From Escherichia phage vB_Eco_BCPEco_001, in the sequence record PV295200.1: a stretch of 64,000 bases of DNA. One strand, given 5' to 3'. The notes under the pieces were generated by a model. The model made no database searches and was not told where the DNA came from. It saw only the letters and a list, made by a program, of their open reading frames with translations. Numbering within the stretch: position 1 is the first letter of the stretch; every line of letters starts with the position of its first letter. This document shows, piece after piece, positions 1 to 64,000 of this stretch. The translations under genes were made by a program, and so were the position numbers.

Positions 1-213
1 AATAGTTTCAACCTTGGCCACGTCTTCTTGTGAATTTATTGATGTCCATTTATTCAATTTCATCATAAAGTGTTCCTTTGATGCATACGTAATAGGAACA
101 CGTATAAACTTATCACCAGATTCTAACTGACGTTTGATTTGGATATTTGAAAACAAATCGCCCATCAAGGTAGCATATCGTCTAAAAGACGAATTATAAA
201 AATAACCAAACAT
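1..213 (-). CDS. 15: tail sheath stabiliser/tail completion protein gp15-like, N-terminal 71 codons; gene continues beyond window start
   Basis: Minus-strand ATG at 213 preceded by AGGAGA; open frame to base 1 reads MFGYFYNSSFRRYATLMGDLFSNIQIKRQLESGDK...; lies downstream of gp14 as in the T4 neck/tail cluster. Confidence 0.75.
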   Translation of the reverse strand, partial: MFGYFYNSSFRRYATLMGDLFSNIQIKRQLESGDKFIRVPITYASKEHFMMKLNKWTSINSQEDVAKVETI

Positions 214-254
214 GATTTCTCCTAATCTGGGCTTTAATTAGTTTATAATATTTA

Positions 255-2765
<2,511 letters not shown>

Positions 2766-2796
2766 TTAAAATCCTTTGGGGCCTTGCGGCCCCATG

Positions 2797-4254
2797 TTAT
2801 GCTGGTGATAAAAAGGTAGAAAGTAGTACCCATTCGCCGTCTTTACGAACGTAAGCTTGCCCATCTCTTGGAGCTTCAGGAATATAACCTGCTTCTTGTA
2901 GATCTTGAACGCTGCTCTGTAAAGAGGATATATCGTCTTTAACTGTATTTACTTCCTGCGTGACTGCCGCAATGTTAGTTTCATTCGTTTTTACAGAATT
3001 AGTTAATCCTCGTTCTTCAACAGTTGATCCGTCAGGATTATTTCCATTTATAAGTGAAGTAAGTTCAATAACTTGACCTTTAATTCCTGTTCTATTATTT
3101 CCTATTTCAACTTGTATATTTTGAACATTATTGTTTAAAACTGAAACTTCTCCTTCAAGCACTGAAACTTTATTTAATAGAGATCCAGAAGGAGACGGTT
3201 GTCCTCCGCTGGAGTCAGTTCCAACAATTTGATTTAACCACGAAACATTCGCTCTTAAACCAGACGAAGTGTTTTCACCAACAATTCCGTTTAAAGACTC
3301 AATAGAAGTTGTGTGATTTTTAATTTTTCCTTTAATACTAGAAGGAATATCATCTGAACCTATAGAAGTTTCAATAGCCGTTAAGCGCTGTTTAACACCT
3401 TCACTCTGATTTAATTCATTATTAATAGATTCAATGCTACTTTTGTTATTATTAATTTCTGTTATTATAGAAACATTTTCTGGGTATCCAATAGAAGATT
3501 TAATTTCTGCTATATCAGAATTTATTAAAGTTTGTTTATCATCTATAGTGTTTAATCTATTATAAATATTTGGTCCAAAATCTACTGGTTTATTACCAAG
3601 TTCATCGCGTAATTTACCAACTTCAACCGTCAATGATCCTACGTCAGATTCAGTAAATTTATTTTCTAATTCACTTAAACGAATGCCTTGTGAAGATAAT
3701 AATGTACTATTTGTTATTATTCTATGTTTCATTCCTGTGCTAGCATTACCAACAACAGGAAGACCGTTAATGTCTTGGCCAGAATATTGCCCTAGTTCTT
3801 GTTTAATCCACAATAAATCATTTCTAATTGTTCTATAAACAGAGTTTTCTTCATCATTAAATGGACCTATATCAGCAATAATTTTGTCAACTGTATTATT
3901 AGTTCCAGTTAATATATCAGTGTGTTCATTAGTAAGTGTCTTTAAATTTGATATGTCATTTTTATTAACACTGATCTGCGATAGTGCTTCTATATCTCCT
4001 GATACATCTAAAACTCCTTGAATTGTTTTAATATCTTTCTGCGATGTTTCAATGGCAGTTTTAAGAATTCCTATATTTTCGTCAAGAACCTCAACATTTT
4101 TAAACACGGAAACAATTGGTCTATTCATTGATCCATCGTTTCCATACTTAGTGCTAGCTCCTAGTATTTCTTCACCATTTTTAATCCATGAAATACGTTC
4201 CTGACCTTCATCAGGAACGCTATCAACAAAAGGTAACTCTTTTAATTCAATCAT
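2797..4254 (-). CDS. wac: fibritin (whisker antigen control protein)
   Basis: 485 aa, long Ser/Asn/Leu-rich coiled-coil repeats, C-terminal foldon [27 protein letters not shown]. Confidence 0.9.
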
Positions 4255-4263
4255 TTGTAATCC

Positions 4264-5814
4264 TTAGTAATGAATTTTAATAATATAGTTTAATGATATA
4301 TTCCATGGTCTAGTTTCATAACCAATTAATCCTTCACGATTAAGTGTACCATGAGCATCTCTCGGTCCACCTAATTCAAATCCATCATTAGTGAAGTATG
4401 AAGCATTATCCCAGTCGGAATATTTTCTAGTTCCAAGATATCCTTGATAAACTGACGCGCCAAATGGACCTTCACTTCTGTTATATTCTCCCCAACCACC
4501 GGCGTGTTTATGGTATGACATTTGTTGTGCCTGGACACCACCAACATGCATTCCGTCACATCCTACACCAAGTCTATCCTTTCCATAACCATCTTGTCCT
4601 CGTTGATTTAAAATATGACCGCCAGTACCGGCTCCTCTGACGAAAAGACCTCGCATATCAGGAATACCAGGATTATTCCAATCACCACCAAATCTTGATC
4701 CAACTACGTTTCTATAATCAGGAAATTGGTCACCTGACACGGTTCCACCGTGACACATAATCCAACCTGGAGGTGCTGAATCACCCGCAAACATCATAAT
4801 AGTTCCAACCGGAACTCGTTCGGACGCATATCTTTCAGTGGCAACAGGTTGATCGCCATTTTTCCACATTCCGCCGCGCGACCAAATTCCGTTTGCTGTA
4901 AGATGGTCTAAATTTAAAGAACCATTAATAGTTTGTCCACCACGCGTATTAATTACATCTGCGTTCCACGCTAATGCTCCAGAACTATCACCTTCAGGGG
5001 CAATACCGGCTTGCGTCGTTAATTTAACTACTCCACGCATAGAACCAGTAGCTCCTCGACCATTTAGTGTTTCACCTGTTACTGCAACATCTCCTAAATT
5101 ACTGTTAATTTCCGATTGTGTTCCTAAACGTATAACACCCTTATATTCTTGTGTTGCAACAGAATTCATAAAGGTATACGGAGAAATTGCATATCCTTCG
5201 CGGAGAGTTCCTTGACGAGTTTGCGCAACAGTTGATAATTGAACCACACCTCTCACAGATTCTGATGCAGTATCTTCGGAAGGAGCTATTTGTGAAATTA
5301 ATTTTATTGCGAGTTTTTGGGTTTTTAGCGGAGTCATCGCCGTAGTATCATCAACACCAGCCAAAGCTGCAGGTGTTGATGATATTTTAATAACCCCGTT
5401 TGATGACTCAGACGAATATCTATTTTGGAACACATCGTCAGTATGGTATTTCAGTTTTTGTGGCGTTATTGATGAATTATTATCTGAGCCTTCTAATGTT
5501 TCTTCATTTGTTGAATAGCGCGTTAAACCATACTTAGTTTCAGTAGCATTTGGATACAATAGTCTTGTTGCTAATGTAGCTGGTGTAACGATTTTAGAAT
5601 TATTTGTTCCATCTAAAACCTCTTGCTCCGATGCAATCATTGCTATTCCTTTAACTTCCATAGTTGCATCAGGAATACCATTTACGCCGATATTACTTAT
5701 TTTTGATAATGCAGACTGCACTGTCGTAACAGTGTCAGGAAAATTCGATCCTACTGGATCGAATTTAACATATTTTGATTCATTTGATACGTGCTGATAT
5801 GTATTGTTACTCAT
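4264..5814 (-). CDS. 12: short tail fibre protein gp12
   Basis: 516 aa ORF immediately upstream of wac and downstream of gp11 (ATGA overlap); Gly-rich C-terminal receptor-binding-like region. Confidence 0.8.
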
Positions 5815-6470
5815 GCTATTCTCTCAAAATAATAAAATACTGTAGGTTGTGTGTGACTATCTAGCGTGACAGTTTGCGCACCTAATAATTGCCACGTTCC
5901 GTACCCAGGTTTAGAAGGAGAAATTATTTCCTGTTTGAAAGTAATTCCTTTATCAGAGTATTGTTCTAAGATATGTTCTTGGTTATCTAAATACTTAACT
6001 TGTATTTTATTTCCTATGGTAGGATGGTCTTCAAATGAATCAATTGCAATAAATTTTACAACCATTTCCTGTAGAGCTATTCTAACAGCACTAGTAAATT
6101 CGATTGAAGTCATTCCATTAGTAGCTTTAACTGGAATACCAAACATGTTAACAATAACTGGATCACCTGGTTTGGCTGAAGTATCAGTAACGGTTCCTTC
6201 AAATGACCAATAGTCGGTTTGTTGCACGCCAGTAGGAGATACGCCGCTTATATTAATTAATACAGCTCCAACCTGTTGCTCTGCCATATTTCTAACATCA
6301 TTGATAGCAGATTCTACATTTGAGTCATAAAAACCTTTTGCTATTTGTGAAATTGTTACAGCGCCTACCGGCTGATTATTCATAACCGAAATATCATTTT
6401 TCTTAGTTCTAAAACCAAGAAAATCTGCTAAGCGGGAAATAACTCCCGCTTTATTATTAAGTAAACTCAT
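5811..6470 (-). CDS. 11: baseplate wedge protein gp11
   Basis: ORF track 5811..6488; start at internal Met ([19 protein letters not shown]...) gives 219 aa with TAATG overlap to gp10 stop. Confidence 0.8.
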
Positions 6471-8275
6471 TATGCAATCCTTATCCAACGGTATACAGTA
6501 ATAGACGGTTGAATATTACTAATATTAGTAGGAGGAGTATGTGAAGAGTTTGTTGTTGCGTAGTCTTCACGATATTTTGTATATATAGGACCAGTTTCGT
6601 CTGGGTCATATTGACATCCTCCAATAATAACTGATCCATTTTCGTCTTCAATTAAAACTCTTTCATCAGTTTTAGTCGCAGGAAGATTTGCGTTTTCAAG
6701 CGTTACTGATGTTGTACCAACTGTTCCACCGGCAGTATGTGAAGGATTTCCGCTAGAATCTAAATCATTATTGTTTAAAGCAAAGTTTGGATCCGTAACA
6801 TCATCATTCCATCCTACTAAAACTTGTCCTTTACCAAATAATTTCCATGAACCAAATCCCATATAAGTCACCGGATTATTTGGGTTTATAGCATTTTCAT
6901 AAATTGAACCAACAGGATAAATGCTGTCGAAAATAGATGATATTGAATTATATGTTCTAGTATAAGAATCAACTTTTTCAACATTTGGCCAACCGATTTT
7001 ATCAAAATCTGTTAAGGCTACATCCCCAGTAACTTCAGTAGATGATCCTTTACTAACATAACGGTCATCAGTTAATTCAATAATGTCATCTTTTTCTAAA
7101 AGAGTTCCTAAATCATTATTAAACCATGTTATAACGATTATATCACCTGATTCAAATTTTCTATCAAATAAAAGACTGACAGGTTTTCCATCTTCATATT
7201 CTATAGAATAATCTGTGTTCGATTCTTTCCATTCACCACCAAGAGATATACATCCTGCTTGCGTATCTGAGTTAGCACCTTCACACAAAAACAGAGGATA
7301 TCCTGCTGTTCCAGCTTGTTGTTGTAAAATTCCATTAAAACGAACTTCAAGAGAATTAGGATTAATAGGTTCTCCAGGAATTAATCCAAATGCAGAGAAT
7401 GGAATTGATTTCATTGTTGATAAATCAGTAACGTAAATACTTCCTTCTAAAGAAGTTTTTGACGTTAATTTTGAATCTAATACTTTTATTTGGCGTCTTG
7501 TATATGAACTTCTCCATTGTGATATACCATCCATAAATGTTTCAATTTGAACAGTGTCACCAATATTACAAGGCTGTCTTAACCTAATATTAAATCCATC
7601 AAGAGGAATCAATTCTCCTTCATTTTCCCCAGGAGAGCCAAAGTCACTGTTTTCACTAAATACATCGCCGTAATATAATTCATTACCACGGTGTTTTACT
7701 CGGATGTTATTAACATTATAGCTAGTTCCGCGGAAAACATCTAAAAAGTCTGTTTGTCCTTGAACTTCGACTAAAAATTCTTTACGTGCTACATTACTAA
7801 TATCTGAACTAATAATTTTGTCAATTTGTTTGTTTTTGACATATTCCCAGCGTCCTGGAGCACAATAAACTAACTCTAAATCGCTAAATTGAACATTAAT
7901 TTCAACTGATGACGATGATCCTTTAATAGTATCACCAGAAGCGGCTACTAGAGTAACTGGATTAACATTCCATGTTGCAAATACATCCCTAGCTTTAATT
8001 ACTTTATTATAATCATTAACGGTTCCTTTAGGAAGTTGTAGAGTTACTCTTCCAGATGAAGTGTTAATAGCATATGATTTTCCCCATTCTGCTGTTAATG
8101 TTTGTCCTGATGAAGCATTATAAGTTTTCCAGGCACCGGCTGAATATGGAACATCTCCATCACCAAGCTCGTAATAAAGTTCATCAAAGTTTTCATTTAT
8201 TTTTATACCACCTTTACGCAGGTAGTCACCGGTACCATCATCAACAACATTACCGATATTAATATTTTGTTTCAT
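6470..8275 (-). CDS. 10: baseplate wedge protein gp10
   Basis: 601 aa; position and size match T4 gp10 (602 aa). Confidence 0.8.
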
Positions 8276-9141
8276 TATTGAGCCACCCCGATTTTCTGCG
8301 TAGCGATAACTTTAACTGCTGCTCTCATACCGACAGTTGAAGAACTTATAGTCGCTGTTACATAATTTGTTTTAATACTAAATGCAATATTAGCGATTTC
8401 GTCTTCTTCGGTTTCATTCCCAACTCGCATGACAGCATATTCAGAAGAAATGACCTCTGAATTAACATTATCCACAAGAATATTTATTTCTGCTGTTTTA
8501 ATTTTTCTTCCATCTATCGATTGGCACGTAACTAACAATTTAGCCATGTTATATTCAGTACGGTGAAATAGTGGAATGTCAACTGATCCAGATGTAGAAA
8601 TATTCCATGTACCTTCAGCTGGTGATTCCTTTTGTCCAAACATACTTTCAATAGAATAATTCCAAACAGATGTAGAATTATCAGATGAAATACATCGTAA
8701 AGTAACTTTACTATATGGGCTAGTTACTACCAAATTACCCGAAACGCCTTTGATTGAATCAATAGCCTGAATTGTTAAAGGATTAGTAACTGATATTGAT
8801 CCATTTGAGTTAATAAATTCAACACAGTCGCCAAGTTCGCCTTTTTCAATGATAACTTTAACACCTACAGTAGAGGTATCAATATCATGTCTAGTGCCAA
8901 CTTTTACTGGAGTTGCGTACTCTGCTATAGAGTGCTTTTGATAATATCCAGTAGCATGGATAATTTGGCCATTTGCTCCAGTGCCATTTGCTACTGCCAT
9001 TTTGCGCTGATCGCCAAACGCATTATAAATTGCGTTAAAATCACTATTAATTTTATTACCACCGTCGAATAAGATATCACCAGTAGAAGCGTTACCAATT
9101 TCGCCGGTATCAATCAATTTCTTTGGTTCTTGAATGAACAT
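8275..9141 (-). CDS. 9: baseplate wedge protein gp9 (long tail fibre socket)
   Basis: 288 aa, same size as T4 gp9; preceded by late promoter and gp8 terminator. Confidence 0.8.
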   Translation of the reverse strand: MFIQEPKKLIDTGEIGNASTGDILFDGGNKINSDFNAIYNAFGDQRKMAVANGTGANGQIIHATGYYQKHSIAEYATPVKVGTRHDIDTSTVGVKVIIEKGELGDCVEFINSNGSISVTNPLTIQAIDSIKGVSGNLVVTSPYSKVTLRCISSDNSTSVWNYSIESMFGQKESPAEGTWNISTSGSVDIPLFHRTEYNMAKLLVTCQSIDGRKIKTAEINILVDNVNSEVISSEYAVMRVGNETEEDEIANIAFSIKTNYVTATISSSTVGMRAAVKVIATQKIGVAQ

Positions 9142-9165
9142 AGCGGTTTCCTTATGAGTTTATAA

Positions 9166-9173
9166 TATTTATA
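9166..9173 (-). promoter_or_regulatory. late promoter (TATAAATA) for gene 9
   Basis: Reverse complement of tatttata about 25 nt upstream of gp9 start; T4 late promoter consensus. Confidence 0.5.
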
Positions 9174-9201
9174 AAGAAAAAAAGGGAGCCCATGGGCTCC
9201 C
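9174..9201 (-). terminator. rho-independent terminator after gene 8
   Basis: GGGAGCCCATGGGCTCCC perfect hairpin followed by T7 run on the minus strand. Confidence 0.6.
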
Positions 9202-9206
9202 TTAAT

Positions 9207-10211
9207 TTAAAATGTAAACAGAATATTGATTTCTTCTGTTTGATCCATTGCCATAATAATAGGTGGCCTATTTTCCATATAAATCATTTCGCCCGAATGC
9301 CTCATTAAATCTTCTGGGTCATAATAATCCTTTTCAGCTTTAACGTTTGGGTCATTTGGATGAGCTTTAGCTTCAAGAGGATTCGTGATTATTGATATTT
9401 GTCTAAATCCTTTATTTCCTGGCAATGCAGCATCAGGAAAATAAACTGAATCTAAATATGCTTTAAAACGGATAGTATTTGCCTTAACCCGGTAAATTAA
9501 TCCAAAATCATCTTGCTGCCAAGTGAGATTATCTTCATATCCCCATCTAGTCGGGTCTTCTTTTAATTCCTCAGGCCAAGGAACCACAATATATTCATTC
9601 GTGCATCTATTTATAGATACATCGGGTGGAATCTCAAAAAGATATTCCCATACATACCCGTCCCCAGGTTCAATTGTTCCTTCAGCATCTCCTCGACCTT
9701 CAGGAGGAGTCATTGACCTAACAGAAGGTGTCCATTTTCCGCCTAATTTAAGGCATTCATCCTTATCAGTTAAAGATGCAATTGAACACATTCCAGTATC
9801 AGGAACATCTAAACAACGATATACTAACCAGCCTGCGCCTGATTCAGTAGCGTTGTAAGGAGCTGAGTTACACACTACAATATCGTTAATTCTAAATGTG
9901 TATGGATCCGGATATCTAGTATCTCCCCAATCTCGACGAGGAATAACTGCGTCAAGCATTGATGGAAGAACCTTTACTGTTCCCATCATATGCGTCCACA
10001 TGTCAGTTACGCCTAATACAGAATCAGTTGGATAAGGTGGAGCAAAGCCCACCTCATTTTCATTTGATGACCACGGTTCTGATCTTCCAAATGTGATAAA
10101 GATAGTGTTTTTATCCGGACCACTCCCAATTGAATTATAAAAATTCAACATTTTTTCTGTTCTAAATTTTGAAGTAACTATCGCACGATAGATAACACTT
10201 GAATCATTCAT
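9207..10211 (-). CDS. 8: baseplate wedge protein gp8
   Basis: 334 aa, same size as T4 gp8; conserved order 6-7-8-9. Confidence 0.8.
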   Translation of the reverse strand: MNDSSVIYRAIVTSKFRTEKMLNFYNSIGSGPDKNTIFITFGRSEPWSSNENEVGFAPPYPTDSVLGVTDMWTHMMGTVKVLPSMLDAVIPRRDWGDTRYPDPYTFRINDIVVCNSAPYNATESGAGWLVYRCLDVPDTGMCSIASLTDKDECLKLGGKWTPSVRSMTPPEGRGDAEGTIEPGDGYVWEYLFEIPPDVSINRCTNEYIVVPWPEELKEDPTRWGYEDNLTWQQDDFGLIYRVKANTIRFKAYLDSVYFPDAALPGNKGFRQISIITNPLEAKAHPNDPNVKAEKDYYDPEDLMRHSGEMIYMENRPPIIMAMDQTEEINILFTF

Positions 10212-13200
10212 CTATTTTAACCTGTGTTGGATTTTCAGGGTCTCTTGGATTTCCTATATTGTCTTTTAGACGTTTATTAACTAAATCTCTAAATTGTGCA
10301 AATGTTGTTCCAGAAGCATCAAATAGAGGACTCATTAATTTACGTCGTTCAGACGGCAATTGACCTTGAAACATTGAATTATTATTTTCAGCATTATAGT
10401 CATCAGGAAGAGGATATTCTACACCAGCCATTGGGCCAGGTTCATAAATTGCTTCTCCTGTTACTGAATCATGTTCAATTTCGCCAGTTGGAGTTAATTT
10501 AGCTACTCTATCAGCATATTCAGTAGGCAATCCAGAATCCCATTTGTAGTTTTTGTATTTATTAATTATAGTCTCTGTGTGTTTAAGAGTTAAACCAACA
10601 TTAATAAACATCGTTAAAAGGGTAATTGCTATAAATCCAAATCCTACTGGATGAACAAAACGAATAACGTCAGATTTCCAGCGAGAAGAAGGTAAATTGG
10701 ATTTAATTTTCATTACATAATATGATCGGCTTCTATTAATATAGTCTATATTATTTTGAAGCAAATCCTTTCCTTTAACCCCACGAATAATTTCGCCTTC
10801 AAAACTAGGAAGTCTTTCTGCTTTAACTTCTTGACCAGCAATTAATCTTCCCAAAAGATTATGAATAGTTACGGTCCATTGCAATTTACCATTAGAATAA
10901 CTTCTTTCTATATAAGTAACATTACATCTTCCTGTGGATGTATAAATCGTTTGTCCTACTAAATCTTCAGTCAAAGAATCAGATTGAACGATTATGTCAT
11001 ATTCAGTACCAGCCCCAGATTCAATTTCAATTTCAACTTCTTCATTATAAAGAACTTTAAAAAGAAACTTGTATGATGCTTCAATTCCTTTAGTAGAATA
11101 AAAATCATAGCTACGTGATTCAAAAAATCTTGCAACAGCATCTCGCTTATCCGCGTTCAAATAAATGTTTCTTTTATATATCTCTGACCACAAATATTCC
11201 CATGCATGCTCTTCTCGTGGATACTGATTACGAATTAAATTTCGTAAATTGTTATACTGAGTTCCATATCCATCAGAAAGATACTGAATATATGCTTCGC
11301 AAAATGCCTCAAAATTCGAATCCTGCAACAAATAAGAATCAGGCATCATTGTGCCAATTAATGGTCTTAAATCAGGATCAGCTAATCCATGCTCTTCTTC
11401 TGGTGACCAAGGAGTCTCATGCTCTTGGTTTTGTAAAAATGCTTTTAAAAATACTCCAGTCGGCTTCCAAATAATTTCTACTGTATCTCTCACACGATAG
11501 TTAAAATCATAGTAAGAAATTATTTCACCAGAGGCTTTATAGAAAAGCATTCCTGATGCATATTTTTTAAATCCAGTGAATTTAACATTTGGCATTACTA
11601 TAGTGCAATCACCATCATCCCAGTATTCATGAACTAATCTATCTGGTGATGTTTCCGGAATATTTTCTATAACTTTAGTGTATTTTAAATCAGCATAAAC
11701 TACTACAGCTCTATCAGAATTGTTTATCCAACAGCGTGTGTTAGATTTTTTAGACCAGTTAAAGAACGGTTCTGCGTAGTATTTCATTGGTTGAGGAGTA
11801 AAAGTCTCCCAATCAGATTTTTCATCCGCTATAAATGCCATCATATGATAATGCTTATCAGCTAACCATTCACGAGGAAATTCATATTTAACAGCACCGA
11901 TTAACTGATATTTTGCTGCAGTTTCAGGGTCATTAACAATGTTATCACTTAAAAATTTAAAATTACTCGAAGATAGAGAAACTAATTTACCGTCAGTTGA
12001 CATATTCGCATATCCGGGTTGAATACGTCTTCTTTCTTCTTCGGTATTACCGAAAACTCTTTTCCATGTTTTTTCGTCATGATTTAAAACATATATTCCT
12101 TTATCAGCAGAATCAATTATTTTTGAAGTTCTCGGATTGGCATTTAATGTTTCAACTTCACCAATAATAAGAGCAAAAACTTTATCACCGATAGAATCCA
12201 TTTTATAGCATACTGCTTTAGGATTTCCAGTTATAGTCATTGTATCAGGTTCAAAAAGTCTTTCCGAATATGTTGGAGATAATGGATCAGAATCTATAGG
12301 TGCATTACTCGTTTTTATGTATCTAACTTTATCTCTGGCGACAACGTAAATGTAATCATCGGTGCAAGTAATAGCTTCTGCAATGCGGTATACATTCGCT
12401 GGTAAAGTCGCGTAAGTGGCAAAAATTTCTACATCAAACCCTAGATGCAATTGGTCACCAAGTTTAGCAAATGTTATATCATGCGAACTAAATCTGACAT
12501 CATCGGCTGACCATCTAACATCAGTAGATTTACGGCCGTAGAAAATCTTGTCGTATCCTAGAACGTATGTCGTGTTTGCAGATTGGTAATATACTGTCTT
12601 AGATAAAGGATATCCTACACGGTCATTGAAGAGCTTTACAGCTTTCCAGGTTTGTCCTTTATCATTAGATACTTTAACCACGGGTTGATAACGCTCAAAA
12701 AGATATAGAATCCCTTCTGATTCCATCAAATAAACTCGGTTAATATCCTTACATACTTGCTGAATGGAACCTTGTATTTCATGATACTCATTTTCACCAA
12801 TAATAAAATTACTGATTGATGAAACATCAACATATGATGGGCTGAATTGGAACGATTCATTCATCAATGCAGCCATTATAGTGTCATTATTAAAATTGAC
12901 ATAATTAGAATTGTTAAGAGTAAATTTTTCCTGAATGAATTTATTGGCTAATTGCATTTCAATCATGTTTTGAAATGTGTAAGCATTCGTAGCAAAAGTT
13001 TCAAACTCTTCCGTATAAACCCAATCAGATTGCTCAAAATCTTGTGCAGCTGTAGCTACTCTAATGATGTATGATGTTAGTGGATCAGCATCATCAAAAA
13101 AGAAACTATTGTTTGCTGTATATCCTAAATTAATCCAACGATATTGATCACTCGGGAGATTTTCCCCCGAGTCTGTTTTTGTCTCAGCGATTTCTACAAA

Positions 13201-13302
13201 ATAGTAGAAATTAGCACCAACGTCATCCCAGCGTACTTGCACCTGATTTGCGGATAACTTGGAAATTCTGAGACTAGTGACTGAAGGTGCTTTTACTGTC
13301 AT
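10204..13302 (-). CDS. 7: baseplate wedge protein gp7
   Basis: 1032 aa, same length as T4 gp7; overlaps gp8 and gp6 starts. Confidence 0.85.
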   Translation of the reverse strand: MTVKAPSVTSLRISKLSANQVQVRWDDVGANFYYFVEIAETKTDSGENLPSDQYRWINLGYTANNSFFFDDADPLTSYIIRVATAAQDFEQSDWVYTEEFETFATNAYTFQNMIEMQLANKFIQEKFTLNNSNYVNFNNDTIMAALMNESFQFSPSYVDVSSISNFIIGENEYHEIQGSIQQVCKDINRVYLMESEGILYLFERYQPVVKVSNDKGQTWKAVKLFNDRVGYPLSKTVYYQSANTTYVLGYDKIFYGRKSTDVRWSADDVRFSSHDITFAKLGDQLHLGFDVEIFATYATLPANVYRIAEAITCTDDYIYVVARDKVRYIKTSNAPIDSDPLSPTYSERLFEPDTMTITGNPKAVCYKMDSIGDKVFALIIGEVETLNANPRTSKIIDSADKGIYVLNHDEKTWKRVFGNTEEERRRIQPGYANMSTDGKLVSLSSSNFKFLSDNIVNDPETAAKYQLIGAVKYEFPREWLADKHYHMMAFIADEKSDWETFTPQPMKYYAEPFFNWSKKSNTRCWINNSDRAVVVYADLKYTKVIENIPETSPDRLVHEYWDDGDCTIVMPNVKFTGFKKYASGMLFYKASGEIISYYDFNYRVRDTVEIIWKPTGVFLKAFLQNQEHETPWSPEEEHGLADPDLRPLIGTMMPDSYLLQDSNFEAFCEAYIQYLSDGYGTQYNNLRNLIRNQYPREEHAWEYLWSEIYKRNIYLNADKRDAVARFFESRSYDFYSTKGIEASYKFLFKVLYNEEVEIEIESGAGTEYDIIVQSDSLTEDLVGQTIYTSTGRCNVTYIERSYSNGKLQWTVTIHNLLGRLIAGQEVKAERLPSFEGEIIRGVKGKDLLQNNIDYINRSRSYYVMKIKSNLPSSRWKSDVIRFVHPVGFGFIAITLLTMFINVGLTLKHTETIINKYKNYKWDSGLPTEYADRVAKLTPTGEIEHDSVTGEAIYEPGPMAGVEYPLPDDYNAENNNSMFQGQLPSERRKLMSPLFDASGTTFAQFRDLVNKRLKDNIGNPRDPENPTQVKIDE

Positions 13303-15281
13303 TGTGATATAGGCTCCAAATCGATAGTTAAGTATTGCGGACGTAAATCATTTTCAAATACAATCAGTGAACCATCACGGGTAAAGATAACATCATCGGT
13401 TGGGTCAGAATATAATTCAATAGTCTGAACCTCAAATTTTTCAGATGTTAAATTAATTTTAGCGATATTCCAATAAATCATGTCAGTCGGATAATTTATT
13501 TCACCGATAACATAGTATTTGTCGCGTCCATCAGAATTTGCTAATTTATTAAAATCATTGCCTGTATATGGCTGAATGTTTTCATTTTCTGTAACATCGC
13601 CAGAAGCAAATGGACCAATAATAACTTTACCAATTCCTTTAGAATCTCGGTCTGTTGATACTATACGAACATCATATAATACATCTTCTTCTAAACCAGT
13701 ATCAGGATTTACAACCTTTCGTCCAGAATTAAATGAAAACGTATTAGATTCCATAGAACGATCTTTTATTTGATTATTATATTTAATACCCGCTTCAGGC
13801 GTTTTATAGAAGTTTTGTACTTCACGAACCATTTGAATAGTCGCTGATGAACCAATGACAGAATGATCTGCATCATCTACATATGTCAACATCTTAGATT
13901 TAGCGAAAGACGAGTTAAAAATTTCTACATCTTCGGTATAATAGCGATCAATTTTATCAATTATTTGACCTTCAAGCCACTGTTCGGATTCTTGCAGCTT
14001 ATTTAAAGCATATGTGACTTTTAAATTAGTCTTAATAAAAAGGTAATTAGGAGAAATAATTGATGGTGTAATAGGAGCTAAATTATAGTCTTTGAGATAA
14101 TTTTTAATATCTTCACGCTGTACGGTAGTTAAATACAGACCTGATTTAGGTTTAGCAGCAATAAATGCATACCCAGGTTTAGTAGAATCAGTGAAAGTTT
14201 GAACAGCTTGAATAATAGAACCAAATCTCTCTGAAACGAATGTATCATAGTCAGTCGCAGTTACGCATCGTTGCTGGGTTTCGCGTTTAATAGTACCCAA
14301 TTCGCGAATACGCTCAATATCTTCTGGATCACCGCCTCCATCTGCCCCAACAAAATCTGGGTCACCGTTTGGATTTTCATTAATATTGATGACAGTTATA
14401 TTTGTTAATGTGTCTGCGTATGAAAATCCGACTGCTCCGTTCGCGTCAGCACCATTAGTACTAATGTACTCAATAACAATCGTAGAGTTCTGAGTAGGTT
14501 TAAGACCTCCAATATAATTAGCAGTCAAAGCTCCTTCAGAAGCATTAACAGAAATTTCACCTTCACCAAAATAGAATTCAGTGTTTCCATCAATAGTTTC
14601 ACGCATATAGTAAATCGTTGATGTTGAACCAGCATGAACCATTGACTTTCTCGTCCAGTTAATCCATTCCGCTCCATCAACATATAATTTAACCTGGTTT
14701 CTATCAATATTTTTATCATAAATGATAATAGGTGTTAATTTATCATAAATGATTTCAGTTCTTACTATACGTCCCTGGGCCAATTTTAAACGTGGAAAAT
14801 ATTGGTTATTTTTATCACGAATAGCAATAACGTCTTCGGTAGAAACGAAGTTATATGGATTAACAGAAGTATCTTTTGCATATGCTAAAAAGCGAGTTCC
14901 GCGAGGAATTGTAATGTAATTCCTATTCAATGCGTCGGTGCATGTTAACATAATTTCGGTTTGCGCAGCGGATTTTGAAGTAGGTAAATATCCGTTATCT
15001 TGTGCAGCTTGAACAACTGAGCTTCGTAAGTTAGCAGTACGCATAAAGCTTTCATATACAGCAGCATTACCAAACTGCTGAATGTACAGCGTATTATAAG
15101 CCAAAAGGTCACACAGAACGTTTAATCTTGAGCCTTCAAAATCATAATCCAAAAATTCATTTTGGCCATTAAGCCATTCAATGAGGTTTTGTTTTATTTC
15201 AGCAAACGTACCCCCGACGAATATCTCGGGAATAGCATTTGCTGTTCTTGTTAATTGATAATTTACAGGGGTATTTGCCAT
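13299..15281 (-). CDS. 6: baseplate wedge protein gp6
   Basis: 660 aa, same length as T4 gp6. Confidence 0.85.
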   Translation of the reverse strand: MANTPVNYQLTRTANAIPEIFVGGTFAEIKQNLIEWLNGQNEFLDYDFEGSRLNVLCDLLAYNTLYIQQFGNAAVYESFMRTANLRSSVVQAAQDNGYLPTSKSAAQTEIMLTCTDALNRNYITIPRGTRFLAYAKDTSVNPYNFVSTEDVIAIRDKNNQYFPRLKLAQGRIVRTEIIYDKLTPIIIYDKNIDRNQVKLYVDGAEWINWTRKSMVHAGSTSTIYYMRETIDGNTEFYFGEGEISVNASEGALTANYIGGLKPTQNSTIVIEYISTNGADANGAVGFSYADTLTNITVININENPNGDPDFVGADGGGDPEDIERIRELGTIKRETQQRCVTATDYDTFVSERFGSIIQAVQTFTDSTKPGYAFIAAKPKSGLYLTTVQREDIKNYLKDYNLAPITPSIISPNYLFIKTNLKVTYALNKLQESEQWLEGQIIDKIDRYYTEDVEIFNSSFAKSKMLTYVDDADHSVIGSSATIQMVREVQNFYKTPEAGIKYNNQIKDRSMESNTFSFNSGRKVVNPDTGLEEDVLYDVRIVSTDRDSKGIGKVIIGPFASGDVTENENIQPYTGNDFNKLANSDGRDKYYVIGEINYPTDMIYWNIAKINLTSEKFEVQTIELYSDPTDDVIFTRDGSLIVFENDLRPQYLTIDLEPISQ

Positions 15282-15289
15282 TTTAAATC

Positions 15290-15583
15290 CTATTTAATGA
15301 ATACTTTAGATGATGCCTGAGCCACAGTATCACCACATGATATTGGATCAGCCATTTGAACAGCTTTCTTTCCAGTGACATATACCTTAGAAGTTCTGGG
15401 TTGTGTCACTCCGCCATGTGTTTCATATGGCTTTTTAATTTCTGTATGTTCTGTAATTGGATCGCCTTCTACTAGAACAGCAATTCCTCCAGTGAATACT
15501 TTACTTTGCGTAGCATTCACAACTGTTGGAGGCCACGCTTCATGGCCAGCAGTAACACACTTATCATAACTCAATCCTGACAT
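15290..15583 (-). CDS. 5.4: PAAR-repeat baseplate spike tip protein gp5.4
   Basis: 97 aa, same size as T4 gp5.4; small beta-rich protein between gp5 region and gp6. Confidence 0.75.
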
Positions 15584-16167
15584 TTATAATACCCCGCTTT
15601 AACTCGCCCCTTTAAGGTACTATAATTTATATTAAGAGCTTTAGCTGCGATTTTAATACTTTTATATAAAACGCCGTTGATAATAACAGATTTAGCATTA
15701 GGGGCTATTTTGCCATACCTTGGGTTATTGGCGCCACACATCTTCAGAGTTTTACCTCTAGGCCCTCTAGGCCCTCTTTTTCTAGACGATTTAATGCTAA
15801 TTTTCAATCTAGTTTCACGCGAATGAGATTTACCGTAAAATCCATTTTTAGCACCCGCTGTGTTATGTTTTGGGAAGCCACCGATACCGCCTAGTTTCAT
15901 ATTATAAGTTTTCTTAGATTTAACAAATTCCTCTGTGACTATTTCTGCCTCTGCGTCATACATAGCTTTTTCAGATTCAAAGAATTTTATAATATGCTTA
16001 TAAAAATTATCTATGCCATATTTTTTAATGGCATTTTTAATGGCAACGCCAGAACCCATATACCCATCATCCAAATTTGAAGTTTTGTGGACGCCTACAT
16101 AAATTTTTCCTGTTGTTTTATTAGTTATTGAATACAAATAAAAATATTTATGGTCTTGCATAGGCAT
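15571..16167 (-). CDS. GIY-YIG homing endonuclease (Seg-like)
   Basis: 198 aa; N-terminal [22 protein letters not shown]...DDGYMGSG matches the GIY-YIG module and resembles SegB in this window; basic C-terminal DNA-binding tail. Confidence 0.7.
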
Positions 16168-16705
16168 ATTCTCTCAATTTATTAGCCCAACGACTCCAAT
16201 TTCCAACTATAGTTTTTGTGTAATTTTTAACAAGAGTTTTTCTTATTGGAGCTGGAGGATCAGTTGGTTCAGTGGTATCAGAAGATGACCTAGAATTACT
16301 ACCAGAACCTCCAGATTCACTTTGTTCTTGGTAGTCATATATTAATGTTACTTCGTAAGTGAATGTCTTCTGGAGGTTCTGAGGAGCTTTCCATAAATAC
16401 AATTGGGTATTAGAATCAGTTGGAAGGTCTTCCCATGAAGCAGCAGTTTTAAATTCATTATCTAAACGATATTTCAACGCATCATTTCCAAATCCAAATA
16501 CAGATTCATACGTTCCATATAAACGATTTTCTTCTACTAAAACTCCAGGAGTTTCTTCGTAACTAGTTATATTTATAGATACTAACGTTTCACCTGTTTC
16601 TAATTGAGCGGTAAAGGTGACGTCGATAGAAGAACCTTCCATGGATTCTCCTAAATCAGCGCTCATTGGAAGTATATTAGCCAATGTCAATCCTCGATCC
16701 ATCAA
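16148..16705 (-). CDS. hypothetical protein at the gp5.1 position
   Basis: 185 aa ORF directly downstream of gp5; Ser/Gly/Thr-rich C-terminal tail. Confidence 0.5.
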   Translation of the reverse strand: MMDRGLTLANILPMSADLGESMEGSSIDVTFTAQLETGETLVSINITSYEETPGVLVEENRLYGTYESVFGFGNDALKYRLDNEFKTAASWEDLPTDSNTQLYLWKAPQNLQKTFTYEVTLIYDYQEQSESGGSGSNSRSSSDTTEPTDPPAPIRKTLVKNYTKTIVGNWSRWANKLREYAYARP

Positions 16706-18404
16706 TTGTGTATTGACCAGATGAAATAGAACTCATAGATGCCATTTTTTCCGTCCAATCACCACCAACGTCCCAATCAACTGTCCCAGCAACTTTCCAA
16801 GAAAGATTTCCATTTACTGTATTAGTCTGATTTCCTTCAACTAAAGTGGTAGCATCTCCTTTAACTGTAATGTCAGCATTACCTTCAACTACGATAGTAA
16901 CATTACCTTTGACTAGGATAGTTCCATTACCTTCAACCGTCTTAGTTTCATCGCCACGTACAAATATTGTATTGCTTCCATCTATTTGGTGAAGACGATT
17001 ATCCATGTTGTAATAAATTTCTGATCCACCGACGTTAGTCTTTTTATCACCGGCTACCAAAAAATTACCATCAGCGTTGGTTATATCATACAAATTATCA
17101 ACAGTTTTTCTTGTTCTTCTTCCTGAGGGTGATACTTCCTCATATGTTCCAGTCGGATGAACTAATCTGTATCGTTCTTGCCCAGGGGTATCATCAAATT
17201 CCTGAATATGACCGCTTTCAGTTTCCATTGTGTGAACATACGGATATTCACCTTTATATGAAGAAACAGGTTCTTTAAATAAAATTCTCGAATCATTCGG
17301 AATAGGAGGATCAGCTGGATCAGAAGACTTTGCTACAGTAGCAGCCATTGCTGACAAAGACCTAGACGGTGTTTTCACTTCAATACCGTATGATTCCAAA
17401 TTACCTGTAAGAATAATCATGGTAACACGAGATGCACGGCCTTTTGTTTGTTGATACCACAATGAATCACGACCAGCTTTATATGCCTTTTCCCAATCTC
17501 CGGCTAACATAGCAGTTAACATTGTGTTAAATTTAGCTACACCACCAACACCCATCTGAAATGCCATATTTTCTAATGCCATTTGACGAGAACGGTTGAC
17601 AGCTTGCCAGACTGGTCCTACTTTAGAATGTGATTTAATGTCACGTTGCATATCAGCCAAATCACGCTCAAATAAAGTTACCGCTTCTTCCATTGTAATA
17701 GAACCTGGATTTCCGGTAATTTCACGACCAACTTGTTTTGATAAAACTTTATTAATTTGGGTCATATCACGAACTGGCTGCTTCATGATAAGATGACCAA
17801 TACCAATTGTCGGATATCCTTCAGTATCCCAATAAACTTTTAGTCTTAATCCTTCATCGCGGCGAAGCATTTCAGCCATTGACATATTTGGATTATCATC
17901 AGTTGGAATCTCTGATAGTGGTCTATCATCAGGATTTATCGCAGTGTCTAGATTGCTATCTTGGATAATATTAGAAGACGAATCATATCCTACTTCTCCG
18001 CCTTGGTTTAATACGTTAGTATCATTTCCTAGACGTCTAGGATACTGTCCAGTCGGATCAGAAAATCCTTCGAGTCTATTAGGCTTTTCGCGAACTATTC
18101 CACCATACGTGCCAAGGACAATTCCGTTAGTTTTCCATTTGTCTAAAAAATGACCATAGACTCTAGTTCCTTCTACCGGACCAGTAACGGAGCCTCCAAT
18201 TCCAGACATTGCTGCGGAAGTTATGGGTTGAATAACTGACATCCACGGTAATTTATCAGTTGGAATACCCATTACATCGCCTTGTGCTCTTTGAGGTGGA
18301 TGCAGACCAACTACACGAACACGAACACGACCTAATTTTAATGGGTCCATTCTATCTTCAACAACACCAACAAACCAATTAAGGTTATTACTTATCATTT
18401 CCAT
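16677..18404 (-). CDS. 5: baseplate hub/central spike protein gp5 with lysozyme domain
   Basis: 575 aa; starts MEMISNNLNWFVGVVEDRMDPLKLGRVRVRV; central lysozyme domain (YWDTEGYPTIGIGHL) resembling the e lysozyme; C-terminal VEGN beta-helix repeats. Confidence 0.9.
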   Translation of the reverse strand: MEMISNNLNWFVGVVEDRMDPLKLGRVRVRVVGLHPPQRAQGDVMGIPTDKLPWMSVIQPITSAAMSGIGGSVTGPVEGTRVYGHFLDKWKTNGIVLGTYGGIVREKPNRLEGFSDPTGQYPRRLGNDTNVLNQGGEVGYDSSSNIIQDSNLDTAINPDDRPLSEIPTDDNPNMSMAEMLRRDEGLRLKVYWDTEGYPTIGIGHLIMKQPVRDMTQINKVLSKQVGREITGNPGSITMEEAVTLFERDLADMQRDIKSHSKVGPVWQAVNRSRQMALENMAFQMGVGGVAKFNTMLTAMLAGDWEKAYKAGRDSLWYQQTKGRASRVTMIILTGNLESYGIEVKTPSRSLSAMAATVAKSSDPADPPIPNDSRILFKEPVSSYKGEYPYVHTMETESGHIQEFDDTPGQERYRLVHPTGTYEEVSPSGRRTRKTVDNLYDITNADGNFLVAGDKKTNVGGSEIYYNMDNRLHQIDGSNTIFVRGDETKTVEGNGTILVKGNVTIVVEGNADITVKGDATTLVEGNQTNTVNGNLSWKVAGTVDWDVGGDWTEKMASMSSISSGQYTIDGSRIDIG

Positions 18405-18978
18405 AAGATTTCTCCATTATACGTATAAGGTCGTTCATAAATGAATTGATGTCTGATTTTGCTATTATTTTTATTTGACGAAGTTTTTCATTTTCAAGAA
18501 CAGCAGCTTCATACGTATCGACCGCAGCAAGTGCTCCTTCATATTGAGGATATTTTCTAGCTTTATCGCCTTTGTCATACCAAACATATGGATTATCATC
18601 GTATGATATTAAATTATAAAATTTTTCACCGTTCTCATTCACATGATATACTATTTGGTCTCCACCTACGTTTTTGTATTTTTGTATAGATGCTTGATAA
18701 GCAGCTTCTTGCGAAGTAATCCATCCATAATACGGATCATAATTATCATTACACATCAATAAAACCCAATACAACTGCGGATTTCCATATATAGCATTTG
18801 CTAATTCTTCCGGGCGCGGTGAACCTTTAATATAATAAGTACGTAAGCGGTATCCCGCAAGAGCACGTTTGAAATAGTCTTTATAGTTTCTAAAAATATC
18901 TGTCATAGGAATAGTCGGCGCGTTTTTATTCACCGTTTTGGCCGCATATTCAATCGGATCAAAAAATGTAAAGAGCAT
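18388..18978 (-). CDS. 53: baseplate wedge protein gp53
   Basis: 196 aa, same size as T4 gp53; first gene of the minus-strand late operon, divergent from gene 4. Confidence 0.75.
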   Translation of the reverse strand: MLFTFFDPIEYAAKTVNKNAPTIPMTDIFRNYKDYFKRALAGYRLRTYYIKGSPRPEELANAIYGNPQLYWVLLMCNDNYDPYYGWITSQEAAYQASIQKYKNVGGDQIVYHVNENGEKFYNLISYDDNPYVWYDKGDKARKYPQYEGALAAVDTYEAAVLENEKLRQIKIIAKSDINSFMNDLIRIMEKSYGNDK

Positions 18979-18989
18979 GGGCCCTCCTG

Positions 18990-19016
18990 TTTATAAATAT
19001 ATTATCTATTTATAAG
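18990..19016. promoter_or_regulatory. divergent late promoters (TATAAATA on both strands) for genes 4 and 53
   Basis: gtttataaatatattatctatttataagg carries TATAAATA on the plus strand and its reverse complement on the minus strand, each about 25-30 nt from the respective start codon. Confidence 0.5.
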
Positions 19017-19025
19017 GAGAATCCA

Positions 19026-19478
19026 ATGGCATATTCTGGAAAATGGGTTCCTAAAAATATATCAAAATATAGAGGTGACCCTAAAAAAATTACGTATAGA
19101 TCAAATTGGGAAAAATTCTTTTTTGAATGGTTAGATAAAAATCCAGAAATTATTGCATGGGGTAGTGAAACAGCAGTAATTCCTTATTTTTGTAATGCAG
19201 AAGGGAAAAAACGTAGATACTTCATGGATATTTGGATGAAAGATTCTTCTGGACAAGAATTTTTTATTGAAATAAAACCTAAAAAAGAAACACAACCACC
19301 AGTTAAACCAGCACATCTAACAACTGCAGCGAAGAAAAGATTTATGAATGAAATTTATACATATTCCGTTAATACTGACAAATGGAAAGCAGCGCAATCT
19401 TTAGCTGAAAAGCGTGGAATAAAATTTAGAATTTTAACAGAAGATGGATTACGAGCTCTTGGCTTTAAGGGGGCATAA
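19026..19478 (+). CDS. 4: head completion protein gp4
   Basis: 150 aa, same size as T4 gp4; conserved order 53 / 4-2-3. Confidence 0.75.
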
Positions 19479-20302
19479 TGGCTATTTTTCAAATAATTAA
19501 TGAAAGCACTCCCCAAGTTCCAAAGGTTAAGCAATCATTAAACGAAAAGAAATGGATTCAGATAGGTCTTGAATACAGAAAGGCCAAAGCAAAAGGAATG
19601 ACAGGAAAGCAATTTGCCGAAGAAAGAGGAATCAAATACTCTACGTTTACTTCAGCAATGTCAAAATATGCTTCAGGAATTAAAACAGCTGAAAAGATTC
19701 AAAAGCTTGAATCAAAACCAATGAATAAACTCAATAAGCAAGAAAGACAACTGCTTATGATAAATTCATTCAGACAAACATTGCGCGATAAAATTCGTAA
19801 TGAAGGCGCAGCAATTAATAATAAAACCAGAAAGTGGTTTGCTGAAACTATTAAGCAAGTAAAAGGACATAAAGTTGTTCGCCCGCAGCCGGGACGAATA
19901 TATGCTTTTGCTTATGATGCTAAACACAAGGAAACTCTTCCTTACTGGGATAAATTTCCTTTGATAATTTACCTTGGTTTAGGTAAGCATAACTTAATGT
20001 ACGGATTGAACTTGCACTATATTCCACCTAAAGCTCGTCAGCAATTCCTAGAAGAGCTTTTAAAGCAATATGCAAATACACCTACTATTACTAATAAAAC
20101 GAAATTAAAAATTGATTGGAGTCAAGTGAAAGGATTTAGGGGCGCAGACCAAATGATTAAGGCATATATACCTGGTAATATTATGGGTAGCCTTGTTGAA
20201 ATCGCCCCGAAAGACTGGGCGAACGTTGTGTTAATGCCACTTCAGCAGTTCGTTTCAAAAGGAAAACGTTTCTCTGCAAACAAAGTCTGGTCAAATATCT
20301 AA
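19478..20302 (+). CDS. 2: DNA end protector protein gp2
   Basis: 274 aa, same size as T4 gp2; ATGA-type overlap with gp4. Confidence 0.75.
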
Positions 20303-20408
20303 TTCTATTATCTTCCATTCTTTTCTGTTGTTTGTTCTAAATGGAATTGAATGGAAGGGACTTAGACCCATTATACCACCAACAGTTATAAAGCATTATG
20401 AGGAATAT

Positions 20409-20939
20409 ATGTCGCAAGCTCTGCAACAAATTTTTAACCAAGCAAATACAACTAACTTTGTAGTATCAATACCACATAGTAATACTACGTCTGCTTTTAC
20501 TTTAAATGCTCAGTCAGTTCCTATTCCAGGAATTAGAATACCTGTTACTGATACCGTGACTGGGCCGTTTGGACTGGGCCGAGCACAACGTCCAGGTGTT
20601 ACATTCGAGTATGATCCACTCATTGTGAGATTTATAGTTGATGAAGAACTTAAGTCGTGGATAGGAATGTATGAATGGATGCTAGGAACTAGCAACTATC
20701 TTACAGGTGAAAATACTGCCCAAAAAACAGGTCCTGAGTACATTACGCTTTACATCTTAGATAATAGCAAAACTGAAATCGTGATGTCAATAAATTTTTA
20801 TAAGCCTTGGGTTTCTGACCTGTCTGAAGTAGAATTTAGCTACACGGAAGATTCAGACCCGGCTTTAGTATGTACAGCAACGATTCCTTACACCTATTTT
20901 CAAGTAGAAAAAGATGGAAAAATTATAGCAGAAGTTTAA
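20409..20939 (+). CDS. 3: tail completion/sheath stabiliser protein gp3
   Basis: ORF track 20328..20939; ATG at 20409 with GAGGAA RBS gives 176 aa, the T4 gp3 size. Confidence 0.7.
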   Translation: MSQALQQIFNQANTTNFVVSIPHSNTTSAFTLNAQSVPIPGIRIPVTDTVTGPFGLGRAQRPGVTFEYDPLIVRFIVDEELKSWIGMYEWMLGTSNYLTGENTAQKTGPEYITLYILDNSKTEIVMSINFYKPWVSDLSEVEFSYTEDSDPALVCTATIPYTYFQVEKDGKIIAEV

Positions 20940-20988
20940 TGCTTCAGTTTTGTGTGTTATAATCTTAATTAAATTTGAGGAGAAACAC

Positions 20989-21713
20989 ATGAAACTAATC
21001 TTTTTAAGCGGTGTAAAGCGTAGTGGAAAAGATACTACTGCTGATTTTATCATGAGCAATTATTCTGCAGTTAAATACCAACTTGCTGGTCCTATTAAGG
21101 ATGCATTGGCTTATGCATGGGGAGTATTTGCTGCAAATACCGACTATCCTTGCTTAACTCGTAAAGAGTTTGAAGGAATTGACTATGATCGTGAGACTAA
21201 TTTAAATCTGACTAAATTAGAAGTAATCACGATTATGGAACAAGCATTTTGCTATCTTAATGGTAAAAGCCCAATTAAAGGTGTGTTTGTTTTTGATGAC
21301 GAAGGAAAAGAATCAGTTAATTTCGTAGCATTTAATAAGATTGCTGACGTTATAAATAATATTGAAGATCAATGGTCAGTCCGTCGTCTGATGCAAGCCC
21401 TAGGTACGGATTTGATTGTTAATAACTTCGACCGCATGTACTGGGTAAAATTATTTGCTTTAGATTATCTTGATAAATTTAACTCAGGTTATGATTATTA
21501 TATCGTTCCTGATACCCGTCAAGATCATGAAATGGATGCGGCTAGGGCGATGGGTGCTACAGTAATTCATGTAGTTCGTCCTGGTCAAAAATCCAATGAT
21601 ACACATATTACAGAAGCTGGATTGCCAATTCGTGATGGCGATTTAGTAATTACAAACGATGGTTCTCTTGAAGAACTTTTTTCTAAAATTAAAAATACAC
21701 TAAAGGTACTATA

Positions 21714-21714
<1 letters not shown>
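20989..21714 (+). CDS. 1: deoxynucleoside monophosphate kinase
   Basis: ATG at 20989 with GAGGAG RBS gives 241 aa; P-loop LSGVKRSGKDT. Confidence 0.85.
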
Positions 21715-22399
<685 letters not shown>

Positions 22400-22400
22400 T

Positions 22401-22452
22401 TTCACAAAGTTGTTTACATACTGATGAGGTAGTGATACTATTACCTCATCAA
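22401..22452 (+). promoter_or_regulatory. early promoter embedded in stem-loop (PeSL-type cassette, copy 1)
   Basis: TTTCACAAAGTT-GTTTAC, 18-nt spacer, TG-n-TACTAT; inverted repeat TGATGAGGTA...TACCTCATCA encloses the -10. Confidence 0.6.
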
Positions 22453-22472
22453 AATTAATTAGGAAAATAAAA

Positions 22473-22730
22473 ATGAAAACTTTCAAAGAGTTTGCTACAA
22501 AAACTACTATCACTGAATCTTCCCACGGTATGGAAGTAAAGCTTGGAATGGCTTTAGCTGAAGCTGAGCGTCTTTTCTCTCGTATTAAAGAACTTGCTGC
22601 TGCGGTCGATCCTTCATCTTTTAAAGGAGACCAAACTAAAGTTAAAGCACTTTTAGCATTATGCTCCGATGCAGGAGAAATTGCTAAAAATGGTTCTAAG
22701 ATGAAGAAACGATTAGAAGATTTAAAATAA
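22473..22730 (+). CDS. internal-protein-like protein with capsid-targeting-type N-terminus
   Basis: 85 aa; N-terminus MKTFKEFATKTTITE resembles the T4 internal protein leader MKTYQEFIAE cleaved after Glu. Confidence 0.5.
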   Translation: MKTFKEFATKTTITESSHGMEVKLGMALAEAERLFSRIKELAAAVDPSSFKGDQTKVKALLALCSDAGEIAKNGSKMKKRLEDLK

Positions 22731-22782
22731 TTTCACAAAGTTGTTTACATAGGGTTTTAGTTGTGATACTATTACCCTATCA
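22731..22782 (+). promoter_or_regulatory. early promoter in stem-loop (PeSL-type cassette, copy 2)
   Basis: Near-identical to copy 1 over about 35 nt including the preceding gene's last codons (gatttaaaataa); inverted repeat ATAGGGT...ACCCTAT. Confidence 0.6.
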
Positions 22783-22806
22783 AAACAAAACCAAATGGAA
22801 ATCAAA

Positions 22807-23040
22807 ATGAAAACTTTCAAAGAGTTTATCGCTGAAACTGCTGATGTAAAAGTTGAGTTTATTTACACTGGCAAGAAAGATAAAATGGGTGAAATGCCTC
22901 ATGGAGTTCTTCGTGATGCATTAGATAATTTCGGTCAACTCGCCGCAGAAGATTACGGTGATAAAATTGTTGTTACTGGTCCTGCTGCAGTTATTGAAAA
23001 ATGGGCAGCAGAAAATAAATCAATTTTTCGTAAAAAATAA
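22807..23040 (+). CDS. internal-protein-like protein with capsid-targeting-type N-terminus
   Basis: ATG at 22807 gives MKTFKEFIAETADV..., nearly identical to the T4 IP leader motif; 77 aa. Confidence 0.5.
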   Translation: MKTFKEFIAETADVKVEFIYTGKKDKMGEMPHGVLRDALDNFGQLAAEDYGDKIVVTGPAAVIEKWAAENKSIFRKK

Positions 23041-23076
23041 GTTTACTTTTAGATGGGGTAGTGATACTATTACCCT
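23041..23076 (+). promoter_or_regulatory. early promoter in stem-loop (PeSL-type cassette, copy 3)
   Basis: GTTTAC, 18 nt, TG-a-TACTAT with imperfect inverted repeat GATGGGGTA...TACCCTATC. Confidence 0.55.
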
Positions 23077-23098
23077 ATCAACTATTGAGGAGAATAAA

Positions 23099-23284
23099 AT
23101 GAAACGTTGTGAATTAATTCGAAATGTTGCTATTGCAATTTCTGCTTCTGCTTTCAGTTTTTCAATGTTTGTTGGATTTATATGCGGATTATTAACTACA
23201 GCAGAAAATGTGTTTTCACTTGTAGTAGCATTTTTAATTGGTTTAATCGCTATTGTTACGGATAAAATTTCTAAAGGTGAATAA
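23099..23284 (+). CDS. small hydrophobic membrane protein
   Basis: 61 aa from ATG at 23099 with GAGGAGA RBS; two hydrophobic segments (AIAISASAFSFSMFVGFICGLL and LVVAFLIGLIAIV). Confidence 0.4.
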   Translation: MKRCELIRNVAIAISASAFSFSMFVGFICGLLTTAENVFSLVVAFLIGLIAIVTDKISKGE

Positions 23285-23682
23285 TGAACGTTGAATATTA
23301 TGTATATGCGGATTACGAAAATAATCCGTCTAAAGATGAAGATAATCGTTTAGGTGTAGATGCTTTCGATTGCCCTGCAGCGGCATGGCAATGGGTTGAA
23401 AGAACCGATATTCCTTACCGTTATATTGAAGTGGTTGACCACGCAGGAAACAAGTATCCTAAGGAAGCATATGTTCCTTCCGTGAAGGTAAATTTCCTTT
23501 TGTTTGCAGGTGATAATTATTATCCACGTGGTGGGTATACCGATTTAATCGCTAAAGCATTCTCTGAAGATGAACTCCGTGACATTATCAAAGAAAATGA
23601 AAACAAACCGATGGGTTCTAATCGCTTTGACTGGTGGCAAATCGTAAATGCTCATACTCATGCTATTGTTGATAGAGGTTGA
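23284..23682 (+). CDS. hypothetical protein
   Basis: 132 aa ORF with ATGA overlap to the upstream gene; no recognised motif. Confidence 0.5.
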   Translation: MNVEYYVYADYENNPSKDEDNRLGVDAFDCPAAAWQWVERTDIPYRYIEVVDHAGNKYPKEAYVPSVKVNFLLFAGDNYYPRGGYTDLIAKAFSEDELRDIIKENENKPMGSNRFDWWQIVNAHTHAIVDRG

Positions 23683-23972
23683 TAATGATTCTTTATGCTA
23701 AAGTATCATCCATTGAAAATGGATATAAATATGATCAAGAAGCAGCTAAAGCCTTGATTGATGATTATGGCATTTTAACCTGTTTTGAAGTTGAAAAGGT
23801 TTACATTGACCGTTCATCTTCTCAAGTTAAATTAGTGAAGGAAGACCGTAAATTTAATACAGTAAATTTTGATTTCTTTATTGAAACGGAAAAAGGTCCT
23901 CTTGAATATAATATTTTCAAGAATCCTTTGGGTCTTGAATGTATCGTAAATACGTATTATCATAAATGGTAA
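23679..23972 (+). CDS. hypothetical protein
   Basis: 97 aa ORF; track start is TTG, ATG two codons downstream; no recognised motif. Confidence 0.4.
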   Translation: MIMILYAKVSSIENGYKYDQEAAKALIDDYGILTCFEVEKVYIDRSSSQVKLVKEDRKFNTVNFDFFIETEKGPLEYNIFKNPLGLECIVNTYYHKW

Positions 23973-24069
23973 ATATGCTTTAAGAATTATTTGTTATTAT
24001 TAACTCATACCGCACTGATTAATACCCTCTATCATCAAGGGTTCTTGTTAGAGAGCCTTTGTTAATAAT

Positions 24070-24142
24070 TGGGAATTAGCCAAGTTGGTAAGGCATAGCA
24101 CTTTGACTGCTAGATGCAAAGGTTCGAGTCCTTTATTCCCAG
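24070..24142 (+). tRNA. tRNA-Gln (anticodon UUG)
   Basis: Cloverleaf read by eye: acceptor tgggaat/attccca, anticodon loop ctTTGac, T-loop ggttcgagtcc. Confidence 0.8.
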
Positions 24143-24143
24143 C

Positions 24144-24230
24144 GCGAGAATGGTCAAATTGGTAAAGACACAGCACTTAAAATGCTGCGGAATGATTTCC
24201 TTGTGGGTTCGAGTCCCACTTCTCGTACCA
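24144..24230 (+). tRNA. tRNA-Leu (anticodon UAA), long variable arm, CCA encoded
   Basis: Acceptor gcgagaa/ttctcgt, anticodon loop ctTAAaa, T-loop gggttcgagtccc, 3' acca. Confidence 0.8.
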
Positions 24231-24236
24231 AAGTTT

Positions 24237-24308
<72 letters not shown>

Positions 24309-24320
24309 AAATTTAATTTA

Positions 24321-24394
24321 CTTCGTGTAGCTCAGTTTGGTAGAGCGTCTGCTTTGGGAGCAGAATGTCGCAGGTTCAAATCCTGCCGCGGAGA
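24321..24394 (+). tRNA. tRNA-Pro (anticodon UGG)
   Basis: Anticodon stem tctgc/gcaga with loop ttTGGga, T-loop caggttcaaatcctg; acceptor stem has G-U pairs. Confidence 0.75.
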
Positions 24395-24396
24395 CT

Positions 24397-24483
24397 GGAG
24401 GCGTGGCAGAGTGGTTTAATGCACCGGTCTTGAAAACCGGCAGTCGCTCCGGCGACTCATAGGTTCAAATCCTATCGCCTCCG
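24397..24483 (+). tRNA. tRNA-Ser (anticodon UGA), long variable arm
   Basis: Acceptor ggaggcg/cgcctcc, anticodon loop ctTGAaa, variable arm cagtcgctccggcgactc, T-loop aggttcaaatcct. Confidence 0.8.
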
Positions 24484-24490
24484 TAATTTC

Positions 24491-24563
24491 GCTGATTTAG
24501 CTCAGTAGGTAGAGCAACTCACTTGTAATGAGAAGGTCGGCGGTTCGATTCCGTCAATCAGCA
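24491..24563 (+). tRNA. tRNA-Thr (anticodon UGU)
   Basis: Acceptor gctgatt/aatcagc, anticodon loop ctTGTaa, T-loop cggttcgattccg. Confidence 0.8.
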
Positions 24564-24569
24564 TATCAA

Positions 24570-24641
24570 GGCCCTGTAGCTGGAAGGTTCAAGCAAGCGA
24601 CTCATAATCGCCAGATGGTGGTTCAATTCCACCCAGGGCCA
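24570..24641 (+). tRNA. tRNA-Ile (anticodon CAU, presumably modified to read AUA)
   Basis: Acceptor ggccctg/cagggcc, anticodon loop ctCATaa, T-loop tggttcaattcca; T4 is known to carry a CAU-anticodon tRNA-Ile. Confidence 0.75.
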
Positions 24642-24682
24642 TATTTTGAGAACATAAATACTCTTAGAAATAGGAGATATTT

Positions 24683-25348
24683 ATGTTCTATTACATTTAT
24701 AAAATAACAAATAAAATTAATAATAAAATCTATATAGGCGCTCATTCTACCGAAAATTTAGATGATGGATATATGGGTTCTGGTAAATTATTAAAAAGAG
24801 CCCAAGATAAGTATGGTATAGAAAATTTTTCTAAAGAAATATTAGAGTATTTTGACGATAAAACCTCTATGTTTGAGTCAGAAAAGAATATTGTGGCTGA
24901 AGAGTTTTTAAAGCGCCCTGATGTTTATAATTTGAAATTAGGTGGTGAAGGTGGTTGGGACCATTTAAACACTAAAGAATATTTGGATAAAAAGAAAGAA
25001 GCTTCCTTAAAAGGAGCTGCCGCTTTTAAAACCAGATTTGAGAACGACCCAGACCTTAAAGAAAAATATCGTAAAATGGGTTCAGAAAGGTTTAAACAGC
25101 TTTGGGATAATCCTAAGTATAGAGAGAAATTTTTAAATACTAAATCTTTCTTGGGTAAGACCCATACTCCTGAAACTATTAATAAAATGAAAGAATCTCA
25201 CGCCAGAAATAAACACCAACAAGGTGAAAAGAATTCCCAATTTGGTATGATGTGGATTCATTCATTAGATGAAAAAGTTTCTAAACGTATTAAGAAAACT
25301 GACCCAATTCCAGAAGGATGGTTTAAAGGTCGAAAAATGAAATTTTAA
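24683..25348 (+). CDS. segB: GIY-YIG homing endonuclease SegB
   Basis: 221 aa inside the tRNA cluster; N-terminal YYIYKITNKINNKIYIGAHS...DDGYMGSG module. Confidence 0.8.
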   Translation: MFYYIYKITNKINNKIYIGAHSTENLDDGYMGSGKLLKRAQDKYGIENFSKEILEYFDDKTSMFESEKNIVAEEFLKRPDVYNLKLGGEGGWDHLNTKEYLDKKKEASLKGAAAFKTRFENDPDLKEKYRKMGSERFKQLWDNPKYREKFLNTKSFLGKTHTPETINKMKESHARNKHQQGEKNSQFGMMWIHSLDEKVSKRIKKTDPIPEGWFKGRKMKF

Positions 25349-25351
25349 TTA

Positions 25352-25428
<77 letters not shown>

Positions 25429-25439
25429 AACAAGAAGCC

Positions 25440-25790
25440 GGGTCGCTACCGGCAAGTCGTCGGACTGATGTTCCCTGAGTAAGGACTGGCATTAATAAAT
25501 CTTTATGTTTTGTTAATGCCCCCTTATATCACAGCAGAAACGGCGCACCGAATTATCGATTCGAGGAAATATCTTTGCCGTAAGCCGAGTAGCGTTTTTG
25601 ACGGAACGTTCGGATATGGTCAAGATATGGCCTTTTAAAAATATTGAGTAGCGTCAACTGCTTAATAACCGGGTTCGAATCCCGGCGTTTCGTACAAACA
25701 CTTGCCTTAGCAGGTGGAACCCCGACAAGGTTGCCGCAAGGCTCAGTCCCGACCGAAAGGTTGGGGCTTTTTAGTATCTAGGCCTTTCCG
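25440..25790 (+). ncRNA. structured GC-rich non-coding region, probable stable small RNAs (T4 species 1/2, rnaC/rnaD position)
   Basis: No ORF over 60 aa; GC-rich versus flanks; tRNA-like T-arm ccgggttcgaatcccgg; ends with hairpin plus T-run (ggttggggcttttt); follows tRNA-Arg as in T4. Confidence 0.35.
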
Positions 25791-25894
25791 GGCCTCTCTA
25801 GGCATCATTTAGTTTATACCCTTTATAATATATTATCCTACCTTTTAATTGCCCCTCCTGACCCTAGAATTCCCTAAAACTTTTTAAAAATTTT

Positions 25895-25936
25895 TTCACA
25901 AAACTGTTTACAAGACTGTTCTTCTATGGTACTATA
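25895..25936 (+). promoter_or_regulatory. early promoter (repeat family B, copy 1)
   Basis: TTTTCACAAAACT-GTTTAC, 18 nt, TG-g-TACTAT; about 48 nt near-identical to copies at about 40,900 and 43,044. Confidence 0.6.
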
Positions 25937-25978
25937 CAACTATCAACTACTGATACAGAAAACAACTTGGAGAACGAA

Positions 25979-26242
25979 ATGGATAATTACGGCGAACTGT
26001 TCAACTTCTTTATGAAATGTGTTTCAGAAGATTTCGGTCGTACAGTGAATGATATTAAAGTTATCGGTCCTGACCATCCGATGTTTGAAACTTACGCAGT
26101 AATGGGGAATGAAGATGGTCAGTGGTATACTGTAAAGGTTGTGATTAACATGTTCACTGCTGAAAGTTATGTTAAACTGTCTTCTAAAGTTTACCATGAT
26201 AACGACGAAATCGCAGAAGAATATTTCAATAATATGAAATAA
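25979..26242 (+). CDS. hypothetical protein
   Basis: 87 aa from ATG at 25979 with GGAGAA RBS (track start 25967 is TTG); directly downstream of an early promoter. Confidence 0.5.
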   Translation: MDNYGELFNFFMKCVSEDFGRTVNDIKVIGPDHPMFETYAVMGNEDGQWYTVKVVINMFTAESYVKLSSKVYHDNDEIAEEYFNNMK

Positions 26243-26272
26243 GTTTACATAGGCTCATGATTGAGATATTAT
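26243..26272 (+). promoter_or_regulatory. early promoter in stem-loop (PeSL-type)
   Basis: GTTTAC, 18 nt, TATTAT; inverted repeat GGCTCAT...ATGAGCC encloses the -10. Confidence 0.55.
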
Positions 26273-26297
26273 GAGCCCATAATTTGAGGAGAACATT

Positions 26298-26633
26298 ATG
26301 AAACGTAACTTTAGTAAAGCTTTTTGTAATCGAAATTATTATCCTGAAGAGCTTTTTGAATCTAAGGAATTTAAAGAGTTTAACGAACGTTCTCAAAACA
26401 TGCCTGTACAATGGGTATTGGATTATGCTAACCGTATCTTTGAAGGCGTGCGGGATATTTGTCCTGATGATGAAGCTCCTTATTTTAAAAAGGCTTGGGA
26501 ACTTGCTAACCAAGCATATATCAATGCTTTAGAATCTTCTAAAGGCACTGACGATGATTTTACTTTATTGGCTATCAATGATGCCGTTATCGAGGCCATC
26601 GACGTCTTTATCGATGAGCTAGATGAAGAATAA
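26298..26633 (+). CDS. hypothetical acidic protein
   Basis: 111 aa ORF with GAGGAGAA RBS; no recognised motif. Confidence 0.5.
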   Translation: MKRNFSKAFCNRNYYPEELFESKEFKEFNERSQNMPVQWVLDYANRIFEGVRDICPDDEAPYFKKAWELANQAYINALESSKGTDDDFTLLAINDAVIEAIDVFIDELDEE

Positions 26634-26679
26634 GTTTACAATCTATTAAAATCTAATTGTATCAACCTAAGGAAATACT

Positions 26680-27273
26680 ATGAACACACTGAAGAAAATT
26701 GTTGAGTTTATTCGCACTAAACTTGGTTCTGCAATGGCTAAAAATCTATCTGTTGAAGAACAGTATACTGCTGCAGCAGCAAAACTGCTTGATAAAATTA
26801 AAGACCTAAAAACTGCTTCTGTTAAATCTATTAATGAAGAAAAACGTATTCGTGAACTTATTGTTGAAAAGAATAAGCAGGCCGAATCAAAAGAGCGTGA
26901 AATTCGCAAGCTTCTTTCTGAAGGTCAAGATGTAACAATGCATGCTAAACTCGGTTTACTATATCGTCGAACAGCTGAGCAGTTGACTACTAAAGCTGAT
27001 GGTTATGCTGAAATGCGAATTGAAATCGCCAAGAAAGTAGTTGAGTTAGATGATGCTCGCCAAGAACTTGCAGTTAAATTGGAATATATCCGTGAAACTC
27101 GTGCTGCGAATGCCCTTGGAATTAGTACTGCTGATGATGTAGTTGAAATTGCAGCACTGACTAAAGTTGATATTGAAGATACTCTCGCCCGAGTTGAAAC
27201 CTTTAATGGCAATATTTCTGGGGTTGAAACTACCTCTGCCGATGTTCAGGAATATATTAATTCTCTGAAATAA
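26680..27273 (+). CDS. coiled-coil protein (possibly PspA/IM30-like architecture)
   Basis: 197 aa, almost entirely heptad-like charged helices; followed by a terminator hairpin; similarity to PspA is impression only. Confidence 0.45.
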
Positions 27274-27278
27274 TGATA

Positions 27279-27300
27279 AGGGGCTTCGGCCCCTATTACT
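27279..27300 (+). terminator. terminator-like hairpin with UUCG loop
   Basis: AGGGGC-ttcg-GCCCCT followed by a weak T-rich tract. Confidence 0.45.
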
Positions 27301-27314
27301 TGGAGTAAGTAGGA

Positions 27315-27923
27315 ATGAAAATGCAAAGTGATTTCAATTCAATGTTTGAAGAGTTCCAAAGGCAGGTTGATGTTCCAGACCAATTGCTAAATGCTCTTAA
27401 ACGTATGGCAGAAGGACGTAATTATTATTGGGGTTCTTCATATGAAACTGATGAAAGTCTTTCTGGAAGATTTTCCAGAGGTAAAAAGTCTTTAATACGT
27501 CCTGGAATACTTATTAACAGTATTGAATCAATTTATTCATTGACATGCGATTTTGATGTTGAATTTACTGATTTCATTTCTCCTGAATGGACAGTTTGTT
27601 ATTTAAACGACGATTTTGATTATCTCGGTGTTTATAGTTTAAGTGACGCATGGTTTAAACGTAACTTACAAAAGTCAAATTTATTCTATATTGATACTAC
27701 AGTAAAATTTCAGGGAAAGAAATATTTCTTTACTCTTATAGTTGATTCTGAAACGAAGCATGAAAATAAACGTATTCTTAGTAAAAAGAATATCTTAACT
27801 ATTGTTGATGATCTTTTTGATAAATTCGTGGAAAATCCCAGTTTTGAAAGCGATTTATTACTAGAAAAATTTGTGAAGGAATGCAGAGAATATGTCAAAG
27901 CCATCAATGTATCTTCCAAGTAA
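27315..27923 (+). CDS. hypothetical protein; C-terminus shares FVKECR motif with the downstream membrane paralogs
   Basis: 202 aa; ends LLLEKFVKECREYVKAINVSSK. Confidence 0.5.
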   Translation: MKMQSDFNSMFEEFQRQVDVPDQLLNALKRMAEGRNYYWGSSYETDESLSGRFSRGKKSLIRPGILINSIESIYSLTCDFDVEFTDFISPEWTVCYLNDDFDYLGVYSLSDAWFKRNLQKSNLFYIDTTVKFQGKKYFFTLIVDSETKHENKRILSKKNILTIVDDLFDKFVENPSFESDLLLEKFVKECREYVKAINVSSK

Positions 27924-28284
27924 ACCGTTGAAGTATGAATTAAAGCGCCAGCTAATTTCTACTGATGTATTAATAGGTCCTGTGGTAGCTGTATCATTTG
28001 TAATTCTACTGGGGGTTGGAATAATTATAGATGTTATGACTAATATTGAATCTAATGTAATATTTGCGTCAACACTAATTCTTCCAATGATAGTTCCATT
28101 TTTATTAGTACCTGTAAATTGGATAGGATACTGGTATCAAGGAAGGCATTATCGTAAACGCGTACGTGATTGGAAAGCACAGTGTAAAAAGATTAAAAAG
28201 GAACATCAGCTTAAACTTGCTGCGTATGAATTTGATGAAATTATGAAATTTGTTAAGGAATCACGATGCAAAAGCCAAAACTAA
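27892..28284 (+). CDS. two-TM membrane protein, paralog family member 1
   Basis: 130 aa; two hydrophobic helices, basic tail ending FVKESRCKSQN. Confidence 0.5.
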   Translation: MSKPSMYLPSKPLKYELKRQLISTDVLIGPVVAVSFVILLGVGIIIDVMTNIESNVIFASTLILPMIVPFLLVPVNWIGYWYQGRHYRKRVRDWKAQCKKIKKEHQLKLAAYEFDEIMKFVKESRCKSQN

Positions 28285-28628
28285 ATAAAGTCAAATATTC
28301 GCTTCCTGAGTCATTTTTAATTTTTGCTGTGGCGTTGGCTGCAGCTCTTGCGGGTAGTCTTTTTGGATTGTTAATTGACTGTCTTATTTTAAACATTGAC
28401 GGCACAGTAAATATAATAGAAGTTTGGAGTGAACTTTGTTATACTAAAATTATTTCATTATTTTCATTCTTTGGTACCATGTTATATTTTCATTATGATA
28501 ATTTTAAAATAAATTGGCAAAGAAAAAAAGATTACAAAATACAATTAAAAGAATATAATAGCTACATGTCTTATATTGAAAATGAGTCAATGAAAGAGTT
28601 TGTGAGTGATTGTAGGAAAATTAAATGA
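28266..28628 (+). CDS. two-TM membrane protein, paralog family member 2
   Basis: 120 aa; two hydrophobic helices, tail ending EFVSDCRKIK; ATGA overlap with the next gene. Confidence 0.5.
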   Translation: MQKPKLNKVKYSLPESFLIFAVALAAALAGSLFGLLIDCLILNIDGTVNIIEVWSELCYTKIISLFSFFGTMLYFHYDNFKINWQRKKDYKIQLKEYNSYMSYIENESMKEFVSDCRKIK

Positions 28629-29113
28629 TTTTAAAAACTCGCTGGTATGATTTAGATGATGGGGATGATGGCATTTCAGTTGATAGAGTTGACTGGAATG
28701 GTTGTTCCGAAGATATGAAAAATTTGTTGATTAGGGAGTTTAGAATGGGATATCAAGCAGCTAAGCCATTTACTGTAACAGATGATAAGTTCGTATGTAT
28801 TCAAAACGGTCGCGCTAAGTTAACGAACGCTGATTGGTTCACAGATAAAATTATGATTCTGTGGTATATTATTAGTCTTCCTGTGACATCATTCGTATTT
28901 TACTTTTTTATAAAAAATCCAATGGACAGAATAGGAGATTGGATTCTTTTAACCATACTTGTTAATATTTTTACAGCAGCAATATTATCTGGGATATGGT
29001 ACACGTTCATTGAAATGCCATGGCGGCTACGCAGACAACAAAAGATTTTTGATGAAAAGAAATACGTTCAAAATTTAAATAACTTTATCACTGAATGCAG
29101 GAAATTAAAATGA
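28625..29113 (+). CDS. two-TM membrane protein, paralog family member 3
   Basis: 162 aa; two hydrophobic helices, tail ending FITECRKLK; ATGA overlap with nudE. Confidence 0.5.
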   Translation: MILKTRWYDLDDGDDGISVDRVDWNGCSEDMKNLLIREFRMGYQAAKPFTVTDDKFVCIQNGRAKLTNADWFTDKIMILWYIISLPVTSFVFYFFIKNPMDRIGDWILLTILVNIFTAAILSGIWYTFIEMPWRLRRQQKIFDEKKYVQNLNNFITECRKLK

Positions 29114-29550
29114 AAACACTATCAGCTGGTATTATCTTTATGACAGAAGATAGAGATTTATTTATGGGTCGGGTTACTGGTTCTCGTAAGCCTGGAATGA
29201 TGGCACATCGCTGGGATATTCCAAAGGGCCGCGTAGAAAATTCTGATTTGAATGCACTGGAAGCTGCAAAAAGAGAATGCTTAGAAGAGACTGGCTTTAG
29301 CAATTATAATCCAGACCTTCTAGAAGACCTAGGTGTATTTAAATATTCTAGTAATAAAGACTTACAGTTATTTTATTATACGATTCCAGTAGAGCATGAG
29401 ATGTTTAGAAATTGTCGTTGCGAGTCTTATTTTGAAAATAAAGATGGTGTTATGATTCCAGAGATGGATGCTTTTGCTCTTATTCCTCGTATTCAGTGGC
29501 AATATGTGATGGGTCCTTCACTTTACCGAATAATGAACAACCTCTTTTAA
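29110..29550 (+). CDS. nudE: Nudix hydrolase NudE
   Basis: Nudix box GRVENSDLNALEAAKRECLEETG; ATG at 29110 overlaps upstream stop (alternative start 29095); immediately upstream of lysozyme e as in T4. Confidence 0.75.
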   Translation: MKTLSAGIIFMTEDRDLFMGRVTGSRKPGMMAHRWDIPKGRVENSDLNALEAAKRECLEETGFSNYNPDLLEDLGVFKYSSNKDLQLFYYTIPVEHEMFRNCRCESYFENKDGVMIPEMDAFALIPRIQWQYVMGPSLYRIMNNLF

Positions 29551-30081
<531 letters not shown>

Positions 30082-30085
30082 AGTT

Positions 30086-30115
30086 GTTTACTTTCTCCTA
30101 GAATTGTGATAGTAT
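30086..30115 (+). promoter_or_regulatory. early promoter upstream of denV
   Basis: GTTTAC, 18 nt, TG-a-TAGTAT. Confidence 0.5.
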
Positions 30116-30140
30116 ATTCACAGTTACTTGGAGGGATAAA

Positions 30141-30557
30141 ATGACTCGTATTAATTTGACTTTAGTATCTGAACTTGCTGATCAACATTTAATCGCAGAA
30201 TACCGTGAATTGCCGCGTGTTTTTGGTATAGTTCGTAAGCATGTGGCAAACGGTAAGCGCGTTAAAGATTTTAAAATATCTTCTAAATTTATTTTAGGTT
30301 CTGGTCATGTTACTTTCTTTTACGATAAGTTAGAATTTTTGCGAAAGCGTCAATCGGACATTATAACGGAATGCTTAAAACGCGGGTTCAGTATAAAAGA
30401 TACTGAAGTTCCTGACATCAGCGATATTCCAGCAGAATGGAAAAATGATTATAACCCATGCAAATCGGCTATTAAATTGAGTCAACAACGACTCGATGAA
30501 AAAATTTTAATGAAGCCACACTGGTATAAATACTACGGCAAAAATATTTACATTTAA
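30141..30557 (+). CDS. denV: endonuclease V (pyrimidine dimer DNA glycosylase)
   Basis: 138 aa; [29 protein letters not shown]... recognisably T4 DenV with scattered substitutions. Confidence 0.85.
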
Positions 30558-30703
30558 ATAACATGGGAATAACCTGGACCTCATGATTCTGTGAGGGATT
30601 CCCGCCAACCTGTAATAAGGTCGAGCCCAAGTGCGGTAATGGGTAAATACAGAAATGGACAATTCATGCGCCATGGAATGGCCCAAACCTAGAGAGAACA
30701 AAA

Positions 30704-31243
30704 ATGAGAACATTTTTAACTGGTCCTTATCTATCCCTGATGAATGCTTTTACACACCATTCTGATGCTAGAGTAGAAGAAATTTGTAAAAACGATTATA
30801 TCCTATCATTTGAAGACTTACTTAAACAGTATTGCACACTTCGACTAGATGGTGGACGTCAATCCGGTAAATCAATTGCTGTGACTAACTTTGCTGCTAA
30901 TTGGTTGTATGATGGCGGAACAGTTATTGTTCTTTCTAATACTTCAGCTTACGCTAAAATTTCTGCAAATAACATCAAAAAGGAATTTTCGCGTTATTCT
31001 AATGATGATATACGTTTTCGTTTATTTACTGATTCTGTACGCAGTTTTATTGGTAATAAAGGAAGCAAGTTCAGAGGTTTATCGCTTTCGCGAATTTTGT
31101 ATATAATTGATGAGCCTGTCAAATCTCCTGATATGGATAAGATTTATGATGCTCATATTGACACTGTACAGTACTGCTGCAATAGTAAATGCTGCATTGG
31201 CGGTATTACTCGTCCGCAGTTTTTCGTAATTGGAATGCAATGA
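30704..31243 (+). CDS. small P-loop NTPase-like protein
   Basis: 179 aa; Walker A-like DGGRQSGKS and Walker B-like ILYIIDEP; Cys-rich C-terminus (CCNSKCC). Confidence 0.45.
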   Translation: MRTFLTGPYLSLMNAFTHHSDARVEEICKNDYILSFEDLLKQYCTLRLDGGRQSGKSIAVTNFAANWLYDGGTVIVLSNTSAYAKISANNIKKEFSRYSNDDIRFRLFTDSVRSFIGNKGSKFRGLSLSRILYIIDEPVKSPDMDKIYDAHIDTVQYCCNSKCCIGGITRPQFFVIGMQ

Positions 31244-31569
31244 TGACAGATACGCAACTTTTCGAATATCTTTATTTTTCGCCAAAAACTATTAAAAATA
31301 AATTGGTGAATCATTTTGAAATTTTGGCAAATAACAACGTCTTGAGCGAATTTTATCCCAAGCAATACAAATTACAAAAAGGTGTATTCAAAGGATGCAG
31401 AGTTTTGTGCACTGCTCCTAATGCAAGATTAATGAATAAAATTCCATATTTTACCATGGAATTTATTGATGGACCATTTAAAGGATTAATTACTCAAAGT
31501 TTAATGGCATATGATTCTGAGCCATTTTTAATTAAAGAACAATCTTGGATAAAATTATTTTCTAATTGA
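31240..31569 (+). CDS. hypothetical protein
   Basis: 109 aa from ATG at 31240 (ATGA overlap with upstream gene). Confidence 0.45.
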   Translation: MMTDTQLFEYLYFSPKTIKNKLVNHFEILANNNVLSEFYPKQYKLQKGVFKGCRVLCTAPNARLMNKIPYFTMEFIDGPFKGLITQSLMAYDSEPFLIKEQSWIKLFSN

Positions 31570-31575
31570 GGTTAT

Positions 31576-31938
31576 ATGAAAGCATATCAAATTCTTGAAG
31601 GCACACATAAAGGTACTATTTATTTTGAAGATGGTATTCAAGCACGAATTATTGTCTCTAAAACCTTTAAAGAGGACTCTTTTGTAGACCCAGAAATTTT
31701 CTATGGTTTGCATGCCCGTGAAATTGAAATTGAGCAACAGCCTACAGTTAAAATTGAAGGTGGTCAACACCTGAACGTTAACGTTCTGCGTCGTGAAACT
31801 CTGGAAGATGCAGTTAAGCATCCGGAAAAATATCCGCAGCTGACCATCCGTGTATCCGGTTATGCAGTTCGCTTTAACTCTCTGACTCCGGAACAGCAGC
31901 GCGACGTTATCGCTCGTACCTTTACCGAGAGTTTGTAA
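31576..31938 (+). CDS. autonomous glycyl radical cofactor (GrcA/YfiD-like) protein
   Basis: 120 aa; C-terminal about 64 residues ([60 protein letters not shown]) carry the glycyl radical motif RVSGY and match E. coli GrcA as recalled; this part uses GC-rich host-like codons. Confidence 0.8.
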
Positions 31939-32159
31939 TGGCAAAGATAATTATTGAAGGTTCTGAAGATGTGCTAAATGCTTTCGCCGAGTGGTTTAGT
32001 AATTCAGGCGAACAGCAATTTAATGAAGCCTGGAATATGGGTGATATTGATGGAATTTATCCTACGACAGAAATTTCTGTTCAGGGATATGGCATTCATG
32101 AACCTATTCGTTTAGTTGAATACGATTTATGCACTGGTGAGGAAGTCAAATATGATTGA
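31938..32159 (+). CDS. hypothetical acidic protein
   Basis: 73 aa ORF, ATGG overlap with upstream stop. Confidence 0.45.
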   Translation: MAKIIIEGSEDVLNAFAEWFSNSGEQQFNEAWNMGDIDGIYPTTEISVQGYGIHEPIRLVEYDLCTGEEVKYD

Positions 32160-32418
32160 AGATATTAAGGGTTATAAGCCACATACTGAAGAGAAAATCG
32201 GTAAAGTGAATGCTATCAAAGATGCTGAAGTTCGTTTAGGACTTATCTTTGACGCTTTATATGACGAATTCTGGGAAGCACTAGATAATTGTGAAGACTA
32301 TGAATTCGCGAAGAATTATGCTGAAAGCCTCGATCAGTTAGCTATTGCTAAAACGAAACTCAAAGAAGCCAGTATGTGGGCTTGTCGTGCTGTGTTCCAA
32401 CCAGAGGAAAAATACTAA
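32152..32418 (+). CDS. hypothetical acidic protein
   Basis: 88 aa from ATG at 32152 with GAGGAAG RBS. Confidence 0.45.
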
Positions 32419-32696
32419 TGGCTCAATTAAGCGCAGGGTTTGGTTATGAGTATTATACTGCCCCTCGTCGTGTGTCTGCTGCTCCTAAGAAAATTCAAAG
32501 TCTTGATGATTTCCAGGAAGTAGTCCGTAAAGCTTTCCAGGACTATGCACGTTATCTTAAAGAAGATTCACAGGACTGTCTCGAAGAAGATGAAATTGCT
32601 TATTATGAGCAGCGTCTTGAACAGCTTAAAAACTTACATGAGGTCCGTGCAGAAGTTTCAAAGTCTATGAATAAATTGATTAGATTTAAAGAATAA
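32418..32696 (+). CDS. hypothetical protein
   Basis: 92 aa from ATG at 32418 ([16 protein letters not shown]...), overlaps upstream stop. Confidence 0.45.
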
Positions 32697-32698
32697 CT

Positions 32699-32728
32699 GT
32701 TTACTTTTCCTCTTGACTGTGGTATAAT
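32699..32728 (+). promoter_or_regulatory. early promoter upstream of regB
   Basis: GTTTAC, 18 nt, TG-g-TATAAT. Confidence 0.55.
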
Positions 32729-32755
32729 TTTTCTATCAGTTAAGAGGAGAATAAC

Positions 32756-33217
32756 ATGACTATCAATACAGAAGTTTTTATCCGTCGAAATAAGCTTCGT
32801 CGTCACTTTGAGTCGGAGTTTCGTCAAATTAACAATGAGATTCGTGAGGCATCAAAAGCAGCAGGGGTCTCATCGTTTCATCTAAAATATTCTCAGCATC
32901 TTCTTGATCGTGCAATTCAACGGGAGATTGATGAGACATATGTTTTTGAATTATTCCACAAAATAAAAGACCATGTTTTAGAAGTTAATGAATTCCTGAG
33001 TATGCCTCCGCGTCCTGACATTGATGAGGATTTTATTGATGGGGTTGAATACCGTCCTGGACGTTTAGAAATCACAGATGGAAATCTTTGGCTTGGATTT
33101 ACAGTTTGTAAACCTAATGCGAAGTTCAAAGACCCGTCGCTTCAATGCAGGATGGCAATTATCAATAGTCGTCGTTTACCAGGAAAGGCTTCTAAAGCAG
33201 TAATTAAAACTCAATGA
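32756..33217 (+). CDS. regB: site-specific endoribonuclease RegB
   Basis: 153 aa, the T4 RegB size; sequence recalled as RegB-like; position between denV-side ORFs and tk as in T4. Confidence 0.6.
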   Translation: MTINTEVFIRRNKLRRHFESEFRQINNEIREASKAAGVSSFHLKYSQHLLDRAIQREIDETYVFELFHKIKDHVLEVNEFLSMPPRPDIDEDFIDGVEYRPGRLEITDGNLWLGFTVCKPNAKFKDPSLQCRMAIINSRRLPGKASKAVIKTQ

Positions 33218-33224
33218 GGTAAGC

Positions 33225-33770
33225 ATGAGAAAAGCACTACTCGCTGGTCTATTGGCCATTTCAATGATGGCACATAGCTCCGAGCATACTTTCAGTAATG
33301 TCCAACTCGATAACATGCGTTACGCGTATCAATTCGGGGAACAATTTTCTAAGGATGGAAAATATAAAACACACAAAAACATCCACAAGAGTGGATTAGG
33401 TCATATAATGGCAGCCATTTTATGGCAAGAAAGCTCTGGCGGAGTTAATTTAAAATCTAAACCAAAGCATCACGCCTACGGAATGTTCCAAAATTATTTG
33501 CCTACTATGCGAGCGAGAGTTAAGGAACTTGGTTATAATATGACCGATGCTGAAATAAAAAGAATGTTGAATAAACGATCCAATTCAGCTTCCTGGGCGT
33601 ACATTGAACTTTCTTATTGGTTAAATATACATAAGGGCGATATAAGAAAAGCAATATCCTCTTATAATTCGGGATGGAATGTTAAAGCAGGTTCTAAATA
33701 TGCTTCTGAAGTCCTAGAAAAGGCTAATTACCTTAAAAATAATAAACTTTTGGAAATAGTAAATGACTAA
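33225..33770 (+). CDS. secreted protein with lytic-transglycosylase-like motif
   Basis: 181 aa; N-terminal signal peptide (MRKALLAGLLAISMMAHS); ILWQESSGG resembles the catalytic E-S motif of family GH23 transglycosylases. Confidence 0.4.
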   Translation: MRKALLAGLLAISMMAHSSEHTFSNVQLDNMRYAYQFGEQFSKDGKYKTHKNIHKSGLGHIMAAILWQESSGGVNLKSKPKHHAYGMFQNYLPTMRARVKELGYNMTDAEIKRMLNKRSNSASWAYIELSYWLNIHKGDIRKAISSYNSGWNVKAGSKYASEVLEKANYLKNNKLLEIVND

Positions 33771-34104
33771 AATTTTGGTTTTATGTATAGGATTAATTTC
33801 ATTTTCTGCGTTAGCAGATACATCATATACTGAAATTAGAGAGTATGTAAACCGTACTGCAGCGGATTATTGCGGGAAAAATAAAGCATGCCAAGCTGAA
33901 TTTGCGCAGAAATTAATATATGCATATAAAGACGGAGAAAGAGATAAATCAAGCAGATACAAAAATGATACATTGTTAAAACGATATGCTAAAAAGTGGA
34001 ATACCTTAGAATGTTCAGTTGCGGAGGAGAAAGATAAAGCCGCTTGTCATTCAATGGTTGACCGTTTAGTAGATTCTTATAATCGAGGATTGAGTACTAG
34101 ATGA
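33763..34104 (+). CDS. secreted cysteine-containing protein
   Basis: 113 aa; signal peptide MTKILVLCIGLISFSALA; four Cys. Confidence 0.4.
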   Translation: MTKILVLCIGLISFSALADTSYTEIREYVNRTAADYCGKNKACQAEFAQKLIYAYKDGERDKSSRYKNDTLLKRYAKKWNTLECSVAEEKDKAACHSMVDRLVDSYNRGLSTR

Positions 34105-34580
34105 TTGTAAAATATATCAAGGGCGATATTGTCGCCCTATTTCTTCAAGGTAATATTATTGCGCACGGGTGCAATTGCTTCCACACAATGGGCTCTGGCG
34201 TAGCAGGTCAATTAGCAAGAGCCTATCCCAAAATTTTAGAAATAGATAAAACCACTACCGAGTACGGTTCTCGTGATAAATTAGGCGATATGTCTATTGT
34301 TTTTAAACATAGTCCTACGGGATTTGGTATATGCTATAACCTGTATACACAATACGAACCGGGTCCTAATCTTGATTATGGTGCTTTAGTAAACTGCATG
34401 ATAGAATTAAATCTACAGGCAGAAACCCTTTTGTTTAAACCAGTAATTTACATTCCACGCATAGGTTGCGGTATTGCTGGCGGCGATTGGGATAAGGTTT
34501 CTAAATTAATCGACATGTTTACTCCTGATATTGATTTAATAGTGGTGGATTATGAAAGTACATTACCCGCATCCGTTTGA
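34101..34580 (+). CDS. macro-domain protein (ADP-ribose binding/processing fold)
   Basis: 159 aa; AHGCNCFHTMGSGVAGQLARAYP and IPRIGCGIAGGDWDKV resemble the two glycine-rich phosphate-binding loops of macro domains. Confidence 0.5.
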   Translation: MIVKYIKGDIVALFLQGNIIAHGCNCFHTMGSGVAGQLARAYPKILEIDKTTTEYGSRDKLGDMSIVFKHSPTGFGICYNLYTQYEPGPNLDYGALVNCMIELNLQAETLLFKPVIYIPRIGCGIAGGDWDKVSKLIDMFTPDIDLIVVDYESTLPASV

Positions 34581-34764
34581 TCCTAAAAACAAAGTGGAAA
34601 TTATTCGTCAATGGGAACGCATTTGCCGTACTAAATGCCCAATTAATAGTCCACATGATGTAGATAAAGACTATATTGGAACATTCGTTGAATATACCTT
34701 TATTGATAGGAAAGGTCGTAAACAACATGTAGAAGAATATTGTTTAAAGGTTACATGGTTATGA
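34552..34764 (+). CDS. hypothetical protein
   Basis: 70 aa ORF overlapping the macro-domain gene end. Confidence 0.35.
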   Translation: MKVHYPHPFDPKNKVEIIRQWERICRTKCPINSPHDVDKDYIGTFVEYTFIDRKGRKQHVEEYCLKVTWL

Positions 34765-34967
34765 GCCAAACTAGTATTCTTAAAAATGCCCACTGCGAAA
34801 AGTGTGAATGGCCAGTTGTTTTTGCTTTATGTAATGATGAAATGGCTTGTGATTTCGATTATTGGTGCTATTGTTCTAATAAAGGATGCATCAATCATAA
34901 AGGTGAAGGATTTTATTCAGGATTTTATCCTTATCCTGATTTCGTTAAAGAAGGTAAACCGAAATGA
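34761..34967 (+). CDS. cysteine-rich small protein (possible zinc binding)
   Basis: 68 aa from ATG at 34761 (ATGA overlap); nine Cys including CEKCEW and CYCSNKGC. Confidence 0.4.
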   Translation: MSQTSILKNAHCEKCEWPVVFALCNDEMACDFDYWCYCSNKGCINHKGEGFYSGFYPYPDFVKEGKPK

Positions 34968-35133
34968 ATAGTTTTGAGTTACAATATGAAGTGTTACGTG
35001 AGCTTGATAATTTAATTGAACTCGCTGTCAATAAAGGTTTTGCCATTGGAATCGGTCAAAAAGATACTGGTCATTTAACTATGGAAATATTTAAGCAAAA
35101 GCGAATTATTTTAAAACTCCTGGAAATTAATAT

Positions 35134-35319
35134 ATGAGTCTGAGTAAAGAACAAAAAGATAAATTGTTTGAGCTTATCCATGAACTTCTAGATGAGCATA
35201 CAGAAGCAAACACCTTTTATGATGAATACGGCCCGCTATCTCCCGAACAGCAAGAAGAATTTGCTGATCGGTTTGATAAGAAAGAAAACGAATTAATAGC
35301 TTATGTGAATATGCTTTAA
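35134..35319 (+). CDS. hypothetical acidic protein
   Basis: 61 aa ORF immediately upstream of tk. Confidence 0.4.
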   Translation: MSLSKEQKDKLFELIHELLDEHTEANTFYDEYGPLSPEQQEEFADRFDKKENELIAYVNML

Positions 35320-35328
35320 GAAGGTGAT

Positions 35329-35910
35329 ATGGCGAGTTTAATTTTTACTTACGCAGCAATGAATGCTGGAAAATCTGCTTCTCTTTTGACTGCTGCACAT
35401 AATTATAAAGAACGCGGAATGGGTGTATTAGTTCTTAAGCCTGCTATTGATACTCGCGATTCTGTCTGTGAAGTCGTTTCTCGCATTGGAATTAAGCAGG
35501 AAGCGAATATTATTACGGATGATATGGATATTTTTGAGTTCTATAAATGGGCTGAAGCACAAAAAGATATTCATTGTGTATTTGTAGATGAAGCCCAGTT
35601 TTTAAAAACTAAACAGGTGCATCAATTAAGCCGAATTGTTGATACATATAATGTTCCTGTTATGGCTTATGGACTAAGGACTGATTTCGCTGGAAAATTA
35701 TTTGAAGGTTCTAAAGAACTTTTGGCGATTGCAGATAAACTTATTGAACTAAAGGCAGTTTGTCATTGTGGTAAAAAGGCTATTATGACAGCTCGATTAA
35801 TGGAAGATGGAACACCGGTTAAAGAAGGTAATCAAATCTGTATTGGTGATGAAATTTATGTTTCTTTGTGTAGAAAACATTGGAATGAATTAACTAAAAA
35901 GCTCGGTTAG
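35329..35910 (+). CDS. tk: thymidine kinase
   Basis: 193 aa; P-loop MNAGKSASLL, Walker B VFVDEAQF, C-terminal zinc motif CHCGKKA...C. Confidence 0.9.
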   Translation: MASLIFTYAAMNAGKSASLLTAAHNYKERGMGVLVLKPAIDTRDSVCEVVSRIGIKQEANIITDDMDIFEFYKWAEAQKDIHCVFVDEAQFLKTKQVHQLSRIVDTYNVPVMAYGLRTDFAGKLFEGSKELLAIADKLIELKAVCHCGKKAIMTARLMEDGTPVKEGNQICIGDEIYVSLCRKHWNELTKKLG

Positions 35911-35952
35911 TGCAAAAGTTATAAATAGGTTTATCTAACTAAAGGGGTATAT

Positions 35953-36165
35953 ATGCTACAATTAACTGAAAAGCAACTTCGCAATCTTACTGTGCTTCAA
36001 TTAGATGAAATTCGTAGGGAAGTTGGAAATATCATTTCAGCTTTGCGTCGAGAAGTATCACTCAACCAATCTCCGGCAGACTATACTAGATTGCGAAATT
36101 TTGAAAAATACCTTGATAAAGTTAAGGCCGTGCATCGGCATAAAGTAAATACAGGACAAAAATGA
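35953..36165 (+). CDS. hypothetical protein
   Basis: 70 aa basic helical ORF between tk and rI. Confidence 0.4.
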
Positions 36166-36177
36166 TAGGAGGCCTTT

Positions 36178-36471
36178 ATGGCCTTAAAAGCAACGGCACT
36201 ATTTGCCATGCTAGGATTAGCGTTTGCTTTATCTCCATCGATTGAAGCGAATGTCGATCCTCATTTTGATAAATTTATGGAATCTGGTATTAGACACGTT
36301 TATATGCTTTTTGAAAATAAAAGCGTAGAATCATCTGAACAGTTCTATAGTTTTATGCGAACGACTTATAAAAATGACCCGTGCTCTTCCGATTTTGAAT
36401 GTATAGAGCGAGGCGCGGAGATGGCACAATCATACGCTAGAATTATGAACATTAAATTGGAGACTGAATGA
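36178..36471 (+). CDS. rI: lysis inhibition regulator RI (periplasmic antiholin)
   Basis: 97 aa; MALKATALFAMLGLAFALSPSIEANVDPHFDKFMESGIRHVYMLFENKS... matches T4 RI as recalled, including signal-anchor and conserved Cys. Confidence 0.85.
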   Translation: MALKATALFAMLGLAFALSPSIEANVDPHFDKFMESGIRHVYMLFENKSVESSEQFYSFMRTTYKNDPCSSDFECIERGAEMAQSYARIMNIKLETE

Positions 36472-36854
36472 AATTCAGCGACTTTTCACAAAGTGGAAAA
36501 CCTTCAAAGGCAGATGAATACTTAGGTTTATTAATGGCTGCACAAGCTTATTTTCATTCTGCACATTTTGAAACTAAAAGTTATGCTAGACACAAAGCAT
36601 ACGATTTTATTTTCTCTGAATTGCCAGATTTGATTGATAAATTTGGTGAGCAATATTTAGGGTATTCTGGTAGAAAATACACGCCTTCTATTCCAGACGC
36701 CAGTAAACTTCCTACCGATACAATTAAAATGATTGATCACATACTAGATCAATCTAACAGCATTTATAAAGAAATGCCTCCAGCCATTCAAAGCACGATA
36801 GATGATATCACTGGGATGTTTTACCAGAGTAAATATCTTCTTTCCCTCGAATAA
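36468..36854 (+). CDS. hypothetical protein (rI.1 position)
   Basis: 128 aa ORF with ATGA overlap to rI, followed by a strong terminator. Confidence 0.5.
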
Positions 36855-36858
36855 CATT

Positions 36859-36882
36859 AGTCTCCTTCGGGAGACTTTTTTC
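36859..36882 (+). terminator. rho-independent terminator
   Basis: AGTCTCC-ttcg-GGAGACT followed by TTTTTTCATTTT. Confidence 0.75.
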
Positions 36883-36891
36883 ATTTTACCG

Positions 36892-36921
36892 GTTTACTTT
36901 CCATTTGAGCTGTGATACTAT
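36892..36921 (+). promoter_or_regulatory. early promoter
   Basis: GTTTAC, 18 nt, TG-a-TACTAT. Confidence 0.55.
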
Positions 36922-36949
36922 ACAAATATCGGATAAAGAGGAGAACATC

Positions 36950-37138
36950 ATGAAAATTGAAGCACTTAATCAAGAAGGAAATATCTACGTCATCATTAAT
37001 GGTGATTTTTTCGTCGACATGGATGAAGTTACTAGTGAAGAACTTGTAGAACTTCTTAAGAAACGTTATGATATGTGTGATGAAGCTGCAACTCATATGG
37101 CGTGTGCAATATTCTCTCTTTCATATGTGGTGGAATAA
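36950..37138 (+). CDS. small acidic protein
   Basis: 62 aa from ATG at 36950 with GAGGAGAA RBS. Confidence 0.45.
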
Positions 37139-37341
37139 TGACTAGAATTGAACAAGCAGATAAAATTAAAGAATTGGTAGCTTTAATTCGCAAAGCAGAT
37201 GAGGAACTTAGTGACTTTGCTTGGTTTTCGGCAGGCATTGCAAATAAAGGTATTGAAAAATTTGAAGCTAAAGTTGATAATGCTGTAGAAGCTTTAGATA
37301 TGTTTCTTGATGAAATTATCGATCATAATACGAGAGTTTAA
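37138..37341 (+). CDS. small helical protein, paralog family (about 60 aa)
   Basis: 67 aa from ATG at 37138; IKELVALIRKADEELSD... Confidence 0.45.
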   Translation: MTRIEQADKIKELVALIRKADEELSDFAWFSAGIANKGIEKFEAKVDNAVEALDMFLDEIIDHNTRV

Positions 37342-37343
37342 GT

Positions 37344-37538
37344 ATGCTAACACGTAAACAGTTTGAAAAAATCATTAAATTAGCACGTGATATTGAAATA
37401 GATTCATACCAATTGGCAGTTGAGCATTGTGAAGGATACTCATACGATGGTATAGAAGCAGCTAAAAAGGATTTGGATAAATCCAAAGCTAAGTTAGTTC
37501 AATATCTTGAAATGATTAGGTGGAATAATGAAAACTGA
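37344..37538 (+). CDS. small helical protein, paralog family
   Basis: 64 aa; KQFEKIIKLARDIEID... Confidence 0.45.
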   Translation: MLTRKQFEKIIKLARDIEIDSYQLAVEHCEGYSYDGIEAAKKDLDKSKAKLVQYLEMIRWNNEN

Positions 37539-37700
37539 AAAGCAGATGTTTTTAATGAAGCTAATTGAAGAATATGCTAATGCAGTTTCTGACTATGAAT
37601 GTTCTTCTCGTGAAAGAGGTACAGCTTTCGCTAAAGAAGAATTGAAAATCATGGTTGATGCTCATACAAAGCTTCAGAATTTTATTGAAAACGTCATTTA
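37527..37700 (+). CDS. small helical protein, paralog family
   Basis: 57 aa ORF not in track (under 60 aa), read from ATG at 37527: MKTEKQMFLMKLIEEYANAVSDYE... Confidence 0.35.
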
Positions 37701-37703
37701 ATG

Positions 37704-37733
37704 GTTTACAAGTTGGCAAGGTTATGGTATAGT
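37704..37733 (+). promoter_or_regulatory. early promoter
   Basis: GTTTAC, 18 nt, TG-g-TATAGT. Confidence 0.5.
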
Positions 37734-37865
37734 AATCTTGTCAACTGTCAAGGAGAAGAGAATGAAAATTTTGTTTGTTGTGTATGTGATGATTCAATAT
37801 AATTACCCAATGTTTACTTATAATCTGGTGAACAACATTATTGATATTATTCAAAGGAGTATGTA

Positions 37866-38051
37866 ATGACAAGTGAGCAGGCTTTTAAATTAAGAGAATT
37901 AATTGAGACGTATAGTAAAGCTGTTCATACATCAACAATTATTGATGAATCAGCTTTCTCCGGACATGCCAACAAGATTAAATACAAAACTCTTATGGAA
38001 GAAGCTAAAGTAAATCTTGATTCTTATATTGAAACTTTAATTGGTGAATAA
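37866..38051 (+). CDS. small helical protein, paralog family
   Basis: 61 aa; MTSEQAFKLRELIETYSKAVHTS... Confidence 0.45.
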   Translation: MTSEQAFKLRELIETYSKAVHTSTIIDESAFSGHANKIKYKTLMEEAKVNLDSYIETLIGE

Positions 38052-38052
38052 C

Positions 38053-38319
38053 ATGGGCTTTCCTAAATTAGAAGTAGGTGATTTGGTCTTAACAAAATTA
38101 TGGAATGATGTTCAATCAGTAGAAATCTGTCAATATCGTGGAGCAACAGGTAATTTGATGTACACGATTTATAATCCAGAAATTTTATTAGAGTGTCATT
38201 TGGAACGCTTTATAAAAGACACCGATAGTATGCCGTATAGTGTATCGATTGTACGTAAATCTGATACAAAGGAATACTCTAAAATTTTAGAACAAATCAG
38301 CGCAAATAAAAAGGATTAA
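38053..38319 (+). CDS. hypothetical protein
   Basis: 88 aa from ATG at 38053 (track start 38041). Confidence 0.4.
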   Translation: MGFPKLEVGDLVLTKLWNDVQSVEICQYRGATGNLMYTIYNPEILLECHLERFIKDTDSMPYSVSIVRKSDTKEYSKILEQISANKKD

Positions 38320-38320
38320 T

Positions 38321-38854
38321 ATGAAACGATTAGTATTAGAAGTTAGTCCACTTTTTGGTGAATTGGCTATAGAAAAAGTAAATAATATGTATCGTTTGAC
38401 GCAAGAAGACGATATGCTGTATTTTACACCTAGTGAAATTATTCATTTAACCCAAATTGAATATCCTTATACTGATAAAATAGTAAGCATCAATGATGAG
38501 CACAAAATTCATTTTTATTCTTCATGCCCAGGATTTAATATTAAAAGTGAGTCAATGTGTTTATCAGTTATCCATTGGGATAGTTTTATAGATAAGATTA
38601 AATATTTTTATTATTCTAATGAAAGAAAACATAGTTTAAAATGGCTCAAAAATTGCAATGCTATTATTACTAACGCTTGCAATCAGAATGATGAAACTGT
38701 TTTAAACGTATCAAAATGCTATGAAGATGGTGATGTCTTAACTATTCGTCAAATTGATGATTTTCGATCGCATATTGTCACATTTACCAAAGACGAAGCT
38801 ATTGCGCTAAAGACTTATCTCGATTCTGTCATTCCAACTATGATTTCAAAGTGA
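38321..38854 (+). CDS. hypothetical protein, paralog of the following gene
   Basis: 177 aa; C-terminus ...FTKDEAIALKTYLDSVIPTMISK. Confidence 0.45.
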   Translation: MKRLVLEVSPLFGELAIEKVNNMYRLTQEDDMLYFTPSEIIHLTQIEYPYTDKIVSINDEHKIHFYSSCPGFNIKSESMCLSVIHWDSFIDKIKYFYYSNERKHSLKWLKNCNAIITNACNQNDETVLNVSKCYEDGDVLTIRQIDDFRSHIVTFTKDEAIALKTYLDSVIPTMISK

Positions 38855-38860
38855 GGAAAT

Positions 38861-39382
38861 ATGTTTATTTCAAGTGGAAGTGGTTTAATTCGTGTTGAAT
38901 TTAAAAATGACATCTTCCTTATTCAAGGAGATGATATTATTAAAATGAGTTATGATGAAATTAAGAAAATTTGTAATGCTCTTGAAAGTCATGGAAAAGT
39001 GAACGCTGTTATTGATATTGGTGATTTATGGGTGACACTTTATGAAGTATCCGAAGGATTTAATATTGAAGATGAAAACAACATCTTAGCTATTGATAAA
39101 AGAAGCGATTTGTTTGATGTGTTAAAAGTTTATGAACAGTCAAACGGTGGAAGAAAAGCTGTATTGATTTATCAAAAACCACATTCATGTGGAACTGCTT
39201 CAATCATTTCAGATATTGAAGATGAAACTGATACTTATATGTGTGTTTTAAAAGCTGGTGGTGACCGTCATCCGGATTTTATTTCTATTCGTCAAAACAA
39301 TGGAGAAATTTCATTGTCAAAATCAGAAGCTGAAGCTATGATTAAGTATTTAACAACCGTTACGCCTTCAATGAAAGGATAA
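38861..39382 (+). CDS. hypothetical protein, paralog of the preceding gene
   Basis: 173 aa; C-terminus ...SLSKSEAEAMIKYLTTVTPSMKG. Confidence 0.45.
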   Translation: MFISSGSGLIRVEFKNDIFLIQGDDIIKMSYDEIKKICNALESHGKVNAVIDIGDLWVTLYEVSEGFNIEDENNILAIDKRSDLFDVLKVYEQSNGGRKAVLIYQKPHSCGTASIISDIEDETDTYMCVLKAGGDRHPDFISIRQNNGEISLSKSEAEAMIKYLTTVTPSMKG

Positions 39383-39384
39383 TT

Positions 39385-39846
39385 ATGATTATTAATGAAA
39401 ACTCTTGGCACTATAAATTATTCAAATTGTTTAACGATGAATGGCAACGACCTAAGACACTATGCGCATATTTTTGGTCTATTGTTATCCCTACATTTTT
39501 CGTTTCTATTTTTGGGTGTGCTATACTCGTAGGGCTAACAATTATTTGTGCAGAAAGCTTACAACGATGGCTTATTTTCGGTAGTTTATGGACTTTGCTT
39601 CCATCAGCATTTATACTTGCCATTTTGCTTGTTTTACTTATTATTGGTTCATTTGTTATTCCTGTACATTTGCGTGAAAAATATAAAGATTATAAATGGA
39701 AAAAGGATTATGCTTTACACGTAGAAAACATTGATAGGAAAAATAAAGGTTTACCTCCTATTCAACCCAAGAAATCGATTATCGTTGAATTTTTAAAAGC
39801 TCGTAAAGCTAAAGTATGTCCTGTTATTGAATATAAGGCTGAATGA
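39385..39846 (+). CDS. membrane protein
   Basis: 153 aa; two to three hydrophobic helices, Lys-rich C-terminal tail. Confidence 0.45.
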   Translation: MIINENSWHYKLFKLFNDEWQRPKTLCAYFWSIVIPTFFVSIFGCAILVGLTIICAESLQRWLIFGSLWTLLPSAFILAILLVLLIIGSFVIPVHLREKYKDYKWKKDYALHVENIDRKNKGLPPIQPKKSIIVEFLKARKAKVCPVIEYKAE

Positions 39847-40856
39847 TGAAAACAGTAATGAAAAGCTATTTTGGTAGCCATCTTTATGGAACTTCTACCC
39901 CAGAATCTGATGTAGATTTTAAAGAAATCTTTGTTCCTCCTGCTCGCGATATTCTTATCGGAAATGTCAAAGAGCATATGAGTAAAAACACTAACAATAC
40001 ATCATCTAAAAACACTAAAGATGATATTGACCATGAACTATACAGTCTTAAATATTTCTTTAAATTAGCAGCAGATGGTGAAACTGTAGCATTAGATATG
40101 CTTCACACTCCACCTGAACTAGTGGTTAAATCTGATTTGCCTGATGTGTGGAAGTTTATTCAAGACAACCGTTCTCGTTTTTATACGACTAACATGAAAT
40201 CATATTTAGGATATGTCCGCAAGCAAGCTTCTAAATACGGTGTCAAGGGTTCTCGTTTGGCCGCATTACGTGATGTATTGAAAGTAGTTAATCAAATCCC
40301 TGAGCAATGGGTTGATTACCAAGAAGACGGTTCCATTAAGCAGCGTCGAACTAAAGTTGAAGATATTAAGCATCGTCTTCCAGAGAACGAATTCTGTGAA
40401 TGGGTATTCCATAATCATGAGAAAACAGGCCCACAAACGTTCTACACTGTGTTGGGTCGTAAATATCAAACAACACTTTCTCTTATTGAGCTTAAGCAAT
40501 CTTTGAATAAACTTGATGCTGAATACGGCGAACGTGCTCGTAAGGCTGAAGCGAATGAGGGCATTGACTGGAAAGCTCTGAGTCATGCTTGCCGTGGTGG
40601 ACTCCAACTATTGGAAATTTACAAAACTGGCGACTTGGTTTACCCACTTCAAGACGCTCCATTTATTCTCGACGTGAAGTTGGGTAAACATCCATTTAAA
40701 ACCGTTCAAGAGTTTTTGGAAGATGTGGTCGATCAAGTAGAAGCAGCATCTACTGAAGCTTCTAAGAACGGTATGCAGCAAAAAGTAGACATGGGTTTCT
40801 GGGATGACTTCCTTGAGAAGGTCTATCTTGAAAACCACCGAAGTTATTATAAATGA
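39843..40856 (+). CDS. Pol-beta superfamily nucleotidyltransferase-like protein
   Basis: 337 aa; N-terminal GSHLYGTSTPESDVDF fits the G[SG]-x9-13-D-x-[DE] nucleotidyltransferase signature; possible third acidic residue in GETVALDMLH. Confidence 0.5.
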   Translation: MMKTVMKSYFGSHLYGTSTPESDVDFKEIFVPPARDILIGNVKEHMSKNTNNTSSKNTKDDIDHELYSLKYFFKLAADGETVALDMLHTPPELVVKSDLPDVWKFIQDNRSRFYTTNMKSYLGYVRKQASKYGVKGSRLAALRDVLKVVNQIPEQWVDYQEDGSIKQRRTKVEDIKHRLPENEFCEWVFHNHEKTGPQTFYTVLGRKYQTTLSLIELKQSLNKLDAEYGERARKAEANEGIDWKALSHACRGGLQLLEIYKTGDLVYPLQDAPFILDVKLGKHPFKTVQEFLEDVVDQVEAASTEASKNGMQQKVDMGFWDDFLEKVYLENHRSYYK

Positions 40857-40858
40857 TA

Positions 40859-40884
40859 GGGAGCCTTCGGGCTCCCTTTTTTTA
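40859..40884 (+). terminator. rho-independent terminator
   Basis: GGGAGCC-ttcg-GGCTCCC followed by TTTTTTTATTT. Confidence 0.75.
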
Positions 40885-40907
40885 TTTCAAAAATTTTTCA
40901 CAAAACG

Positions 40908-40937
40908 GTTTACAAGCATAAAGCTTTATGGTACTAT
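40908..40937 (+). promoter_or_regulatory. early promoter (repeat family B, copy 2)
   Basis: TTTTTCACAAAACG-GTTTAC, 18 nt, TG-g-TACTAT then ACAACTATCAACT shared with copies 1 and 3. Confidence 0.6.
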
Positions 40938-40971
40938 ACAACTATCAACTGATACGGATTTGGAGAATAAA

Positions 40972-41940
40972 ATGAAAACTGTAACTATCAATAAGGGTAT
41001 CTACTTTGGTAAAGAAATCTCTGGAACTTTTGAGCTCTTAGGCGAATGGTTCCCAGATAATGCTCCGGTGGATGCACAAGGAGATGGTAAAGTTTTTGTT
41101 GAAATTGACGGTAAGCGTCGCGGTGTTTGGGTTTACAAATCAGACATTTCATATGATGGTGTAAAAGTTGAAGAAGTTAAAGAATCATATGAAGATATGA
41201 AAACCCGCATTAATAAAAGATTTAATGTTATGGGAATGATGACGAATGGTATTATTAACGGAAACATTCGTTCATTAATTATCTCTGGTGCGGCGGGTAT
41301 TGGTAAAACGTATTCTTTAGATAAAGCTTTAAATAAAGCAAATGATATTGGATACATTGAGTATAAAAGCATTAATGGTAAAATCTCAGGTATCGGTCTT
41401 TATGAGCAGCTCTGGAATAATCGTGAAGAGAATTCTGTCCTTTTGATTGATGATGTGGATGTTTTCTCTGATATGGACATTCTTAATCTTCTGAAAGCTG
41501 CTCTGGACACTGGAGAGACCCGTAAAGTCTGCTGGAGCACTGCATCTTCTTACTTAGAAGAAAAAGGCATTGACCGTGAGTTTGAATTTAAAGGAACAAT
41601 TGTTTTTATCACAAACGTTGATATTGACCGCGAATTAGACCGTGGTACTAAACTTGCTCCACATTTACAAGCATTAGTGTCCCGCTCAGTTTATTTAGAT
41701 TTGGGTGTTCACACTAATGAAGAAATTATGGTCAGGGTTGAAGATGTTATTCTTTCAACCGACATGATGCAAAAGCGCGGTCTTTCTGATGAAGAAACTT
41801 ATAAAGCATTATCATGGATGAAAGTCAATGTTAACCGTTTACGTAATGTTTCACTGCGTACTGCACTTTATCTTGCTGACTTTATTATGACCGACAAAAA
41901 CGGTTGGGAAGAAATCGCTGAAACGGTATTGTTAAAATGA
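40972..41940 (+). CDS. P-loop NTPase (AAA-like ATPase)
   Basis: 322 aa from ATG at 40972; Walker A ISGAAGIGKTYS, Walker B VLLIDDVD. Confidence 0.5.
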   Translation: MKTVTINKGIYFGKEISGTFELLGEWFPDNAPVDAQGDGKVFVEIDGKRRGVWVYKSDISYDGVKVEEVKESYEDMKTRINKRFNVMGMMTNGIINGNIRSLIISGAAGIGKTYSLDKALNKANDIGYIEYKSINGKISGIGLYEQLWNNREENSVLLIDDVDVFSDMDILNLLKAALDTGETRKVCWSTASSYLEEKGIDREFEFKGTIVFITNVDIDRELDRGTKLAPHLQALVSRSVYLDLGVHTNEEIMVRVEDVILSTDMMQKRGLSDEETYKALSWMKVNVNRLRNVSLRTALYLADFIMTDKNGWEEIAETVLLK

Positions 41941-42656
41941 AAAAATATTTTACTATCTATAAAACTGAAATATTAAATTTAAAGACTGGCGTTAAGAAAT
42001 ATTATTATGGTCGACATATAACTAATAATATCAATGATTCGTATGTTGGTAGTGGAAATTATATAGAACGTGTAAAAGTGTCAAATGACCACATATTATC
42101 AAAAACGGTTTTAGAAGTTTTTGATAATTATGATAAAATGGTACAAGCTGAAATATTATATATCATGGCAGGTAAATTGAAATATGGAAAAAACTGTGTT
42201 AACCTGTCATACGGGGGTGAAGGAGGAAAGGTTGCAGATGAAACTAGAATAAAATGCAAAAAGCATTCTATAAATTTATGGAAAAATCCTAATCATATAC
42301 AGCATATGAAGAAAAAGATGAAAGAGGTCACATCCACGCCGGAAGCTAAATTAAACACTTCAATAAAAACTTCGCAACGATATAAGGACCCGGTTTTTGT
42401 TAGAAAAGTTAGTAATATTATTAAAAAGAAACTAAGCAATCCTGCAGTAAAAGAAAAGCATATTAATGGAATTAAAGCTGCAAAGCGTTCTCATTTAACT
42501 ATATGGCAGTATGAAGATGAATTATTCGAGCTTTGGAAAGAAACTAAATGTGGATGGAGAAAATTTACAAAGGAAGCTATAAAACACGGATATCCAAATG
42601 AACCGTATCGTAGTATGGTATCAACTTTTCAGAAAAGACATTTAGAAGAATCCTAA
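41937..42656 (+). CDS. Seg-like GIY-YIG-type homing endonuclease (diverged)
   Basis: 239 aa; N-terminal FTIYKTEILNLKTGVKKYYYGRHITNN...YVGSG aligns with SegB and the 15571 ORF; Lys-rich C-terminal tail. Confidence 0.5.
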   Translation: MKKYFTIYKTEILNLKTGVKKYYYGRHITNNINDSYVGSGNYIERVKVSNDHILSKTVLEVFDNYDKMVQAEILYIMAGKLKYGKNCVNLSYGGEGGKVADETRIKCKKHSINLWKNPNHIQHMKKKMKEVTSTPEAKLNTSIKTSQRYKDPVFVRKVSNIIKKKLSNPAVKEKHINGIKAAKRSHLTIWQYEDELFELWKETKCGWRKFTKEAIKHGYPNEPYRSMVSTFQKRHLEES

Positions 42657-42738
42657 GACAAAAAGGCAGTTCAGAAATAGATTATATGGACTGCCATCAA
42701 AAAGATGACTAGAATTAAACTGGTAAATGGAGGTAGTG

Positions 42739-43041
42739 ATGTTATACTCAAAGGCTCGTGAAATTTACGAAACTAAAATTAAAGAAGCTGTACTTCAATT
42801 CGCAACAACGATGCGATGGACAAATGATTGGGAATATTCAAAAAATCATAAGAAGCCCCTGGTGACAAGAAAGGCTCATATGTTAGTGTTAATAGACCGT
42901 GAGCAGATTAAAGCCCGAGAAGCCCTCCAGAATCATAAAAAGGCTGCCTTTGAATGGTTTATGGATAACACTGCTCCTGAGACTAAGAAAGCAGTGAGCG
43001 CGTGGTTCAGTGGAAAAAATTGTGAAAGAAGTTTCTTTTAG
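42739..43041 (+). CDS. hypothetical protein
   Basis: 100 aa from ATG at 42739 with GGAGG RBS. Confidence 0.45.
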   Translation: MLYSKAREIYETKIKEAVLQFATTMRWTNDWEYSKNHKKPLVTRKAHMLVLIDREQIKAREALQNHKKAAFEWFMDNTAPETKKAVSAWFSGKNCERSFF

Positions 43042-43043
43042 TG

Positions 43044-43073
43044 GTTTACAAGACTGTTCCTCTGTGGTACTAT
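43044..43073 (+). promoter_or_regulatory. early promoter (repeat family B, copy 3)
   Basis: GTTTACAAGACTGTTCCTCTGTGGTACTATACAACTATCAACTAC, nearly identical to copy 1. Confidence 0.6.
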
Positions 43074-43101
43074 ACAACTATCAACTACGGAGGAATACAA
43101 A

Positions 43102-43629
43102 ATGAACGCTAAAGATATTTTCAACCTGGTAAATTACAACGATGGTAAATTTAAATCAGAAGCACAAAGCAAGTTCTTTAATGACATCTCAATTGGAGGT
43201 GAAATCACGGTTGATGGAGGACAAATTTACAAATCCCGTTGGAATTGGATCGTTATTATTGATGAGATTGGTATTGTAGAAATTTACAAGAATACGAATA
43301 AAAATCGTACATTACACTGGTCTCGTGATACTAACGAACAGTACAAAAAGGATAAAGCATCTAAATTATCTCGTGTAACTCAAGAAGATATTGAGTTCAT
43401 CAAGAAAGATATTTTGATGTATGATAACTTAATTGCTGAAGAGCAAGCTGTTATTGATAAATTTGATGAGATTAAAGCTTCTCGTGAAATTCCTGATTTT
43501 ATGAAAGAATCAGTAAATGAACGATACACTCTCATTTCAGAGCGTATTGAAACTTACAAAAAGCAAAGAGCTGAACGCCAGAATACTCTTCGGAAATTTG
43601 AAGAACGGTTAAAGACGGTACTCGCATAA
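43102..43629 (+). CDS. hypothetical protein with C-terminal coiled coil
   Basis: 175 aa. Confidence 0.5.
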   Translation: MNAKDIFNLVNYNDGKFKSEAQSKFFNDISIGGEITVDGGQIYKSRWNWIVIIDEIGIVEIYKNTNKNRTLHWSRDTNEQYKKDKASKLSRVTQEDIEFIKKDILMYDNLIAEEQAVIDKFDEIKASREIPDFMKESVNERYTLISERIETYKKQRAERQNTLRKFEERLKTVLA

Positions 43630-43684
43630 CCGCTTTATACCAAGGATGGTATAATGGTTCTAAGCCCTTTTAATTGAGATTATT

Positions 43685-44086
43685 ATGAAACAGTTGATAA
43701 TTAAAAGATTGAATTTATTGATATGTTGTTTATGTATAGTAATTGCATATGGTTATTACGCAATTAATGATTATATGCATTATAAAGATTATGATGTTAC
43801 TGTAGTTAATACCCTTACAGGAACTCAAGGAAAGGGGTCTAGTTTATCGTTTATTGCCGTATATGAACTCAAAGACGGTTATAGATTTAGCGAATATATT
43901 TCCCCAGAGATGTATTCATCAATAGAAAAAGGCGATAATATTACTGTAAGTTTACGTCCTTTCGACGTAAAACAGACATGGTTTGATAATATTGTTTGGT
44001 TCTTTGGAATGGCATTAGTTCAATCTATATGTGGTACTTATATAGTTTGTTCAATCTTATTCCGCGTAATTGGTAAAATTGAGTGA
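43685..44086 (+). CDS. membrane protein
   Basis: 133 aa; N-terminal signal-anchor LLICCLCIVIAYGYYAI and C-terminal hydrophobic helix. Confidence 0.45.
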   Translation: MKQLIIKRLNLLICCLCIVIAYGYYAINDYMHYKDYDVTVVNTLTGTQGKGSSLSFIAVYELKDGYRFSEYISPEMYSSIEKGDNITVSLRPFDVKQTWFDNIVWFFGMALVQSICGTYIVCSILFRVIGKIE

Positions 44087-44093
44087 GGAAAAT

Positions 44094-44981
44094 ATGTCAG
44101 TAGTAATTAATAATATCAATGCAGTAATTAAATCTTTAGTTAATAAAAAATTAAATGAATGGACTGTACTTCGTCGTGGAGAGCCAGATAAATTTTTTCA
44201 TAGATTTAACCCAACTTTGGATTTGAATGCTATTGACAGAGATGTTCATGCTGAAATTTTAGATAAATTTAAAGTTGATATTGGGTTTGGATTAGAAAAA
44301 CATTTACAGCGAACAAATGGGTCTGGAATGAGTTTATCTAATCGCATCATGAAAGCCCTTAATAAAATTGGAGCGTTGTCTCGTATTAACGCGAGTGAAA
44401 TCCTTCGTAATTATAATAAAGGATATGACCTTTATGGTCGACTAATGCCGAAATTGTCATTCGATCAAATGATTGCGGATTTGTGGGAAAATCAACGACG
44501 ATTATTAGCATTAGGCGCTCGATTGGCTAAAGGTCTAGATAAACAAATGATTTTTAAAACTAATAATACAGAAGACCTTAAATGCTTTAAATTTAGTACT
44601 CGTGGAGATGATTATTACGTCAGAGCTCACTCTACAGATTATGTCAATATGGGTCATCATCTCTGTTTAGCTTTTGAAATTTTAAAAGAAGCTGGAACAT
44701 TAGAATATGTGTCTGGTGCTAAATGCCCGATTGGTTCAAGTTGTATTTTAATTTATCGCCCGGATGAATCCAGTTCAACTAAATTGTCTACAAAACCTGC
44801 GCCAGTTCGTAGTAACGAAAAACATTCTGAGCAAATTGATTATTTTAATAAGCAAATTGAAGAGCTGAATATTTCTATTCAACAGTATGACGATGAAATT
44901 TTCAGACTATCTGGACTGAGTAGTAAAGCTAAATCTGAGCGTGAAAAGTTAATTAAAATTGTTGATTTACTTAAATCTTAA
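44094..44981 (+). CDS. hypothetical protein, tandem paralog A (C-terminal coiled coil)
   Basis: 295 aa from ATG at 44094 with GAGGAA RBS. Confidence 0.5.
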   Translation: MSVVINNINAVIKSLVNKKLNEWTVLRRGEPDKFFHRFNPTLDLNAIDRDVHAEILDKFKVDIGFGLEKHLQRTNGSGMSLSNRIMKALNKIGALSRINASEILRNYNKGYDLYGRLMPKLSFDQMIADLWENQRRLLALGARLAKGLDKQMIFKTNNTEDLKCFKFSTRGDDYYVRAHSTDYVNMGHHLCLAFEILKEAGTLEYVSGAKCPIGSSCILIYRPDESSSTKLSTKPAPVRSNEKHSEQIDYFNKQIEELNISIQQYDDEIFRLSGLSSKAKSEREKLIKIVDLLKS

Positions 44982-44989
44982 GGAACACC

Positions 44990-46012
44990 ATGAAAACTCG
45001 TTCTCAAATTGAAGATATGGTTCGTAATGCCAGCTATAATCGTGATGTTATGACATTTTTGTGTGAAAATAATTTAGACCTTAATAAAGTTAATTGTTCC
45101 ATTCACGCCTTTAAACATCTAAACAGCAGTGAATGGGTGCGTAATTTTAATGAAGCGGGGTATATTACACAAATGACTGCTCGCGAGCAGCTCACCGATT
45201 TCTGTAAAACTATTGATTATAAAAATCCTCTATTTGTTCAAGGCGTTGGTCAAAGTAAGGTCGATTTATCATCTGGATTTTTCAATCCAAATCATTATCG
45301 TCTTGAATGGAGATTTATTGCTCTATTCCGTAAACAATTAAAGCAAATTTTGTCGACGGCTAGTCGATTAAAAGGTTCTGACATTAACTTAAAGAACCTG
45401 AAATTTGATGGTTATACTCTTCAGATGGAAGTAAGACCATTAAAAGAAAATAATAGAACTGCACGAATTAGCTTTAAACCTAATACAAAAAATTCTCTTT
45501 CAATTTGCGAATGCCTTAAATCGCAGTTGACAGAAGCATTTAAGTATATGGATGTTGTTGCTGCAGTTCAGTCTAAGATTTTACCTCATTTTGAGCGAAA
45601 TTGGGAACATACAACAACGTATGAACTTGATATGATCGTTTCATTTAAATATGATTTTTTGAGAAAGGATGAAGTCCCGCAAGAGAAAAAGCAGGAAGTG
45701 CAAGATAACTTAAATTTATCTAATTGCTCATCAAACGATCCTAAATTTTGGATGTATAGCTCAGGTAATAAAGATGCATGGAAATTCAATAAAGTGAATT
45801 TTCTTCCTATTGAAAATCCGAGTCTTAAACCTGTTGAAAAATGGCACGCGGATGCGATTGAGAAGTCTATCAAGGCAGTAGATGATGAACTCGTTAAAGC
45901 GACCAATGAAGTGCTAGAAGCTGAAAAGATGCTAGAAAAAGCTCAAGAAAAAGTCAAAAATCTCACGAAGCAACGTTCTAAACTGAACAACGCACTAAAT
46001 GCACTAAACTAG
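44990..46012 (+). CDS. hypothetical protein, tandem paralog B (C-terminal coiled coil)
   Basis: 340 aa. Confidence 0.5.
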   Translation: MKTRSQIEDMVRNASYNRDVMTFLCENNLDLNKVNCSIHAFKHLNSSEWVRNFNEAGYITQMTAREQLTDFCKTIDYKNPLFVQGVGQSKVDLSSGFFNPNHYRLEWRFIALFRKQLKQILSTASRLKGSDINLKNLKFDGYTLQMEVRPLKENNRTARISFKPNTKNSLSICECLKSQLTEAFKYMDVVAAVQSKILPHFERNWEHTTTYELDMIVSFKYDFLRKDEVPQEKKQEVQDNLNLSNCSSNDPKFWMYSSGNKDAWKFNKVNFLPIENPSLKPVEKWHADAIEKSIKAVDDELVKATNEVLEAEKMLEKAQEKVKNLTKQRSKLNNALNALN

Positions 46013-46042
46013 TTTACTTCGCCACAAGGATGTGGTATAATG
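46013..46042 (+). promoter_or_regulatory. early promoter
   Basis: GTTTAC, 18 nt, TG-g-TATAAT; spacer contains hairpin CCACA-agga-TGTGG. Confidence 0.55.
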
Positions 46043-46069
46043 TTCTTACTTTCTACTGAGGAGATTAAT

Positions 46070-47071
46070 ATGACTCGTAACGAATATATCAAATCATTCA
46101 ATAGCGTTATTGATGATAAAGTTAAACCTATGTCTAGTCAGAATAGTGTTCTTTCTATTATCAATCAGTGGCTCAACAATACTGATGCAAGTATTGTTTC
46201 TTCCAGCAAATTTATTCATGAAGTTCATAAAATTTCTAGTCGTGTAGATAAAGATGATATTAAGGAAACCTTTAAAGGGTCTCGTCTTCTTTCATATTTA
46301 GTTAATCAAGATATTCTTAGTAAATTTGGGAAAGAAATTAAACGAACTAAAGATGTAGTAGGATACAATTGGTTCGGAGATGTTAATTCTTATCATCTTA
46401 ATAATAAAGAAGACCCTGAGAATATTTTTACTCGTCGTTGGGTTAGTAATTTCAGGCTTTTCAAGAAGCAACTTCTAAAATCAGCTTCTAAATTATGTTA
46501 TGGCGATTATCGTCAAATTCATCCTTTGGCTTCTGATATGATTATCATAAAAGAATATGAACTTGATAAAAATAAAGCAGCTATTTTTGTGAATTATGAA
46601 TTTTTTACACCAGAAGCTAATCAAAAGAACATTAATAAATTTTTCTCAATTGCTAGTGATATAACTCGTCAGTTAGAGACTGCATTACTTTGTATGGAAA
46701 CAGTAGAAAATATTCATACTTATCCTTTTAAGAATATATGCGGTTGGGAAGGATATAAAATTGTAGTTAGTCTTCGTGAAGTAAAGTGTGCGTACTCACC
46801 GACTGATAAAGAAATTTACCAACAAAAATGTGATGAAATTGTGAATACTCCTAAAGAAGAAACTACCCTTGAGGAACTAATGGAATGTCTTGACGATTCA
46901 CCTGAACCGATAGAAATTCGTCCAGAAGTTATTGCATTAGAAAAAGCTTATAAAGAAGTTCTAGAAATTTCTAATAAAGCACAGAAAGAATATGAGCAGG
47001 CTAAAAGGATTTGGGAAGAATCTGTTAATCGCCTGGATCGTCTTGAACAAGCTTTACAGTTAATTAAGTAA
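46070..47071 (+). CDS. hypothetical protein, tandem paralog C (C-terminal coiled coil)
   Basis: 333 aa from ATG at 46070 with GAGGAG RBS (track start 46040 lies inside the -10). Confidence 0.5.
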   Translation: MTRNEYIKSFNSVIDDKVKPMSSQNSVLSIINQWLNNTDASIVSSSKFIHEVHKISSRVDKDDIKETFKGSRLLSYLVNQDILSKFGKEIKRTKDVVGYNWFGDVNSYHLNNKEDPENIFTRRWVSNFRLFKKQLLKSASKLCYGDYRQIHPLASDMIIIKEYELDKNKAAIFVNYEFFTPEANQKNINKFFSIASDITRQLETALLCMETVENIHTYPFKNICGWEGYKIVVSLREVKCAYSPTDKEIYQQKCDEIVNTPKEETTLEELMECLDDSPEPIEIRPEVIALEKAYKEVLEISNKAQKEYEQAKRIWEESVNRLDRLEQALQLIK

Positions 47072-47125
47072 AATTTAAAGCCAAGGATGGCTCGGAGTAT
47101 AAACCATTAACCAAGTGAGAAGAAC

Positions 47126-48055
47126 ATGAAAACTCGTAAACATTATATTGATTATTTTGACAGTCTTATTACTAAACATCGTGATTATCAGATAGGACAC
47201 AGAGCAGTAATCAATAATATTCTTCGTGATTTCCTTCAGTATGTTGGCCAGGAAAATCATATCTGTAAAGATACTCAGAACGCTTATTCTCATTCGTTAG
47301 GCAATTTACTTGAATGGTTTAAACGTTCTCGTATGTTATCTTCTACTGTAGCTCGTGATAACATTGAAAACTTTATGAAGCCGAGCTTCATTAAATCTGC
47401 GACATCTATAACCGATTTGGTTGAATTTACTATTGTTAACGATGTTAAAAAGACCCATTTGGCTGATTGGTTATCTACCATTCCCGAAACTAAATTTGCT
47501 GATAAATTCGCTTGTCAATTCAATGACCAAGTGAATATGCTTTTTAAGCATGCTCGTAAACTATTTACCGCGGGCGATGACCGTACAAATACAGTTCATG
47601 TTAAGGATTGGGTTATTGCTGATGAAGTAACACACAAGCCAGGTGGTTCATCAGTATTAATTAATATCCAGGTTCCTTATTATTACTCACGTAATCTCGG
47701 CACCATGACAGCTAGAGAAATTAATAAGCACAACAAAATTATTCGTTCGTTGTCTTATAAACTCTGCACGATGGTGGAGATGATGGACGTAGTGGAAATG
47801 TATGACGAAACCGAAGATAATGGTTCAATGCTGTACAGTTCACGCATTCTAATTAAACTGAAGAACCCTAATACATATAAGCAAGTTGTAAAAGAACCTA
47901 AAGCAGAAAAGGCTGATAATCTGAGTGAAGAACGCGAATATCTCAATGCTCGTTTGATTGAAGTTGAAGCCCAAATTGCAGAACACACCAAATTGTTAAA
48001 AGCTCTTAATGCAAAAGCAAATGGTTTACGCAATGCTATTGAGGTATTGAAATGA
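47126..48055 (+). CDS. hypothetical protein, tandem paralog D (C-terminal coiled coil)
   Basis: 309 aa. Confidence 0.5.
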   Translation: MKTRKHYIDYFDSLITKHRDYQIGHRAVINNILRDFLQYVGQENHICKDTQNAYSHSLGNLLEWFKRSRMLSSTVARDNIENFMKPSFIKSATSITDLVEFTIVNDVKKTHLADWLSTIPETKFADKFACQFNDQVNMLFKHARKLFTAGDDRTNTVHVKDWVIADEVTHKPGGSSVLINIQVPYYYSRNLGTMTAREINKHNKIIRSLSYKLCTMVEMMDVVEMYDETEDNGSMLYSSRILIKLKNPNTYKQVVKEPKAEKADNLSEEREYLNARLIEVEAQIAEHTKLLKALNAKANGLRNAIEVLK

Positions 48056-48366
48056 AAAAGCGTCTATTAGAAGACATTGCAGCTTCAAGTAATTCTAGTC
48101 TAATTAAAATTATTATGGCTGGTGAAGAAGACAATCTGGAAATGCGTGGAAAGATTTATGGTTGTGATGATTATAGCCCTCCTGTTAATTGGGATTCTGT
48201 AATGGTCATGGTTGAACGTCGTGAAAGGGCTTCTAAAAACGTTCTTAATTGCCCTGAATGTGGAACTGAACAGGTTCAATTGATTCATTGGCAGACTAGT
48301 ATTCTTCGTTATAAATGTCGCCATTGTAAACACCGATTTGACCGAGAAGAAAATGACAAAGCGTAA
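48052..48366 (+). CDS. zinc-ribbon protein
   Basis: 104 aa; CPECGTEQ...CRHCKHRF four-Cys zinc ribbon. Confidence 0.45.
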
Positions 48367-48595
48367 AGAATATATGGAGACTGCTGAAAAGGCAGTCCGT
48401 GAATTAGCAATAGCTTATTATAATGAACATGGTAAATTTCCTGATAGATACAGCGTGCTTAAATCTGCTTTAACTCGTTCATATAAAAATATGCTATCAG
48501 AAGTAAGTGATATTATATACAAACATAAAGAACAAACGGGCCAAAGTCTTGATTACGACGAGACTTTTAAACAAGTACTAGGAATTAAGGAATAA
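48338..48595 (+). CDS. hypothetical protein
   Basis: 85 aa ORF immediately upstream of nrdC. Confidence 0.4.
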
Positions 48596-48596
48596 T

Positions 48597-48860
48597 ATGT
48601 TTAAAGTATATGGTTATGATAGCAACATCCATAAATGTGTGTATTGCGATAATGCAAAACGTCTTTTGACCGTGAAGAAACAGCCGTTTGAATTTATCAA
48701 TATTATGCCGGAAAAAGGTGTTTTTGATGATGAGAAAATCGCTGAGCTTCTGACTAAACTAGGTCGTGATACTCAAATCGGCTTAACAATGCCTCAGGTA
48801 TTTGCTCCTGATGGAAGTCATATTGGTGGATTTGACCAATTGCGGGAATACTTTAAATGA
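48597..48860 (+). CDS. nrdC: phage thioredoxin/glutaredoxin
   Basis: 87 aa; MFKVYGYDSNIHKCVYCDNAKRLL... with CVYC redox motif, matching T4 NrdC as recalled. Confidence 0.9.
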   Translation: MFKVYGYDSNIHKCVYCDNAKRLLTVKKQPFEFINIMPEKGVFDDEKIAELLTKLGRDTQIGLTMPQVFAPDGSHIGGFDQLREYFK

Positions 48861-49072
48861 TTCTCGAAGGAACTGATTATATTCATGATTACCGCGGAAG
48901 CGCGGTATATGTAGGTGATGAAGTTGCAGTTTATTATGGGTATGGAACTTTGATGACAGCCAAGGTTATTCAAATTAAAAATAATCGTGCTAAACTCGAA
49001 GTTTATTATTCTAATGGTGAAAAGTCTATTTCTAAGTGGAAATACGGTGATTGCATGGTCAAACTGGGGTAA
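48857..49072 (+). CDS. hypothetical protein
   Basis: 71 aa ORF with ATGA overlap to nrdC. Confidence 0.4.
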   Translation: MILEGTDYIHDYRGSAVYVGDEVAVYYGYGTLMTAKVIQIKNNRAKLEVYYSNGEKSISKWKYGDCMVKLG

Positions 49073-49367
49073 ATATGATTTACGATATTAGTGTATCAAG
49101 AACTCCATCAATGGTTACTATTCCAGCTGAAGAATTAGATCGTCTTCATAAAATTGAAGAACTTCTTTGGGAAATTGAATGTGACCTGCCATCAGGATTA
49201 GAATCCTGGGTTGATTATGAAGAACTTAATAAGCTTCGGGGTTAAACCTTGGTGGGCGGCTAGATGGGAAACTGTAGAGCCAGAGCCGGAAGAACCGGTT
49301 TACACTGATGAAGAAACAGTATATAATGAACCAACGATAAATGACTTAATTGATATGGAGATGGGAC

Positions 49368-49853
49368 ATGATTACAGTAGATAAGTGGTTTAGAATTAAT
49401 CGTGCTGATACAGGGCTGTGTAATTACTGGCCGGAACTTAGTGCAGGTACTGTCTTTAAAGTTCGTGAACTTGCAAAAGAATGCGAAGATGATATAGAAC
49501 CTGATACTGGAATTATTGAAATTGAACTTTCCGACGGAAAGATTATTAACATCTATGATAAGCCAATTACATACTGGTGTTTGTGGAATACTGAATCCGT
49601 TGAAAATGGCGAAATCGAGGAAGTTGTAGAGCGAACTAATCAAGTTGTTCAGAAGCCTAAAGCCGCTTTTCAAGGTGAACGTATTTCATACGCATTAGCT
49701 AAATTAGCTGCGCAAGAAAATAACGATGGCTATGAAGGTAACCTGATGCAAGCTGCCGCAGAGTACATTGAATGGCTTGAAACTCAAATTTCTTTTTCTG
49801 ACCAAATGATTCGGCAATATAAGCGATTGCATCAAATGTTTTACAATACTTGA
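49368..49853 (+). CDS. pin: protease inhibitor Pin (Lon inhibitor)-like
   Basis: 161 aa from ATG at 49368 (track start 49350 is TTG); size and position between nrdC and gene 49 match T4 pin. Confidence 0.5.
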   Translation: MITVDKWFRINRADTGLCNYWPELSAGTVFKVRELAKECEDDIEPDTGIIEIELSDGKIINIYDKPITYWCLWNTESVENGEIEEVVERTNQVVQKPKAAFQGERISYALAKLAAQENNDGYEGNLMQAAAEYIEWLETQISFSDQMIRQYKRLHQMFYNT

Positions 49854-49889
49854 AAAAACTCAAAATTCTTTTTCTGACAGGACATTTTA

Positions 49890-50066
49890 ATGAAAACCGA
49901 ATTGGTTTATACTGAAAAGTTAAATGGCGGTAAGGTTTGGAAACTTTTTATTAAAGGACATTCTACGGACCCTCATATGACCACTTGCGTAGGAACCTAT
50001 TCTCGTCCTACTAAAAAGATGATTCGACAGTATAAACGATTGAATCAAATGTTTTACAATACTTAA
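49890..50066 (+). CDS. small ORF sharing its C-terminal 15 residues with Pin
   Basis: 58 aa; ends KKMIRQYKRLNQMFYNT versus Pin QMIRQYKRLHQMFYNT; arises from a local duplication. Confidence 0.35.
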   Translation: MKTELVYTEKLNGGKVWKLFIKGHSTDPHMTTCVGTYSRPTKKMIRQYKRLNQMFYNT

Positions 50067-50105
50067 ATAATAAATACCCTTATCTATTTAAGGTAAGGGT
50101 TTATT

Positions 50106-50579
50106 ATGTTATTGACTGGCAAATTATATAAAGAAGAAAAACAGAAATTTTATGATGCACAAAACGGTAAATGCTTAATTTGCCAACGTGAATTAAATCC
50201 TGATGTTCAAGCTAATCACCTCGATCATGACCATGAATTAAATGGACCAAAAGCAGGAAAGGTACGTGGATTGCTTTGTAATCTCTGCAATGCTGCAGAA
50301 GGTCAAATGAAGCACAAATTTAATCGTTCTGGCTTAAAGGGACAAGGTGTTGATTATCTTGAATGGTTAGAAAATTTACTTACTTACTTAAAATCCGATT
50401 ACACCCAAAATAATATTCACCCTAACTTTGTTGGAGATAAATCAAAGGAATTTTCTCGTTTAGGAAAAGAGGAAATGATGGCTGAGATGCTTCAAAGAGG
50501 ATTTGAATATAATGAATCTGACACTAAAACACAATTAATAGCTTCATTTAAGAAGCAGCTTAGAAAGAGTTTAAAATGA
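50106..50579 (+). CDS. 49: endonuclease VII (Holliday junction resolvase)
   Basis: 157 aa; zinc motif CLICQRELNPDVQANHLDHDHELNG...CNLCN. Confidence 0.9.
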   Translation: MLLTGKLYKEEKQKFYDAQNGKCLICQRELNPDVQANHLDHDHELNGPKAGKVRGLLCNLCNAAEGQMKHKFNRSGLKGQGVDYLEWLENLLTYLKSDYTQNNIHPNFVGDKSKEFSRLGKEEMMAEMLQRGFEYNESDTKTQLIASFKKQLRKSLK

Positions 50580-52393
50580 CAATTGAAAAAGAAATTGAAG
50601 GATTGATTCATAAAACTAATAAAGACCTTTTGAACGAGAATGCTAATAAAGATTCTCGTGTTTTTCCAACTCAACGGGACCTTATGGCTGGTATTGTGTC
50701 TAAGCACATTGCCAAAAATATGGTCCCGTCTTTTATTATGAAAGCGCATGAAAGCGGAATTATTCATTTCCATGATATTGATTATTCCCCTGCTCTTCCA
50801 TTTACTAATTGCTGTTTAGTAGATTTAAAAGGAATGCTTGAGAACGGATTTAAGCTCGGTAATGCACAGATTGAAACTCCTAAATCAATCGGTGTTGCTA
50901 CTGCAATTATGGCACAAATTACTGCGCAAGTTGCTTCCCATCAATATGGCGGAACGACTTTTGCGAATGTAGATAAAGTACTTTCTCCTTATGTTAAACG
51001 CACCTATGCAAAACATATCGAGGACGCAGAAAAATGGCAAATCGCTGATGCACTGAATTATGCTCAATCTAAAACAGAAAAAGATGTATACGATGCATTC
51101 CAAGCTTATGAATATGAAGTAAATACTCTCTTTAGTTCAAACGGACAAACGCCTTTTGTAACAATTACATTTGGTACGGGAACTGACTGGACTGAACGAA
51201 TGATTCAGAAAGCAATTCTGAAAAATCGTATTAAAGGTCTTGGTCGTGATGGGATAACTCCTATTTTCCCTAAGCTTGTTATGTTTGTTGAAGAAGGTGT
51301 TAATCTTTATAAAGACGATCCGAACTATGATATTAAGCAGCTTGCTCTAGAGTGTGCAAGCAAAAGAATGTATCCTGATATTATTTCAGCTAAGAACAAT
51401 AAAGCTATCACTGGTTCATCTATTCCTGTTTCTCCAATGGGTTGCCGTAGTTTCTTGAGCGTATGGAAAGATTCGACCGGTAATGAAATTCTTGATGGAC
51501 GTAATAATCTTGGTGTTGTAACACTGAATCTTCCTCGCATCGCGTTAGATTCTTATATTGGAACACAGTTCAATGAACAGAAATTTGTTGAATTATTCAA
51601 TGAACGAATGGATTTATGTTTTGAAGCTTTGATGTGTAGAATTAGTTCCTTAAAAGGAGTTAAAGCGACTGTTGCTCCTATTCTTTACCAAGAAGGTGCA
51701 TTCGGGGTTCGTCTTAAACCTGATGACGATATAATTGAGTTATTTAAAAATGGTAGAAGTTCAGTGTCCCTAGGATACATTGGTATTCACGAATTGAATA
51801 TTCTTGTCGGTCGTGATATTGGACGAGAAATTTTAACTAAAATGAATGCTCATCTTAAACAGTGGACTGAAAGAACCGGATTTGCTTTTAGTTTATATTC
51901 GACTCCTGCTGAAAACCTTTGTTATCGCTTCTGTAAACTCGATACAGAAAAATATGGAAGTGTAAAAGATGTTACCGATAAAGGTTGGTACACTAACAGT
52001 TTCCATGTTTCAGTAGAAGAAAATATTACTCCGTTTGAAAAGATTTCCCGCGAAGCACCATATCATTTCATTGCGACAGGTGGTCACATTTCTTATGTTG
52101 AACTTCCTGATATGAAAAATAACTTAAAAGGTCTTGAGGCCGTGTGGGATTATGCTGCACAACATTTAGATTATTTTGGTGTTAATATGCCAGTAGATAA
52201 ATGTTTTACATGCGGAAGTACCCATGAAATGACTCCTACTGAAAACGGATTTGTTTGTTCTATTTGTGGAGAAACTGATCCTAAAAAGATGAATACCATA
52301 AGAAGAACATGCGGCTATCTTGGAACTCCTAGCGTTGTTCCATGGAATTTAGGTAAAATGAAAGAAATGGTAAAACGAGTAAAACATGCATAG
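50576..52393 (+). CDS. nrdD: anaerobic ribonucleoside-triphosphate reductase (class III), uninterrupted
   Basis: 605 aa continuous ORF; C-terminal glycyl radical motif RRTCGYLG and Cys zinc ribbon CFTCGS...CSICG. Confidence 0.9.
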   Translation: MTIEKEIEGLIHKTNKDLLNENANKDSRVFPTQRDLMAGIVSKHIAKNMVPSFIMKAHESGIIHFHDIDYSPALPFTNCCLVDLKGMLENGFKLGNAQIETPKSIGVATAIMAQITAQVASHQYGGTTFANVDKVLSPYVKRTYAKHIEDAEKWQIADALNYAQSKTEKDVYDAFQAYEYEVNTLFSSNGQTPFVTITFGTGTDWTERMIQKAILKNRIKGLGRDGITPIFPKLVMFVEEGVNLYKDDPNYDIKQLALECASKRMYPDIISAKNNKAITGSSIPVSPMGCRSFLSVWKDSTGNEILDGRNNLGVVTLNLPRIALDSYIGTQFNEQKFVELFNERMDLCFEALMCRISSLKGVKATVAPILYQEGAFGVRLKPDDDIIELFKNGRSSVSLGYIGIHELNILVGRDIGREILTKMNAHLKQWTERTGFAFSLYSTPAENLCYRFCKLDTEKYGSVKDVTDKGWYTNSFHVSVEENITPFEKISREAPYHFIATGGHISYVELPDMKNNLKGLEAVWDYAAQHLDYFGVNMPVDKCFTCGSTHEMTPTENGFVCSICGETDPKKMNTIRRTCGYLGTPSVVPWNLGKMKEMVKRVKHA

Positions 52394-52405
52394 GGTTAAA
52401 CACCA

Positions 52406-53038
52406 ATGAATTATGACAGAATCTATTCAAATCTAGTTAATTCTGCTGAACACCCATCTAAGCCCCGTCAAACTAAAGCCGGGTATGAACTTCATCATAT
52501 AATTCCAAGAAGCATGGGTGGTCCAGATGATTTAGACAACTTAGTATTTTTAACTTATAAGGCCCACTATACTGCTCATCATTTATTGGCTAAAATATAT
52601 GGTGGAAAGATGTATGATGCATATTGGATAATGAGTAATAGTAAGCATAGAAAAGTTACTTCTTCACAATACGCGTATGCAAAAGCTAAGAAATTTGAAA
52701 ATCAGCGTGGCGCAAAAAGAAGCGATAAAACTAAGAAGCTAATGAGCATAGCTAGGTCTAAAGTAACTCTTCCTGATGATTTTGGAAAAAGGATATCTGA
52801 TGGGCTAACAGGAAGAACTTTGTCTACTAGTCATAAAGAGCATATCAAAAATAGTTCTAGAAATCGCTTTAACACCAAAACGGTTATTGGCTATTCACCA
52901 GACGGAAATACAATAGAACTAACTGGAGCAACTGAAATAAGAAATGCAGGATTTTTTCATTCTGCTGTTTATAAATGTTGCAAAGGAATTCAATCTATTC
53001 ATAAGGGATATACTTGGAAATATAAAGATGAATTATGA
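52406..53038 (+). CDS. HNH homing endonuclease
   Basis: 210 aa; HNH motif ELHHIIPRSMGGPDDLDNLVFLTYKAHYTAHH; between nrdD and nrdG, overlapping the nrdG start by 11 nt. Confidence 0.7.
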   Translation: MNYDRIYSNLVNSAEHPSKPRQTKAGYELHHIIPRSMGGPDDLDNLVFLTYKAHYTAHHLLAKIYGGKMYDAYWIMSNSKHRKVTSSQYAYAKAKKFENQRGAKRSDKTKKLMSIARSKVTLPDDFGKRISDGLTGRTLSTSHKEHIKNSSRNRFNTKTVIGYSPDGNTIELTGATEIRNAGFFHSAVYKCCKGIQSIHKGYTWKYKDEL

Positions 53039-53498
53039 TAGAATATACCCGTGCTGCTTTGTTAATGGTCCTGGATGCAGGGTCGTTCTCTTCGTCACTG
53101 GATGTTTGCATAAATGCGAAGGTTGTTATAATCGTAGTACTTGGAATGCTCGTAACGGACAGTTATTCACTATGAATACCGTTAAAGAACTTGCGTCCCA
53201 TTTAAGCAAATCGTATATCCAAGGCCTTACCTTAACCGGTGGTGACCCACTTTATCCACAGAACCGAGAAGAGATTTCAAATTTAGTTTCTTGGGTTAAA
53301 GCAAGATTTCCGGAGAAAGATATCTGGTTGTGGACAGGATATAAGTTTGAAGATATTAAACAGCTAGAAATGCTTAAATATGTTGATGTTATTATTGATG
53401 GGAAGTATGAGAAAAATCTTCCGACTAAAAAGCTGTGGCGAGGATCAGATAATCAGCGACTTTGGTCAAATACCGATGGGGTGTGGAAACATGATTAA
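53028..53498 (+). CDS. nrdG: anaerobic ribonucleotide reductase activating protein (radical SAM)
   Basis: 156 aa from ATG at 53028; CxxxCxxC-type cluster GCLHKCEGCYN. Confidence 0.85.
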   Translation: MNYDRIYPCCFVNGPGCRVVLFVTGCLHKCEGCYNRSTWNARNGQLFTMNTVKELASHLSKSYIQGLTLTGGDPLYPQNREEISNLVSWVKARFPEKDIWLWTGYKFEDIKQLEMLKYVDVIIDGKYEKNLPTKKLWRGSDNQRLWSNTDGVWKHD

Positions 53499-53613
53499 AT
53501 TGAATTACATTATGGATACTATAAATGATATGATTTTTCATTTTGGTCCAGAATTTTATTCGCAGTATAGTTTAGTGCTTATCAATGCTTGGTTAATTAA
53601 TTAAGGGTAAAAT

Positions 53614-53826
53614 ATGTATAAATTTCGTAAAGGTTTAGCTGATTTTCTTACAACTGTAACATTCTTTCTGTTTATGGCAGTTGGAGCTATTTTCCTTATT
53701 CCTTTTATTGCTATATTTTTCGTGATTAGTTTAATTTCTCCAGAAAAGGGCTTATCTTCCAGTGAGTTCAATGAGCGCCTGGATAAAATTACTAACAAGC
53801 TGAATGCTGCTCTTAGTAAGGAATAG
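53614..53826 (+). CDS. small membrane protein
   Basis: 70 aa; hydrophobic helix TVTFFLFMAVGAIFLIPFIAIFFVISLI. Confidence 0.4.
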   Translation: MYKFRKGLADFLTTVTFFLFMAVGAIFLIPFIAIFFVISLISPEKGLSSSEFNERLDKITNKLNAALSKE

Positions 53827-53828
53827 TT

Positions 53829-54137
53829 GTGAAACAAAATAAGATTGAAGTCTATGGAATTCCAGATGAAGTAGGTCGTTGTCCTGGATGTCAATCAGTT
53901 ACAAAACTTCTAAAGGAGCTCAATGCTCCTTTTACTTTCTATAAAGTTCTTACAAATAATGGTAAGATTGAGTATGATCGTCCACTGATTGTATCTCTTG
54001 CTAAACGTGCTGGATTCACATCTCTTAACATTCGTTACCCAGTCATTTTCATTAATGATTCTAGACAAAAGAACATTAAACACTTCAAAGAAACTCTCAT
54101 TTCACTTGGATATGATAGAGATATCATAGAAGACTAA
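53829..54137 (+). CDS. nrdH: glutaredoxin-like protein NrdH
   Basis: 102 aa, GTG start; CPGC redox motif near the N-terminus. Confidence 0.6.
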   Translation: MKQNKIEVYGIPDEVGRCPGCQSVTKLLKELNAPFTFYKVLTNNGKIEYDRPLIVSLAKRAGFTSLNIRYPVIFINDSRQKNIKHFKETLISLGYDRDIIED

Positions 54138-54140
54138 GAC

Positions 54141-54162
54141 GGGCCCTCTGGGCCTTTCTTTC
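54141..54162 (+). terminator. terminator-like hairpin
   Basis: GGCCC-tct-GGGCC followed by TTTCTTTCTT. Confidence 0.45.
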
Positions 54163-54235
54163 TTACATTCTGTATATTACCATTCTAAGCTATCGTTCCT
54201 TTCTTATCATTCCCTAAAATATTTTTCACAAAGTT

Positions 54236-54265
54236 GTTTACAACAAGTTCAAACCATGGTATTAT
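54236..54265 (+). promoter_or_regulatory. early promoter
   Basis: TTTTCACAAAGTT-GTTTAC, 18 nt, TG-g-TATTAT. Confidence 0.55.
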
Positions 54266-54295
54266 TAACATATGAATTACCTTTGAGGAATTGAT

Positions 54296-54478
54296 ATGGT
54301 TGTGGTTGATAAAGAAATTAAAAAGGGACAGTATTATCTCGTGAATGGTAATGTTGTTCGTGTTACTTATGTAAATGGTTTTGATGTTTACTATCTTATA
54401 CTCAAGTTACATAAACGCATGATTTGTGATCGTGCTGTATTTAGTTCAGTTGCTAAGGAAATTAAACTCCATGGGTAA
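54296..54478 (+). CDS. hypothetical protein
   Basis: 60 aa ORF with GAGGAA RBS. Confidence 0.35.
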   Translation: MVVVDKEIKKGQYYLVNGNVVRVTYVNGFDVYYLILKLHKRMICDRAVFSSVAKEIKLHG

Positions 54479-54764
54479 AACGTATCGTCGTAAAGACTTA
54501 AAAGTGCGTGATTATGACTATTTCGGAAAGCGTAAAGCTCCTGCTGGGGTAAGTCATAAAGATATGGTTGAAAACATTTTTCGCTCAGATAAATGGCGTA
54601 GAATGAAAGGTATTGATTCAGAAGTTAAAGATGAGCTAAATCGCCAATTACGTGGTGAAGTAAGAAAGTTGAAAAAATCAGTTTACATTGACGATGATTT
54701 TGATTATAATACTTCTCAACGAGTTGCTAAACGTAAATCAAACGAGTGTTATCGTTACAGCTGA
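54471..54764 (+). CDS. hypothetical basic protein
   Basis: 97 aa from ATG at 54471. Confidence 0.4.
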   Translation: MGKTYRRKDLKVRDYDYFGKRKAPAGVSHKDMVENIFRSDKWRRMKGIDSEVKDELNRQLRGEVRKLKKSVYIDDDFDYNTSQRVAKRKSNECYRYS

Positions 54765-54771
54765 GGAAAAT

Positions 54772-54906
54772 ATGAATATCAAACGAATGCTTTTTAAACA
54801 AGGGTTATACACTTTAAATGTTACTCCAAAAGGCGATACAACTAAGTGGTCAGTAAATGACTGGATTAAATTTATTGATGAAAATGGTAATTGGTGGGAA
54901 ATTTAA
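54772..54906 (+). CDS. small hypothetical protein
   Basis: 44 aa from ATG at 54772 with GAGGAAAA RBS (track 54688 start lies in the upstream gene). Confidence 0.3.
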   Translation: MNIKRMLFKQGLYTLNVTPKGDTTKWSVNDWIKFIDENGNWWEI

Positions 54907-55107
54907 ATGAATCCTGAATCTAAATTATCGCAGCGAATTGCCGAAGCTCGTCGTCAGTTCTTTGAAAATATGATAGCCCAAGGTATTGATGACGAAGTTT
55001 TTCTGAACTGGTTTTGGAATCACAAATATTCAAGTTGCTCAGGAGCAATATTAATATCAGCCGCAATGATGTATGAAGGCTGGAAGGGTGCCAAAAAGTT
55101 TAGCTAA
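54907..55107 (+). CDS. hypothetical protein
   Basis: 66 aa, followed by a terminator. Confidence 0.4.
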   Translation: MNPESKLSQRIAEARRQFFENMIAQGIDDEVFLNWFWNHKYSSCSGAILISAAMMYEGWKGAKKFS

Positions 55108-55125
55108 GGGCTTCGGCCCTTTTTG
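55107..55125 (+). terminator. rho-independent terminator
   Basis: AGGGC-ttcg-GCCCT followed by TTTTTGG. Confidence 0.65.
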
Positions 55126-55159
55126 GATAATAAAATTTTAACGTAATTGAGGATAATAT

Positions 55160-55486
55160 ATGACTATTCAAATTAAAAACGCCATCAATTCTTACGCATA
55201 TGATAAAGTAGTTTCTTTGTTAGAAAAAGGCGATATTGTAACTCCTCAAATTTTGGATAAATGGGAAAAAGAGCTTCATCAGACGATGAAACAGAATGAT
55301 CAGAAGATTGGACGCAATACTGTCCGTGAATTGCTGGTTCAATATATCTTGTCAGAATTTGATGTTAAAGCTTTTGGTGTAGAATCTAAAGCTTATCAAA
55401 AGCATGAAATTTCCGATAAAACTATTCGTCGCATGAAAAATCAACGCAAGAAAAAATTTGCAGACCTGAAAATTACTAAGGTATAA
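55160..55486 (+). CDS. hypothetical protein
   Basis: 108 aa with GAGGA RBS. Confidence 0.45.
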   Translation: MTIQIKNAINSYAYDKVVSLLEKGDIVTPQILDKWEKELHQTMKQNDQKIGRNTVRELLVQYILSEFDVKAFGVESKAYQKHEISDKTIRRMKNQRKKKFADLKITKV

Positions 55487-55488
55487 TT

Positions 55489-55704
55489 ATGAACGAAGCT
55501 CTTATTAACGATTTACGTCTTGCTGGATATGAAGTAAATACAAATGGCATTGGTTTAACTCAAATTGAAGGAAACGGATTCATCCTTGAGTATGAATTTA
55601 GCCAATGGTGGTTATACGCTAATTACGGCGAATTAATTGAATATGTTGACCAATTCGATTCACTAGATGCAGCTCTTGAAGCGGCTAAGTTGATGAATGT
55701 ATGA
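55489..55704 (+). CDS. hypothetical protein
   Basis: 71 aa. Confidence 0.4.
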   Translation: MNEALINDLRLAGYEVNTNGIGLTQIEGNGFILEYEFSQWWLYANYGELIEYVDQFDSLDAALEAAKLMNV

Positions 55705-55970
55705 AATTTATTAATATTTCTATTACTATTGAAAATTATGGCATTTTCTATGTTGATCAATGCATGAAAATTTCATTTTTCCCAAATAAGACTGGTGTTG
55801 GATATTGGGAAAGCCATGTTTCTGAATTAAATGAAAGTGAATATGTTAGTACACATGAAAAGTTTTTAGACTTTTTATATCATGCTGATCTAACTAGTCA
55901 TTATATAGATATTCATGAATTTAAAAAGATGATGGAGAAAGTGTTCCAAGCATACTGTTTACTTAGATAA
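55701..55970 (+). CDS. hypothetical protein
   Basis: 89 aa, ATGA overlap. Confidence 0.4.
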   Translation: MKFINISITIENYGIFYVDQCMKISFFPNKTGVGYWESHVSELNESEYVSTHEKFLDFLYHADLTSHYIDIHEFKKMMEKVFQAYCLLR

Positions 55971-56048
55971 CTGATATCCTCTATGCTTTAAGATAGATCT
56001 TCAAATATTATGATATAATAGATCTATGAATTGAGCTAAGAGGTGAAA

Positions 56049-56606
56049 ATGTCAGAAACTAAGCCTAAATATAATTACGTAAACAATAAAGAGCTTTTAC
56101 AAGCTATTATTGATTGGAAAACAGAATTAGCAAATAATAAAGACCCAAATAAAGTAGTTCGTCAGAATGATACTATCGGATTAGCCATTATGCTTATTGC
56201 AGAAGGCTTATCTAAACGTTTCAACTTTTCAGGATACACCCAGTCTTGGAAACAAGAAATGATTGCAGATGGTATAGAAGCTTCTATTAAAGGGCTTCAT
56301 AATTTTGATGAAACGAAATATAAAAACCCACATGCGTATATAACTCAAGCTTGTTTTAATGCATTCGTCCAACGTATTAAAAAAGAACGTAAGGAAGTTG
56401 CAAAGAAATATAGTTACTTCGTTCACAATGTCTATGACAGTCGTGACGACGATATGGTTGCGTTAGTAGATGAAACTTTTATTCAAGACATCTACGATAA
56501 AATGACGCATTACGAAGAATCAACCTATAGAACACCGGGGGCTGAAAAGAAAAGTGTTGTAGACGATTCTCCTAGTTTGGATTTTTTATATGAGGCTAAC
56601 GATTAA
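56049..56606 (+). CDS. 55: late-transcription sigma factor gp55
   Basis: 185 aa from ATG at 56049; [33 protein letters not shown]... matches T4 gp55 as recalled. Confidence 0.9.
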
Positions 56607-56808
56607 CCTCTCCGGATTCTTGGAAGAAATACCTGAAGTTGAAGCTATTCCCTATTTACTTAAAATGTATCTCAGGGAAGTTTTAGCTTTTGACATTGAT
56701 ATTGATCCAGAAAATCCGTATGATACCGCTTTTAAATCTAATGGTGTAGAATTAAACTATCGGTATCATTTAACAGATGATGATTTTTATTTTATATTAG
56801 AGAAATAA
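56590..56808 (+). CDS. hypothetical protein
   Basis: 72 aa. Confidence 0.4.
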
Positions 56809-56809
56809 T

Positions 56810-57127
56810 ATGACTGATAAACCCGAAATTAACGATGAAGTGGAAAAGCTTATTTTTTCTATTGAAGAAAAGAACCGTCTTGAAGCAGAAAGAAAAGCAA
56901 ATAAGTTATTGTCTAAAAACAAACGCGAACTGAATCGTCTTTATAAGCACGCTCAGATCGCAGCTGAAAATAATAATTTTGCTCAATACGAATATGCTAT
57001 CAAGAAAAGTCGGGATATTCTAAAACAGCCATATAACGATGAACTCATCAGTATTCTTTGGAAGACTACTAGATCGCAAATTGAGGATATGATTGATGCT
57101 TACACACATAAAATTCAAGCGTCTTAA
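56810..57127 (+). CDS. hypothetical protein
   Basis: 105 aa helical. Confidence 0.4.
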   Translation: MTDKPEINDEVEKLIFSIEEKNRLEAERKANKLLSKNKRELNRLYKHAQIAAENNNFAQYEYAIKKSRDILKQPYNDELISILWKTTRSQIEDMIDAYTHKIQAS

Positions 57128-57542
57128 AATTAATGCAGGATTTACTGAATCTTTGAATGGTCATCTTTGTGTGAAAATTTCTGAAAAAGAATACCATGAT
57201 AGTTCAATTAAAGAAGTTAATCCTCCTATTGTAAGAGCAGACCCTAATATGAAAGTGTGGGTTGATTCTTATCAAGTCAAAAAATGGTGGCAGTTATGAA
57301 AGATGAACACCCAGACTTCTGAAATGGATTATAATAAAAGTCGTTCCTCTAAAGTAGAAATGATGAGACGCTCTAAAGAGTCTTATGATAAAGCTAAAGC
57401 AGAAGGAACTATAACATATAAGCGCAGAAAATTTAGAAGCTCTAATGAGCCTCTATACGGTGTATTATGCGGATAGGAGCTTCGGCTCCTATATTGCTTT
57501 ACAAAATTTTGGTAAAATAAACCAAAACAAAGAGGATATTAA

Positions 57543-58745
57543 ATGAAAGTATGTATTTTTATGGCTCGAGGTCTTGAAGGTTGCGGTGTAACTAAATTTT
57601 CTCTTGAGCAACGTGATTGGTTCATTAAAAATGGCCATGAAGTAACTCTAGTTTATGCTAAAGATAAATCATTTACTCGTACAAGTTCTCATGACCACAA
57701 ATCATTTTCAATTCCAGTTATTTTAGCTAAAGAATACGATAAAGCACTTAAACTGATTAATGATTGTGATATTTTAATTATTAATTCTGTTCCTGCTACT
57801 TCCGTTCAAGAAGCCACGATTAATAACTATAAAAAAATTATTGATAACATTAAACCTTCAGTTCGTGTTGTAGTTTATCAACATGACCATTCTTCTCTTT
57901 CTTTGCGCCGAAATTTGGGATTAGAAGAAACTGTTCGTCGAGCTGATGTTATTTTTAGTCATTCTGATAATGGTGATTTTAATAAAGTTCTGATGAAAGA
58001 ATGGTATCCAGAAACTGTTTCTTTGTTTGATGATATTGAAGAAGCACCGACTGTATACAACTTTCAGCCTCCTATGGATATTGCGAAGGTTCGATCAACC
58101 TACTGGAAAGATGTTTCTGAAATTAACATGAATGTCAACCGCTGGATTGGTCGTACGACTACATGGAAAGGTTTTTATCAGATGTTTGATTTTCACGAAA
58201 AACATCTTAAACCTGCTGGGCTAAGTACTATTATGGAAGGTCTGGAACGTTCTCCAGCGTTCATTCCTATTAAAGAAAAAGGAATTCCATATGAGTATTA
58301 TCGTCTTCATCAAGTAGACCAAATTAAAATTGCTCCTAATTTGCCAACGCAAATTCTTGACCGTTATGTAAATAGCGAAATGCTTGAACGCATGAGTAAA
58401 TCTGGATTTGGTTATCAGCTGAGTAAGTTGGACAAAAAATATCTACAACGTTCTTTAGAATATACTCATCTCGAGCTTGGTGCATGTGGAACAATTCCAG
58501 TATTTTGGAAATCTACTGGCGAAAATTTAAAATTCCGTGTTGATAATACTCCGTTAATTTCTCATGATAGTGGTATCGTTTGGTTTGATGAAAATGACAT
58601 GGAATCAGCATTTGAGCGTATTAAAGAACTGTCATCTGACCGAACTCTTTATGACCGTGAACGCGAAAAAGCTTATGAATTTTTGTATCAGCATCAAGAT
58701 TCAAGCTTCTGCTTTAAAGAACAGTTTGACATTATTACAAAATAA
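57543..58745 (+). CDS. agt: DNA alpha-glucosyltransferase
   Basis: 400 aa; MKVCIFMARGLEGCGVTKFSLEQRDWFIKNGHEVTLVYAKDKSF... near-identical to T4 alpha-gt as recalled. Confidence 0.9.
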   Translation: MKVCIFMARGLEGCGVTKFSLEQRDWFIKNGHEVTLVYAKDKSFTRTSSHDHKSFSIPVILAKEYDKALKLINDCDILIINSVPATSVQEATINNYKKIIDNIKPSVRVVVYQHDHSSLSLRRNLGLEETVRRADVIFSHSDNGDFNKVLMKEWYPETVSLFDDIEEAPTVYNFQPPMDIAKVRSTYWKDVSEINMNVNRWIGRTTTWKGFYQMFDFHEKHLKPAGLSTIMEGLERSPAFIPIKEKGIPYEYYRLHQVDQIKIAPNLPTQILDRYVNSEMLERMSKSGFGYQLSKLDKKYLQRSLEYTHLELGACGTIPVFWKSTGENLKFRVDNTPLISHDSGIVWFDENDMESAFERIKELSSDRTLYDREREKAYEFLYQHQDSSFCFKEQFDIITK

Positions 58746-58766
58746 AGGGCTTCGGCCCTTTAGCTT
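58746..58766 (+). terminator. terminator-like hairpin
   Basis: AGGGC-ttcg-GCCCT followed by TTAGCTTTAT. Confidence 0.45.
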
Positions 58767-58921
58767 TATACGGAGTTTGATATAATGATATTTCTTGGAT
58801 ATGTGATACTTTTTCTCGCATTTTATCTATTCACTAGAGCATGTTGGATTGGGTTCTTTAGCACTCCAGATGGATTTATTTCAATAATTTTATTTTGCAT
58901 TTCAATGACGGTTCTTGATAT

Positions 58922-59941
58922 ATGAAAATACTAAACTTGGGTGATTGGCATTTAGGCGTTAAAGCTGATGATGAGTGGATTCGCGGTATTCAAATTGATG
59001 GAATTAAGCAAGCGATAGAATATTCTAAGAAAAATGGAATTACGGTATGGATTCAATACGGTGATATTTTTGATGTACGAAAAGCGATCACGCATAAAAC
59101 TATGGAGTTTGCCCGTGAAATAGTTCAAATGCTTGATGGTGCTGGAATCACATTACATACTATTGTAGGAAATCACGATCTCCACTACAAAAATGTAATG
59201 CATCCAAATGCTTCTACTGAGCTTTTGGCTAAATATCCTAATGTTAAAGTATATGATAAGCCTACTACAGTAGATTTTGACGGGTGTTTGATTGATTTAA
59301 TTCCTTGGATGTGTGAAGAAAATACTGGTGAAATTCTTGAGCATATCAAAACTTCATCTGCTTCTTTTTGTGTTGGTCACTGGGAACTGAATGGATTTTA
59401 TTTTTATAAAGGAATGAAATCTCACGGTCTTGAACCTGATTTCCTTAAGACTTATAAAGAAGTGTGGTCTGGTCACTTCCATACTATCTCTGAGGCTGCT
59501 AACGTTAGATATATTGGGACACCATGGACACTAACTGCAGGTGACGAGAATGACCCTCGTGGGTTCTGGATGTTTGATACAGAAACAGAACGAATGGAAT
59601 TTATTCCAAACAATACTACCTGGCATCGTAGAATTCATTATCCATTTAAAGGAAAAATTGACTATAAAGATTTTACAAATCTATCAGTACGTGTTATAGT
59701 AACTGAAGTAGACAAAAATCTGACGAAGTTCGAATCTGAACTAGAAAAAGTTGTGCATTCATTACGAGTTGTGTCAAAGATTGATAACTCTGTCGAGTCA
59801 GATGACAGTGAAGAAGTTGAAGTTCAATCGCTTCAGACATTAATGGAAGAGTATATTAATGCAATTCCAGACATCACCGATTCTGACCGTGAAGCACTTA
59901 TTCAATATGCAAATCAGCTATATGTAGAGGCAACACAATGA
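58922..59941 (+). CDS. 47: recombination endonuclease subunit gp47 (Mre11-like)
   Basis: 339 aa; phosphoesterase motifs LGDWHLG, GDIFD, GNHD, GHWE, GHFH. Confidence 0.9.
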   Translation: MKILNLGDWHLGVKADDEWIRGIQIDGIKQAIEYSKKNGITVWIQYGDIFDVRKAITHKTMEFAREIVQMLDGAGITLHTIVGNHDLHYKNVMHPNASTELLAKYPNVKVYDKPTTVDFDGCLIDLIPWMCEENTGEILEHIKTSSASFCVGHWELNGFYFYKGMKSHGLEPDFLKTYKEVWSGHFHTISEAANVRYIGTPWTLTAGDENDPRGFWMFDTETERMEFIPNNTTWHRRIHYPFKGKIDYKDFTNLSVRVIVTEVDKNLTKFESELEKVVHSLRVVSKIDNSVESDDSEEVEVQSLQTLMEEYINAIPDITDSDREALIQYANQLYVEATQ

Positions 59942-60201
59942 CTTTTGATGAATTTAAAAATGTTATGATGAGTCAGCATTTTGAATGCGAAGTAAAAGAT
60001 GATATTGGGCATAAAGAAATTATTGAATATTGGTTTGAACCACTAGAGGTTGAAGATAATTGTATTAAAAAGGTTACGGTCTGCACTGACTGGGCTGTAT
60101 CTTTTAACTTCAACATTTTAGATAATGACACACCTAAATCATTACAAGATATGGCTGTATCTTGTATTAAGGATGCATACTGTGAAGTTTTCGACATTTG
60201 A
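59938..60201 (+). CDS. hypothetical protein
   Basis: 87 aa, ATGA overlap with gp47. Confidence 0.45.
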   Translation: MTFDEFKNVMMSQHFECEVKDDIGHKEIIEYWFEPLEVEDNCIKKVTVCTDWAVSFNFNILDNDTPKSLQDMAVSCIKDAYCEVFDI

Positions 60202-60388
60202 CATTAATGATGAATTCATAGCAAACATTGATTATACCGAAGAAGATTCTAGATATGTTGGAATAATTTATATTACATCAAAAACAGCACAAGGTGTTGT
60301 TTGCATGGCTGAATTTGATGAATACTTTTTAGATTATGATGATATGATAGAATGGTCTAAAAGATACATTAAAAGGAATCTTTTGTGA
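60125..60388 (+). CDS. hypothetical protein (start uncertain; possible GTG start at 60182)
   Basis: ORF track 60125..60388; the GTG at 60182 with AAGGAT RBS reproduces the start context of the downstream HNH gene. Confidence 0.35.
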   Translation: MTHLNHYKIWLYLVLRMHTVKFSTFDINDEFIANIDYTEEDSRYVGIIYITSKTAQGVVCMAEFDEYFLDYDDMIEWSKRYIKRNLL

Positions 60389-61239
60389 AGAATTTTAAAC
60401 TTGACATTAATGATGAATTTTTAATAAAGGAATTAGTTGAAAAATTAGCGTTGAGTGAAGAAGACGCCAAGTCTTACATTAATTTTATTTCTATGAATTC
60501 AACTGTTAAAACTCCAGGTAAAACGGAAGCACACCACGTGCTTCCTAAATCAATATTTCCTGAATATTTAAAATCTACATGGAATTTAGTTAATTTAAGT
60601 CATTTTAATCATTTTAAAGCACACTTCTTATTAGCAAAAGGTAAAAATGGAAAAATGCTAAATGCTTTAAATAGAATGATGTCAGGGAAAACATATAAAA
60701 ATTTATCTTTAGCCGAAGTTGATTTAATAGCTGCTGAATATAGTTTTATAAAACAAGATGTAAGTGACACAATATCAAAAAGGCTTCAACAGTATTATTC
60801 AAATCCGCAAAATAGAAATGCTGCTAGAGAAAGGGCATTAAAATATTTTTCAGTAGCAAAAAATAGGAAAGATAACAAAGAAAGATTAAATAATTTTAAA
60901 ACAAAACAAAAAATTTCAATGGCTTCAAGGGAATGGTTTAATAACGAAGAAAACAAAATTAAACACCAAAAGGCTGTTCGTGCTGCTTTATCAAAACCTG
61001 AATATAAAATAGCTATATCAAATTCAGTAGCTGCTAGTTGGAAAAATCCGGAGATTAGAAAAGCTCATATAGCATCTAGACGAAAAGGCTATCATTGGGA
61101 TAATAAAGATAAATTGTATGAATTGTGGATATCATATAATCGTCCTAAACATGTGATGTTTAGGAAAATGTTAGTTAAGAATGGATATCCAATAGAGGCT
61201 TCATTACAGGCTTTAGTTAAAGAATTTTCTTCATTGTGA
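60385..61239 (+). CDS. HNH homing endonuclease
   Basis: 284 aa, GTG start with AAGGAA RBS; HNH motif EAHHVLPKSIFPEYLKSTWNLVNLSHFNHFKAH; Lys-rich repeated C-terminal modules; between genes 47 and 46. Confidence 0.7.
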   Translation: MKNFKLDINDEFLIKELVEKLALSEEDAKSYINFISMNSTVKTPGKTEAHHVLPKSIFPEYLKSTWNLVNLSHFNHFKAHFLLAKGKNGKMLNALNRMMSGKTYKNLSLAEVDLIAAEYSFIKQDVSDTISKRLQQYYSNPQNRNAARERALKYFSVAKNRKDNKERLNNFKTKQKISMASREWFNNEENKIKHQKAVRAALSKPEYKIAISNSVAASWKNPEIRKAHIASRRKGYHWDNKDKLYELWISYNRPKHVMFRKMLVKNGYPIEASLQALVKEFSSL

Positions 61240-61254
61240 ACAATTGGATACAAA

Positions 61255-62937
61255 ATGAAATCATTTAAACTTAATAGAGTAAAATATAAAAATATAATGT
61301 CAGTTGGTCAAAATGGAGTTGACATTCAATTAGATAAGGTTCAAAAAACTCTTATTACTGGACGAAATGGCGGTGGTAAGTCTACTATGCTAGAAGCCAT
61401 CACATTTGGGCTTTTTGGCAAGCCATTTCGTGATGTAAAGAAAGGCCAATTAATAAACAGCACAAATAAGAAAGAACTTTTAGTTGAACTGTGGATGGAA
61501 TATGATGAGAAAAAGTACTATATCAAAAGAGGACAAAAACCAAACGTTTTCGAAATCACCGTTAACGGTACACGTCTTAATGAATCTGCCAGCAGTAAAG
61601 ATTTCCAAGCAGAATTTGAACAGCTTATCGGAATGTCATATTCCAGTTTCAAGCAGATTGTTGTCCTTGGTACAGCAGGGTATACCCCTTTCATGGGTTT
61701 GTCGACCCCTGCGCGAAGAAAGCTTGTGGAAGACCTGCTTGAGGTAGGAACATTAGCTGAAATGGATAAGCTTAATAAAGCACTAATACGTGAATTAAAT
61801 TCGCAGAACCAAGTGCTTGATGTTAAAAAAGATAGTATTATCCAACAAATTAAAATATATAATGATAATGTTGAACGCCAGAAAAAATTAACTGGCGACA
61901 ACCTTACTCGTCTACAAAATATGTATGATGATTTGGCAAAAGAAGCTAGAACGCTAAAATCGGAAATAGAAGAAGCTAATGAAAGATTAGTTAATATTGT
62001 TTTAGATGAAGACCCAACTGATGCATTTAATAAAATCGGTCAAGAAGCAGTTTTAATTAAATCAAAAATTGACTCGTATAATAAAGTCATTAATATGTAT
62101 CACGAAGGTGGATTATGTCCAACCTGCTTGTCACAATTAAGTTCCGGTGATAAAGTTGTTTCTAAAATTAAAGATAAAGTTTCTGAATGTACGCATTCGT
62201 TTGAACAGCTTTCAACACACCGTGATAATTTAAAAGTTCTTGTTGATGAATACCGAGATAATATTAAAACCCAACAGTCGTTGGCAAATGATATTCGCAA
62301 TAAAAAGCAATCTCTAATCACGACAGTAGATAAAGCTAAAAAAGTTAAAGCGGCTATAGAAAAAGCATCTTCTGAGTTTATTGACCATGCTGATGAAATA
62401 GCACTGCTTCAAGAAGAACTTGATAAAATTGTTAAGACAAAAACTAATTTAGTAATGGAAAAATACCACCGAGGAATTTTGACTGATATGCTCAAAGATT
62501 CTGGTATTAAAGGTGCTATTATTAAAAAGTACATTCCATTATTTAATAAGCAGATTAACCATTATCTTAAAATAATGGAAGCGGATTATGTGTTTACATT
62601 AGATGAAGAATTTAATGAGACAATTAAATCCCGCGGTCGTGAAGATTTTAGTTATGCTTCATTTAGTGAAGGTGAAAAAGCACGAATTGATATTGCTCTT
62701 TTATTTACTTGGCGTGATATTGCTTCTATTGTATCTGGTGTTAGTATTAGTACATTAATACTCGATGAAGTGTTTGATGGGTCATTTGATGCCGAAGGTA
62801 TTAAAGGTGTAGCTAATATTATAAATTCAATGAAAAACACTAATGTTTTTATAATTTCACATAAAGACCATGACCCGCAAGAATATGGTCAGCATCTTCA
62901 AATGAAGAAAGTTGGTCGATTTACTGTAATGGTTTAA
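61255..62937 (+). CDS. 46: recombination endonuclease subunit gp46 (Rad50-like ATPase)
   Basis: 560 aa; Walker A GRNGGGKST, central coiled coil with CPTC zinc hook, signature SGGE-like FSEGEKAR, Walker B LILDEVFD. Confidence 0.9.
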   Translation: MKSFKLNRVKYKNIMSVGQNGVDIQLDKVQKTLITGRNGGGKSTMLEAITFGLFGKPFRDVKKGQLINSTNKKELLVELWMEYDEKKYYIKRGQKPNVFEITVNGTRLNESASSKDFQAEFEQLIGMSYSSFKQIVVLGTAGYTPFMGLSTPARRKLVEDLLEVGTLAEMDKLNKALIRELNSQNQVLDVKKDSIIQQIKIYNDNVERQKKLTGDNLTRLQNMYDDLAKEARTLKSEIEEANERLVNIVLDEDPTDAFNKIGQEAVLIKSKIDSYNKVINMYHEGGLCPTCLSQLSSGDKVVSKIKDKVSECTHSFEQLSTHRDNLKVLVDEYRDNIKTQQSLANDIRNKKQSLITTVDKAKKVKAAIEKASSEFIDHADEIALLQEELDKIVKTKTNLVMEKYHRGILTDMLKDSGIKGAIIKKYIPLFNKQINHYLKIMEADYVFTLDEEFNETIKSRGREDFSYASFSEGEKARIDIALLFTWRDIASIVSGVSISTLILDEVFDGSFDAEGIKGVANIINSMKNTNVFIISHKDHDPQEYGQHLQMKKVGRFTVMV

Positions 62938-62992
62938 TTTATAAGAGATTATGCTTTAATTTATTAGAGTATAATCTCTATGGAGGAAAAAC

Positions 62993-63181
62993 ATGGAATA
63001 TTCAACTGGACAACATCTATTAACTATTCCTGAAATAAAACGATATATTCTGAGAAATAATTTTTCTAATGAAGAGCATATAGTTACTGAATCTATGCTT
63101 AGGAATGCATTTAAAGCAGAATATACAAAAATAATGTCCAATAGAAATGAAGCTTGGACTGTTACTGATTATTATGACTAA
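62993..63181 (+). CDS. hypothetical protein
   Basis: 62 aa with GGAGGAAAA RBS. Confidence 0.4.
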   Translation: MEYSTGQHLLTIPEIKRYILRNNFSNEEHIVTESMLRNAFKAEYTKIMSNRNEAWTVTDYYD

Positions 63182-63190
63182 AGGTGTATT

Positions 63191-63580
63191 ATGACTAAAA
63201 TTACTGTGAATTATAACGTTGATGTAAAAGATATTCAGCCAAAACACGTGCGTTCTGAATCAAATCCACAAAACCAAAATAAAATTCGTCGAGCTTGGGT
63301 TTTGTCTCTTTCTGATAACGCAATGGAAGTTATTCAGAATAAAATTAAATCTGCACCTGCTCGTCATGCGTATTATGAAGCTATCGATCGTGAAGTAAGT
63401 AATAAATGGATTGAACTAATGCGCAAACATACTACAGAATCCCTAAACGCCGGTGCTAAATTTATTATGACTTCATGTGGTGAACGCCTTGAAGATGATT
63501 ATTGCGGTAATGCAGATGAACGTCTAATTGTTGCTGCTCAAATTGTTGCGGAAACAATTGCGGCTGATTTTAATCGTTAA
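63191..63580 (+). CDS. rpbA: RNA polymerase binding protein RpbA
   Basis: 129 aa, the T4 RpbA size; position between 46 and 45. Confidence 0.6.
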
Positions 63581-63635
63581 TTGCTTTATTAAATTAGTTA
63601 TAAAATTAAATCTCATTTGAATTGAAGGAAATTAC

Positions 63636-64000
63636 ATGAAACTGTCTAAAGATACTACTGCTCTGCTTAAAAATTTCGCTACTATTAACTCTGGTATTAT
63701 GCTTAAATCCGGTCAATTTATTATGACTCGCGCAGTTAATGGTACAACTTATGCGGAAGCAAATATTTCTGACGTTATTGACTTTGATGTAGCAATTTAC
63801 GATTTGAACGGTTTTCTCGGTATTCTGTCTCTAGTTAATGATGATGCAGAAATTTCCCAGTCAGAAGATGGAAATATTAAAATTGCTGATGCCCGCTCAA
63901 CAATTTTTTGGCCAGCAGCCGATCCGAGTACAGTAGTTGCTCCTAATAAACCAATTCCATTCCCGGTAGCATCTGTTGTTACTGAAATTAAAGCTGAAGA
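63636..64000 (+). CDS. 45: sliding clamp gp45 (N-terminal part; continues beyond window end)
   Basis: MKLSKDTTALLKNFATINSGIMLKSGQFIMTRAVNGTTYAEANISDVIDFDVAIYDLNGFLGILSL... matches T4 gp45 as recalled. Confidence 0.9.
   Translation, partial: MKLSKDTTALLKNFATINSGIMLKSGQFIMTRAVNGTTYAEANISDVIDFDVAIYDLNGFLGILSLVNDDAEISQSEDGNIKIADARSTIFWPAADPSTVVAPNKPIPFPVASVVTEIKAE

Follow-up and report, generated by a model that had tools for sequence, protein, structure and literature searches.

Bacteriophage T4 makes two small stable RNAs, rnaC and rnaD (species 1 and species 2 RNA), which have been known since the 1970s. They are among the oldest sequenced RNAs without a known function, and this in the best-studied of phages. 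In the T4 genome (NC_000866), the order is tRNA-Arg, rnaD (71053-71171), rnaC (70908-71046) and then e.8. Two records of phage RB3 (AJ884578 and KM606994) also annotate rnaD (species II RNA) and rnaC (species I RNA) directly after tRNA-Arg. The species RNAs are co-transcribed with the tRNAs and transcription stops after species I (PMC2330249). A review of 2010 described the function of both RNAs as unknown (PMC3014915). An omics study of 2022 (PMC9697503) detected them in T4 by RNA-seq, classed them as late and also probed for RNAC on a northern blot. More recently, the same rnaD SNP appeared in all the lines of a T4-like phage adapting to ECOR34 (2025, PMC12685909). The preliminary description of the locus studied here had called the function of these RNAs undefined. 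This is still the case in the papers of 2010, 2022 and 2025, and the papers found up to 2025 report no function for rnaC or rnaD.

The locus belongs to Escherichia phage vB_Eco_BCPEco_001 (PV295200.1), of which a stretch of 64,000 nucleotides (hereafter, the window) was analysed. The region and its flanks are 100% identical to Shigella phage SHFML-11 (KX130861), a Tequatrovirus, in whose record nothing is annotated between tRNA-Arg and e.8, and thus neither rnaC nor rnaD. The gene order is that of T4: seven tRNAs, a segB homologue, tRNA-Arg, rnaD, rnaC and a terminator, with an e.8 homologue next (Table 1). The preliminary description had placed a structured element at 25440-25790, downstream of a tRNA-Arg and in the position of the T4 species 1 and 2 RNAs. 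The tRNA-Arg(UCU) is indeed the direct upstream neighbour. Base for base, the element can be aligned with both RNA genes annotated in RB3, and it is in synteny with rnaD and rnaC of T4; we therefore consider that the region holds the orthologues of T4 rnaD and rnaC, at the distal end of the tRNA-operon transcript and followed by a trailer and an intrinsic terminator. The family model R1 scores the rnaC of this phage and that of T4 almost equally (162.0 and 162.3 bits). The two rnaC sequences share position and length, and are 97-99% identical over the aligned columns, with few substitutions such as one G-U/A-U change in the 10-bp arm. Both rnaD sequences directly follow tRNA-Arg and have the same core helices and invariant loops, whereas the apical part of the hairpin differs from T4 and is nearer to RB3; the upstream tRNA-Arg also differs in sequence from that of T4. 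The element is already known, and the copy in this phage is another member.

Table 1 Features of the distal tRNA operon (positions in the window), with the divergent rnaD-like RNAs of other phages in the last line
Feature	Position	Strand	Basis or remark
Seven tRNAs	24070-24641		ARAGORN and Rfam tRNA model
GIY-YIG homing endonuclease, SegB homologue	24683-25348	+	84% amino acid identity to T4 SegB over all 221 aa
tRNA-Arg(UCU), last true tRNA of the operon	25352-25428	+	ARAGORN; Rfam tRNA model, 73.2 bits
rnaD (species 2 RNA) orthologue, ~120 nt	25430-25550	+	Alignment to annotated RB3 and T4 rnaD; R2, 154 bits
rnaD hairpin 1, 5-bp stem GCCGG/CCGGC, 7-nt loop GUCGCUA	25437-25453	+	3/5 pairs covary; 100% of cells paired
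rnaD internal loop, 5' strand GACUGA, invariant	25463-25468	+	Partner GAAA at 25537-25540; asymmetric
rnaC (species 1 RNA) orthologue, 140 nt	25557-25696	+	Alignment to annotated RB3 and T4 rnaC; R1, 162 bits
rnaC acceptor-like stem, 7 positions	25557-25563 (CGAUUCG) with 25686-25692 (CGUUUCG)	+	Watson-Crick pairs formed in 100%
rnaC long arm, in the D-arm position	25564-25633	+	Length kept while sequence diverges
rnaC loop L1 UUGACG, apex of the long arm	25598-25603	+	Exact complement of L2
rnaC 10-bp arm, 6-nt loop L2 CGUCAA (25652-25657)	25642-25667	+	9/10 stem pairs changed on both sides
rnaC T arm CCGGG/UUCGAAU/CCCGG	25669-25685	+	Middle pair covaries (GC:12, UA:12, UG:1)
rnaC 3' tail U-ACA, in the place of tRNA N73-CCA	25693-25696	+	U-CCA in Marfavirus homologues
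Conserved structured trailer	25697-25744	+	Alignment of relatives; fold z = -2.9
Intrinsic terminator of the tRNA operon	25745-25773	+	Terminator scan; kept in relatives
Divergent rnaD-like RNAs with GACG loop	L004:402-511, L014:786-894, L030:6801-6910, L182:30-137, L179:747-883

The preliminary extent was right in that the region is structured, but its start had been set ten bases too far downstream: the 5' limit of the RNA region lies around 25430, and the transcript would end in the T run at 25769-25773. The other features that had been read from the DNA were recovered. The GC content is 0.43-0.505 over 25300-25900, above that of the coding flanks (0.265-0.36 taken together; 0.265-0.35 on the left, in segB, and 0.295-0.36 on the right). 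The longest + strand ORFs in 25430-25790, where no credible ORF had been seen, have 42 and 45 aa and TTG starts. The tRNA-like T arm is CCGGG-TTCGAAT-CCCGG, and the terminal hairpin with its T run is a GC-rich hairpin of 10 bp (25745-25768) followed by TTTTT. RNA folding, which had been proposed as a check, gave structures stronger than those of dinucleotide shuffles, with z = -3.5 for 25430-25550, -4.3 for 25557-25696 and -6.4 for 25429-25780, and no shuffle was as good in any of the three. A lack of conserved secondary structure across related phages had been named as evidence against an RNA element; on the contrary, both RNAs show strong covariation. The suggested search with covariance models found no Rfam family for rnaC or rnaD, either at gathering thresholds over the whole window or at E up to 10 in 25300-25950. 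In this latter search, the non-tRNA matches were all weak and far under their gathering scores, a tRNA-Sec match reached 16 bits, and ROOL, GOLLD, pRNA, Y RNA, hammerhead and the other curated Rfam families were not matched.

The fold of rnaC was studied with RNAalifold and pair counts on 26 homologues (25 distinct) from Tequatrovirus, Mosigvirus, Karamvirus, Moonvirus, Kanagawavirus, Gelderlandvirus, Marfavirus and unclassified contigs. In the distinct sequences, 95.8% of the pair cells are paired, against 39-46% when the partners are slid by one to three columns. Changes on both sides were found at 32 pairs, and none of 500 shuffles reached the observed values. The comparison fixes the conserved fold of rnaC and, as described below, that of rnaD. 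The two ends of rnaC form an acceptor-like stem that reads, in order, C-G, G-C, A-U or G-C, two invariant U.U mismatches, C-G and G-C. Its five Watson-Crick pairs are formed in all the sequences and the third one covaries (GC:14, AU:11). The base that precedes the stem (position -1, 25556) is U here; among the 26 sequences, 21 have U and five have A. The strands of the long arm measure 33-34 and 30-33 nt in every homologue, although their identity to this phage falls to 22-32% in ten of them. An A-rich linker separates the long arm from the short one, which always has 10 bp among the homologues, and a single base separates the latter from the T arm. The T loop UUCGAAU is not universal, as phage CIP9 has UGCAUGC instead. 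The tail is U-ACA in 23 of the 26 homologues and U-CCA only in Marfavirus; therefore, in most phages rnaC would not be built for charging. A GAAA-tetraloop receptor in the long arm (CCGUAAG/UAUGG) was also considered and discarded, because the variation at this place fits a plain helix. From covariation and conserved lengths, rnaC can be described as a 140-nt tRNA mimic, with an acceptor-like stem and a canonical T arm, a long arm in place of the D arm and the 10-bp arm in place of the anticodon arm.

This architecture may be compared with those of other RNAs. Like the canonical tRNA (RF00005), rnaC has an acceptor stem of 7 bp formed by its ends and followed by an unpaired base, a T stem of 5 bp that carries the loop UUCGAAU, and the same spacing in arrays, but its acceptor stem contains two U.U mismatches. 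Against the usual definition of a tRNA, the acceptor stem made from the two ends and the T arm are present, whereas the cloverleaf with a D arm, the 7-nt anticodon loop and, outside Marfavirus, an encoded CCA are not. An acceptor stem and a T arm grafted on a body that is not that of a tRNA are also found in the tRNA-like domains of tmRNA and of the bacterial Y RNA YrlA, and these domains are handled by tRNA enzymes. Nevertheless, rnaC has no tag reading frame, and its topology differs in that a long arm replaces the D arm; ARAGORN reports no tmRNA.

The loops L1 and L2, at the tips of the long and the 10-bp arm, are a second conserved feature of rnaC. UUGACG and CGUCAA are invariant in 22 distinct sequences despite the free variation of the stems that carry them. 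In three Marfavirus sequences, G-C stands in place of A-U through a compensatory change (UUGGCG and CGCCAA), and the six pairs can be formed in all 25 distinct sequences (AU:22, GC:3 at the pair concerned). In IMG/VR, a search in which the two acceptor strands served as the sole anchors retrieved 28 true distinct copies of rnaC. All of them are in one of the two known loop states, and none of the 28 has a change on one side of L1 or L2 only. Among the metagenomic matches listed, mostly random ones, there was no further covariation between the loops. We estimate at ~0.003 the probability that one perfect complement arises by chance, given about 11 possible comparisons of 6-mers in three hairpin loops. 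The covariation corresponds to a single evolutionary event, in the Marfavirus clade, and the pairing of L1 with L2, deduced from the alignment, is therefore likely rather than proven. The fixed length of the arms, together with their free sequence, suggests that the spatial placement of the loops is important. Moreover, two arms of ~30 and 10 bp that leave the same junction could hardly bring their tips together, and an intermolecular pairing therefore seems at least as plausible as an intramolecular one. The L1-L2 contact would be one specific interaction that single point mutations could break and double ones restore, and it offers a testable lead on function.

Loop-loop contacts between molecules are known from other phage RNAs: ROOL, GOLLD and manA-type RNAs self-assemble by intermolecular kissing loops (PMC12286853; bioRxiv 10.64898/2026.07.01.735769). 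These RNAs and the pRNA of phi29 resemble rnaC in being phage RNAs of structural or unknown role, and ROOL and GOLLD are also found near tRNA islands. They have no sequence or model similarity to rnaC, which carries two mutually complementary loops on arms of fixed length; the pairing of these loops may occur within one molecule. Two minor observations concern the loop sequences. L1 contains GAC and L2 contains GUC, replaced by GGC and GCC in Marfavirus, so that the pairing looks like that of a codon with its anticodon (Asp, then Gly), lengthened to 6 bp; the likeness is probably a coincidence. In addition, the divergent rnaD-like RNAs of Karamvirus, Moonvirus and Kanagawavirus have first hairpins with different stems and the same GACG loop, complementary to the CGUC of L2. 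The match is of 4 nt only and may be due to chance.

The other RNA, rnaD, was compared in an alignment of 21 sequences. RNAalifold and pair counts gave 97.7% of the pair cells paired and nine pairs changed on both sides. A closing helix (P2) joins 25456-25462 to 25541-25548 (GUCGUCG with CGGCG(C)AC) and leads to the internal loop. Next comes a helix of 4 bp (P3, 25469-25472 with 25533-25536) in which one pair covaries (UA:13, AU:6, GC:1). Beyond P3 there are CCC opposite C, a short UGA/UCA helix, another helix and a variable tip. On this alignment, rnaD appears as a bent hairpin with a small hairpin on its 5' side and an invariant GACUGA/GAAA internal loop. The succession of CUGA and GAAA recalls the hammerhead ribozyme, a reading that was rejected on inspection: the candidates for N7-G8 form covarying Watson-Crick pairs, stem I is missing and there is no Rfam match. 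A pairing between the loop of hairpin 1 and GUAGCG in rnaC was rejected as well, as it is not conserved across lineages on inspection.

The distribution of rnaD is not that of rnaC. In Dhakavirus (JS10), Providencia phage PSTCR6 and Vequintavirinae, rnaD homologues are present and rnaC is absent; therefore, rnaC and rnaD are separate modules. Divergent relatives of rnaD, with scores of 21-42 bits, were found in Karamvirus, Moonvirus, Kanagawavirus and Marfavirus. Both RNAs can thus be seen as independent modules that travel in tRNA arrays, and the range of rnaD extends to Vequintavirinae. In these rV5-like phages, which lie outside Straboviridae, phage A5-4 has two rnaD-type RNAs (L006:1601-1710 and L006:2495-2623) and phage W70 has another (L009:2492-2601), each of them located after a tRNA that is missing from the annotation of the record. 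Outside phages, 69 matches to a 17-base pattern were found in bacterial genomes. This is close to the number estimated to occur by chance in 596 Gb, and none of the matches passes R2. Mimicry of a host RNA was another candidate, rejected since blastn found no match in 5,426 E. coli genomes.

The position of both RNAs in tRNA arrays bears on the way they would be made. In T4-like phages, rnaC lies 6 nt after rnaD; in other genera, tRNA-Trp or tRNA-Met precedes it by 5 nt and tRNA-Gly follows after 4-9 nt. Its spacing is that of a tRNA within the array, a "tRNA slot". For its part, rnaD begins 2 nt after the CCA of tRNA-Arg here. In 19 of 29 cases, a distance of 1-3 nt separates its start from the CCA of a tRNA (Arg, Asn, His, Met or Tyr). 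Elsewhere, an ORF has been inserted downstream of tRNA-Arg and rnaD directly follows its stop codon. In RB69 (L178:661-1005) and its equivalents (L011, L017, L019 and L022), an ORF of ~115 aa is located between tRNA-Arg and rnaD, and its stop codon abuts the first base of rnaD. The tRNA-slot spacing, the base before the stem and the stack of acceptor stem and T arm are what RNase P needs, and for this reason we infer that this enzyme makes the 5' end of rnaC. RNase P would cut between U(-1) and C(+1) of rnaC and free rnaD, whose 3' end would then be trimmed to the closing helix. The 5' end of rnaD would be left by the 3' maturation cut of tRNA-Arg, and the T loop of rnaC would be modified as in tRNA (T/psi). 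As a model with good support, both RNAs would be matured by the enzymes that process tRNAs, and rnaD would be released by the same RNase P cut that forms the 5' end of rnaC. Old work on T4, from the 1970s-80s, reportedly provides a further basis for the RNase P processing, the T/psi modification and the exact ends of the RNAs. Leaving function aside, the identity, architecture and biogenesis proposed here for rnaC and rnaD are very probably correct.

Several proposals can be made on function. T4 deletions that remove the tRNA region are said to be viable on laboratory hosts; therefore, any function of rnaC or rnaD would be conditional. The convergent rnaD SNP on ECOR34 hints at a host-specific function. 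A tentative possibility is that rnaC engages a tRNA-binding factor of the host or the phage, as a tRNA-like scaffold or decoy that cannot be charged; the L1-L2 pairing would then hold the RNA in a compact fold or link one molecule to the next, head to tail. More doubtful is the proposal that rnaC is self-associating. Through L1 and L2, dimers or larger particles would be assembled head to tail, each molecule with a non-chargeable tRNA-like head (the acceptor stem, T arm and ACA tail). Such a particle would trap or organise a tRNA-binding factor, such as a defence nuclease directed against tRNAs or an enzyme of tRNA maturation. If this were true, rnaC would be a small relative, in principle, of the assemblies of phi29 pRNA and ROOL/GOLLD/manA.

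The main rival to these proposals is that rnaC and rnaD are only cis-acting modules for processing and termination: spacers that keep the tRNAs folded, direct the cuts of RNase P and RNase E and end the transcript, and that persist as stable by-products devoid of any function in trans. This is possible, if on balance improbable. It would be congruent with the constant presence of both RNAs within tRNA arrays, at tRNA-like spacing, and with the start of rnaD at the exact start of the 3' trailer of a tRNA. The reported viability of the T4 deletions on laboratory hosts and some 50 years without a reported function also point in this direction. Nevertheless, a spacer has no need for invariant loops, for a 6-nt complement between loops held by compensatory change, for arms of constant length at 22-32% identity or for an invariant 6x4 internal loop common to Straboviridae and Vequintavirinae. 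The convergence on one rnaD SNP during host adaptation also speaks against a pure spacer.

Alternatively, rnaD could be a sponge or regulator derived from a tRNA trailer, which would pair with host or phage RNAs through its conserved single-stranded segments. The model for this would be 3'ETS-leuZ, an E. coli tRNA trailer fragment that titrates small RNAs. Like 3'ETS-leuZ, rnaD begins right after the 3' end of a tRNA, with the start 1-3 nt from the CCA in the 19 of 29 cases already mentioned. Its 5' tail is A-rich and single-stranded, the unpaired GACUGA, CCC and GAAA are invariant, and it moves between phage lineages as an independent module. Yet rnaD is larger than 3'ETS-leuZ and has neither a terminator of its own nor a U tail, which is what Hfq usually binds. 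Moreover, no sequence similar to rnaD exists in the 5,426 E. coli genomes and the internal loop differs in the divergent versions of Karamvirus and Moonvirus. We find this role for rnaD distinctly unlikely.

The annotation of related phages raises another question, namely whether rnaC could be a genuine tRNA of an unusual kind, or else a tRNA pseudogene in decay. In PG7, G9062 and G29, rnaC carries a tRNA label in GenBank (tRNA-Met, tRNA-Lys or tRNA-OTHER), the tRNA-Sec model matches it at 16 bits, and the canonical T arm, the 7-bp acceptor stem and the CCA end of the Marfavirus rnaC all go in the sense of a tRNA. The labels and the weak tRNA-Sec match have the same source: a fold in which the 5' side of the acceptor stem is taken by CGGAACG, an internal strand (25602-25608). 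We rejected this fold. It leaves 8 unpaired cells (90.5% paired), shows no compensatory change and breaks in the homologues with a diverged long arm; it is not the conserved fold, though it could form in Tequatrovirus. The structure behind the GenBank tRNA labels is accordingly not the one that comparison supports. In addition, ARAGORN and RF00005 call nothing in 25430-25790, rnaC has a variable region of 1 nt, an ACA tail and neither a D arm nor a 7-nt anticodon loop, and the 32 compensated pairs and invariant loops are not expected in a pseudogene. That rnaC is a tRNA or the remnant of one is very improbable. Finally, the idea that the region encodes small proteins, to which the + strand ORFs of 42 and 45 aa and the ORFs annotated over the homologous region in many phage records might lend some appeal, is hardly credible: the ORFs have TTG starts, the substitutions are compensatory for RNA helices, the ten homologues with 22-32% identity in the long arm keep arm length and pairing but not the reading frame, and the T4 products are known stable RNAs.

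Mis-annotation is widespread among the homologues of rnaC and rnaD, which appear in the records as "hypothetical protein" ORFs or under the labels tRNA-Met, tRNA-Lys and tRNA-OTHER. In the record of phage Marfa, a ribosome-binding site is annotated inside rnaC.

The trailer that ends the RNA region is located after rnaC, or directly after rnaD where rnaC is absent (JS10, L027). Its segment 25697-25733 is nearly invariant across Tequatrovirus, Dhakavirus and Mosigvirus. The terminator has a stem of 10 bp, a GAAA loop and UUUUU, and is annotated as "terminator" in several related records; in JS10-type phages, its stem contains two U.U mismatches. The CCCCGAC of the trailer (25720-25726) closely resembles the 5' side of the terminator stem and could pair with the terminator's 3' strand.

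Some further observations concern the neighbourhood of the RNAs. A mosaic junction is seen at the border between tRNA-Arg and rnaD (25352-25428 versus 25430 onward). The tRNA-Arg(UCU) has many differences from that of RB3 and by eye little likeness to that of T4; downstream of it, the RNAs are almost identical to those of RB3, and rnaC is as close to T4 as given above. The SegB homologue is encoded between the block of seven tRNAs and tRNA-Arg, and the junction may result from a SegB-driven exchange of the tRNA region. Downstream, on the - strand, an Rfam match to RT-6 at 25873-25938 (22.6 bits, for a gathering score of 46.7) overlaps a sigma-70-like promoter site at 25907-25935 on the + strand, upstream of the e.8 homologue; the RT-6 match is probably due to chance. 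Within the block of seven tRNAs, ARAGORN calls tRNA-Met(CAT) at 24570-24641 (+). Its T4 counterpart is annotated as tRNA-Ile, and the gene probably encodes a lysidine-modified Ile tRNA.

Follow-up and report, generated by a model that had tools for sequence, protein, structure and literature searches.

Three near-identical repeats of T4 early-promoter type in a Tequatrovirus genome, and cassette gain and loss at one of them

Described promoter islands and gene cassettes in phages

Phage morons are independent promoter-gene-terminator units inserted between conserved genes. The early promoters of bacteriophage T4 have an extended UP/-35/TGn/-10 consensus (Hinton 2010, PMC2988021; Nolan 2006, PMC1524935); Liebig & Rueger 1989 and Miller 2003 reportedly describe them as well. 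These promoters carry 'additional regions of consensus' (Hinton 2010, PMC2988021). The unusual conservation of the family, and its use as recombination points for small gene cassettes, are already on record. The composite element is called PeSL, for 'promoter-early stem-loop' (Arbiol 2010, PMC2839356; Comeau 2014, PMC4122927; also Repoila 1994, as cited in PMC4122927). The PeSL promoter of the PST/T4 type has the consensus TTTACW-N17-TAYWAT, with the next gene's Shine-Dalgarno sequence and ATG behind it (PMC4122927). Mini-circles excised through recombination of flanking elements also belong to the definition of PeSLs (Arbiol 2010; Comeau 2014). PeSL crossovers have been mapped to the A/T-rich region or to the segment that leads from the -10 element to the ATG, with site-specific recombination left open, and a functional analogy has been drawn between PeSLs and the attI/attC gene cassettes of integrons (Arbiol 2010, PMC2839356).

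The DNA analyzed here, called the window, is a stretch of 64,000 nucleotides from Escherichia phage vB_Eco_BCPEco_001 (PV295200.1), a Tequatrovirus. It is 100% identical to Shigella phage vB_Shso_BCPShso_001 across the compared stretch 39843-44086. Three repeats in this window are genuine but unremarkable. They correspond to predicted strong early promoters, T4 has them at the same three places, and both the principle and the promoters are already known. The three probably represent sigma-70-dependent early promoters of the T4 type, whose identity is kept by selection together with gene conversion, and which serve as crossover points of the PeSL type.

Anatomy of the three repeats

A pattern search of the window finds GTTTACAAG-N12-TGGTACTATACAACTATCAACT at 25906-25948 (copy 1), 40908-40950 (copy 2) and 43044-43086 (copy 3), always on the + strand. 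The exact 22-mer TGGTACTATACAACTATCAACT occupies positions 25927-25948, 40929-40950 and 43065-43086 of the same strand and has no additional match in the window when up to 3 mismatches are allowed. The chance expectation for the repeat is 0, as there were 0 matches in 100 dinucleotide-preserving shuffles. Within the 43-nt core, which runs from GTTTAC to AACT, copies 1 and 3 are identical at 41 of 43 positions, and copy 2 agrees with either of them at 35 of 43. When 66 nt are compared with copy 1 in a repeat search, copy 2 is 83% and copy 3 is 77% identical. The sequence reads, the repeat search and the pattern search all confirm the initial annotation in its description of three near-identical repeats in the same orientation. 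Contrary to that description, the upstream block TTTTCACAAAAC is common to copies 1 and 2 only. Copies 1 and 2 can be aligned up to the start codon with two indels and have GATAC(A/G)GA and TTGGAGAA..AAATG in common; the divergence of copy 3 begins directly after the core. The trio is not a closed set: near-identical paralogues are found elsewhere in the genome, and weaker relatives of the repeat were located by the repeat search at 22720, 36892 and 54213 of the window.

All three copies contain TTTACA, which lines up with TTGACA (-35 element GTTTAC), then TGG and the -10 element TACTAT, which fits TAnnnT. The spacer between TTTACA and the -10 is 17 nt long. The extended -10 sequence TGGTACTAT is present in all of them, and a promoter scan flags its TG. 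GGAG and then ATG follow within 36, 27 and 21 nt of the core in copies 1, 2 and 3, respectively. In copies 1 and 2 a UP-like, A/T-rich region is clear around -40 to -60 (AAAAATTTTTTCACAAAAC).

The core of copy 1 is the predicted early promoter of e.8 and is orthologous to a site at about 70.67 kb in T4. Its UP-like region, TTTAAAAATTTTTTCACAAAACT (25883-25905, + strand), is common to copy 2 and to the T4 promoters of imm.1, motA and ndd.6. The -35 element is at 25906-25911, TGG at 25927-25929, the -10 element at 25930-25935 and the inferred +1 at A25942. The leader (25949-25981) carries GGAG at 25969-25972 and the ATG at 25979-25981, and e.8 itself (25979-26242, + strand) matches phrog_2678.

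Copy 2, the predicted early promoter of nrdC.10, has its T4 orthologue at about 55.36 kb. It is preceded by a T run and an UP-like region, TTTTTTTATTTCAAAAATTTTTCACAAAACG (40878-40907, + strand), and its elements are the -35 at 40908-40913, TGG at 40929-40931, the -10 at 40932-40937 and the inferred +1 at A40944. In the leader (40951-40974), GGAG is at 40962-40965 and the ATG at 40972-40974. The product of nrdC.10 (40972-41940, + strand) matches phrog_1250 and, weakly, AAA domains.

At copy 3, the predicted early promoter of nrdC.8, the expected UP position is occupied by the 3' coding end of nrdC.9 (DUF7203; 42727-43041, + strand, stop codon TAG at 43039-43041). The coding sequence there, GAAAGAAGTTTCTTTTAGTG, matches the consensus only in part. 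The -35 element is at 43044-43049, TGG at 43065-43067, the -10 element at 43068-43073 and the inferred +1 at A43080; the T4 orthologue is at about 53.91 kb. The leader (43087-43104) contains GGAG at 43089-43092 and the ATG at 43102-43104 of nrdC.8 (43102-43629, + strand), which matches phrog_2274.

The trio closely follows the published description of T4 early promoters (Hinton 2010, PMC2988021; Nolan 2006, PMC1524935) and fits a consensus built from 34 T4 sites, which includes TGTGgTAttATA.aacTATcaA. The -35 GTTTAC, the spacing, the TGn, the TAnnnT -10 and the conserved start region are the same as in T4, with no essential difference; the spacer of the e.8 copy in this phage is unlike that of T4. 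The three copies are co-oriented with, and 5' of, genes of the early region, and T4 has matching promoters in the orthologous positions. Independently, those who deposited phage Lutter annotated promoters where copies 2 and 3 lie. Promoter annotation was looked for in the T4 records NC_000866 and AF158101 and none was found, and a literature search on nrdC.10, nrdC.8, e.8 and T4 start-site mapping gave no usable result. The T4 layout, the T4 orthology and the Lutter annotation at copies 2 and 3 support the earlier proposal that each repeat is an early promoter. The three sites would be expected to fire right after infection with the unmodified sigma-70 RNA polymerase of the host, at +1 positions as deduced from the consensus spacing.

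An alignment of the three copies demonstrates that their identity reaches past the -35 and -10 hexamers, as had been claimed. The claim that conservation extends into the leader holds to a lesser degree, because the identity beyond the hexamers is partly the known extended consensus of T4 early promoters, and transcription would cover just about 7 nt of the exact block.

In T4 the core is found upstream of ndd.6, motA, frd.3, e.8, nrdC.10, nrdC.8 and imm.1, giving a subfamily of at least seven members. The trio and the four additional T4 promoters are distinguished from T4 early promoters in general by their unusual uniformity, with an exact 22-mer in common. Up to 6 exact 22-mers are present on one IMG/VR contig. 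The other working early promoters of the window have a mean core identity of 56%, compared with 78-96% within the trio.

The genes behind copies 1, 2 and 3 are e.8, nrdC.10 and nrdC.8, respectively. If these genes were diverged paralogues, their promoters could be alike as leftovers of segmental duplication. Nothing beyond the repeat itself speaks for such an origin. The three proteins belong to unrelated families (phrog_2678, phrog_1250 and phrog_2274) and differ in their Pfam results, and the similarity ends at or just past the start codon. Segmental duplication of the genes was therefore rejected, and its probability is close to nil.

Cassettes at copy 2 and comparison with PeSLs, integrons and morons

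TTTACA-N17-TACTAT, GGAG and ATG are present in all three copies, in accord with the PeSL promoter consensus. The upstream stem-loop of a PeSL is found at copy 2 and not at copies 1 and 3. At copy 2 it is the hairpin of the nrdC.11 intrinsic terminator (AGGGAGCCTTCGGGCTCCCT; 40858-40877, + strand), with a T run behind it; the region 40855-40950 folds with -13.5 kcal/mol (z = -4.35). Copy 2 therefore has the full composite of terminator hairpin, A/T-rich stretch, promoter, Shine-Dalgarno sequence and ATG. It is located in a plastic region, where it marks cassette insertions and deletions, and the boundaries of these agree with the published crossovers.

No stem-loop adjoins copy 1, the nearest hairpin being at 25745-25768, about 140 nt upstream, and none was found beside copy 3. 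The internal folds of copies 1 and 3 are no better than those of shuffled sequences (z = +1.0 and +1.6, respectively). As they have neither an adjoining stem-loop nor internal structure, copies 1 and 3 are not complete PeSLs. A Repoila-type PeSL, with the stem-loop between the -35 and -10 elements or across the -10, was also considered and was rejected, as no internal inverted repeat is present. By comparison, an internal stem does occur in the promoters at 26243 and 22743 (z = -3.1 and -3.35, respectively). Promoters neighboring the copies, such as the e.7 slot, are variable.

Copy 2 is a site of cassette gain and loss. In about 17 of 37 evenly sampled records of relatives, one to three small ORFs separate nrdC.11 from nrdC.10, and the states of this junction in relatives are nothing, A, B, C, A+B and B+C. 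Cassette B was found in 155 records, at one locus only and in one place per record, which means presence or absence at a fixed site and not movement between promoter copies. The repeats had been proposed as endpoints of structural variants. This is correct for copy 2, which is the junction of cassettes A, B and C, but neither copy 1 nor copy 3 was seen as an indel junction in the genomes inspected. Searches of Pfam returned no informative domain for e.8, nrdC.8, cassettes A, B1 and C, and the 239-aa ORF, and the only names that PHROGs gave among the ORFs tested were the homing endonuclease described below and a weak ADP-ribosylase-like match of cassette A.

Each cassette diverges straight after ...TACTATACAACTATCAA, and its own 3' promoter ends in TATCAA; in relatives, the point of divergence after TATCAA corresponds to window position 40947. 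A sequence of about 30 nt, TTTTATTTCAAAAATTTTTCACAAA, is duplicated at the borders of cassette A. In T2 and G29 a stretch of the type at 40878-40907 is present twice and flanks cassette A on either side. The terminator-plus-promoter unit that ends cassette A of T2 resembles the T4 unit of the gene-32 terminator and the frd.3 promoter and is near-identical to it over roughly 90 nt.

These boundaries could be taken as the work of a dedicated integron-like mechanism, site-specific or start-linked, in which an enzyme or transcript-primed copy-choice replication cuts or switches at the TATCAA start region and cassettes enter at one defined point instead of through general homologous recombination. 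Every cassette boundary seen at copy 2 is directly after TATCAA, each cassette ends in ...TATCAA, and Arbiol 2010 (PMC2839356), where crossovers are mapped between the -10 and the ATG, allows for site-specific recombination. However, TATCAA is the end of the consensus, and any crossover within the promoter would therefore yield the same apparent boundary; the cassettes diverge there because the common consensus ends, and the crossovers are thus not located by it. Furthermore, cassette A is bounded by the duplicated UP region instead, the junctions in ZCEC15 are in the spacer and at the ATG, and the sites have no associated candidate recombinase. A dedicated mechanism is consequently very improbable.

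The cassettes resemble those of integrons in being small promoter-proximal ORFs that accumulate one after another at a fixed site and combine variably. They differ in lacking an integrase and an attC-like folded site and in that every cassette has its own promoter; general homologous recombination is the most likely mechanism. Cassette A is similar to a moron, as it has its own promoter and terminator between two conserved genes. Unlike in morons, the repeated homology is in the flanking regulatory sequences themselves, and cassettes B and C use the resident promoter, copy 2, and provide a new one for the downstream gene.

Possible gene conversion, predicted deletions and the upkeep of the repeats

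The initial annotation had predicted that recombination between the copies could delete or exchange the intervening 15-kb and 2.1-kb accessory segments. Synthetic junctions, consisting of the upstream flank, the core and the downstream flank, were constructed for copies 2-3, 1-3 and 1-2 and searched against 50,697 phage records. Among the 685, 755 and 748 matching records, respectively, 0 had coverage of at least 80%, so that no predicted deletion or fusion between any two copies was found in these roughly 685-755 related records. Mapped onto T4, the 15-kb interval is only in part accessory, with e (lysozyme), denV, regB, tk and rI among its genes. The 2.1-kb interval includes a free-standing homing endonuclease ORF (41937-42656, + strand; phrog_314, E = 3.8e-30), which is missing in T4, where the alignment has a gap, and is present in 5 of the 37 sampled relatives. 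The proposal that the repeats are substrates of recombination is partly right: the cassette variants at copy 2 and the conversion-like changes described below agree with it, and the predicted deletions between copies are missing from these records. The idea itself is not new; it is the PeSL model of Arbiol 2010 (PMC2839356) and Comeau 2014 (PMC4122927).

In T4, in five further Tequatroviruses, in four IMG/VR contigs and in one Mosigvirus the e.8 spacer reads ATCC(C/T)..., or ATCTC in two of them. In this window and its closest relative it reads AAGAC, which is the spacer of the imm.1 promoter of the same genome; four changes at e.8, clustered within 5 nt, exactly match the paralogue. The opposite state, with ATCCC at imm.1, is seen in other contigs. 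In KAW1E185 both copy 2 and copy 3 have the -10 variant TATTAT, for which there were 0 matches in IMG/VR. Spacer type and leader type are reassorted across loci, so that the alleles are mosaic. The e.8 promoter is nearly unchanged in Mosigvirus (43 of 45 positions identical to T4), and a comparison of paralogues and orthologues with Mosigvirus, aligned on the -10 element, gave only a modest signal. The clustered changes in copy 1 and the rare -10 variant common to copies 2 and 3 of KAW1E185 look like gene conversion, judging from the nucleotide patterns, and homologous recombination would be the origin of these variants rather than another mechanism.

Functional constraint might suffice to explain the repeats. 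There would then be one optimal sequence for maximal early transcription, for example by the Alt-modified RNA polymerase; recombination would have no role, and cassettes would be found at promoters only since insertions there are harmless and expressed. In agreement with this, part of the common block is the general T4 consensus (PMC2988021), conservation of the e.8 promoter extends beyond the genus, with the near-unchanged Mosigvirus copy explicable by selection alone, no deletions between copies were found in hundreds of genomes, and all three sites keep their positions between this phage and T4. Constraint by itself does not account for the wide differences among the other working early promoters of the window, nor for the occurrence of both discriminators, ACAAC and AGACC, at promoter-like sites within Tequatrovirus. 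It also leaves aside the exact copying of the paralogue at e.8, the finding of both homogenized states in the e.8/imm.1 pair, and the rare TATTAT in two neighboring copies of one genome. Constraint as the only force is thus unlikely. A more far-reaching proposal combines one dispersed, actively homogenized promoter network, with copies 2 to 90 kb apart evolving in concert by short patches, with TATCAA as a preferred point of cassette integration through a start-linked mechanism, such as transcript-primed copy-choice, and not through homology-length-dependent recombination. This combination is improbable.

According to the preferred explanation, selection together with gene conversion, the repeats would belong to a subfamily of near-identical early promoters dispersed around Tequatrovirus genomes, with two forces acting on the long identity. 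The first would be selection that favors an 'uber' promoter built from several elements (UP, -35, TGn, -10 and start region) and able to capture the host RNA polymerase right after infection. The second would be occasional short-patch ectopic gene conversion between copies by the very active homologous recombination system of the phage. Being conserved islands among unrelated genes, the copies would also act as crossover points, as in the PeSL model, at which small ORF cassettes with their own promoter are gained and lost. Copy 2, with the terminator hairpin directly upstream, is a full PeSL and a demonstrable cassette site.

For the variation of T4-like phages this means that conserved regulatory islands may allow small accessory genes to move in and out with the expression of their neighbors unbroken. 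The nrdC.11/nrdC.10 junction and the e.8/imm.1 promoter pair are clean and easily assayed cases for recombination of the PeSL type or for gene conversion of promoters.

Three probable early promoters with a common core

The window, which represents a T4-like phage (Tequatrovirus) in the orientation opposite to the standard T4 map, is matched by 984 phage records. The pattern GTTTACAAG-N12-TGGTACTATACAACTATCAACT occurs in it exactly three times, always on the + strand, at 25906-25948 (copy 1), 40908-40950 (copy 2) and 43044-43086 (copy 3), and none of 100 dinucleotide-preserving shuffles contains a match. The initial annotation of same-orientation repeats at three sites is therefore borne out both by reading the sequence and by this search. 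Even with up to three mismatches tolerated, the exact 22-mer TGGTACTATACAACTATCAACT has no matches in the window beyond these copies. The repeat finder places the three in one family (copy 2 is 83% and copy 3 is 77% identical to copy 1 over 66 nt) and reports weaker relatives at 22720 and 54213. Within the 43-nt core, which runs from GTTTAC through AACT, copies 1 and 3 have 2 differences, and copy 2 has 8 from either of them, all within the spacer. The upstream block TTTTCACAAAAC, originally attributed to every copy, is present at copies 1 and 2 only; the upstream neighbor of copy 3 is the 3' end of a coding sequence. The window also has a direct repeat of 52 nt (family D6, 88% identity) at 49806-49857 and 50019-50070, with a spacing of 213 nt.

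All three copies contain GTTTAC, a 17-nt spacer (counted from TTTACA), TGG and TACTAT. In T4 early promoters GTTTAC occupies -36 to -31, an A-rich UP-like stretch lies around -40 to -44, and positions -11 (A) and -7 (T) are conserved (PMC1524935); in Hinton's review they are called 'uber UP/-35/TGn/-10 promoters' that show 'additional regions of consensus' (PMC2988021). Each copy matches this layout, and the depositors of phage Lutter annotated promoters at the sites of copies 2 and 3, along with a terminator at the former, which supports the original assignment of each copy as an early promoter. Judged from the spacing, transcription would start at 25942, 40944 and 43080 in copies 1, 2 and 3, and the ribosome-binding region of all three leaders carries GGAG. 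That the three copies are strong early promoters is one part of our interpretation.

Alignment to T4 places copy 1 5' of e.8 (ATG 25979), copy 2 between nrdC.11 and nrdC.10 (nrdC.10 ATG 40972) and copy 3 between nrdC.9 and nrdC.8 (nrdC.8 ATG 43102), with the same sequences at the orthologous T4 positions of about 70.67, 55.36 and 53.91 kb. The e.8, nrdC.10 and nrdC.8 proteins belong to three unrelated families, and the repeat is thus regulatory rather than a remnant of gene duplication; an origin of the copies by segmental duplication has a negligible probability.

The alignment shows several other differences from T4. The T4 ipIII-ipII segment (T4 66454-65359) is absent at 30130-30137, and denV directly follows gene e. 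The region 38879-39842 has no T4 match, and two ORFs (38861-39382 and 39385-39846) replace the T4 mobD homing endonuclease gene. A free-standing homing endonuclease of 239 aa (phrog_314; 41937-42656) separates nrdC.10 from nrdC.9, the start of its ORF overlapping the stop codon of nrdC.10; T4 lacks it, and 5 of the 37 sampled relatives have it. At 15878-16129, weak DNA similarity (69%) to T4 segB suggests a further homing endonuclease gene of the GIY-YIG type, located at a different site.

The whole T4 genome, assembled from four parts, contains 34 sites of the form GTTTAC-N18-TAnnnT, every one on the early-gene strand, and their consensus already includes TGTGgTAttATA.aacTATcaA. As this consensus extends past the hexamers, some of the conservation 'into the leader' that was originally reported is general consensus, and by the inferred start the transcript would include no more than about 7 nt of the exact block (ATCAACT). 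What remains of that claim is the degree of identity: the core is 78-96% identical inside the trio, 56% on average (maximum 78%) among nine other promoter-like window sites, and 55% on average between the trio and those nine. The trio is not a closed set. In T4 the same core is also found 5' of ndd.6, motA, frd.3 and imm.1 and, in partial form, at mobD.5, and a scan of IMG/VR for the 22-mer yielded 20 stretches, with up to 6 matches on one contig (170 kb). The closest pairs are nrdC.10/frd.3, which have the spacer and the T-run/UP region in common, and e.8/imm.1, which share the upstream CCCTAGAATTCCCTAAAA and the start of the leader.

Gene cassettes at copy 2

Records were sampled evenly down the match ranking of 39843-44086, a region 100% identical to Shigella phage vB_Shso_BCPShso_001. 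The relatives fall into discrete length classes, and one representative of each was read between nrdC.11 and nrdC.10. By record span, one or more cassettes, that is, small-ORF insertions, are present in about 17 of the 37 sampled genomes; six classes are sequence-verified and the others were assigned from equal span.

By sequence arrangement, copy 2 directly drives nrdC.10 in T4 and in the window, the two-ORF cassette B (49 aa and an 87-aa DUF4031 protein) in phage 107, the 66-aa cassette C in KAW1E185, and B followed by C in slur08. The nrdC.11 terminator and the UP region are retained in every representative except ZCEC15. The representatives diverge directly after ...TACTATACAACTATCAA, and each cassette closes with its own promoter, likewise ending TATCAA, 5' of the next gene. 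T2 and G29 carry the 161-aa cassette A, which brings its own promoter and terminator, on the upstream side of copy 2; the same ~30-nt stretch, TTTTATTTCAAAAATTTTTCACAAA, flanks this cassette on each side. A site-specific or start-linked mechanism of cassette insertion appears very improbable. ZCEC15 has a degraded form (1280-1500 of the compared segment), in which the DNA from the last codons of nrdC.11 to the copy-2 spacer is deleted, the -35 is lost, and one long annotated CDS results from the fusion of a T4-type leader and ATG of nrdC.10 with the first cassette-B ORF.

Cassette B is found in 155 records, invariably once per record. In Karamvirus CC31, one of these, it is 90% identical to the Tequatrovirus version, against 68-76% for the flanking genes, a hint of transfer between genera. 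The CC31 slot (867-2211 of the compared segment) holds five small ORFs, cassette B among them.

The cassette variation at copy 2 is the picture already published for promoter-early stem-loops (PeSLs), in which early promoters and terminators are recombination points for small gene cassettes. In the proposal of Arbiol et al., who also detected such products, recombination of flanking promoter/terminator elements excises circles, and the crossovers fall either in the A/T-rich region or between the -10 and the ATG (PMC2839356). Comeau et al. applied the model to the T4/PST pair as well, giving TTTACW-N17-TAYWAT as the consensus (PMC4122927). Copy 2 corresponds to the PeSL definition in full, hairpin included (z = -4.35), whereas copies 1 and 3 lack a stem-loop, whether adjacent or internal to the promoter (z = +1.0 and +1.6). 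The variants originally expected to have endpoints in the repeats exist at copy 2, as cassettes A, B and C; copies 1 and 3 were not seen as variant junctions, both being intact and in place in all genomes inspected.

Three ~70-nt promoter repeats with an inverted repeat across the -10 lie at 22384-23083 (spacing 331 and 298); the single one folded, at 22743, gives z = -3.35. Two of the three precede a small ORF whose MKTFKEF start resembles the internal-protein leader known from the classical ipI-type PeSL locus. The next promoter 3' of e.8 (26243-26290) is a stem-loop PeSL (z = -3.1), and the e.7 slot behind it contains e.7, other ORFs or a deletion in relatives. Mosigvirus PhAPEC2 has a homolog of T4 frd.3 in the e.8-e.6 region, a different promoter-flanked locus. 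In some IMG/VR phages (four contigs) an extra 78-85-aa ORF (MKIVMGCLA...) lies between the promoter-leader and imm.1. It is another cassette directly behind a promoter of the subfamily, at gene 43/imm.1, a promoter position about 5.2 kb past the window end.

Proposed deletion and exchange between the copies

Recombination between copies had been proposed to delete or exchange the intervening 15-kb and 2.1-kb segments. The three recombinant junctions, each a crossover between two copies, were constructed and used as queries on 50,697 phage records; a wild-type genome aligns with each junction half separately, and only a true deletion gives whole-query coverage. The proposed deletions were not found: no record reached 80% coverage among the 685, 755 and 748 matching records of the three copy pairs. 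By map to T4, the 15-kb interval spans e.8 through nrdC.11, with e (lysozyme), denV, regB, tk and rI among its genes. Loss of e blocks lysis in T4, and the 15-kb deletion should therefore not survive. Singer et al. in 1982 reportedly found that T4 recombination drops sharply under about 50 bp of homology, so that recombination between imperfect repeats of 43-95 nt is expected to be rare. Such rarity would fit the mini-circle estimate of Arbiol et al., who put one encapsidated species at roughly 1 in 1e5 virions (PMC2839356).

In T4, JE01, IME537, AR1, KAW1E185 and ACG-C40, four IMG/VR contigs and Mosigvirus PhAPEC2, the e.8 spacer starts with ATCC(C/T)... (ATCTC in two of all these). In the window and its closest relative it starts with AAGAC, four changes within five bases, and so reads the same as the imm.1 promoter found in that genome (read from PV295201.1). 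Other contigs have the ATCCC form at imm.1 instead. The mixed state and both homogenized states thus exist. In KAW1E185 the -10 of copies 2 and 3 is TATTAT (ending at 1395 and 3096 of the compared segment) and not TACTAT, which copy 1 keeps; the variant has no match in IMG/VR. Spacer and leader types are reassorted among promoter loci. The imm.1 promoter has an e.8-like upstream part and an nrdC.10-like leader, and in one contig the promoter and leader at ndd are of the copy-3 type, a locus with a different discriminator in T4. The Mosigvirus nrdC.10 and nrdC.8 promoters have a different discriminator in common (TATAGACCTATC) and match each other at 17-19/22 positions versus 15-18/22 for their Tequatrovirus orthologs, a weak indication that the paralogs may be slightly closer to each other. 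Taken together, the e.8 spacer, TATTAT, the reassorted modules and the Mosigvirus paralogs would favor occasional short-patch gene conversion. Purely functional constraint as the source of the promoter likeness is unlikely.

Promoter uniformity most likely reflects selection together with concerted evolution, and the promoters probably also act as sites where homologous recombination adds or removes cassettes, copy 2 being the active example. The promoters themselves are already known, being present in T4, and both the extended conservation of early promoters and their role as shuffling points have been published. The nrdC.11/nrdC.10 cassette series, the probable e.8/imm.1 conversion and the shared TATTAT variant are new instances of this known phenomenon.

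Follow-up and report, generated by a model that had tools for sequence, protein, structure and literature searches.

The gene e.6 of T4-type phages, which lies on the plus strand of Escherichia phage vB_Eco_BCPEco_001 between an ATG at position 26680 and a TAA at 27271–27273, encodes a compact and far-diverged protein of the PspA/IM30(Vipp1) family, and the relationship is one of true remote homology. Within the ESCRT-III superfamily, this family belongs to the bacterial branch. No virulent phage has been studied better than T4, and still more than a thousand phage genome records list e.6 as ‘hypothetical’ or under a wrong name; placing it firmly in PspA/IM30 provides a function that can be tested. 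Homology between the e.6 family and PspA is already in print, by computation, in two papers of 2021 and 2022. HHpred matched the e.6 homologue gp163 of Klebsiella phage Metamorpho to PspA (4WHE) at 99.9% (PMC7862958), and phrog_1203, the family that contains e.6 and Metamorpho gp163 as well as gp125 of Kuttervirus SeF3a, likewise HHpred-linked to PspA, was called a PspA homologue (PMC9409062). Literature searches found no experimental study of e.6, and none is known of the phage PspA-like proteins of SeF3a (gp125), Metamorpho (gp163), ME3 and Jug.

The window, that is, the whole stretch of 64,000 nucleotides that was analysed (PV295200.1), matches the T4-type Shigella phage SHFML-11 at 100% identity. 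The 197-residue product is 100% identical to T4 e.6 (NP_049742.1), and on this sequence identity the gene is the e.6 orthologue. In T4 infection, e.6 RNA is early, and the protein has been detected in infected cells, where it accumulates in the middle period (PMC9697503 supplement). The open reading frame is therefore a real gene. The coordinates of the gene, its predicted structural regions and its flanking elements are collected below.

Features of the e.6 locus, with positions in the window
Feature	Position	Strand	Description
−35 element GTTTACA of the promoter 5′ of e.6 (msp3) in T4	26634..26640	+	From the promoter signals of T4 record L13089
Shine-Dalgarno AAGGA	26669..26673	+	6 nt 5′ of the ATG; read from sequence; invariant in SHFML-11, T4, T6 and e11/2
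e.6 CDS	26680..27273	+	197 aa, 22.0 kDa, pI 6.1; divergent PspA/IM30-family protein; phrog_1203
alpha0, residues 3–22	26686..26745	+	Amphipathic, net positive N-terminal helix; presumed membrane-binding; low pLDDT in both models
alpha1, residues 25–80	26752..26919	+	First hairpin arm; pLDDT 76–98; collinear with PspA/Vipp1 alpha1
alpha2/alpha3, residues 86–145	26935..27114	+	Second hairpin arm; pLDDT 84–95
Shortened alpha4 (short helices), residues 151–170	27130..27189	+	[AM]RVETF aligns with PspA ARFESF
alpha5-like C-terminal helix, residues 186–196	27235..27267	+	Ends E-Y-I-N-S-L-K, aligned with PspA E-Q-L-A-Q-L-K
GC-rich hairpin with UUCG tetraloop, between e.6 and e.5	27279..27294	+	Conserved; without a U tract

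Searches with e.6 alone gave no PF04012 match in Pfam even at E ≤ 10 and no match in the PDB by phmmer, and hhalign of e.6 against the single E. coli PspA sequence gave a probability of 0.7%. The profile of close homologues (A1) showed weak Vipp1 matches (E 1.5–3; hhalign 11.9%), so that the distant members recovered from a search of 1.84 billion proteins were needed to expose the PspA link. The family is small, with 45 clusters among the 1.84 billion representative proteins, and its full-length members are all about 200 residues long. The curated cut-off of PF04012 PspA_IM30, 33.9 bits, is passed by two distant members, P0068 with 39.0 bits and P0066 with 35.1 bits; against a profile restricted to close e.6 homologues they match at E 4e-20 and 3e-21, respectively. 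Members on ViI-like contigs score above the PF04012 threshold. Against PDB sequences, the family profile found cyanobacterial/chloroplast Vipp1 (IM30; 7O3W, 6ZVR, 8QBW) first (E 9.9e-5), with residues 1–146 aligned to 1–147, collinear from residue 1. Vipp1 and PspA made up eight of the nine best matches.

Alignment of the e.6 family with PspA plus Vipp1 by hhalign gave a probability of 91.6% (E 8e-7, score 46.3) and ran from end to end, with residues 1–197 of e.6 against 1–214 of PspA, whereas the reversed and 30 column-shuffled controls scored at most 18.9, with a probability of about 1%. The true probability is probably above 91%, because the PspA side of the alignment was thin (Neff 1.8): the matches listed were near-identical enterobacterial PspA, the best 120 all being at least 86% identical and those listed from the contig scan all coming from Enterobacterales at 80% identity or more. 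Identity of e.6 to PspA/Vipp1 is only 14–17% (about 14% for E. coli PspA). In the hhalign alignment, the alpha4/alpha5 region of e.6 is shorter than that of PspA by about 21 residues, and the polymer contacts of e.6 may therefore differ.

Two AlphaFold2 models of e.6 (pLDDT 75 and 81) are about 80% helical, with helices at residues 3–22, 25–80 and 86–145 and three short helices beyond. The predicted fold is thus an alpha0 helix, a hairpin and an alpha3–5 layout, as in ESCRT-III/PspA proteins, and not a generic coiled coil. Foldseek against the PDB placed Vipp1 in all of the best eight positions (E 1–5e-3, probability 1.00) and as the best match of both models, followed by filaments of the archaeal ESCRT-III protein CdvB2 (E 0.02–0.1) and by PspA 7abk; the E-values are modest at about 1e-3, TM-scores lie between 0.42 and 0.54 and the rmsd is large. 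Fitted onto Vipp1 6zvs_A, the hairpin shows an rmsd of 2.9 Å over 121 columns. In the search of viral models, the first places went to relatives of e.6 and a single unnamed viral protein, with a Snf7 protein and a phage ‘PspA/IM30 family protein’ directly behind; the E-value for a giant-virus model of Snf7 is 1.7e-3. The ‘PspA/IM30 family protein’ of Acinetobacter phage ME3 is of a more canonical PspA/IM30 type and came up by fold similarity only, and Jug jumbo phages carry pspA-like genes according to a mention in a paper. Coiled coils as a class are prone to false matches.

The resemblance extends along the chain. The hydrophobic moment of alpha0 is 0.45 in e.6, compared with 0.42 in E. coli PspA (PF04012; PDB 4WHE) and 0.57 in Vipp1; the helix aligns with PspA residues 1–22, and F10, I11 and K14 are nearly invariant. 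The alpha1/alpha2 hairpin has its tip at the same position as in PspA, alpha4 shares ARVETF with ARFESF, and both C-termini fit E-x-[LI]-x-x-L-K. The most conserved motif, residues 88–99, adjoins the hairpin tip and aligns with the ‘LAREAL..K’ segment of PspA/Vipp1. T174 and F175 are invariant in close homologues, and Y192, S195, L196 and K197 are nearly invariant. Conservation is highest in the motif at the hairpin tip and in the C-terminal helix. In Vipp1/PspA polymers, hairpin-tip and C-terminal helix elements make inter-subunit contacts, which is an indirect hint that e.6 may self-assemble. The earlier note had described a charged, helical protein recalling PspA/IM30, without claiming homology, and had named the lack of a PspA-family match or a generic coiled-coil fold as what would speak against it. 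Charged residues (K/R/D/E) indeed make up 67 of the 197 (34%), PspA-family matches exist, the predicted layout is of the PspA type, and the homology itself now has support from the Pfam-passing relatives, from Vipp1 as the top PDB match and from the controlled hhalign comparison, with which the published HHpred results on homologues agree.

The protein also differs from its closest known counterparts. It shares the alpha0–alpha5 layout of Vipp1 but not the C-terminal alpha6 extension that is specific to Vipp1, falls short of the full-length protein by about 60 residues and has no thylakoid context. It shares the superfamily fold of ESCRT-III proteins (CdvB/CdvB2, Snf7), with weaker similarity to CdvB2 and Snf7 in the fold searches, but its amphipathic helix at the N-terminus is PspA-like, no Snf7 (PF03357) match was listed among the Pfam families for any e.6 family member, and there is no sign of a Vps4/MIM-type partner: no AAA+ partner was seen among the six flanking genes (e.8–e.2). 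Whereas E. coli PspA belongs to an operon controlled by sigma54 and PspF, e.6 is a virulent-phage gene read from phage early promoters with no pspBCDE-like partners nearby, and neither Pfam nor PHROGs revealed PspB-, PspC- or PspF-like partners among e.8, e.7, e.5, e.4, e.3 and e.2. Association with Psp/Lia partners (pspBC, pspF, liaI) is typical of the subfamilies in Proteobacteria and Firmicutes rather than of PspA/IM30 proteins as a whole. We also considered e.5 as an obligate partner and rejected it: genes 3′ of the distant homologues lack convincing similarity to e.5, except for a C-terminal stretch in one of them (L086; E 0.003 pairwise), and the e.5 family is narrow (14 matches).

Homologues of e.6 occur in 1,106 phage records, covering T4-like genera and ViI-like phages and including phages of Aeromonas, Serratia, Klebsiella and others; the family is near-universal in T4-like phages and very uniform. 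Compared with T4, T6 and e11/2, the gene carries no nonsynonymous change and 13, 21 and 19 synonymous codon changes, respectively, while its neighbours carry 8–22 nonsynonymous changes in the same comparison. By this codon count, e.6 is strongly constrained. In the laboratory it is dispensable. CRISPRi-ART classed T4 e.6 as ‘Not Fit’, that is, non-essential, and HIDEN-SEQ recovered insertions at all 43 of its 43 sites. In one condition sheet of HIDEN-SEQ Extended Data Table 6 it has a log2FC of −0.20 (adjusted p 1.0), and it is not among the conditionally essential T4 genes reported with RexAB, RnlAB, CBASS or DarTG1/2 or in minimal medium; with the membrane-depolarising RexAB, only rIIA/rIIB were depleted. 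Dispensability in the laboratory, together with the absence of any amino-acid change among T4, T6, e11/2 and SHFML-11, suggests a condition-specific role.

By analogy with PspA and Vipp1, the most likely role is that of a guardian of the membrane and the proton-motive force (PMF), and we consider it probable, if well short of certain, that e.6 as a whole is a diverged PspA/IM30 protein made by the phage for this purpose. The protein would, by way of alpha0, attach to the inner membrane on its cytoplasmic side and polymerise through hairpin–alpha5 contacts into carpets or rods that seal a stressed or leaky membrane, so that the infected cell would keep its PMF; it might also confer resistance to membrane-targeting defences. 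Because T4 shuts off host transcription, induction of the sigma54-dependent psp operon is no longer open to the infected host. The T4 holin fires too early when the PMF falls, and several abortive-infection (Abi) systems kill by lowering the PMF. A phage PspA would accordingly be expected to protect lysis timing, lysis inhibition and tolerance of superinfection. A lytic phage may actively maintain the inner membrane and PMF of its host after the host stress response has been shut down, and such upkeep bears on lysis timing, on lysis inhibition and on withstanding membrane-targeting immune systems.

More tentatively, T4-like and ViI-like phages could carry in their early programme an ESCRT-III/PspA-type membrane-repair polymer that replaces the phage-shock response they silence. 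The PMF it holds would then set a ceiling on the survival of infected cells and support lysis inhibition, and it would help the cell to withstand repeated superinfection and depolarising Abi effectors; we regard this broader scheme as possible rather than probable. If it were true, membrane repair would be both a viral counter-defence and a life-history trait, and T4 e.6 would offer a tractable minimal PspA of 197 residues for mechanistic work.

Other readings of e.6 were weighed against the guardian role. A dedicated anti-defence factor, neutralising Abi effectors that permeabilise or depolarise the inner membrane, seems unlikely. Such a role was proposed for the Kuttervirus homologue in the same family, phrog_1203 (PMC9409062); e.6 is expressed early (PMC9697503 supplement), and being dispensable in defence-poor K-12 yet constrained in nature is a pattern typical of counter-defence genes. 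The HIDEN-SEQ results with RexAB, CBASS, RnlAB and DarTG given above argue against it, as does the near-universal and uniform distribution of e.6, many anti-defence genes being patchy and fast-evolving, and there is no known target system. An anti-defence factor of this kind would be a special case of membrane protection, with host immunity as the selective force.

Enterobacterial PspA also uses its hairpin domain to act as an anti-activator of PspF. Since the PspF-binding fragment of PspA is the 4WHE hairpin and e.6 keeps alpha0 and the hairpin, e.6 might be a regulatory mimic that binds PspF, PspB/C or PspA to manipulate the Psp response. We consider this improbable. The e.6 profile matches enterobacterial PspA 4WHE at E 1.3, compared with E 1e-4 for cyanobacterial Vipp1; being no closer to enterobacterial PspA than to Vipp1, e.6 is not a recent capture from the host that would have kept PspF-binding surfaces. 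Homologues in phages of other hosts point the same way, and control of a sigma54 regulon would presumably be of little use under the transcription shut-off by T4.

A second improbable reading makes e.6 a remodeller that shapes membranes in the manner of ESCRT-III/Vipp1 for phage needs, such as prohead assembly sites, vesicles or invaginations, rather than for repair. PspA and Vipp1 are reported to remodel and fuse membranes in vitro, e.4, e.3 and e.2 encode membrane proteins, and in ViI-like contigs the gene next to the e.6 homologue encodes a protein with an N-terminal transmembrane helix. However, the conservation of e.6 across genera does not extend to its neighbours, and e.6 is dispensable for plaques whereas head assembly is essential.

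It is very improbable that e.6 is a generic coiled-coil or structural protein unrelated to PspA, even though e.6 and its family have weak Pfam matches to many unrelated coiled-coil families and some records name it ‘host specificity protein’ or ‘tail completion protein’, because the matches to PspA/Vipp1 are specific, run collinearly over the full length and survive the reversed and shuffled controls, while expression in T4 is early/middle and not late, the gene is dispensable and fold searches show no similarity to tail or fibre proteins. We accordingly rejected these two labels, and with them ‘predicted membrane protein’, as e.6 has no transmembrane segment. An Rz-like spanin (phrog_1267) was rejected as well, with E 0.25, no matched stretch and no transmembrane-like segment in e.6.

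The flanks of the gene bear on the suggestion of the earlier note that e.6 is a discrete unit followed by a terminator. The first part holds well: a promoter is annotated directly 5′ of e.6 in T4, and the gene neighbourhood varies among T4-like genera. In the phage analysed here, a 16-bp deletion between 26650 and 26651, seen in the alignment of SHFML-11, T4, T6 and e11/2, removes the matching −10 element TATTAT of this promoter. As for the terminator, a strong, conserved hairpin does follow the gene (A-GGGGC-UUCG-GCCCC-U), but no U run lies 3′ of it on the plus strand, where the sequence is TATTACTTGG, and the terminator scan scored it on the minus strand only. Without a U tract a canonical intrinsic terminator is less likely, and we rejected that label; a hairpin that stabilises RNA or serves its processing, or else a terminator of low strength, is the likelier reading. 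It is labelled ‘stem_loop’ in the old T4 record L13089 and a terminator in one other record. The 56-nt stretch 27265–27320, which includes a second small stem, folds at −14.5 kcal/mol (z −2.1), and the one aligned base that differs around the hairpin among SHFML-11, T4, T6 and e11/2 lies 3′ of it.

The ORF e.6 encodes a 22.0-kDa protein (pI 6.1; 34% charged residues) that is 100% identical to T4 e.6 (NP_049742.1), the gene named msp3 in the old T4 record L13089; no TM-like segment was found in the product. The 1.75 kb around it was 100% identical to Shigella phage SHFML-11 and 95–97% identical to T4, T6, RB18, and many other Tequatrovirus genomes. Since there is an ORF with a ribosome-binding site, a known T4 gene, and a charged product, the charged coiled-coil protein that an earlier note had observed here is real. 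The T4 block runs e.8-e.7-e.6-e.5-e.4-e.3-e.2-nudE-e, with the tRNA cluster, segB, rnaD, and rnaC upstream. The cluster in the window contained Gln, Leu, Gly, Pro, Ser, and Thr tRNAs plus a CAU-anticodon tRNA, called Met by ARAGORN and Ile in T4 records.

Positions of e.6 and the surrounding features in the window
Feature	Position	Strand	Remarks
tRNA cluster	24070-24641 and 25352-25428		T4-type
segB	24683-25348		GIY-YIG homing endonuclease gene; between tRNA cluster and tRNA-Arg, as in T4
Terminator-like hairpin	25745-25768		Real T run; matches end of rnaC/rnaD region in T4 gene order
Sigma70-like sites	25907-25935 and 26244-26272		
Codon-change comparison regions	26680-27273 (e.6) vs 26298-26633 and 27315-28628		
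Region of T4 e.6/msp3 promoter	26634-26663		Deletion between 26650 and 26651
Ribosome-binding site AAGGA	6 nt upstream of e.6 start	+	
e.6	26680-27273	+	ATG 26680, stop 27271-27273; 197 aa
Hairpin A-GGGGC-UUCG-GCCCC-U	27279-27294	+	Directly 3' of e.6 stop codon
FVKECR	27870-27887		End of e.5
FVKESR	28249-28266		End of e.4
FVSDCR	28599-28616		End of e.3
e.2	28625-29113		Intact 162-aa ORF; overlaps nudE start
FITECR	29084-29101		End of e.2

Searches with e.6 alone gave sub-threshold coiled-coil noise only in Pfam, no phmmer match in the PDB, and phrog_1203 ('unknown function', E 8e-88) in PHROGs. A word-indexed search found 49 relatives with identities down to 48%, all of about 197 aa. When a profile of 30 of these was compared with 1.84 billion representative proteins, only 45 clusters were retrieved, and the full-length members were 195–209 aa, with a lowest identity to e.6 of about 18%, which makes this a small, tight family. 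HMMER did not connect it directly with PspA, a very large family. Three lines of evidence, independent of one another, joined the two. First, PF04012 (PspA_IM30) matched five of the 45 family members scanned, and two distant members, P0068 (39.0 bits) and P0066 (35.1 bits), exceeded its curated cut-off of 33.9 bits; both matched the profile of close e.6 homologues only, over their full length (E 4e-20 and 3e-21, respectively). Second, when the family was widened to 45 sequences and its profile was run on all PDB sequences, Synechocystis Vipp1 came out on top (E 9.9e-5; collinear, residues 1–146 vs 1–147), and eight of the first nine matches were Vipp1 or PspA. Third, profile-profile comparison of the widened family with a small alignment of Vipp1 and genuine E. 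coli-type PspA from the K-12 genome gave 91.6% probability (E 8e-7). Coiled-coil bias was controlled by reversing either alignment or shuffling columns 30 times: the real score was 46.3, compared with 18.4 and 18.9 for the reversed alignments (probability about 1%) and a shuffled maximum of 17.8. These lines support the likeness to PspA that the earlier note had seen in the architecture.

The permissive alignment ran end to end, e.6 1–197 against PspA 1–214, apart from a single deletion, about 21 residues long, at alpha4/alpha5. In the predicted N-terminal amphipathic helix (alpha0), a 15-residue stretch of e.6 aligned with MGIFSRFADIVNANI; at the hairpin tip, EGQDV aligned with KERED / NGEEN; a 10-residue motif, the best conserved in e.6, aligned with LARAALIEKQ / LAREALARKK; and ARVETF and the C-terminal EYINSLK aligned with PspA ARFESF and EQLAQLK. 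PspA homology is already in print for the same family, with T4 e.6 named: gp163 of Klebsiella phage Metamorpho was reported as a T4 e.6 homologue with an HHpred probability of 99.9% to E. coli PspA 4WHE_A (PMC7862958), and gp125 of Kuttervirus SeF3a, in phrog_1203, was called a PspA homologue with a proposed role against abortive infection (PMC9409062). We conclude that e.6 very likely belongs to the PspA/IM30 family, as a divergent member whose relationship two papers had noted.

AlphaFold2 models of e.6 reached pLDDT 75 with 30 input sequences and pLDDT 81 (pTM 0.64) with 45. The predicted helices (3–22, 25–80, 86–145, 151–160, 166–170, and 186–196) correspond in the models to the alpha0 / hairpin / alpha3–alpha5 layout that PspA and Vipp1 share. 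In the PDB, the best eight Foldseek matches of either model were all Vipp1 (entries 7O3W, 7O3X, 8QBW, 8QBR, 8QBS, 9EOM, and 6ZVR; E 1.3e-3 to 1.1e-2, probability 1.00), followed by archaeal ESCRT-III CdvB2 filaments, with PspA 7ABK lower down. Structure prediction, which the earlier note had named as a check, thus favors the PspA/Vipp1 fold. Whole-chain rmsd was large, as expected from the way subunits of this family open and bend on polymerizing. For the hairpin by itself, superposition on 6ZVS_A gave 2.9 A across 121 columns. Among predicted viral structures, the best matches were e.6 relatives in T4-like phages and in Erwinia phiEa2809 and Klebsiella UPM 2146, which we take to be ViI-like phages, followed by one unnamed protein, then giant-virus Snf7 and a 'PspA/IM30 family protein' of Acinetobacter phage ME3. 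The predicted N-terminal helix carries a net positive charge and is amphipathic, with a hydrophobic moment of 0.45 (E. coli PspA, 0.42; Vipp1, 0.57). The hairpin and C-terminal helix are the parts of e.6 best conserved among homologues.

By analogy with PspA and Vipp1, e.6 would bind the inner membrane through alpha0 and polymerize through the hairpin and C-terminal helix, and the polymer would stabilize damaged membrane and preserve the proton-motive force (PMF). The rationale comes from established features of T4 infection. With host transcription abolished by T4, an infected cell cannot induce its own Psp response; the T4 holin is triggered too early when PMF is lost; a lysis-inhibited cell has its envelope punctured by superinfecting phages; and depolarization is how several abortive-infection systems kill. 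Membership of the PspA/IM30 family combined with such membrane and PMF protection is, in our analysis, the favored reading, with moderate confidence.

Literature searches found no experimental study of e.6. In T4, the e.6 RNA falls in the early class and the protein in the middle class (PMC9697503 supplement). CRISPRi-ART knock-down of the gene left fitness unaffected ('Not Fit', score 0.30, p 0.20; PMC11879866 supplement). Transposon insertions were recovered at 43/43 sites, so the gene was classed as non-essential, and it was not among the conditionally essential genes reported for RexAB, RnlAB, CBASS, DarTG1, DarTG2, or minimal medium (bioRxiv 10.1101/2025.11.20.689424 and supplement); one comparison sheet of that supplement gives log2FC -0.20 with adjusted p 1.0. 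The RexAB and CBASS screens weaken the idea of a dedicated anti-abortive-infection role, which we consider unlikely. Mimicry of PspF/PspBC is quite improbable, and we give equally little credence to membrane remodeling for assembly. That e.6 is an unrelated coiled coil or a virion protein is the least credible reading, given scores far above the coiled-coil controls.

Codon comparison showed that e.6 is under strong purifying selection. It differed from T4, T6, and e11/2 by 13, 21, and 19 synonymous codon changes, respectively, and by no nonsynonymous change, whereas synonymous and nonsynonymous changes versus T4 numbered 8 and 8 in e.7, 11 and 12 in e.5, 8 and 22 in e.4, and 10 and 11 in e.3. 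Constraint on e.6 far exceeds that on any other gene of the block, and this local contrast is sharp despite the dispensability of e.6 in the laboratory. The 'phage shock protein' that T4-type phages keep for themselves is thus tightly conserved. By tblastn, a homologue was present in 1,106/50,697 phage records, with hosts including Escherichia, Klebsiella, Shigella, Aeromonas, Enterobacter, Yersinia, Citrobacter, Salmonella, Serratia, and others. Among PDB sequences, the family profile was closer to Vipp1 (E 1e-4) than to E. coli PspA (E 1.3); e.6 therefore represents an old phage lineage of the PspA/IM30 family and not a recent capture from the enterobacterial host.

The earlier note had also described a discrete unit followed by a terminator. 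e.6 does behave as a separable gene: homologues lie in the nrdD-nrdG region in RB43, an Aeromonas Tulanevirus, and one metagenomic T4-like contig, and between gp41-type helicase and DNA ligase genes in ViI-like contigs. The terminator held up in part. A conserved hairpin directly follows the stop codon (over 76 bp aligned among SHFML-11, T4, T6, and e11/2, the one differing base is downstream of it), but the + strand has no U run after it, and the terminator scan scored it on the opposite strand only. Stable UUCG hairpins are common between T4 genes, and we read this as one of them, with a possible role in weak termination or RNA stability, and not as a canonical terminator. Records label it a putative stem-loop (L13089) or a terminator (e11/2). 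The T4 promoter annotated just upstream of e.6 in L13089 consists of GTTTACA, 17 nt, and TATTAT. In the window, a deletion (16 bp compared with T4, 10 bp compared with T6 and e11/2) removes the -10 TATTAT and retains the -35 GTTTACA; e.6 is therefore probably read from the upstream sigma70-like sites.

Database labels for e.6 homologues vary ('host specificity protein', 'tail completion protein', 'predicted membrane protein'), and the T6 record names neighbors 'capsid scaffolding protein' (e.7), 'site-specific RNA endonuclease' (e.5), and 'DNA primase' (e.2). This analysis found no support for these labels, which look like propagated annotation errors. In RB43, 'e.6' is annotated as only 97 aa (L094 4001-4447); tblastn aligned query residues 52–197 upstream of and through it, suggesting a frameshift, a truncation, or a mis-called start.

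Pfam and PHROGs gave no informative matches for e.7 and e.8. The e.5 family is narrow (14 matches), and its position next to e.6 is not conserved in distant phages. The overlapping genes e.4, e.3, and e.2 encode small membrane proteins with TM segments; e.5 has none. All four products carry F[VI]x[ED][CS][RK] 3–11 residues before the stop, and translation of the 64-kb window in all six frames contains just one further occurrence, five in all where 0.89 would be expected. Because the pattern was defined after seeing these sequences, the peptide is a lead only; tandem paralogy, or a docking peptide common to the four products, may underlie it. T4 records give e.2 either as a shortened gene of 309 bp or as a split e.2a/e.2b; the copy in the T4 laboratory sequence may be disrupted. 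The PspA-like gene of ViI-like contigs is immediately followed by a gene (L084 6690-7223, L091 6650-7210, L093 6661-7254) for a product of about 180–200 aa with an N-terminal hydrophobic, TM-like helix and a sequence unrelated to T4 e.5, which could be a recurrent pairing of a PspA-like gene with a membrane protein gene.

Follow-up and report, generated by a model that had tools for sequence, protein, structure and literature searches.

The genes e.5, e.4, e.3 and e.2 of Escherichia phage vB_Eco_BCPEco_001 appear to form a single module, in which three tandemly arranged, paralogous membrane proteins share a C-terminal tail with a soluble neighbour, and in which whole cassettes would be added or removed at or near the junctions that encode this tail. 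We put the probability of the complete account, which comprises paralogous hairpins, a shared tail, a coupled gene chain, recombination at the junctions and docking through the tail, at roughly 0.6. The analysis was done on a stretch of 64,000 nucleotides (sequence record PV295200.1), hereafter the window, whose genus is Tequatrovirus and which is 99.9% identical to Shigella phage SHFML-11. Its ORFs are orthologues of T4 e.5, e.4, e.3 and e.2 (93–97% identity with many Tequatrovirus copies), which were originally named msp4 to msp7 (GenBank L13089), and they are followed by nudE and the lysozyme gene e. All features described here lie on the plus strand. An earlier note on this DNA had reported consecutive ORFs of 202, 130, 120 and 162 aa ending in FVKECREYV..., FVKESRCKSQN, EFVSDCRKIK and FITECRKLK; both the ORFs, at 27315–29113, and their C-termini read as claimed.

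In all genera examined the array is preceded by e.6 (msp3; 26680–27273), which encodes a conserved protein of 197 aa with 51–88% identity over 8 genera and is present in roughly 1,100 phage genomes. A PspA-like nature of e.6, which would make the array resemble a psp operon, was rejected at the sequence level, since a profile of 8 e.6 orthologues recovered no PspA_IM30, PspA/Vipp1 or other relevant match in Pfam and among PDB sequences. Between e.6 and e.5 lies the hairpin GGGGC-UUCG-GCCCC (27279–27294), which is annotated as a stem_loop in GenBank L13089 and was also found in our hairpin scan. The next gene (T4 msp4; 27315–27923), which the annotations of T4 and RB14 call e.5, encodes a soluble protein of 202 aa bearing the shared tail; a hydropathy scan detects no hydrophobic segment in it. 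The protein matches PHROG 2607 over its full length (E 5.3e-108), and Pfam PF26876 is precomputed on its homologues. Its AlphaFold2 model is poor (pLDDT 54), with the tail placed within a helix (residues 180–196), and the only matches of this model in a Foldseek search against viral models are uncharacterised e.5-position proteins of other T4-like phages.

The following three genes encode predicted membrane proteins. The first, e.4 (msp5; 27892–28284; 130 aa), is a predicted hairpin with TM segments at about residues 24–49 and 54–80; it matches PHROG 2604 (E 3.2e-69, residues 1–130 of 130), and Pfam PF26873 is precomputed on its close homologues. Next comes e.3 (msp6; 28266–28628; 120 aa), likewise a predicted hairpin, with TM1 at about residues 16–42 and a weaker TM2 at about residues 57–77. 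It is 97% identical to e.3 of phage PP01 and matches PHROG 2330 over its full length (E 7.6e-60) and also, weakly and again over its full length, the e.4 family PHROG 2604 (E 0.024). Finally, e.2 (msp7; 28625–29113; 162 aa; PHROG 2203, E 2.1e-78, residues 1–160) combines an acidic N-terminal domain of 75 aa with a two-TM-plus-tail module (TM at about residues 77–96 and 106–128). Compared with the window, the T4 reference has a paired -1/+1 frameshift in e.2, and its annotated product is therefore cut to 102 aa; the Mosigvirus orthologue of e.2 is found about 3.5 kb farther downstream.

By Kyte-Doolittle hydropathy e.4 and e.2 each have two clear hydrophobic helices, and e.3 has a strong TM1 followed by a weaker TM2 (mean 1.37 over 19 residues), in line with the two helices per small ORF noted earlier. 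The loops of e.4 and e.3 contain no Lys or Arg, and the N- and C-terminal parts are K/R-rich, which implies an N-in/C-in hairpin. The AlphaFold2 model of e.4 (pLDDT 70; helices 24–49, 54–108 and 111–129) agrees with this topology predicted by the positive-inside rule. The predicted periplasmic loops comprise 9–16 residues, and the conserved parts of the proteins are predicted to be cytoplasmic. In profile comparisons with hhalign, e.4 aligns with e.3 at a probability of 85.6% over 114 columns, and e.3 with e.2 at 85.5% over 85 columns that span both TM helices and the tail (P about 5e-6; reversed controls below 5%); e.3 aligns with ORF133c (RB69 ORF133c-like) at 86.6% over 46 columns, reversed controls being at most 6% throughout. 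The profiles were built from few, related sequences. These alignments support a paralogous origin of e.4, of e.3 and of the membrane half of e.2, as the earlier note had proposed for the three membrane proteins, and RB69 ORF133c-like proteins are counted in the proposed family. The direct profile comparison of e.4 and e.2 was not significant, and the same holds for single-sequence Smith-Waterman alignments with local-shuffle controls, save for marginal scores of the e.3/e.2 tails. A word-indexed homologue search with e.3 returned Tequatrovirus copies only (identity at least 67%), and among the matches listed in the profile search close e.3 and e.4 copies dominate. An exhaustive HMM search with E up to 1e-3 yielded only 10 representatives, and the detectable family is therefore confined to T4-like phages.

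The tail is the sole part that e.5 has in common with the membrane trio, and the earlier observation that the 202-aa ORF ends in the same motif is confirmed: FVKECR of e.5 is encoded at 27870–27887, 4 nt ahead of where e.4 starts. Its counterparts are FVSDCR of e.3 (28599–28616), FITECR of e.2 (29084–29101) and the variant FVKESRC of e.4 (28249–28269), inside whose R-C codons the e.3 start codon is located. A six-frame search of the 64 kb for the strict pattern F[IV]x[ED]C[RK] gives three matches, versus 0.18 expected from shuffles, and all three are the C-termini of e.5, e.3 and e.2. Elsewhere the e.5 tail reads FIMECR (Mosigvirus), FI[KAT]ECR (Gapriver- and Dhakavirus), FIKYCR (Jiaodavirus) or FIKHCR (Marfavirus), and tails of e.4 orthologues read FVKEIRC (Mosigvirus), FIKEVR (Gaprivervirus) or FVKEVR (Jiaodavirus). 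Across 20 tails, positions -3, 0, +1 and +4 are hydrophobic in 85–100%, position +4 being C in 14, V in 3 and I, M and S in one each, and position +5 R in 18 and K in 2. The tail is a conserved amphipathic helix with the consensus hydrophobic-x-x-F-[IV]-K-E-[C/V/I]-R. The Cys is not strictly required, since e.4 has S, I or V in its place, with the Cys shifted by two residues. Downstream of e.6 the tail is present in nine T4-like genera, on orthologues and on extra members that include both membrane and soluble proteins, with 1–5 matches per 6–10 kb locus versus 0.0–0.35 expected. When e.5-position proteins of Tequatro-/Mosigvirus and Gapriver-/Dhakavirus are compared by hhalign, the last 20 columns alone align (probability 87%).

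The DNA encoding the tail coincides with the gene boundaries. Both repeated strings that had been described at the junctions are present: tgtaggaaaattaaATGA at 28611–28628 comprises the e.3 end, the Shine-Dalgarno sequence and the e.2 start, and tgcaggaaattaaaATGA at 29096–29113 the e.2 end, the Shine-Dalgarno sequence and the nudE start. The e.5/e.4 and e.4/e.3 junctions resemble each other too (TTTGTGAAGGAATGCAGAGAATATGTCAAAGCCA versus TTTGTTAAGGAATCACGATGCAAAAGCCA), and the conserved C-termini do overlap the initiation region of the next gene. Along e.5-e.4-e.3-e.2-nudE the overlaps measure 32, 19, 4 and 4 nt, and nucleotide conservation between genera peaks at the junctions (about 0.8 versus about 0.55 elsewhere). 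The last gene of the chain, nudE (msp8; 29110–29550), encodes a Nudix hydrolase (Pfam NUDIX, E 5e-13; T4 annotation), and its start is most likely the ATG of the ATGA overlap at 29110, not the upstream ATG at 29095. A search for the late promoter TATAAATA found none within 25000–29552 and two ahead of e, and GenBank L13089 has promoters annotated before msp1–3 only. Moreover, a scan of the junctions for a promoter/terminator pair was negative, the sole hairpin being that between e.6 and e.5. The chain from e.5 to nudE is probably one overlapping pre-late unit whose translational coupling is suggested by the gene overlaps.

Relatives of the phage bear on the earlier proposal that cassettes recombine at the repeated junction. 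In T4_ev240 and L008, e.2 is deleted between two junction repeats, tgtaggaaaattaaATGA on the left and tgcaggaaattaaaATGA on the right, and a chimeric e.3 tail ending in ...CRKLK remains; about 10% of Tequatroviruses are without e.2 and have a chimeric e.3 tail. The interior of e.3 is found in 498 phage records and that of e.2 in 447; for the interior of e.4 megablast matches 402 records, a figure unusable as a measure of presence or absence, because the TM region is only 80–90% identical in most genomes. Dhakaviruses are without e.4 and have been left with a chimeric e.5 tail, ...EYAKEVQNGTA. UFV phages have an in-frame e.4/e.2 hybrid that was formed at a CCTGTG microhomology, and in phage moha an e.3 remnant, a tail ORF of 25 codons, retains the tail and the ATGA chain. 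From such sequence comparisons we infer the direction, loss or gain, of the presence/absence differences. The array copy number among relatives ranges from 1 to 3 or more, and both copy number and TM sequences differ even between close relatives. Cassette loss in or near the junction repeats, together with this range in copy number, speaks for the proposal.

In the explanation that we favour, e.4, e.3 and the C-terminal half of e.2 would be tandem paralogs encoding small inner membrane hairpins with both ends in the cytoplasm. Each hairpin would carry a K/R-rich cytoplasmic extension that closes in the amphipathic helix, and the same helix would end the soluble e.5. The codons of each tail would double as the ribosome-binding region for the next gene, and for this reason the junction DNA would be repeated and strongly conserved. 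Recombination at the junction repeats, or at other microhomologies between the paralogs, may then add or remove whole cassettes, an exchange that would leave the frame intact and preserve both tail and coupling. From its conservation and amphipathicity we infer that the tail acts as a cytoplasmic protein-protein docking helix, through which e.5 and the variable membrane anchors might bind each other, or share a partner, at the inner membrane. The array as a whole would be a dispensable, host-directed accessory module.

That the shared C-terminus is a by-product of nucleotide constraint, with K-E and R-K arising by chance from the Shine-Dalgarno sequences and spacers of coupled genes in a peptide that has no role of its own, we regard as quite unlikely. 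AAGGAA (K-E) and AGGAAA (R-K) do probably act as Shine-Dalgarno sequences for e.3, e.2 and nudE, and in Tequatro- and Mosigvirus the motif is always 0–8 nt before the next start, even in e.5, whose stop lies 11 codons further on. However, a Shine-Dalgarno sequence does not account for F, [IV], C and R, and the tail codons drift synonymously, with five Arg codons (AGA/AGG/CGA/CGT/CGC) and two Cys codons (TGC/TGT) in use. In Gapriver-, Dhaka- and Karamviruses, moreover, the motif is separated from the following start codon by 15–22 nt or about 15 codons: in Gapriver-/Dhakavirus e.5 the distance is 22 nt and there is a separate AAAGAGG Shine-Dalgarno sequence, and the Karamvirus motifs are about 15 codons from the stop and outside gene overlaps. 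The window itself has 14 ATGA stop/start overlaps on its plus strand, of which only e.3/e.2 and e.2/nudE carry the motif; the other 12 are without it. On this codon-level evidence, namely synonymous drift and separation of the motif from Shine-Dalgarno sequences and overlaps, the tail is conserved at the protein level and is not merely a by-product of junction or ribosome-binding site. The drift, the motifs distant from starts and the soluble carriers also speak against the possibility, raised in the earlier note, that a conserved ribosome-binding site alone explains the similarity of the junctions. It is very improbable, too, that the tails are inert remnants of duplication and deletion, that of e.5 having been left by a lost membrane paralog. 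Such remnants do exist, as the moha tail ORF and the in-frame hybrids illustrate, but across genera, where the bodies of e.5-position proteins barely align, it is the tail that is conserved best, and the changes observed in it are synonymous.

A rival to docking, which we consider unlikely, is that the tail serves as a portable signal for processing, targeting or degradation, either a prohead-protease (L/I)-x-E site or a basic C-terminal degron through which a host AAA+ protease would time the removal of early proteins. The T4 prohead protease cuts at (L/I)-x-E, and the capsid-targeting sequence MKTYQEFIAE is found on internal proteins; in the window the pattern hydrophobic-x-x-F-[IV]-x-E fits internal-protein N-termini as well (MKTFKEFIAE at 22807). 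All four tails contain [IV]-x-[ED], a short pattern in a context unlike gp21 sites. That the tails close in K/R-rich residues and that soluble and membrane proteins of otherwise unrelated sequence carry the motif is what a signal would lead one to expect, but a prohead-internal protease is unlikely to act on early inner membrane proteins, and Val at +1 is not a classical residue of its site. A further reading, rather unlikely in our view, is that the membrane proteins serve superinfection exclusion or immunity in the manner of Imm and Sp, or act as other defence or counter-defence effectors. They are small, probably early, apparently dispensable and variable inner membrane proteins of a hyperplastic region, and e.4 has a very weak match to a Bfi1 family immunity protein (E 1e-3, 19 bits versus a cut-off of 100). 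However, searches of e.2–e.5 against Pfam, PHROGs and NCBIfam with E up to 1 matched no exclusion family, Imm and Sp included, and the shortness of the predicted periplasmic loops and the predicted cytoplasmic position of the conserved parts do not favour such a role. The T4 imm and sp genes map elsewhere in the genome, and the earlier remark that immunity and exclusion genes occupy this position in T-even phages therefore looks mistaken. Holin-like lysis proteins, finally, are scarcely credible here: the predicted hairpin topology with charged tails and the location upstream of the endolysin gene e would suit them, but e has two late promoters and the array has none ahead of it, PHROG gives no holin match, and the T4 holin is gene t, elsewhere in the genome.

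In databases, e.5–e.2 are four unrelated 'hypothetical' or 'predicted membrane' families, and neither the paralogy nor the shared tail nor the junction-linked change in copy number was found in any annotation or in the literature searched. No paper dealing with these genes emerged from literature searches that covered T4 e.2–e.6/msp5–7 and early-gene screens of T4, and comparison of e.2 with PDB sequences and scans of Pfam and NCBIfam gave nothing meaningful. This is a genuine, if modest, finding at family level in a phage that has been studied in depth. No other large lytic phage is known as well as T4, yet about half of its genes are without known function; a shared, selectable peptide now ties four of the 'hypothetical' genes, with counterparts in nine or more genera, into one module and offers a concrete experimental handle. 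The locus would also be a clean natural example of dual-coding junctions that couple translation and at the same time act as sites of recombination, which may explain the copy-number polymorphism and the in-frame hybrids of the hyperplastic region.

Several known systems resemble the array in part. T4 Imm and Sp are likewise small early inner membrane proteins of T-even phages, but no sequence relation to the array was detected and the conserved surfaces of the array are predicted to be cytoplasmic. Class II holins have two TM segments, an N-in/C-in topology and a charged C-terminus, as predicted for the array, a generic trait, and differ in that the array has neither a late promoter nor a holin-family match. 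The T4 capsid-targeting sequence is also a short portable peptide (…EFIAE…) on otherwise unrelated accessory proteins encoded nearby; it is N-terminal, cleaved and acts in the prohead, whereas the motif of the array is C-terminal, is followed by C-R and is found on membrane proteins. The FIxECR tail might be a C-terminal counterpart of that sequence, a portable address tag that sends a changing set of early proteins, some soluble and some in the membrane, to a single partner or processing enzyme; we consider this unlikely. New accessory genes could in that case join the pathway simply by recombining at a tail-encoding junction. Deletions between short direct repeats are familiar in T4 from classical work on the rII and e regions, and the e.2 deletion (a TGCAGGAAA-type repeat) and the UFV hybrid (CCTGTG) likewise end in microhomologies of 6–12 nt. 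The difference is that the repeats of the array would stem from paralogy and dual coding, so that the products are in frame and retain a functional-looking tail. A parallel in genome organisation is offered by the PeSLs of T4-type hyperplastic regions, gene-boundary repeats that consist of an intergenic sigma-70-like promoter and a terminator stem-loop and serve as recombination sites for the gain and loss of non-essential genes (PMC2839356, PMC4122927). The array too has short boundary repeats linked to gene gain and loss, but its repeats are coding, the last codons overlapping the next ribosome-binding site and start, and its genes overlap by 4–32 nt. Recombination at dual-coding junctions would thus complement the intergenic PeSL mechanism of T4-type phages.

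Named after their counterparts as annotated in RB14 and T4, the array ORFs are e.5 (27315-27923), e.4 (27892-28284), e.3 (28266-28628) and e.2 (28625-29113); they lie between e.6 (26680-27273) and nudE (start at 29110), followed by the lysozyme gene e at 29587 and denV at 30141. In the original GenBank entry, L13089, the e.6-nudE genes are called msp3 to msp8. The window sequence bears out what the earlier note gave for the lengths of the ORFs, their C-termini and the strings at the junctions. The 3-kb array region has matches in 642 phage records, nearly all of Tequatrovirus, and shares 99.9% identity with Shigella phage SHFML-11. PHROGs 2607, 2604, 2330 and 2203, one each, match e.5, e.4, e.3 and e.2 over their full length, and precomputed Pfam results on close homologs give PF26876 (e.5) and PF26873 (e.4). 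Some e.3/e.4 homologs in NCBI (protein clusters P0008, P0011, P0017, P0049 and others) are named 'sulfurtransferase', 'DNA primase' or 'TerC'; no family scan supports these labels, which look like propagated annotation errors. The e.5 position is always directly preceded by e.6, whose conservation (51-88% identity across 8 genera) is unusual for the region. Some pipelines label e.6 'host specificity protein' on no visible basis, and its identity as a PspA-like protein found no support at the sequence level. Compared with window 28900-28990, the T4 reference e.2 (NC_000866) lacks one nucleotide and has an extra one ~95 nt away, which explains its annotated 102-aa truncated e.2 and the unannotated 161-nt gap before nudE. 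The paired changes are either a real lab-strain lesion or a 1990s sequencing error.

Single-sequence alignments among the array proteins were unconvincing after a control for local composition. We therefore built profiles from small ortholog alignments of Tequatro-, Mosig-, Gapriver- and Dhakavirus loci and compared them by hhalign. e.4 and e.3 align end to end (114 columns, probability 85.6%, P = 5.6e-6), e.3 and e.2 over 85 columns comprising both TM helices and the C-terminal tail (85.5%, P = 5.8e-6), and e.3 also aligns over 46 columns with a 101-aa Mosigvirus two-TM protein similar to RB69 ORF133c (86.6%, P = 4.4e-6); reversed-partner controls of the three comparisons gave ≤6%. Moreover, e.3 weakly matches the e.4 PHROG over its full length (E 0.024). 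Alignments of e.5 with the other array proteins are limited to its last 7-16 residues. Natural in-frame hybrids agree with a common architecture: in UFV05, UFV09 and UFV11 a 106-aa protein consists of the e.4 N-terminus joined in frame to e.2 within TM1, at a CCTGTG microhomology.

There are two strongly hydrophobic segments each in e.4 and e.2, and one strong and one weaker segment in e.3. Both the N- and the C-terminal parts of e.4 and e.3 are rich in Lys and Arg (K+R vs D+E of 5:1 and 15:6 in e.4, 4:1 and 10:7 in e.3), and their loops of 9-16 residues contain neither. By the positive-inside rule, the N- and C-termini of e.4 and e.3 are thus predicted to be cytoplasmic. An AlphaFold2 model of e.4 (17-sequence alignment as input, pLDDT 70) has helices at 24-49, 54-108 and 111-129, the last of which contains the tail motif. 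Conservation within Tequatrovirus is higher in the cytoplasmic parts of e.4 and e.3, where 73-85% of columns are ≥95% invariant, than in their TM helices and loops (31-61%). The TM1-loop-TM2 segment of e.4 (window 27990-28240) shows merely 80-90% identity in 316 of 402 matching Tequatrovirus genomes, unlike the nearly invariant e.4 tail; this membrane part is either diversifying or under relaxed constraint.

A six-frame scan of the 64-kb window gives three matches to the strict tail motif F[IV]x[ED]C[RK], versus 0.18 in shuffles, each of them 3-11 residues from a stop (e.5, e.3 and e.2); the e.4 version reads FVKESRC. Only two of 14 ATGA stop/start overlaps on the plus strand carry it, e.3/e.2 and e.2/nudE. 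We aligned 20 tails from nine genera, anchored on the Phe. Positions -3, 0, +1 and +4 are hydrophobic in 85-100% of them, with charged residues in between; position +4 is Cys in 14, Val in three, and Ile, Met and Ser in one each, and position +5 is Arg in 18 and Lys in two. Downstream of e.6, the relaxed F[IV]xxCR is found 1-5 times per locus, versus 0.0-0.35 expected, in Tequatro-, Mosig-, Gapriver-, Dhaka-, Jiaoda-, Karam-, Roskilde-, Marfa- and Biquartavirus, almost always ≤20 residues from the stop of a real ORF, soluble proteins included. Among the e.5-position proteins, those of Tequatro-/Mosig-, Marfa- and Jiaodavirus show homology over their length (probability 90-97%), and those of Gapriver-/Dhakavirus align with the Tequatro-/Mosigvirus ones in the last 20 columns alone (87%), which indicates that the tail is more durable than any other part of these fast-evolving proteins.

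Beyond the immediate array, 94-102-aa soluble proteins of Jiaodavirus JD18 (L024, 4666-4974) and Marfavirus R3_1 (L029, 6166-6450) have the tail at their C-terminus (DMFIAKCRAK, NRFIKYCRGKHVS), so that this motif is not confined to the membrane paralogs. A Cys-rich 70-aa ORF of the window (34755-34967), with an ATGA overlap with the next ORF, ends in YPDFVKEGKPK, a partial likeness (F-V-K-E, without C-R) that is probably due to chance. Two internal-protein-like ORFs (22473-22730 and 22795-23040) start with MKTFKEFATK and (MEIK)MKTFKEFIAE, which we take to be a capsid-targeting pattern; its hydrophobic-x-x-F-I-x-E spacing appears to be shared by the tail.

Along e.5-e.4-e.3-e.2-nudE the genes overlap by 32, 19, 4 and 4 nt, and between genera nucleotide identity peaks locally at the junctions (~0.8 vs ~0.55 in gene bodies). 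Several changes of cassettes are seen in related genomes. e.2 is absent in T4_ev240 and one IMG/VR contig, the deletion running from the e.3 to the e.2 junction repeat (28611-28628 and 29096-29113 in the window) and leaving a chimeric CRKLK tail; such tails are present on several e.3 backgrounds. In the phage collection, 498 records contain the e.3 interior and 447 that of e.2, so that ~10% lack e.2. Since Mosigvirus has an e.2 ortholog, its absence in Tequatrovirus is probably a loss. The gene order in Gapriverviruses is e.5-e.4-e.3. Several Dhakavirus loci are missing e.4, and three of them have a chimeric e.5 tail (EYAKEVQNGTA), with the crossover within AA(A/G)GAGGTTC..AATG. In Mosigvirus e.2 is set apart from the e.3 tail junction by an insertion of ~3.4 kb of other genes. 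Moreover, one 2-kb ENA contig encodes a 69-aa e.4 without both TM helices, still in frame, and in the Mosigviruses moha and phiE142 an internal part of e.3 is deleted, with a 25-codon tail ORF persisting; in moha, stop/start overlaps form an unbroken chain across the remnant.

How is the tail to be explained? It might be a by-product of the ribosome-binding site: in Tequatrovirus, AAGGAA (K-E) or AGGAAA (R-K) inside the motif is also the next gene's likely Shine-Dalgarno sequence. In Gapriver-/Dhakavirus e.5, however, 22 nt lie between the motif and the next start, with a separate AAAGAGG, and in Karamvirus it lies ~15 codons ahead of the stop, away from gene overlaps. Codon usage also varies (Phe TTT/TTC; Cys TGC/TGT; Arg AGA/AGG/CGA/CGT/CGC), and the tail is a motif at the peptide level. 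Tails might also be inert remnants, or signals for processing or degradation. Four of five deletions are in frame, compared with one in three by chance (binomial P ~0.05), which gives only a hint of selection for translation to continue through to the tail and the start that follows.

For the array proteins themselves, exclusion or immunity factors and a holin are the rival readings. None of e.5, e.4, e.3 and e.2 could be linked to a characterised family in Pfam, PHROGs, NCBIfam, PDB sequences or a viral structure library, and none of their four PHROGs has a known function attached. When 1.84 billion representatives were searched exhaustively with a profile, just 10 matches at E ≤1e-3 came up, all from T4-like phages, and we found no paper discussing these genes. 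No late promoter (TATAAATA) is present between 25000 and 29552, and two lie ahead of e. Sigma-70-like sites upstream of e.8 and e.7 accord with L13089, which annotates promoters ahead of msp1-3 only and a stem-loop after msp3. This stem-loop is a perfect GGGGC-UUCG-GCCCC tetraloop hairpin between e.6 and e.5 (27279-27294, plus strand), with a weak T-tract; it may set e.6 apart from the probably coupled chain, as an attenuating terminator or an element for RNA stability. We favor a mechanism in which the tail would act as a cytoplasmic docking helix, common to e.5 and a set of hairpin membrane anchors that varies, as conservation, amphipathicity and co-occurrence suggest: the i, i+3, i+4, i+7 spacing is that of a predicted amphipathic helix, with the Cys on its hydrophobic face.

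Mosig-, Gapriver-, Dhaka-, Marfa- and Karamvirus have a second tandem array after an e.3- or e.4-like gene, consisting of 3-6 small soluble paralogs of 65-100 aa (L006 6450-7244; L013 6862-8112; L029 5067-6117 and 6440-6637; L027 4799-5325). Their C-terminus is G-x-W-[VFY]-S-S-S-x-x-C-stop (e.g. GAWVSSSALC, GGWVASSHTC, QGWVSSSYSC); no ORF in the 64-kb window ends this way.

e.5-e.2 themselves are already known as T4 ORFs. As far as could be checked, the paralogy of e.4, e.3 and e.2, the common tail reaching e.5 and nine genera, and the cassette gain and loss tied to junctions are new. Among described processes, PeSL-mediated shuffling comes closest; it involves intergenic promoter-terminator cassettes (PMC2839356; PMC4122927), whereas the e.5-e.2 array has dual-coding gene ends.
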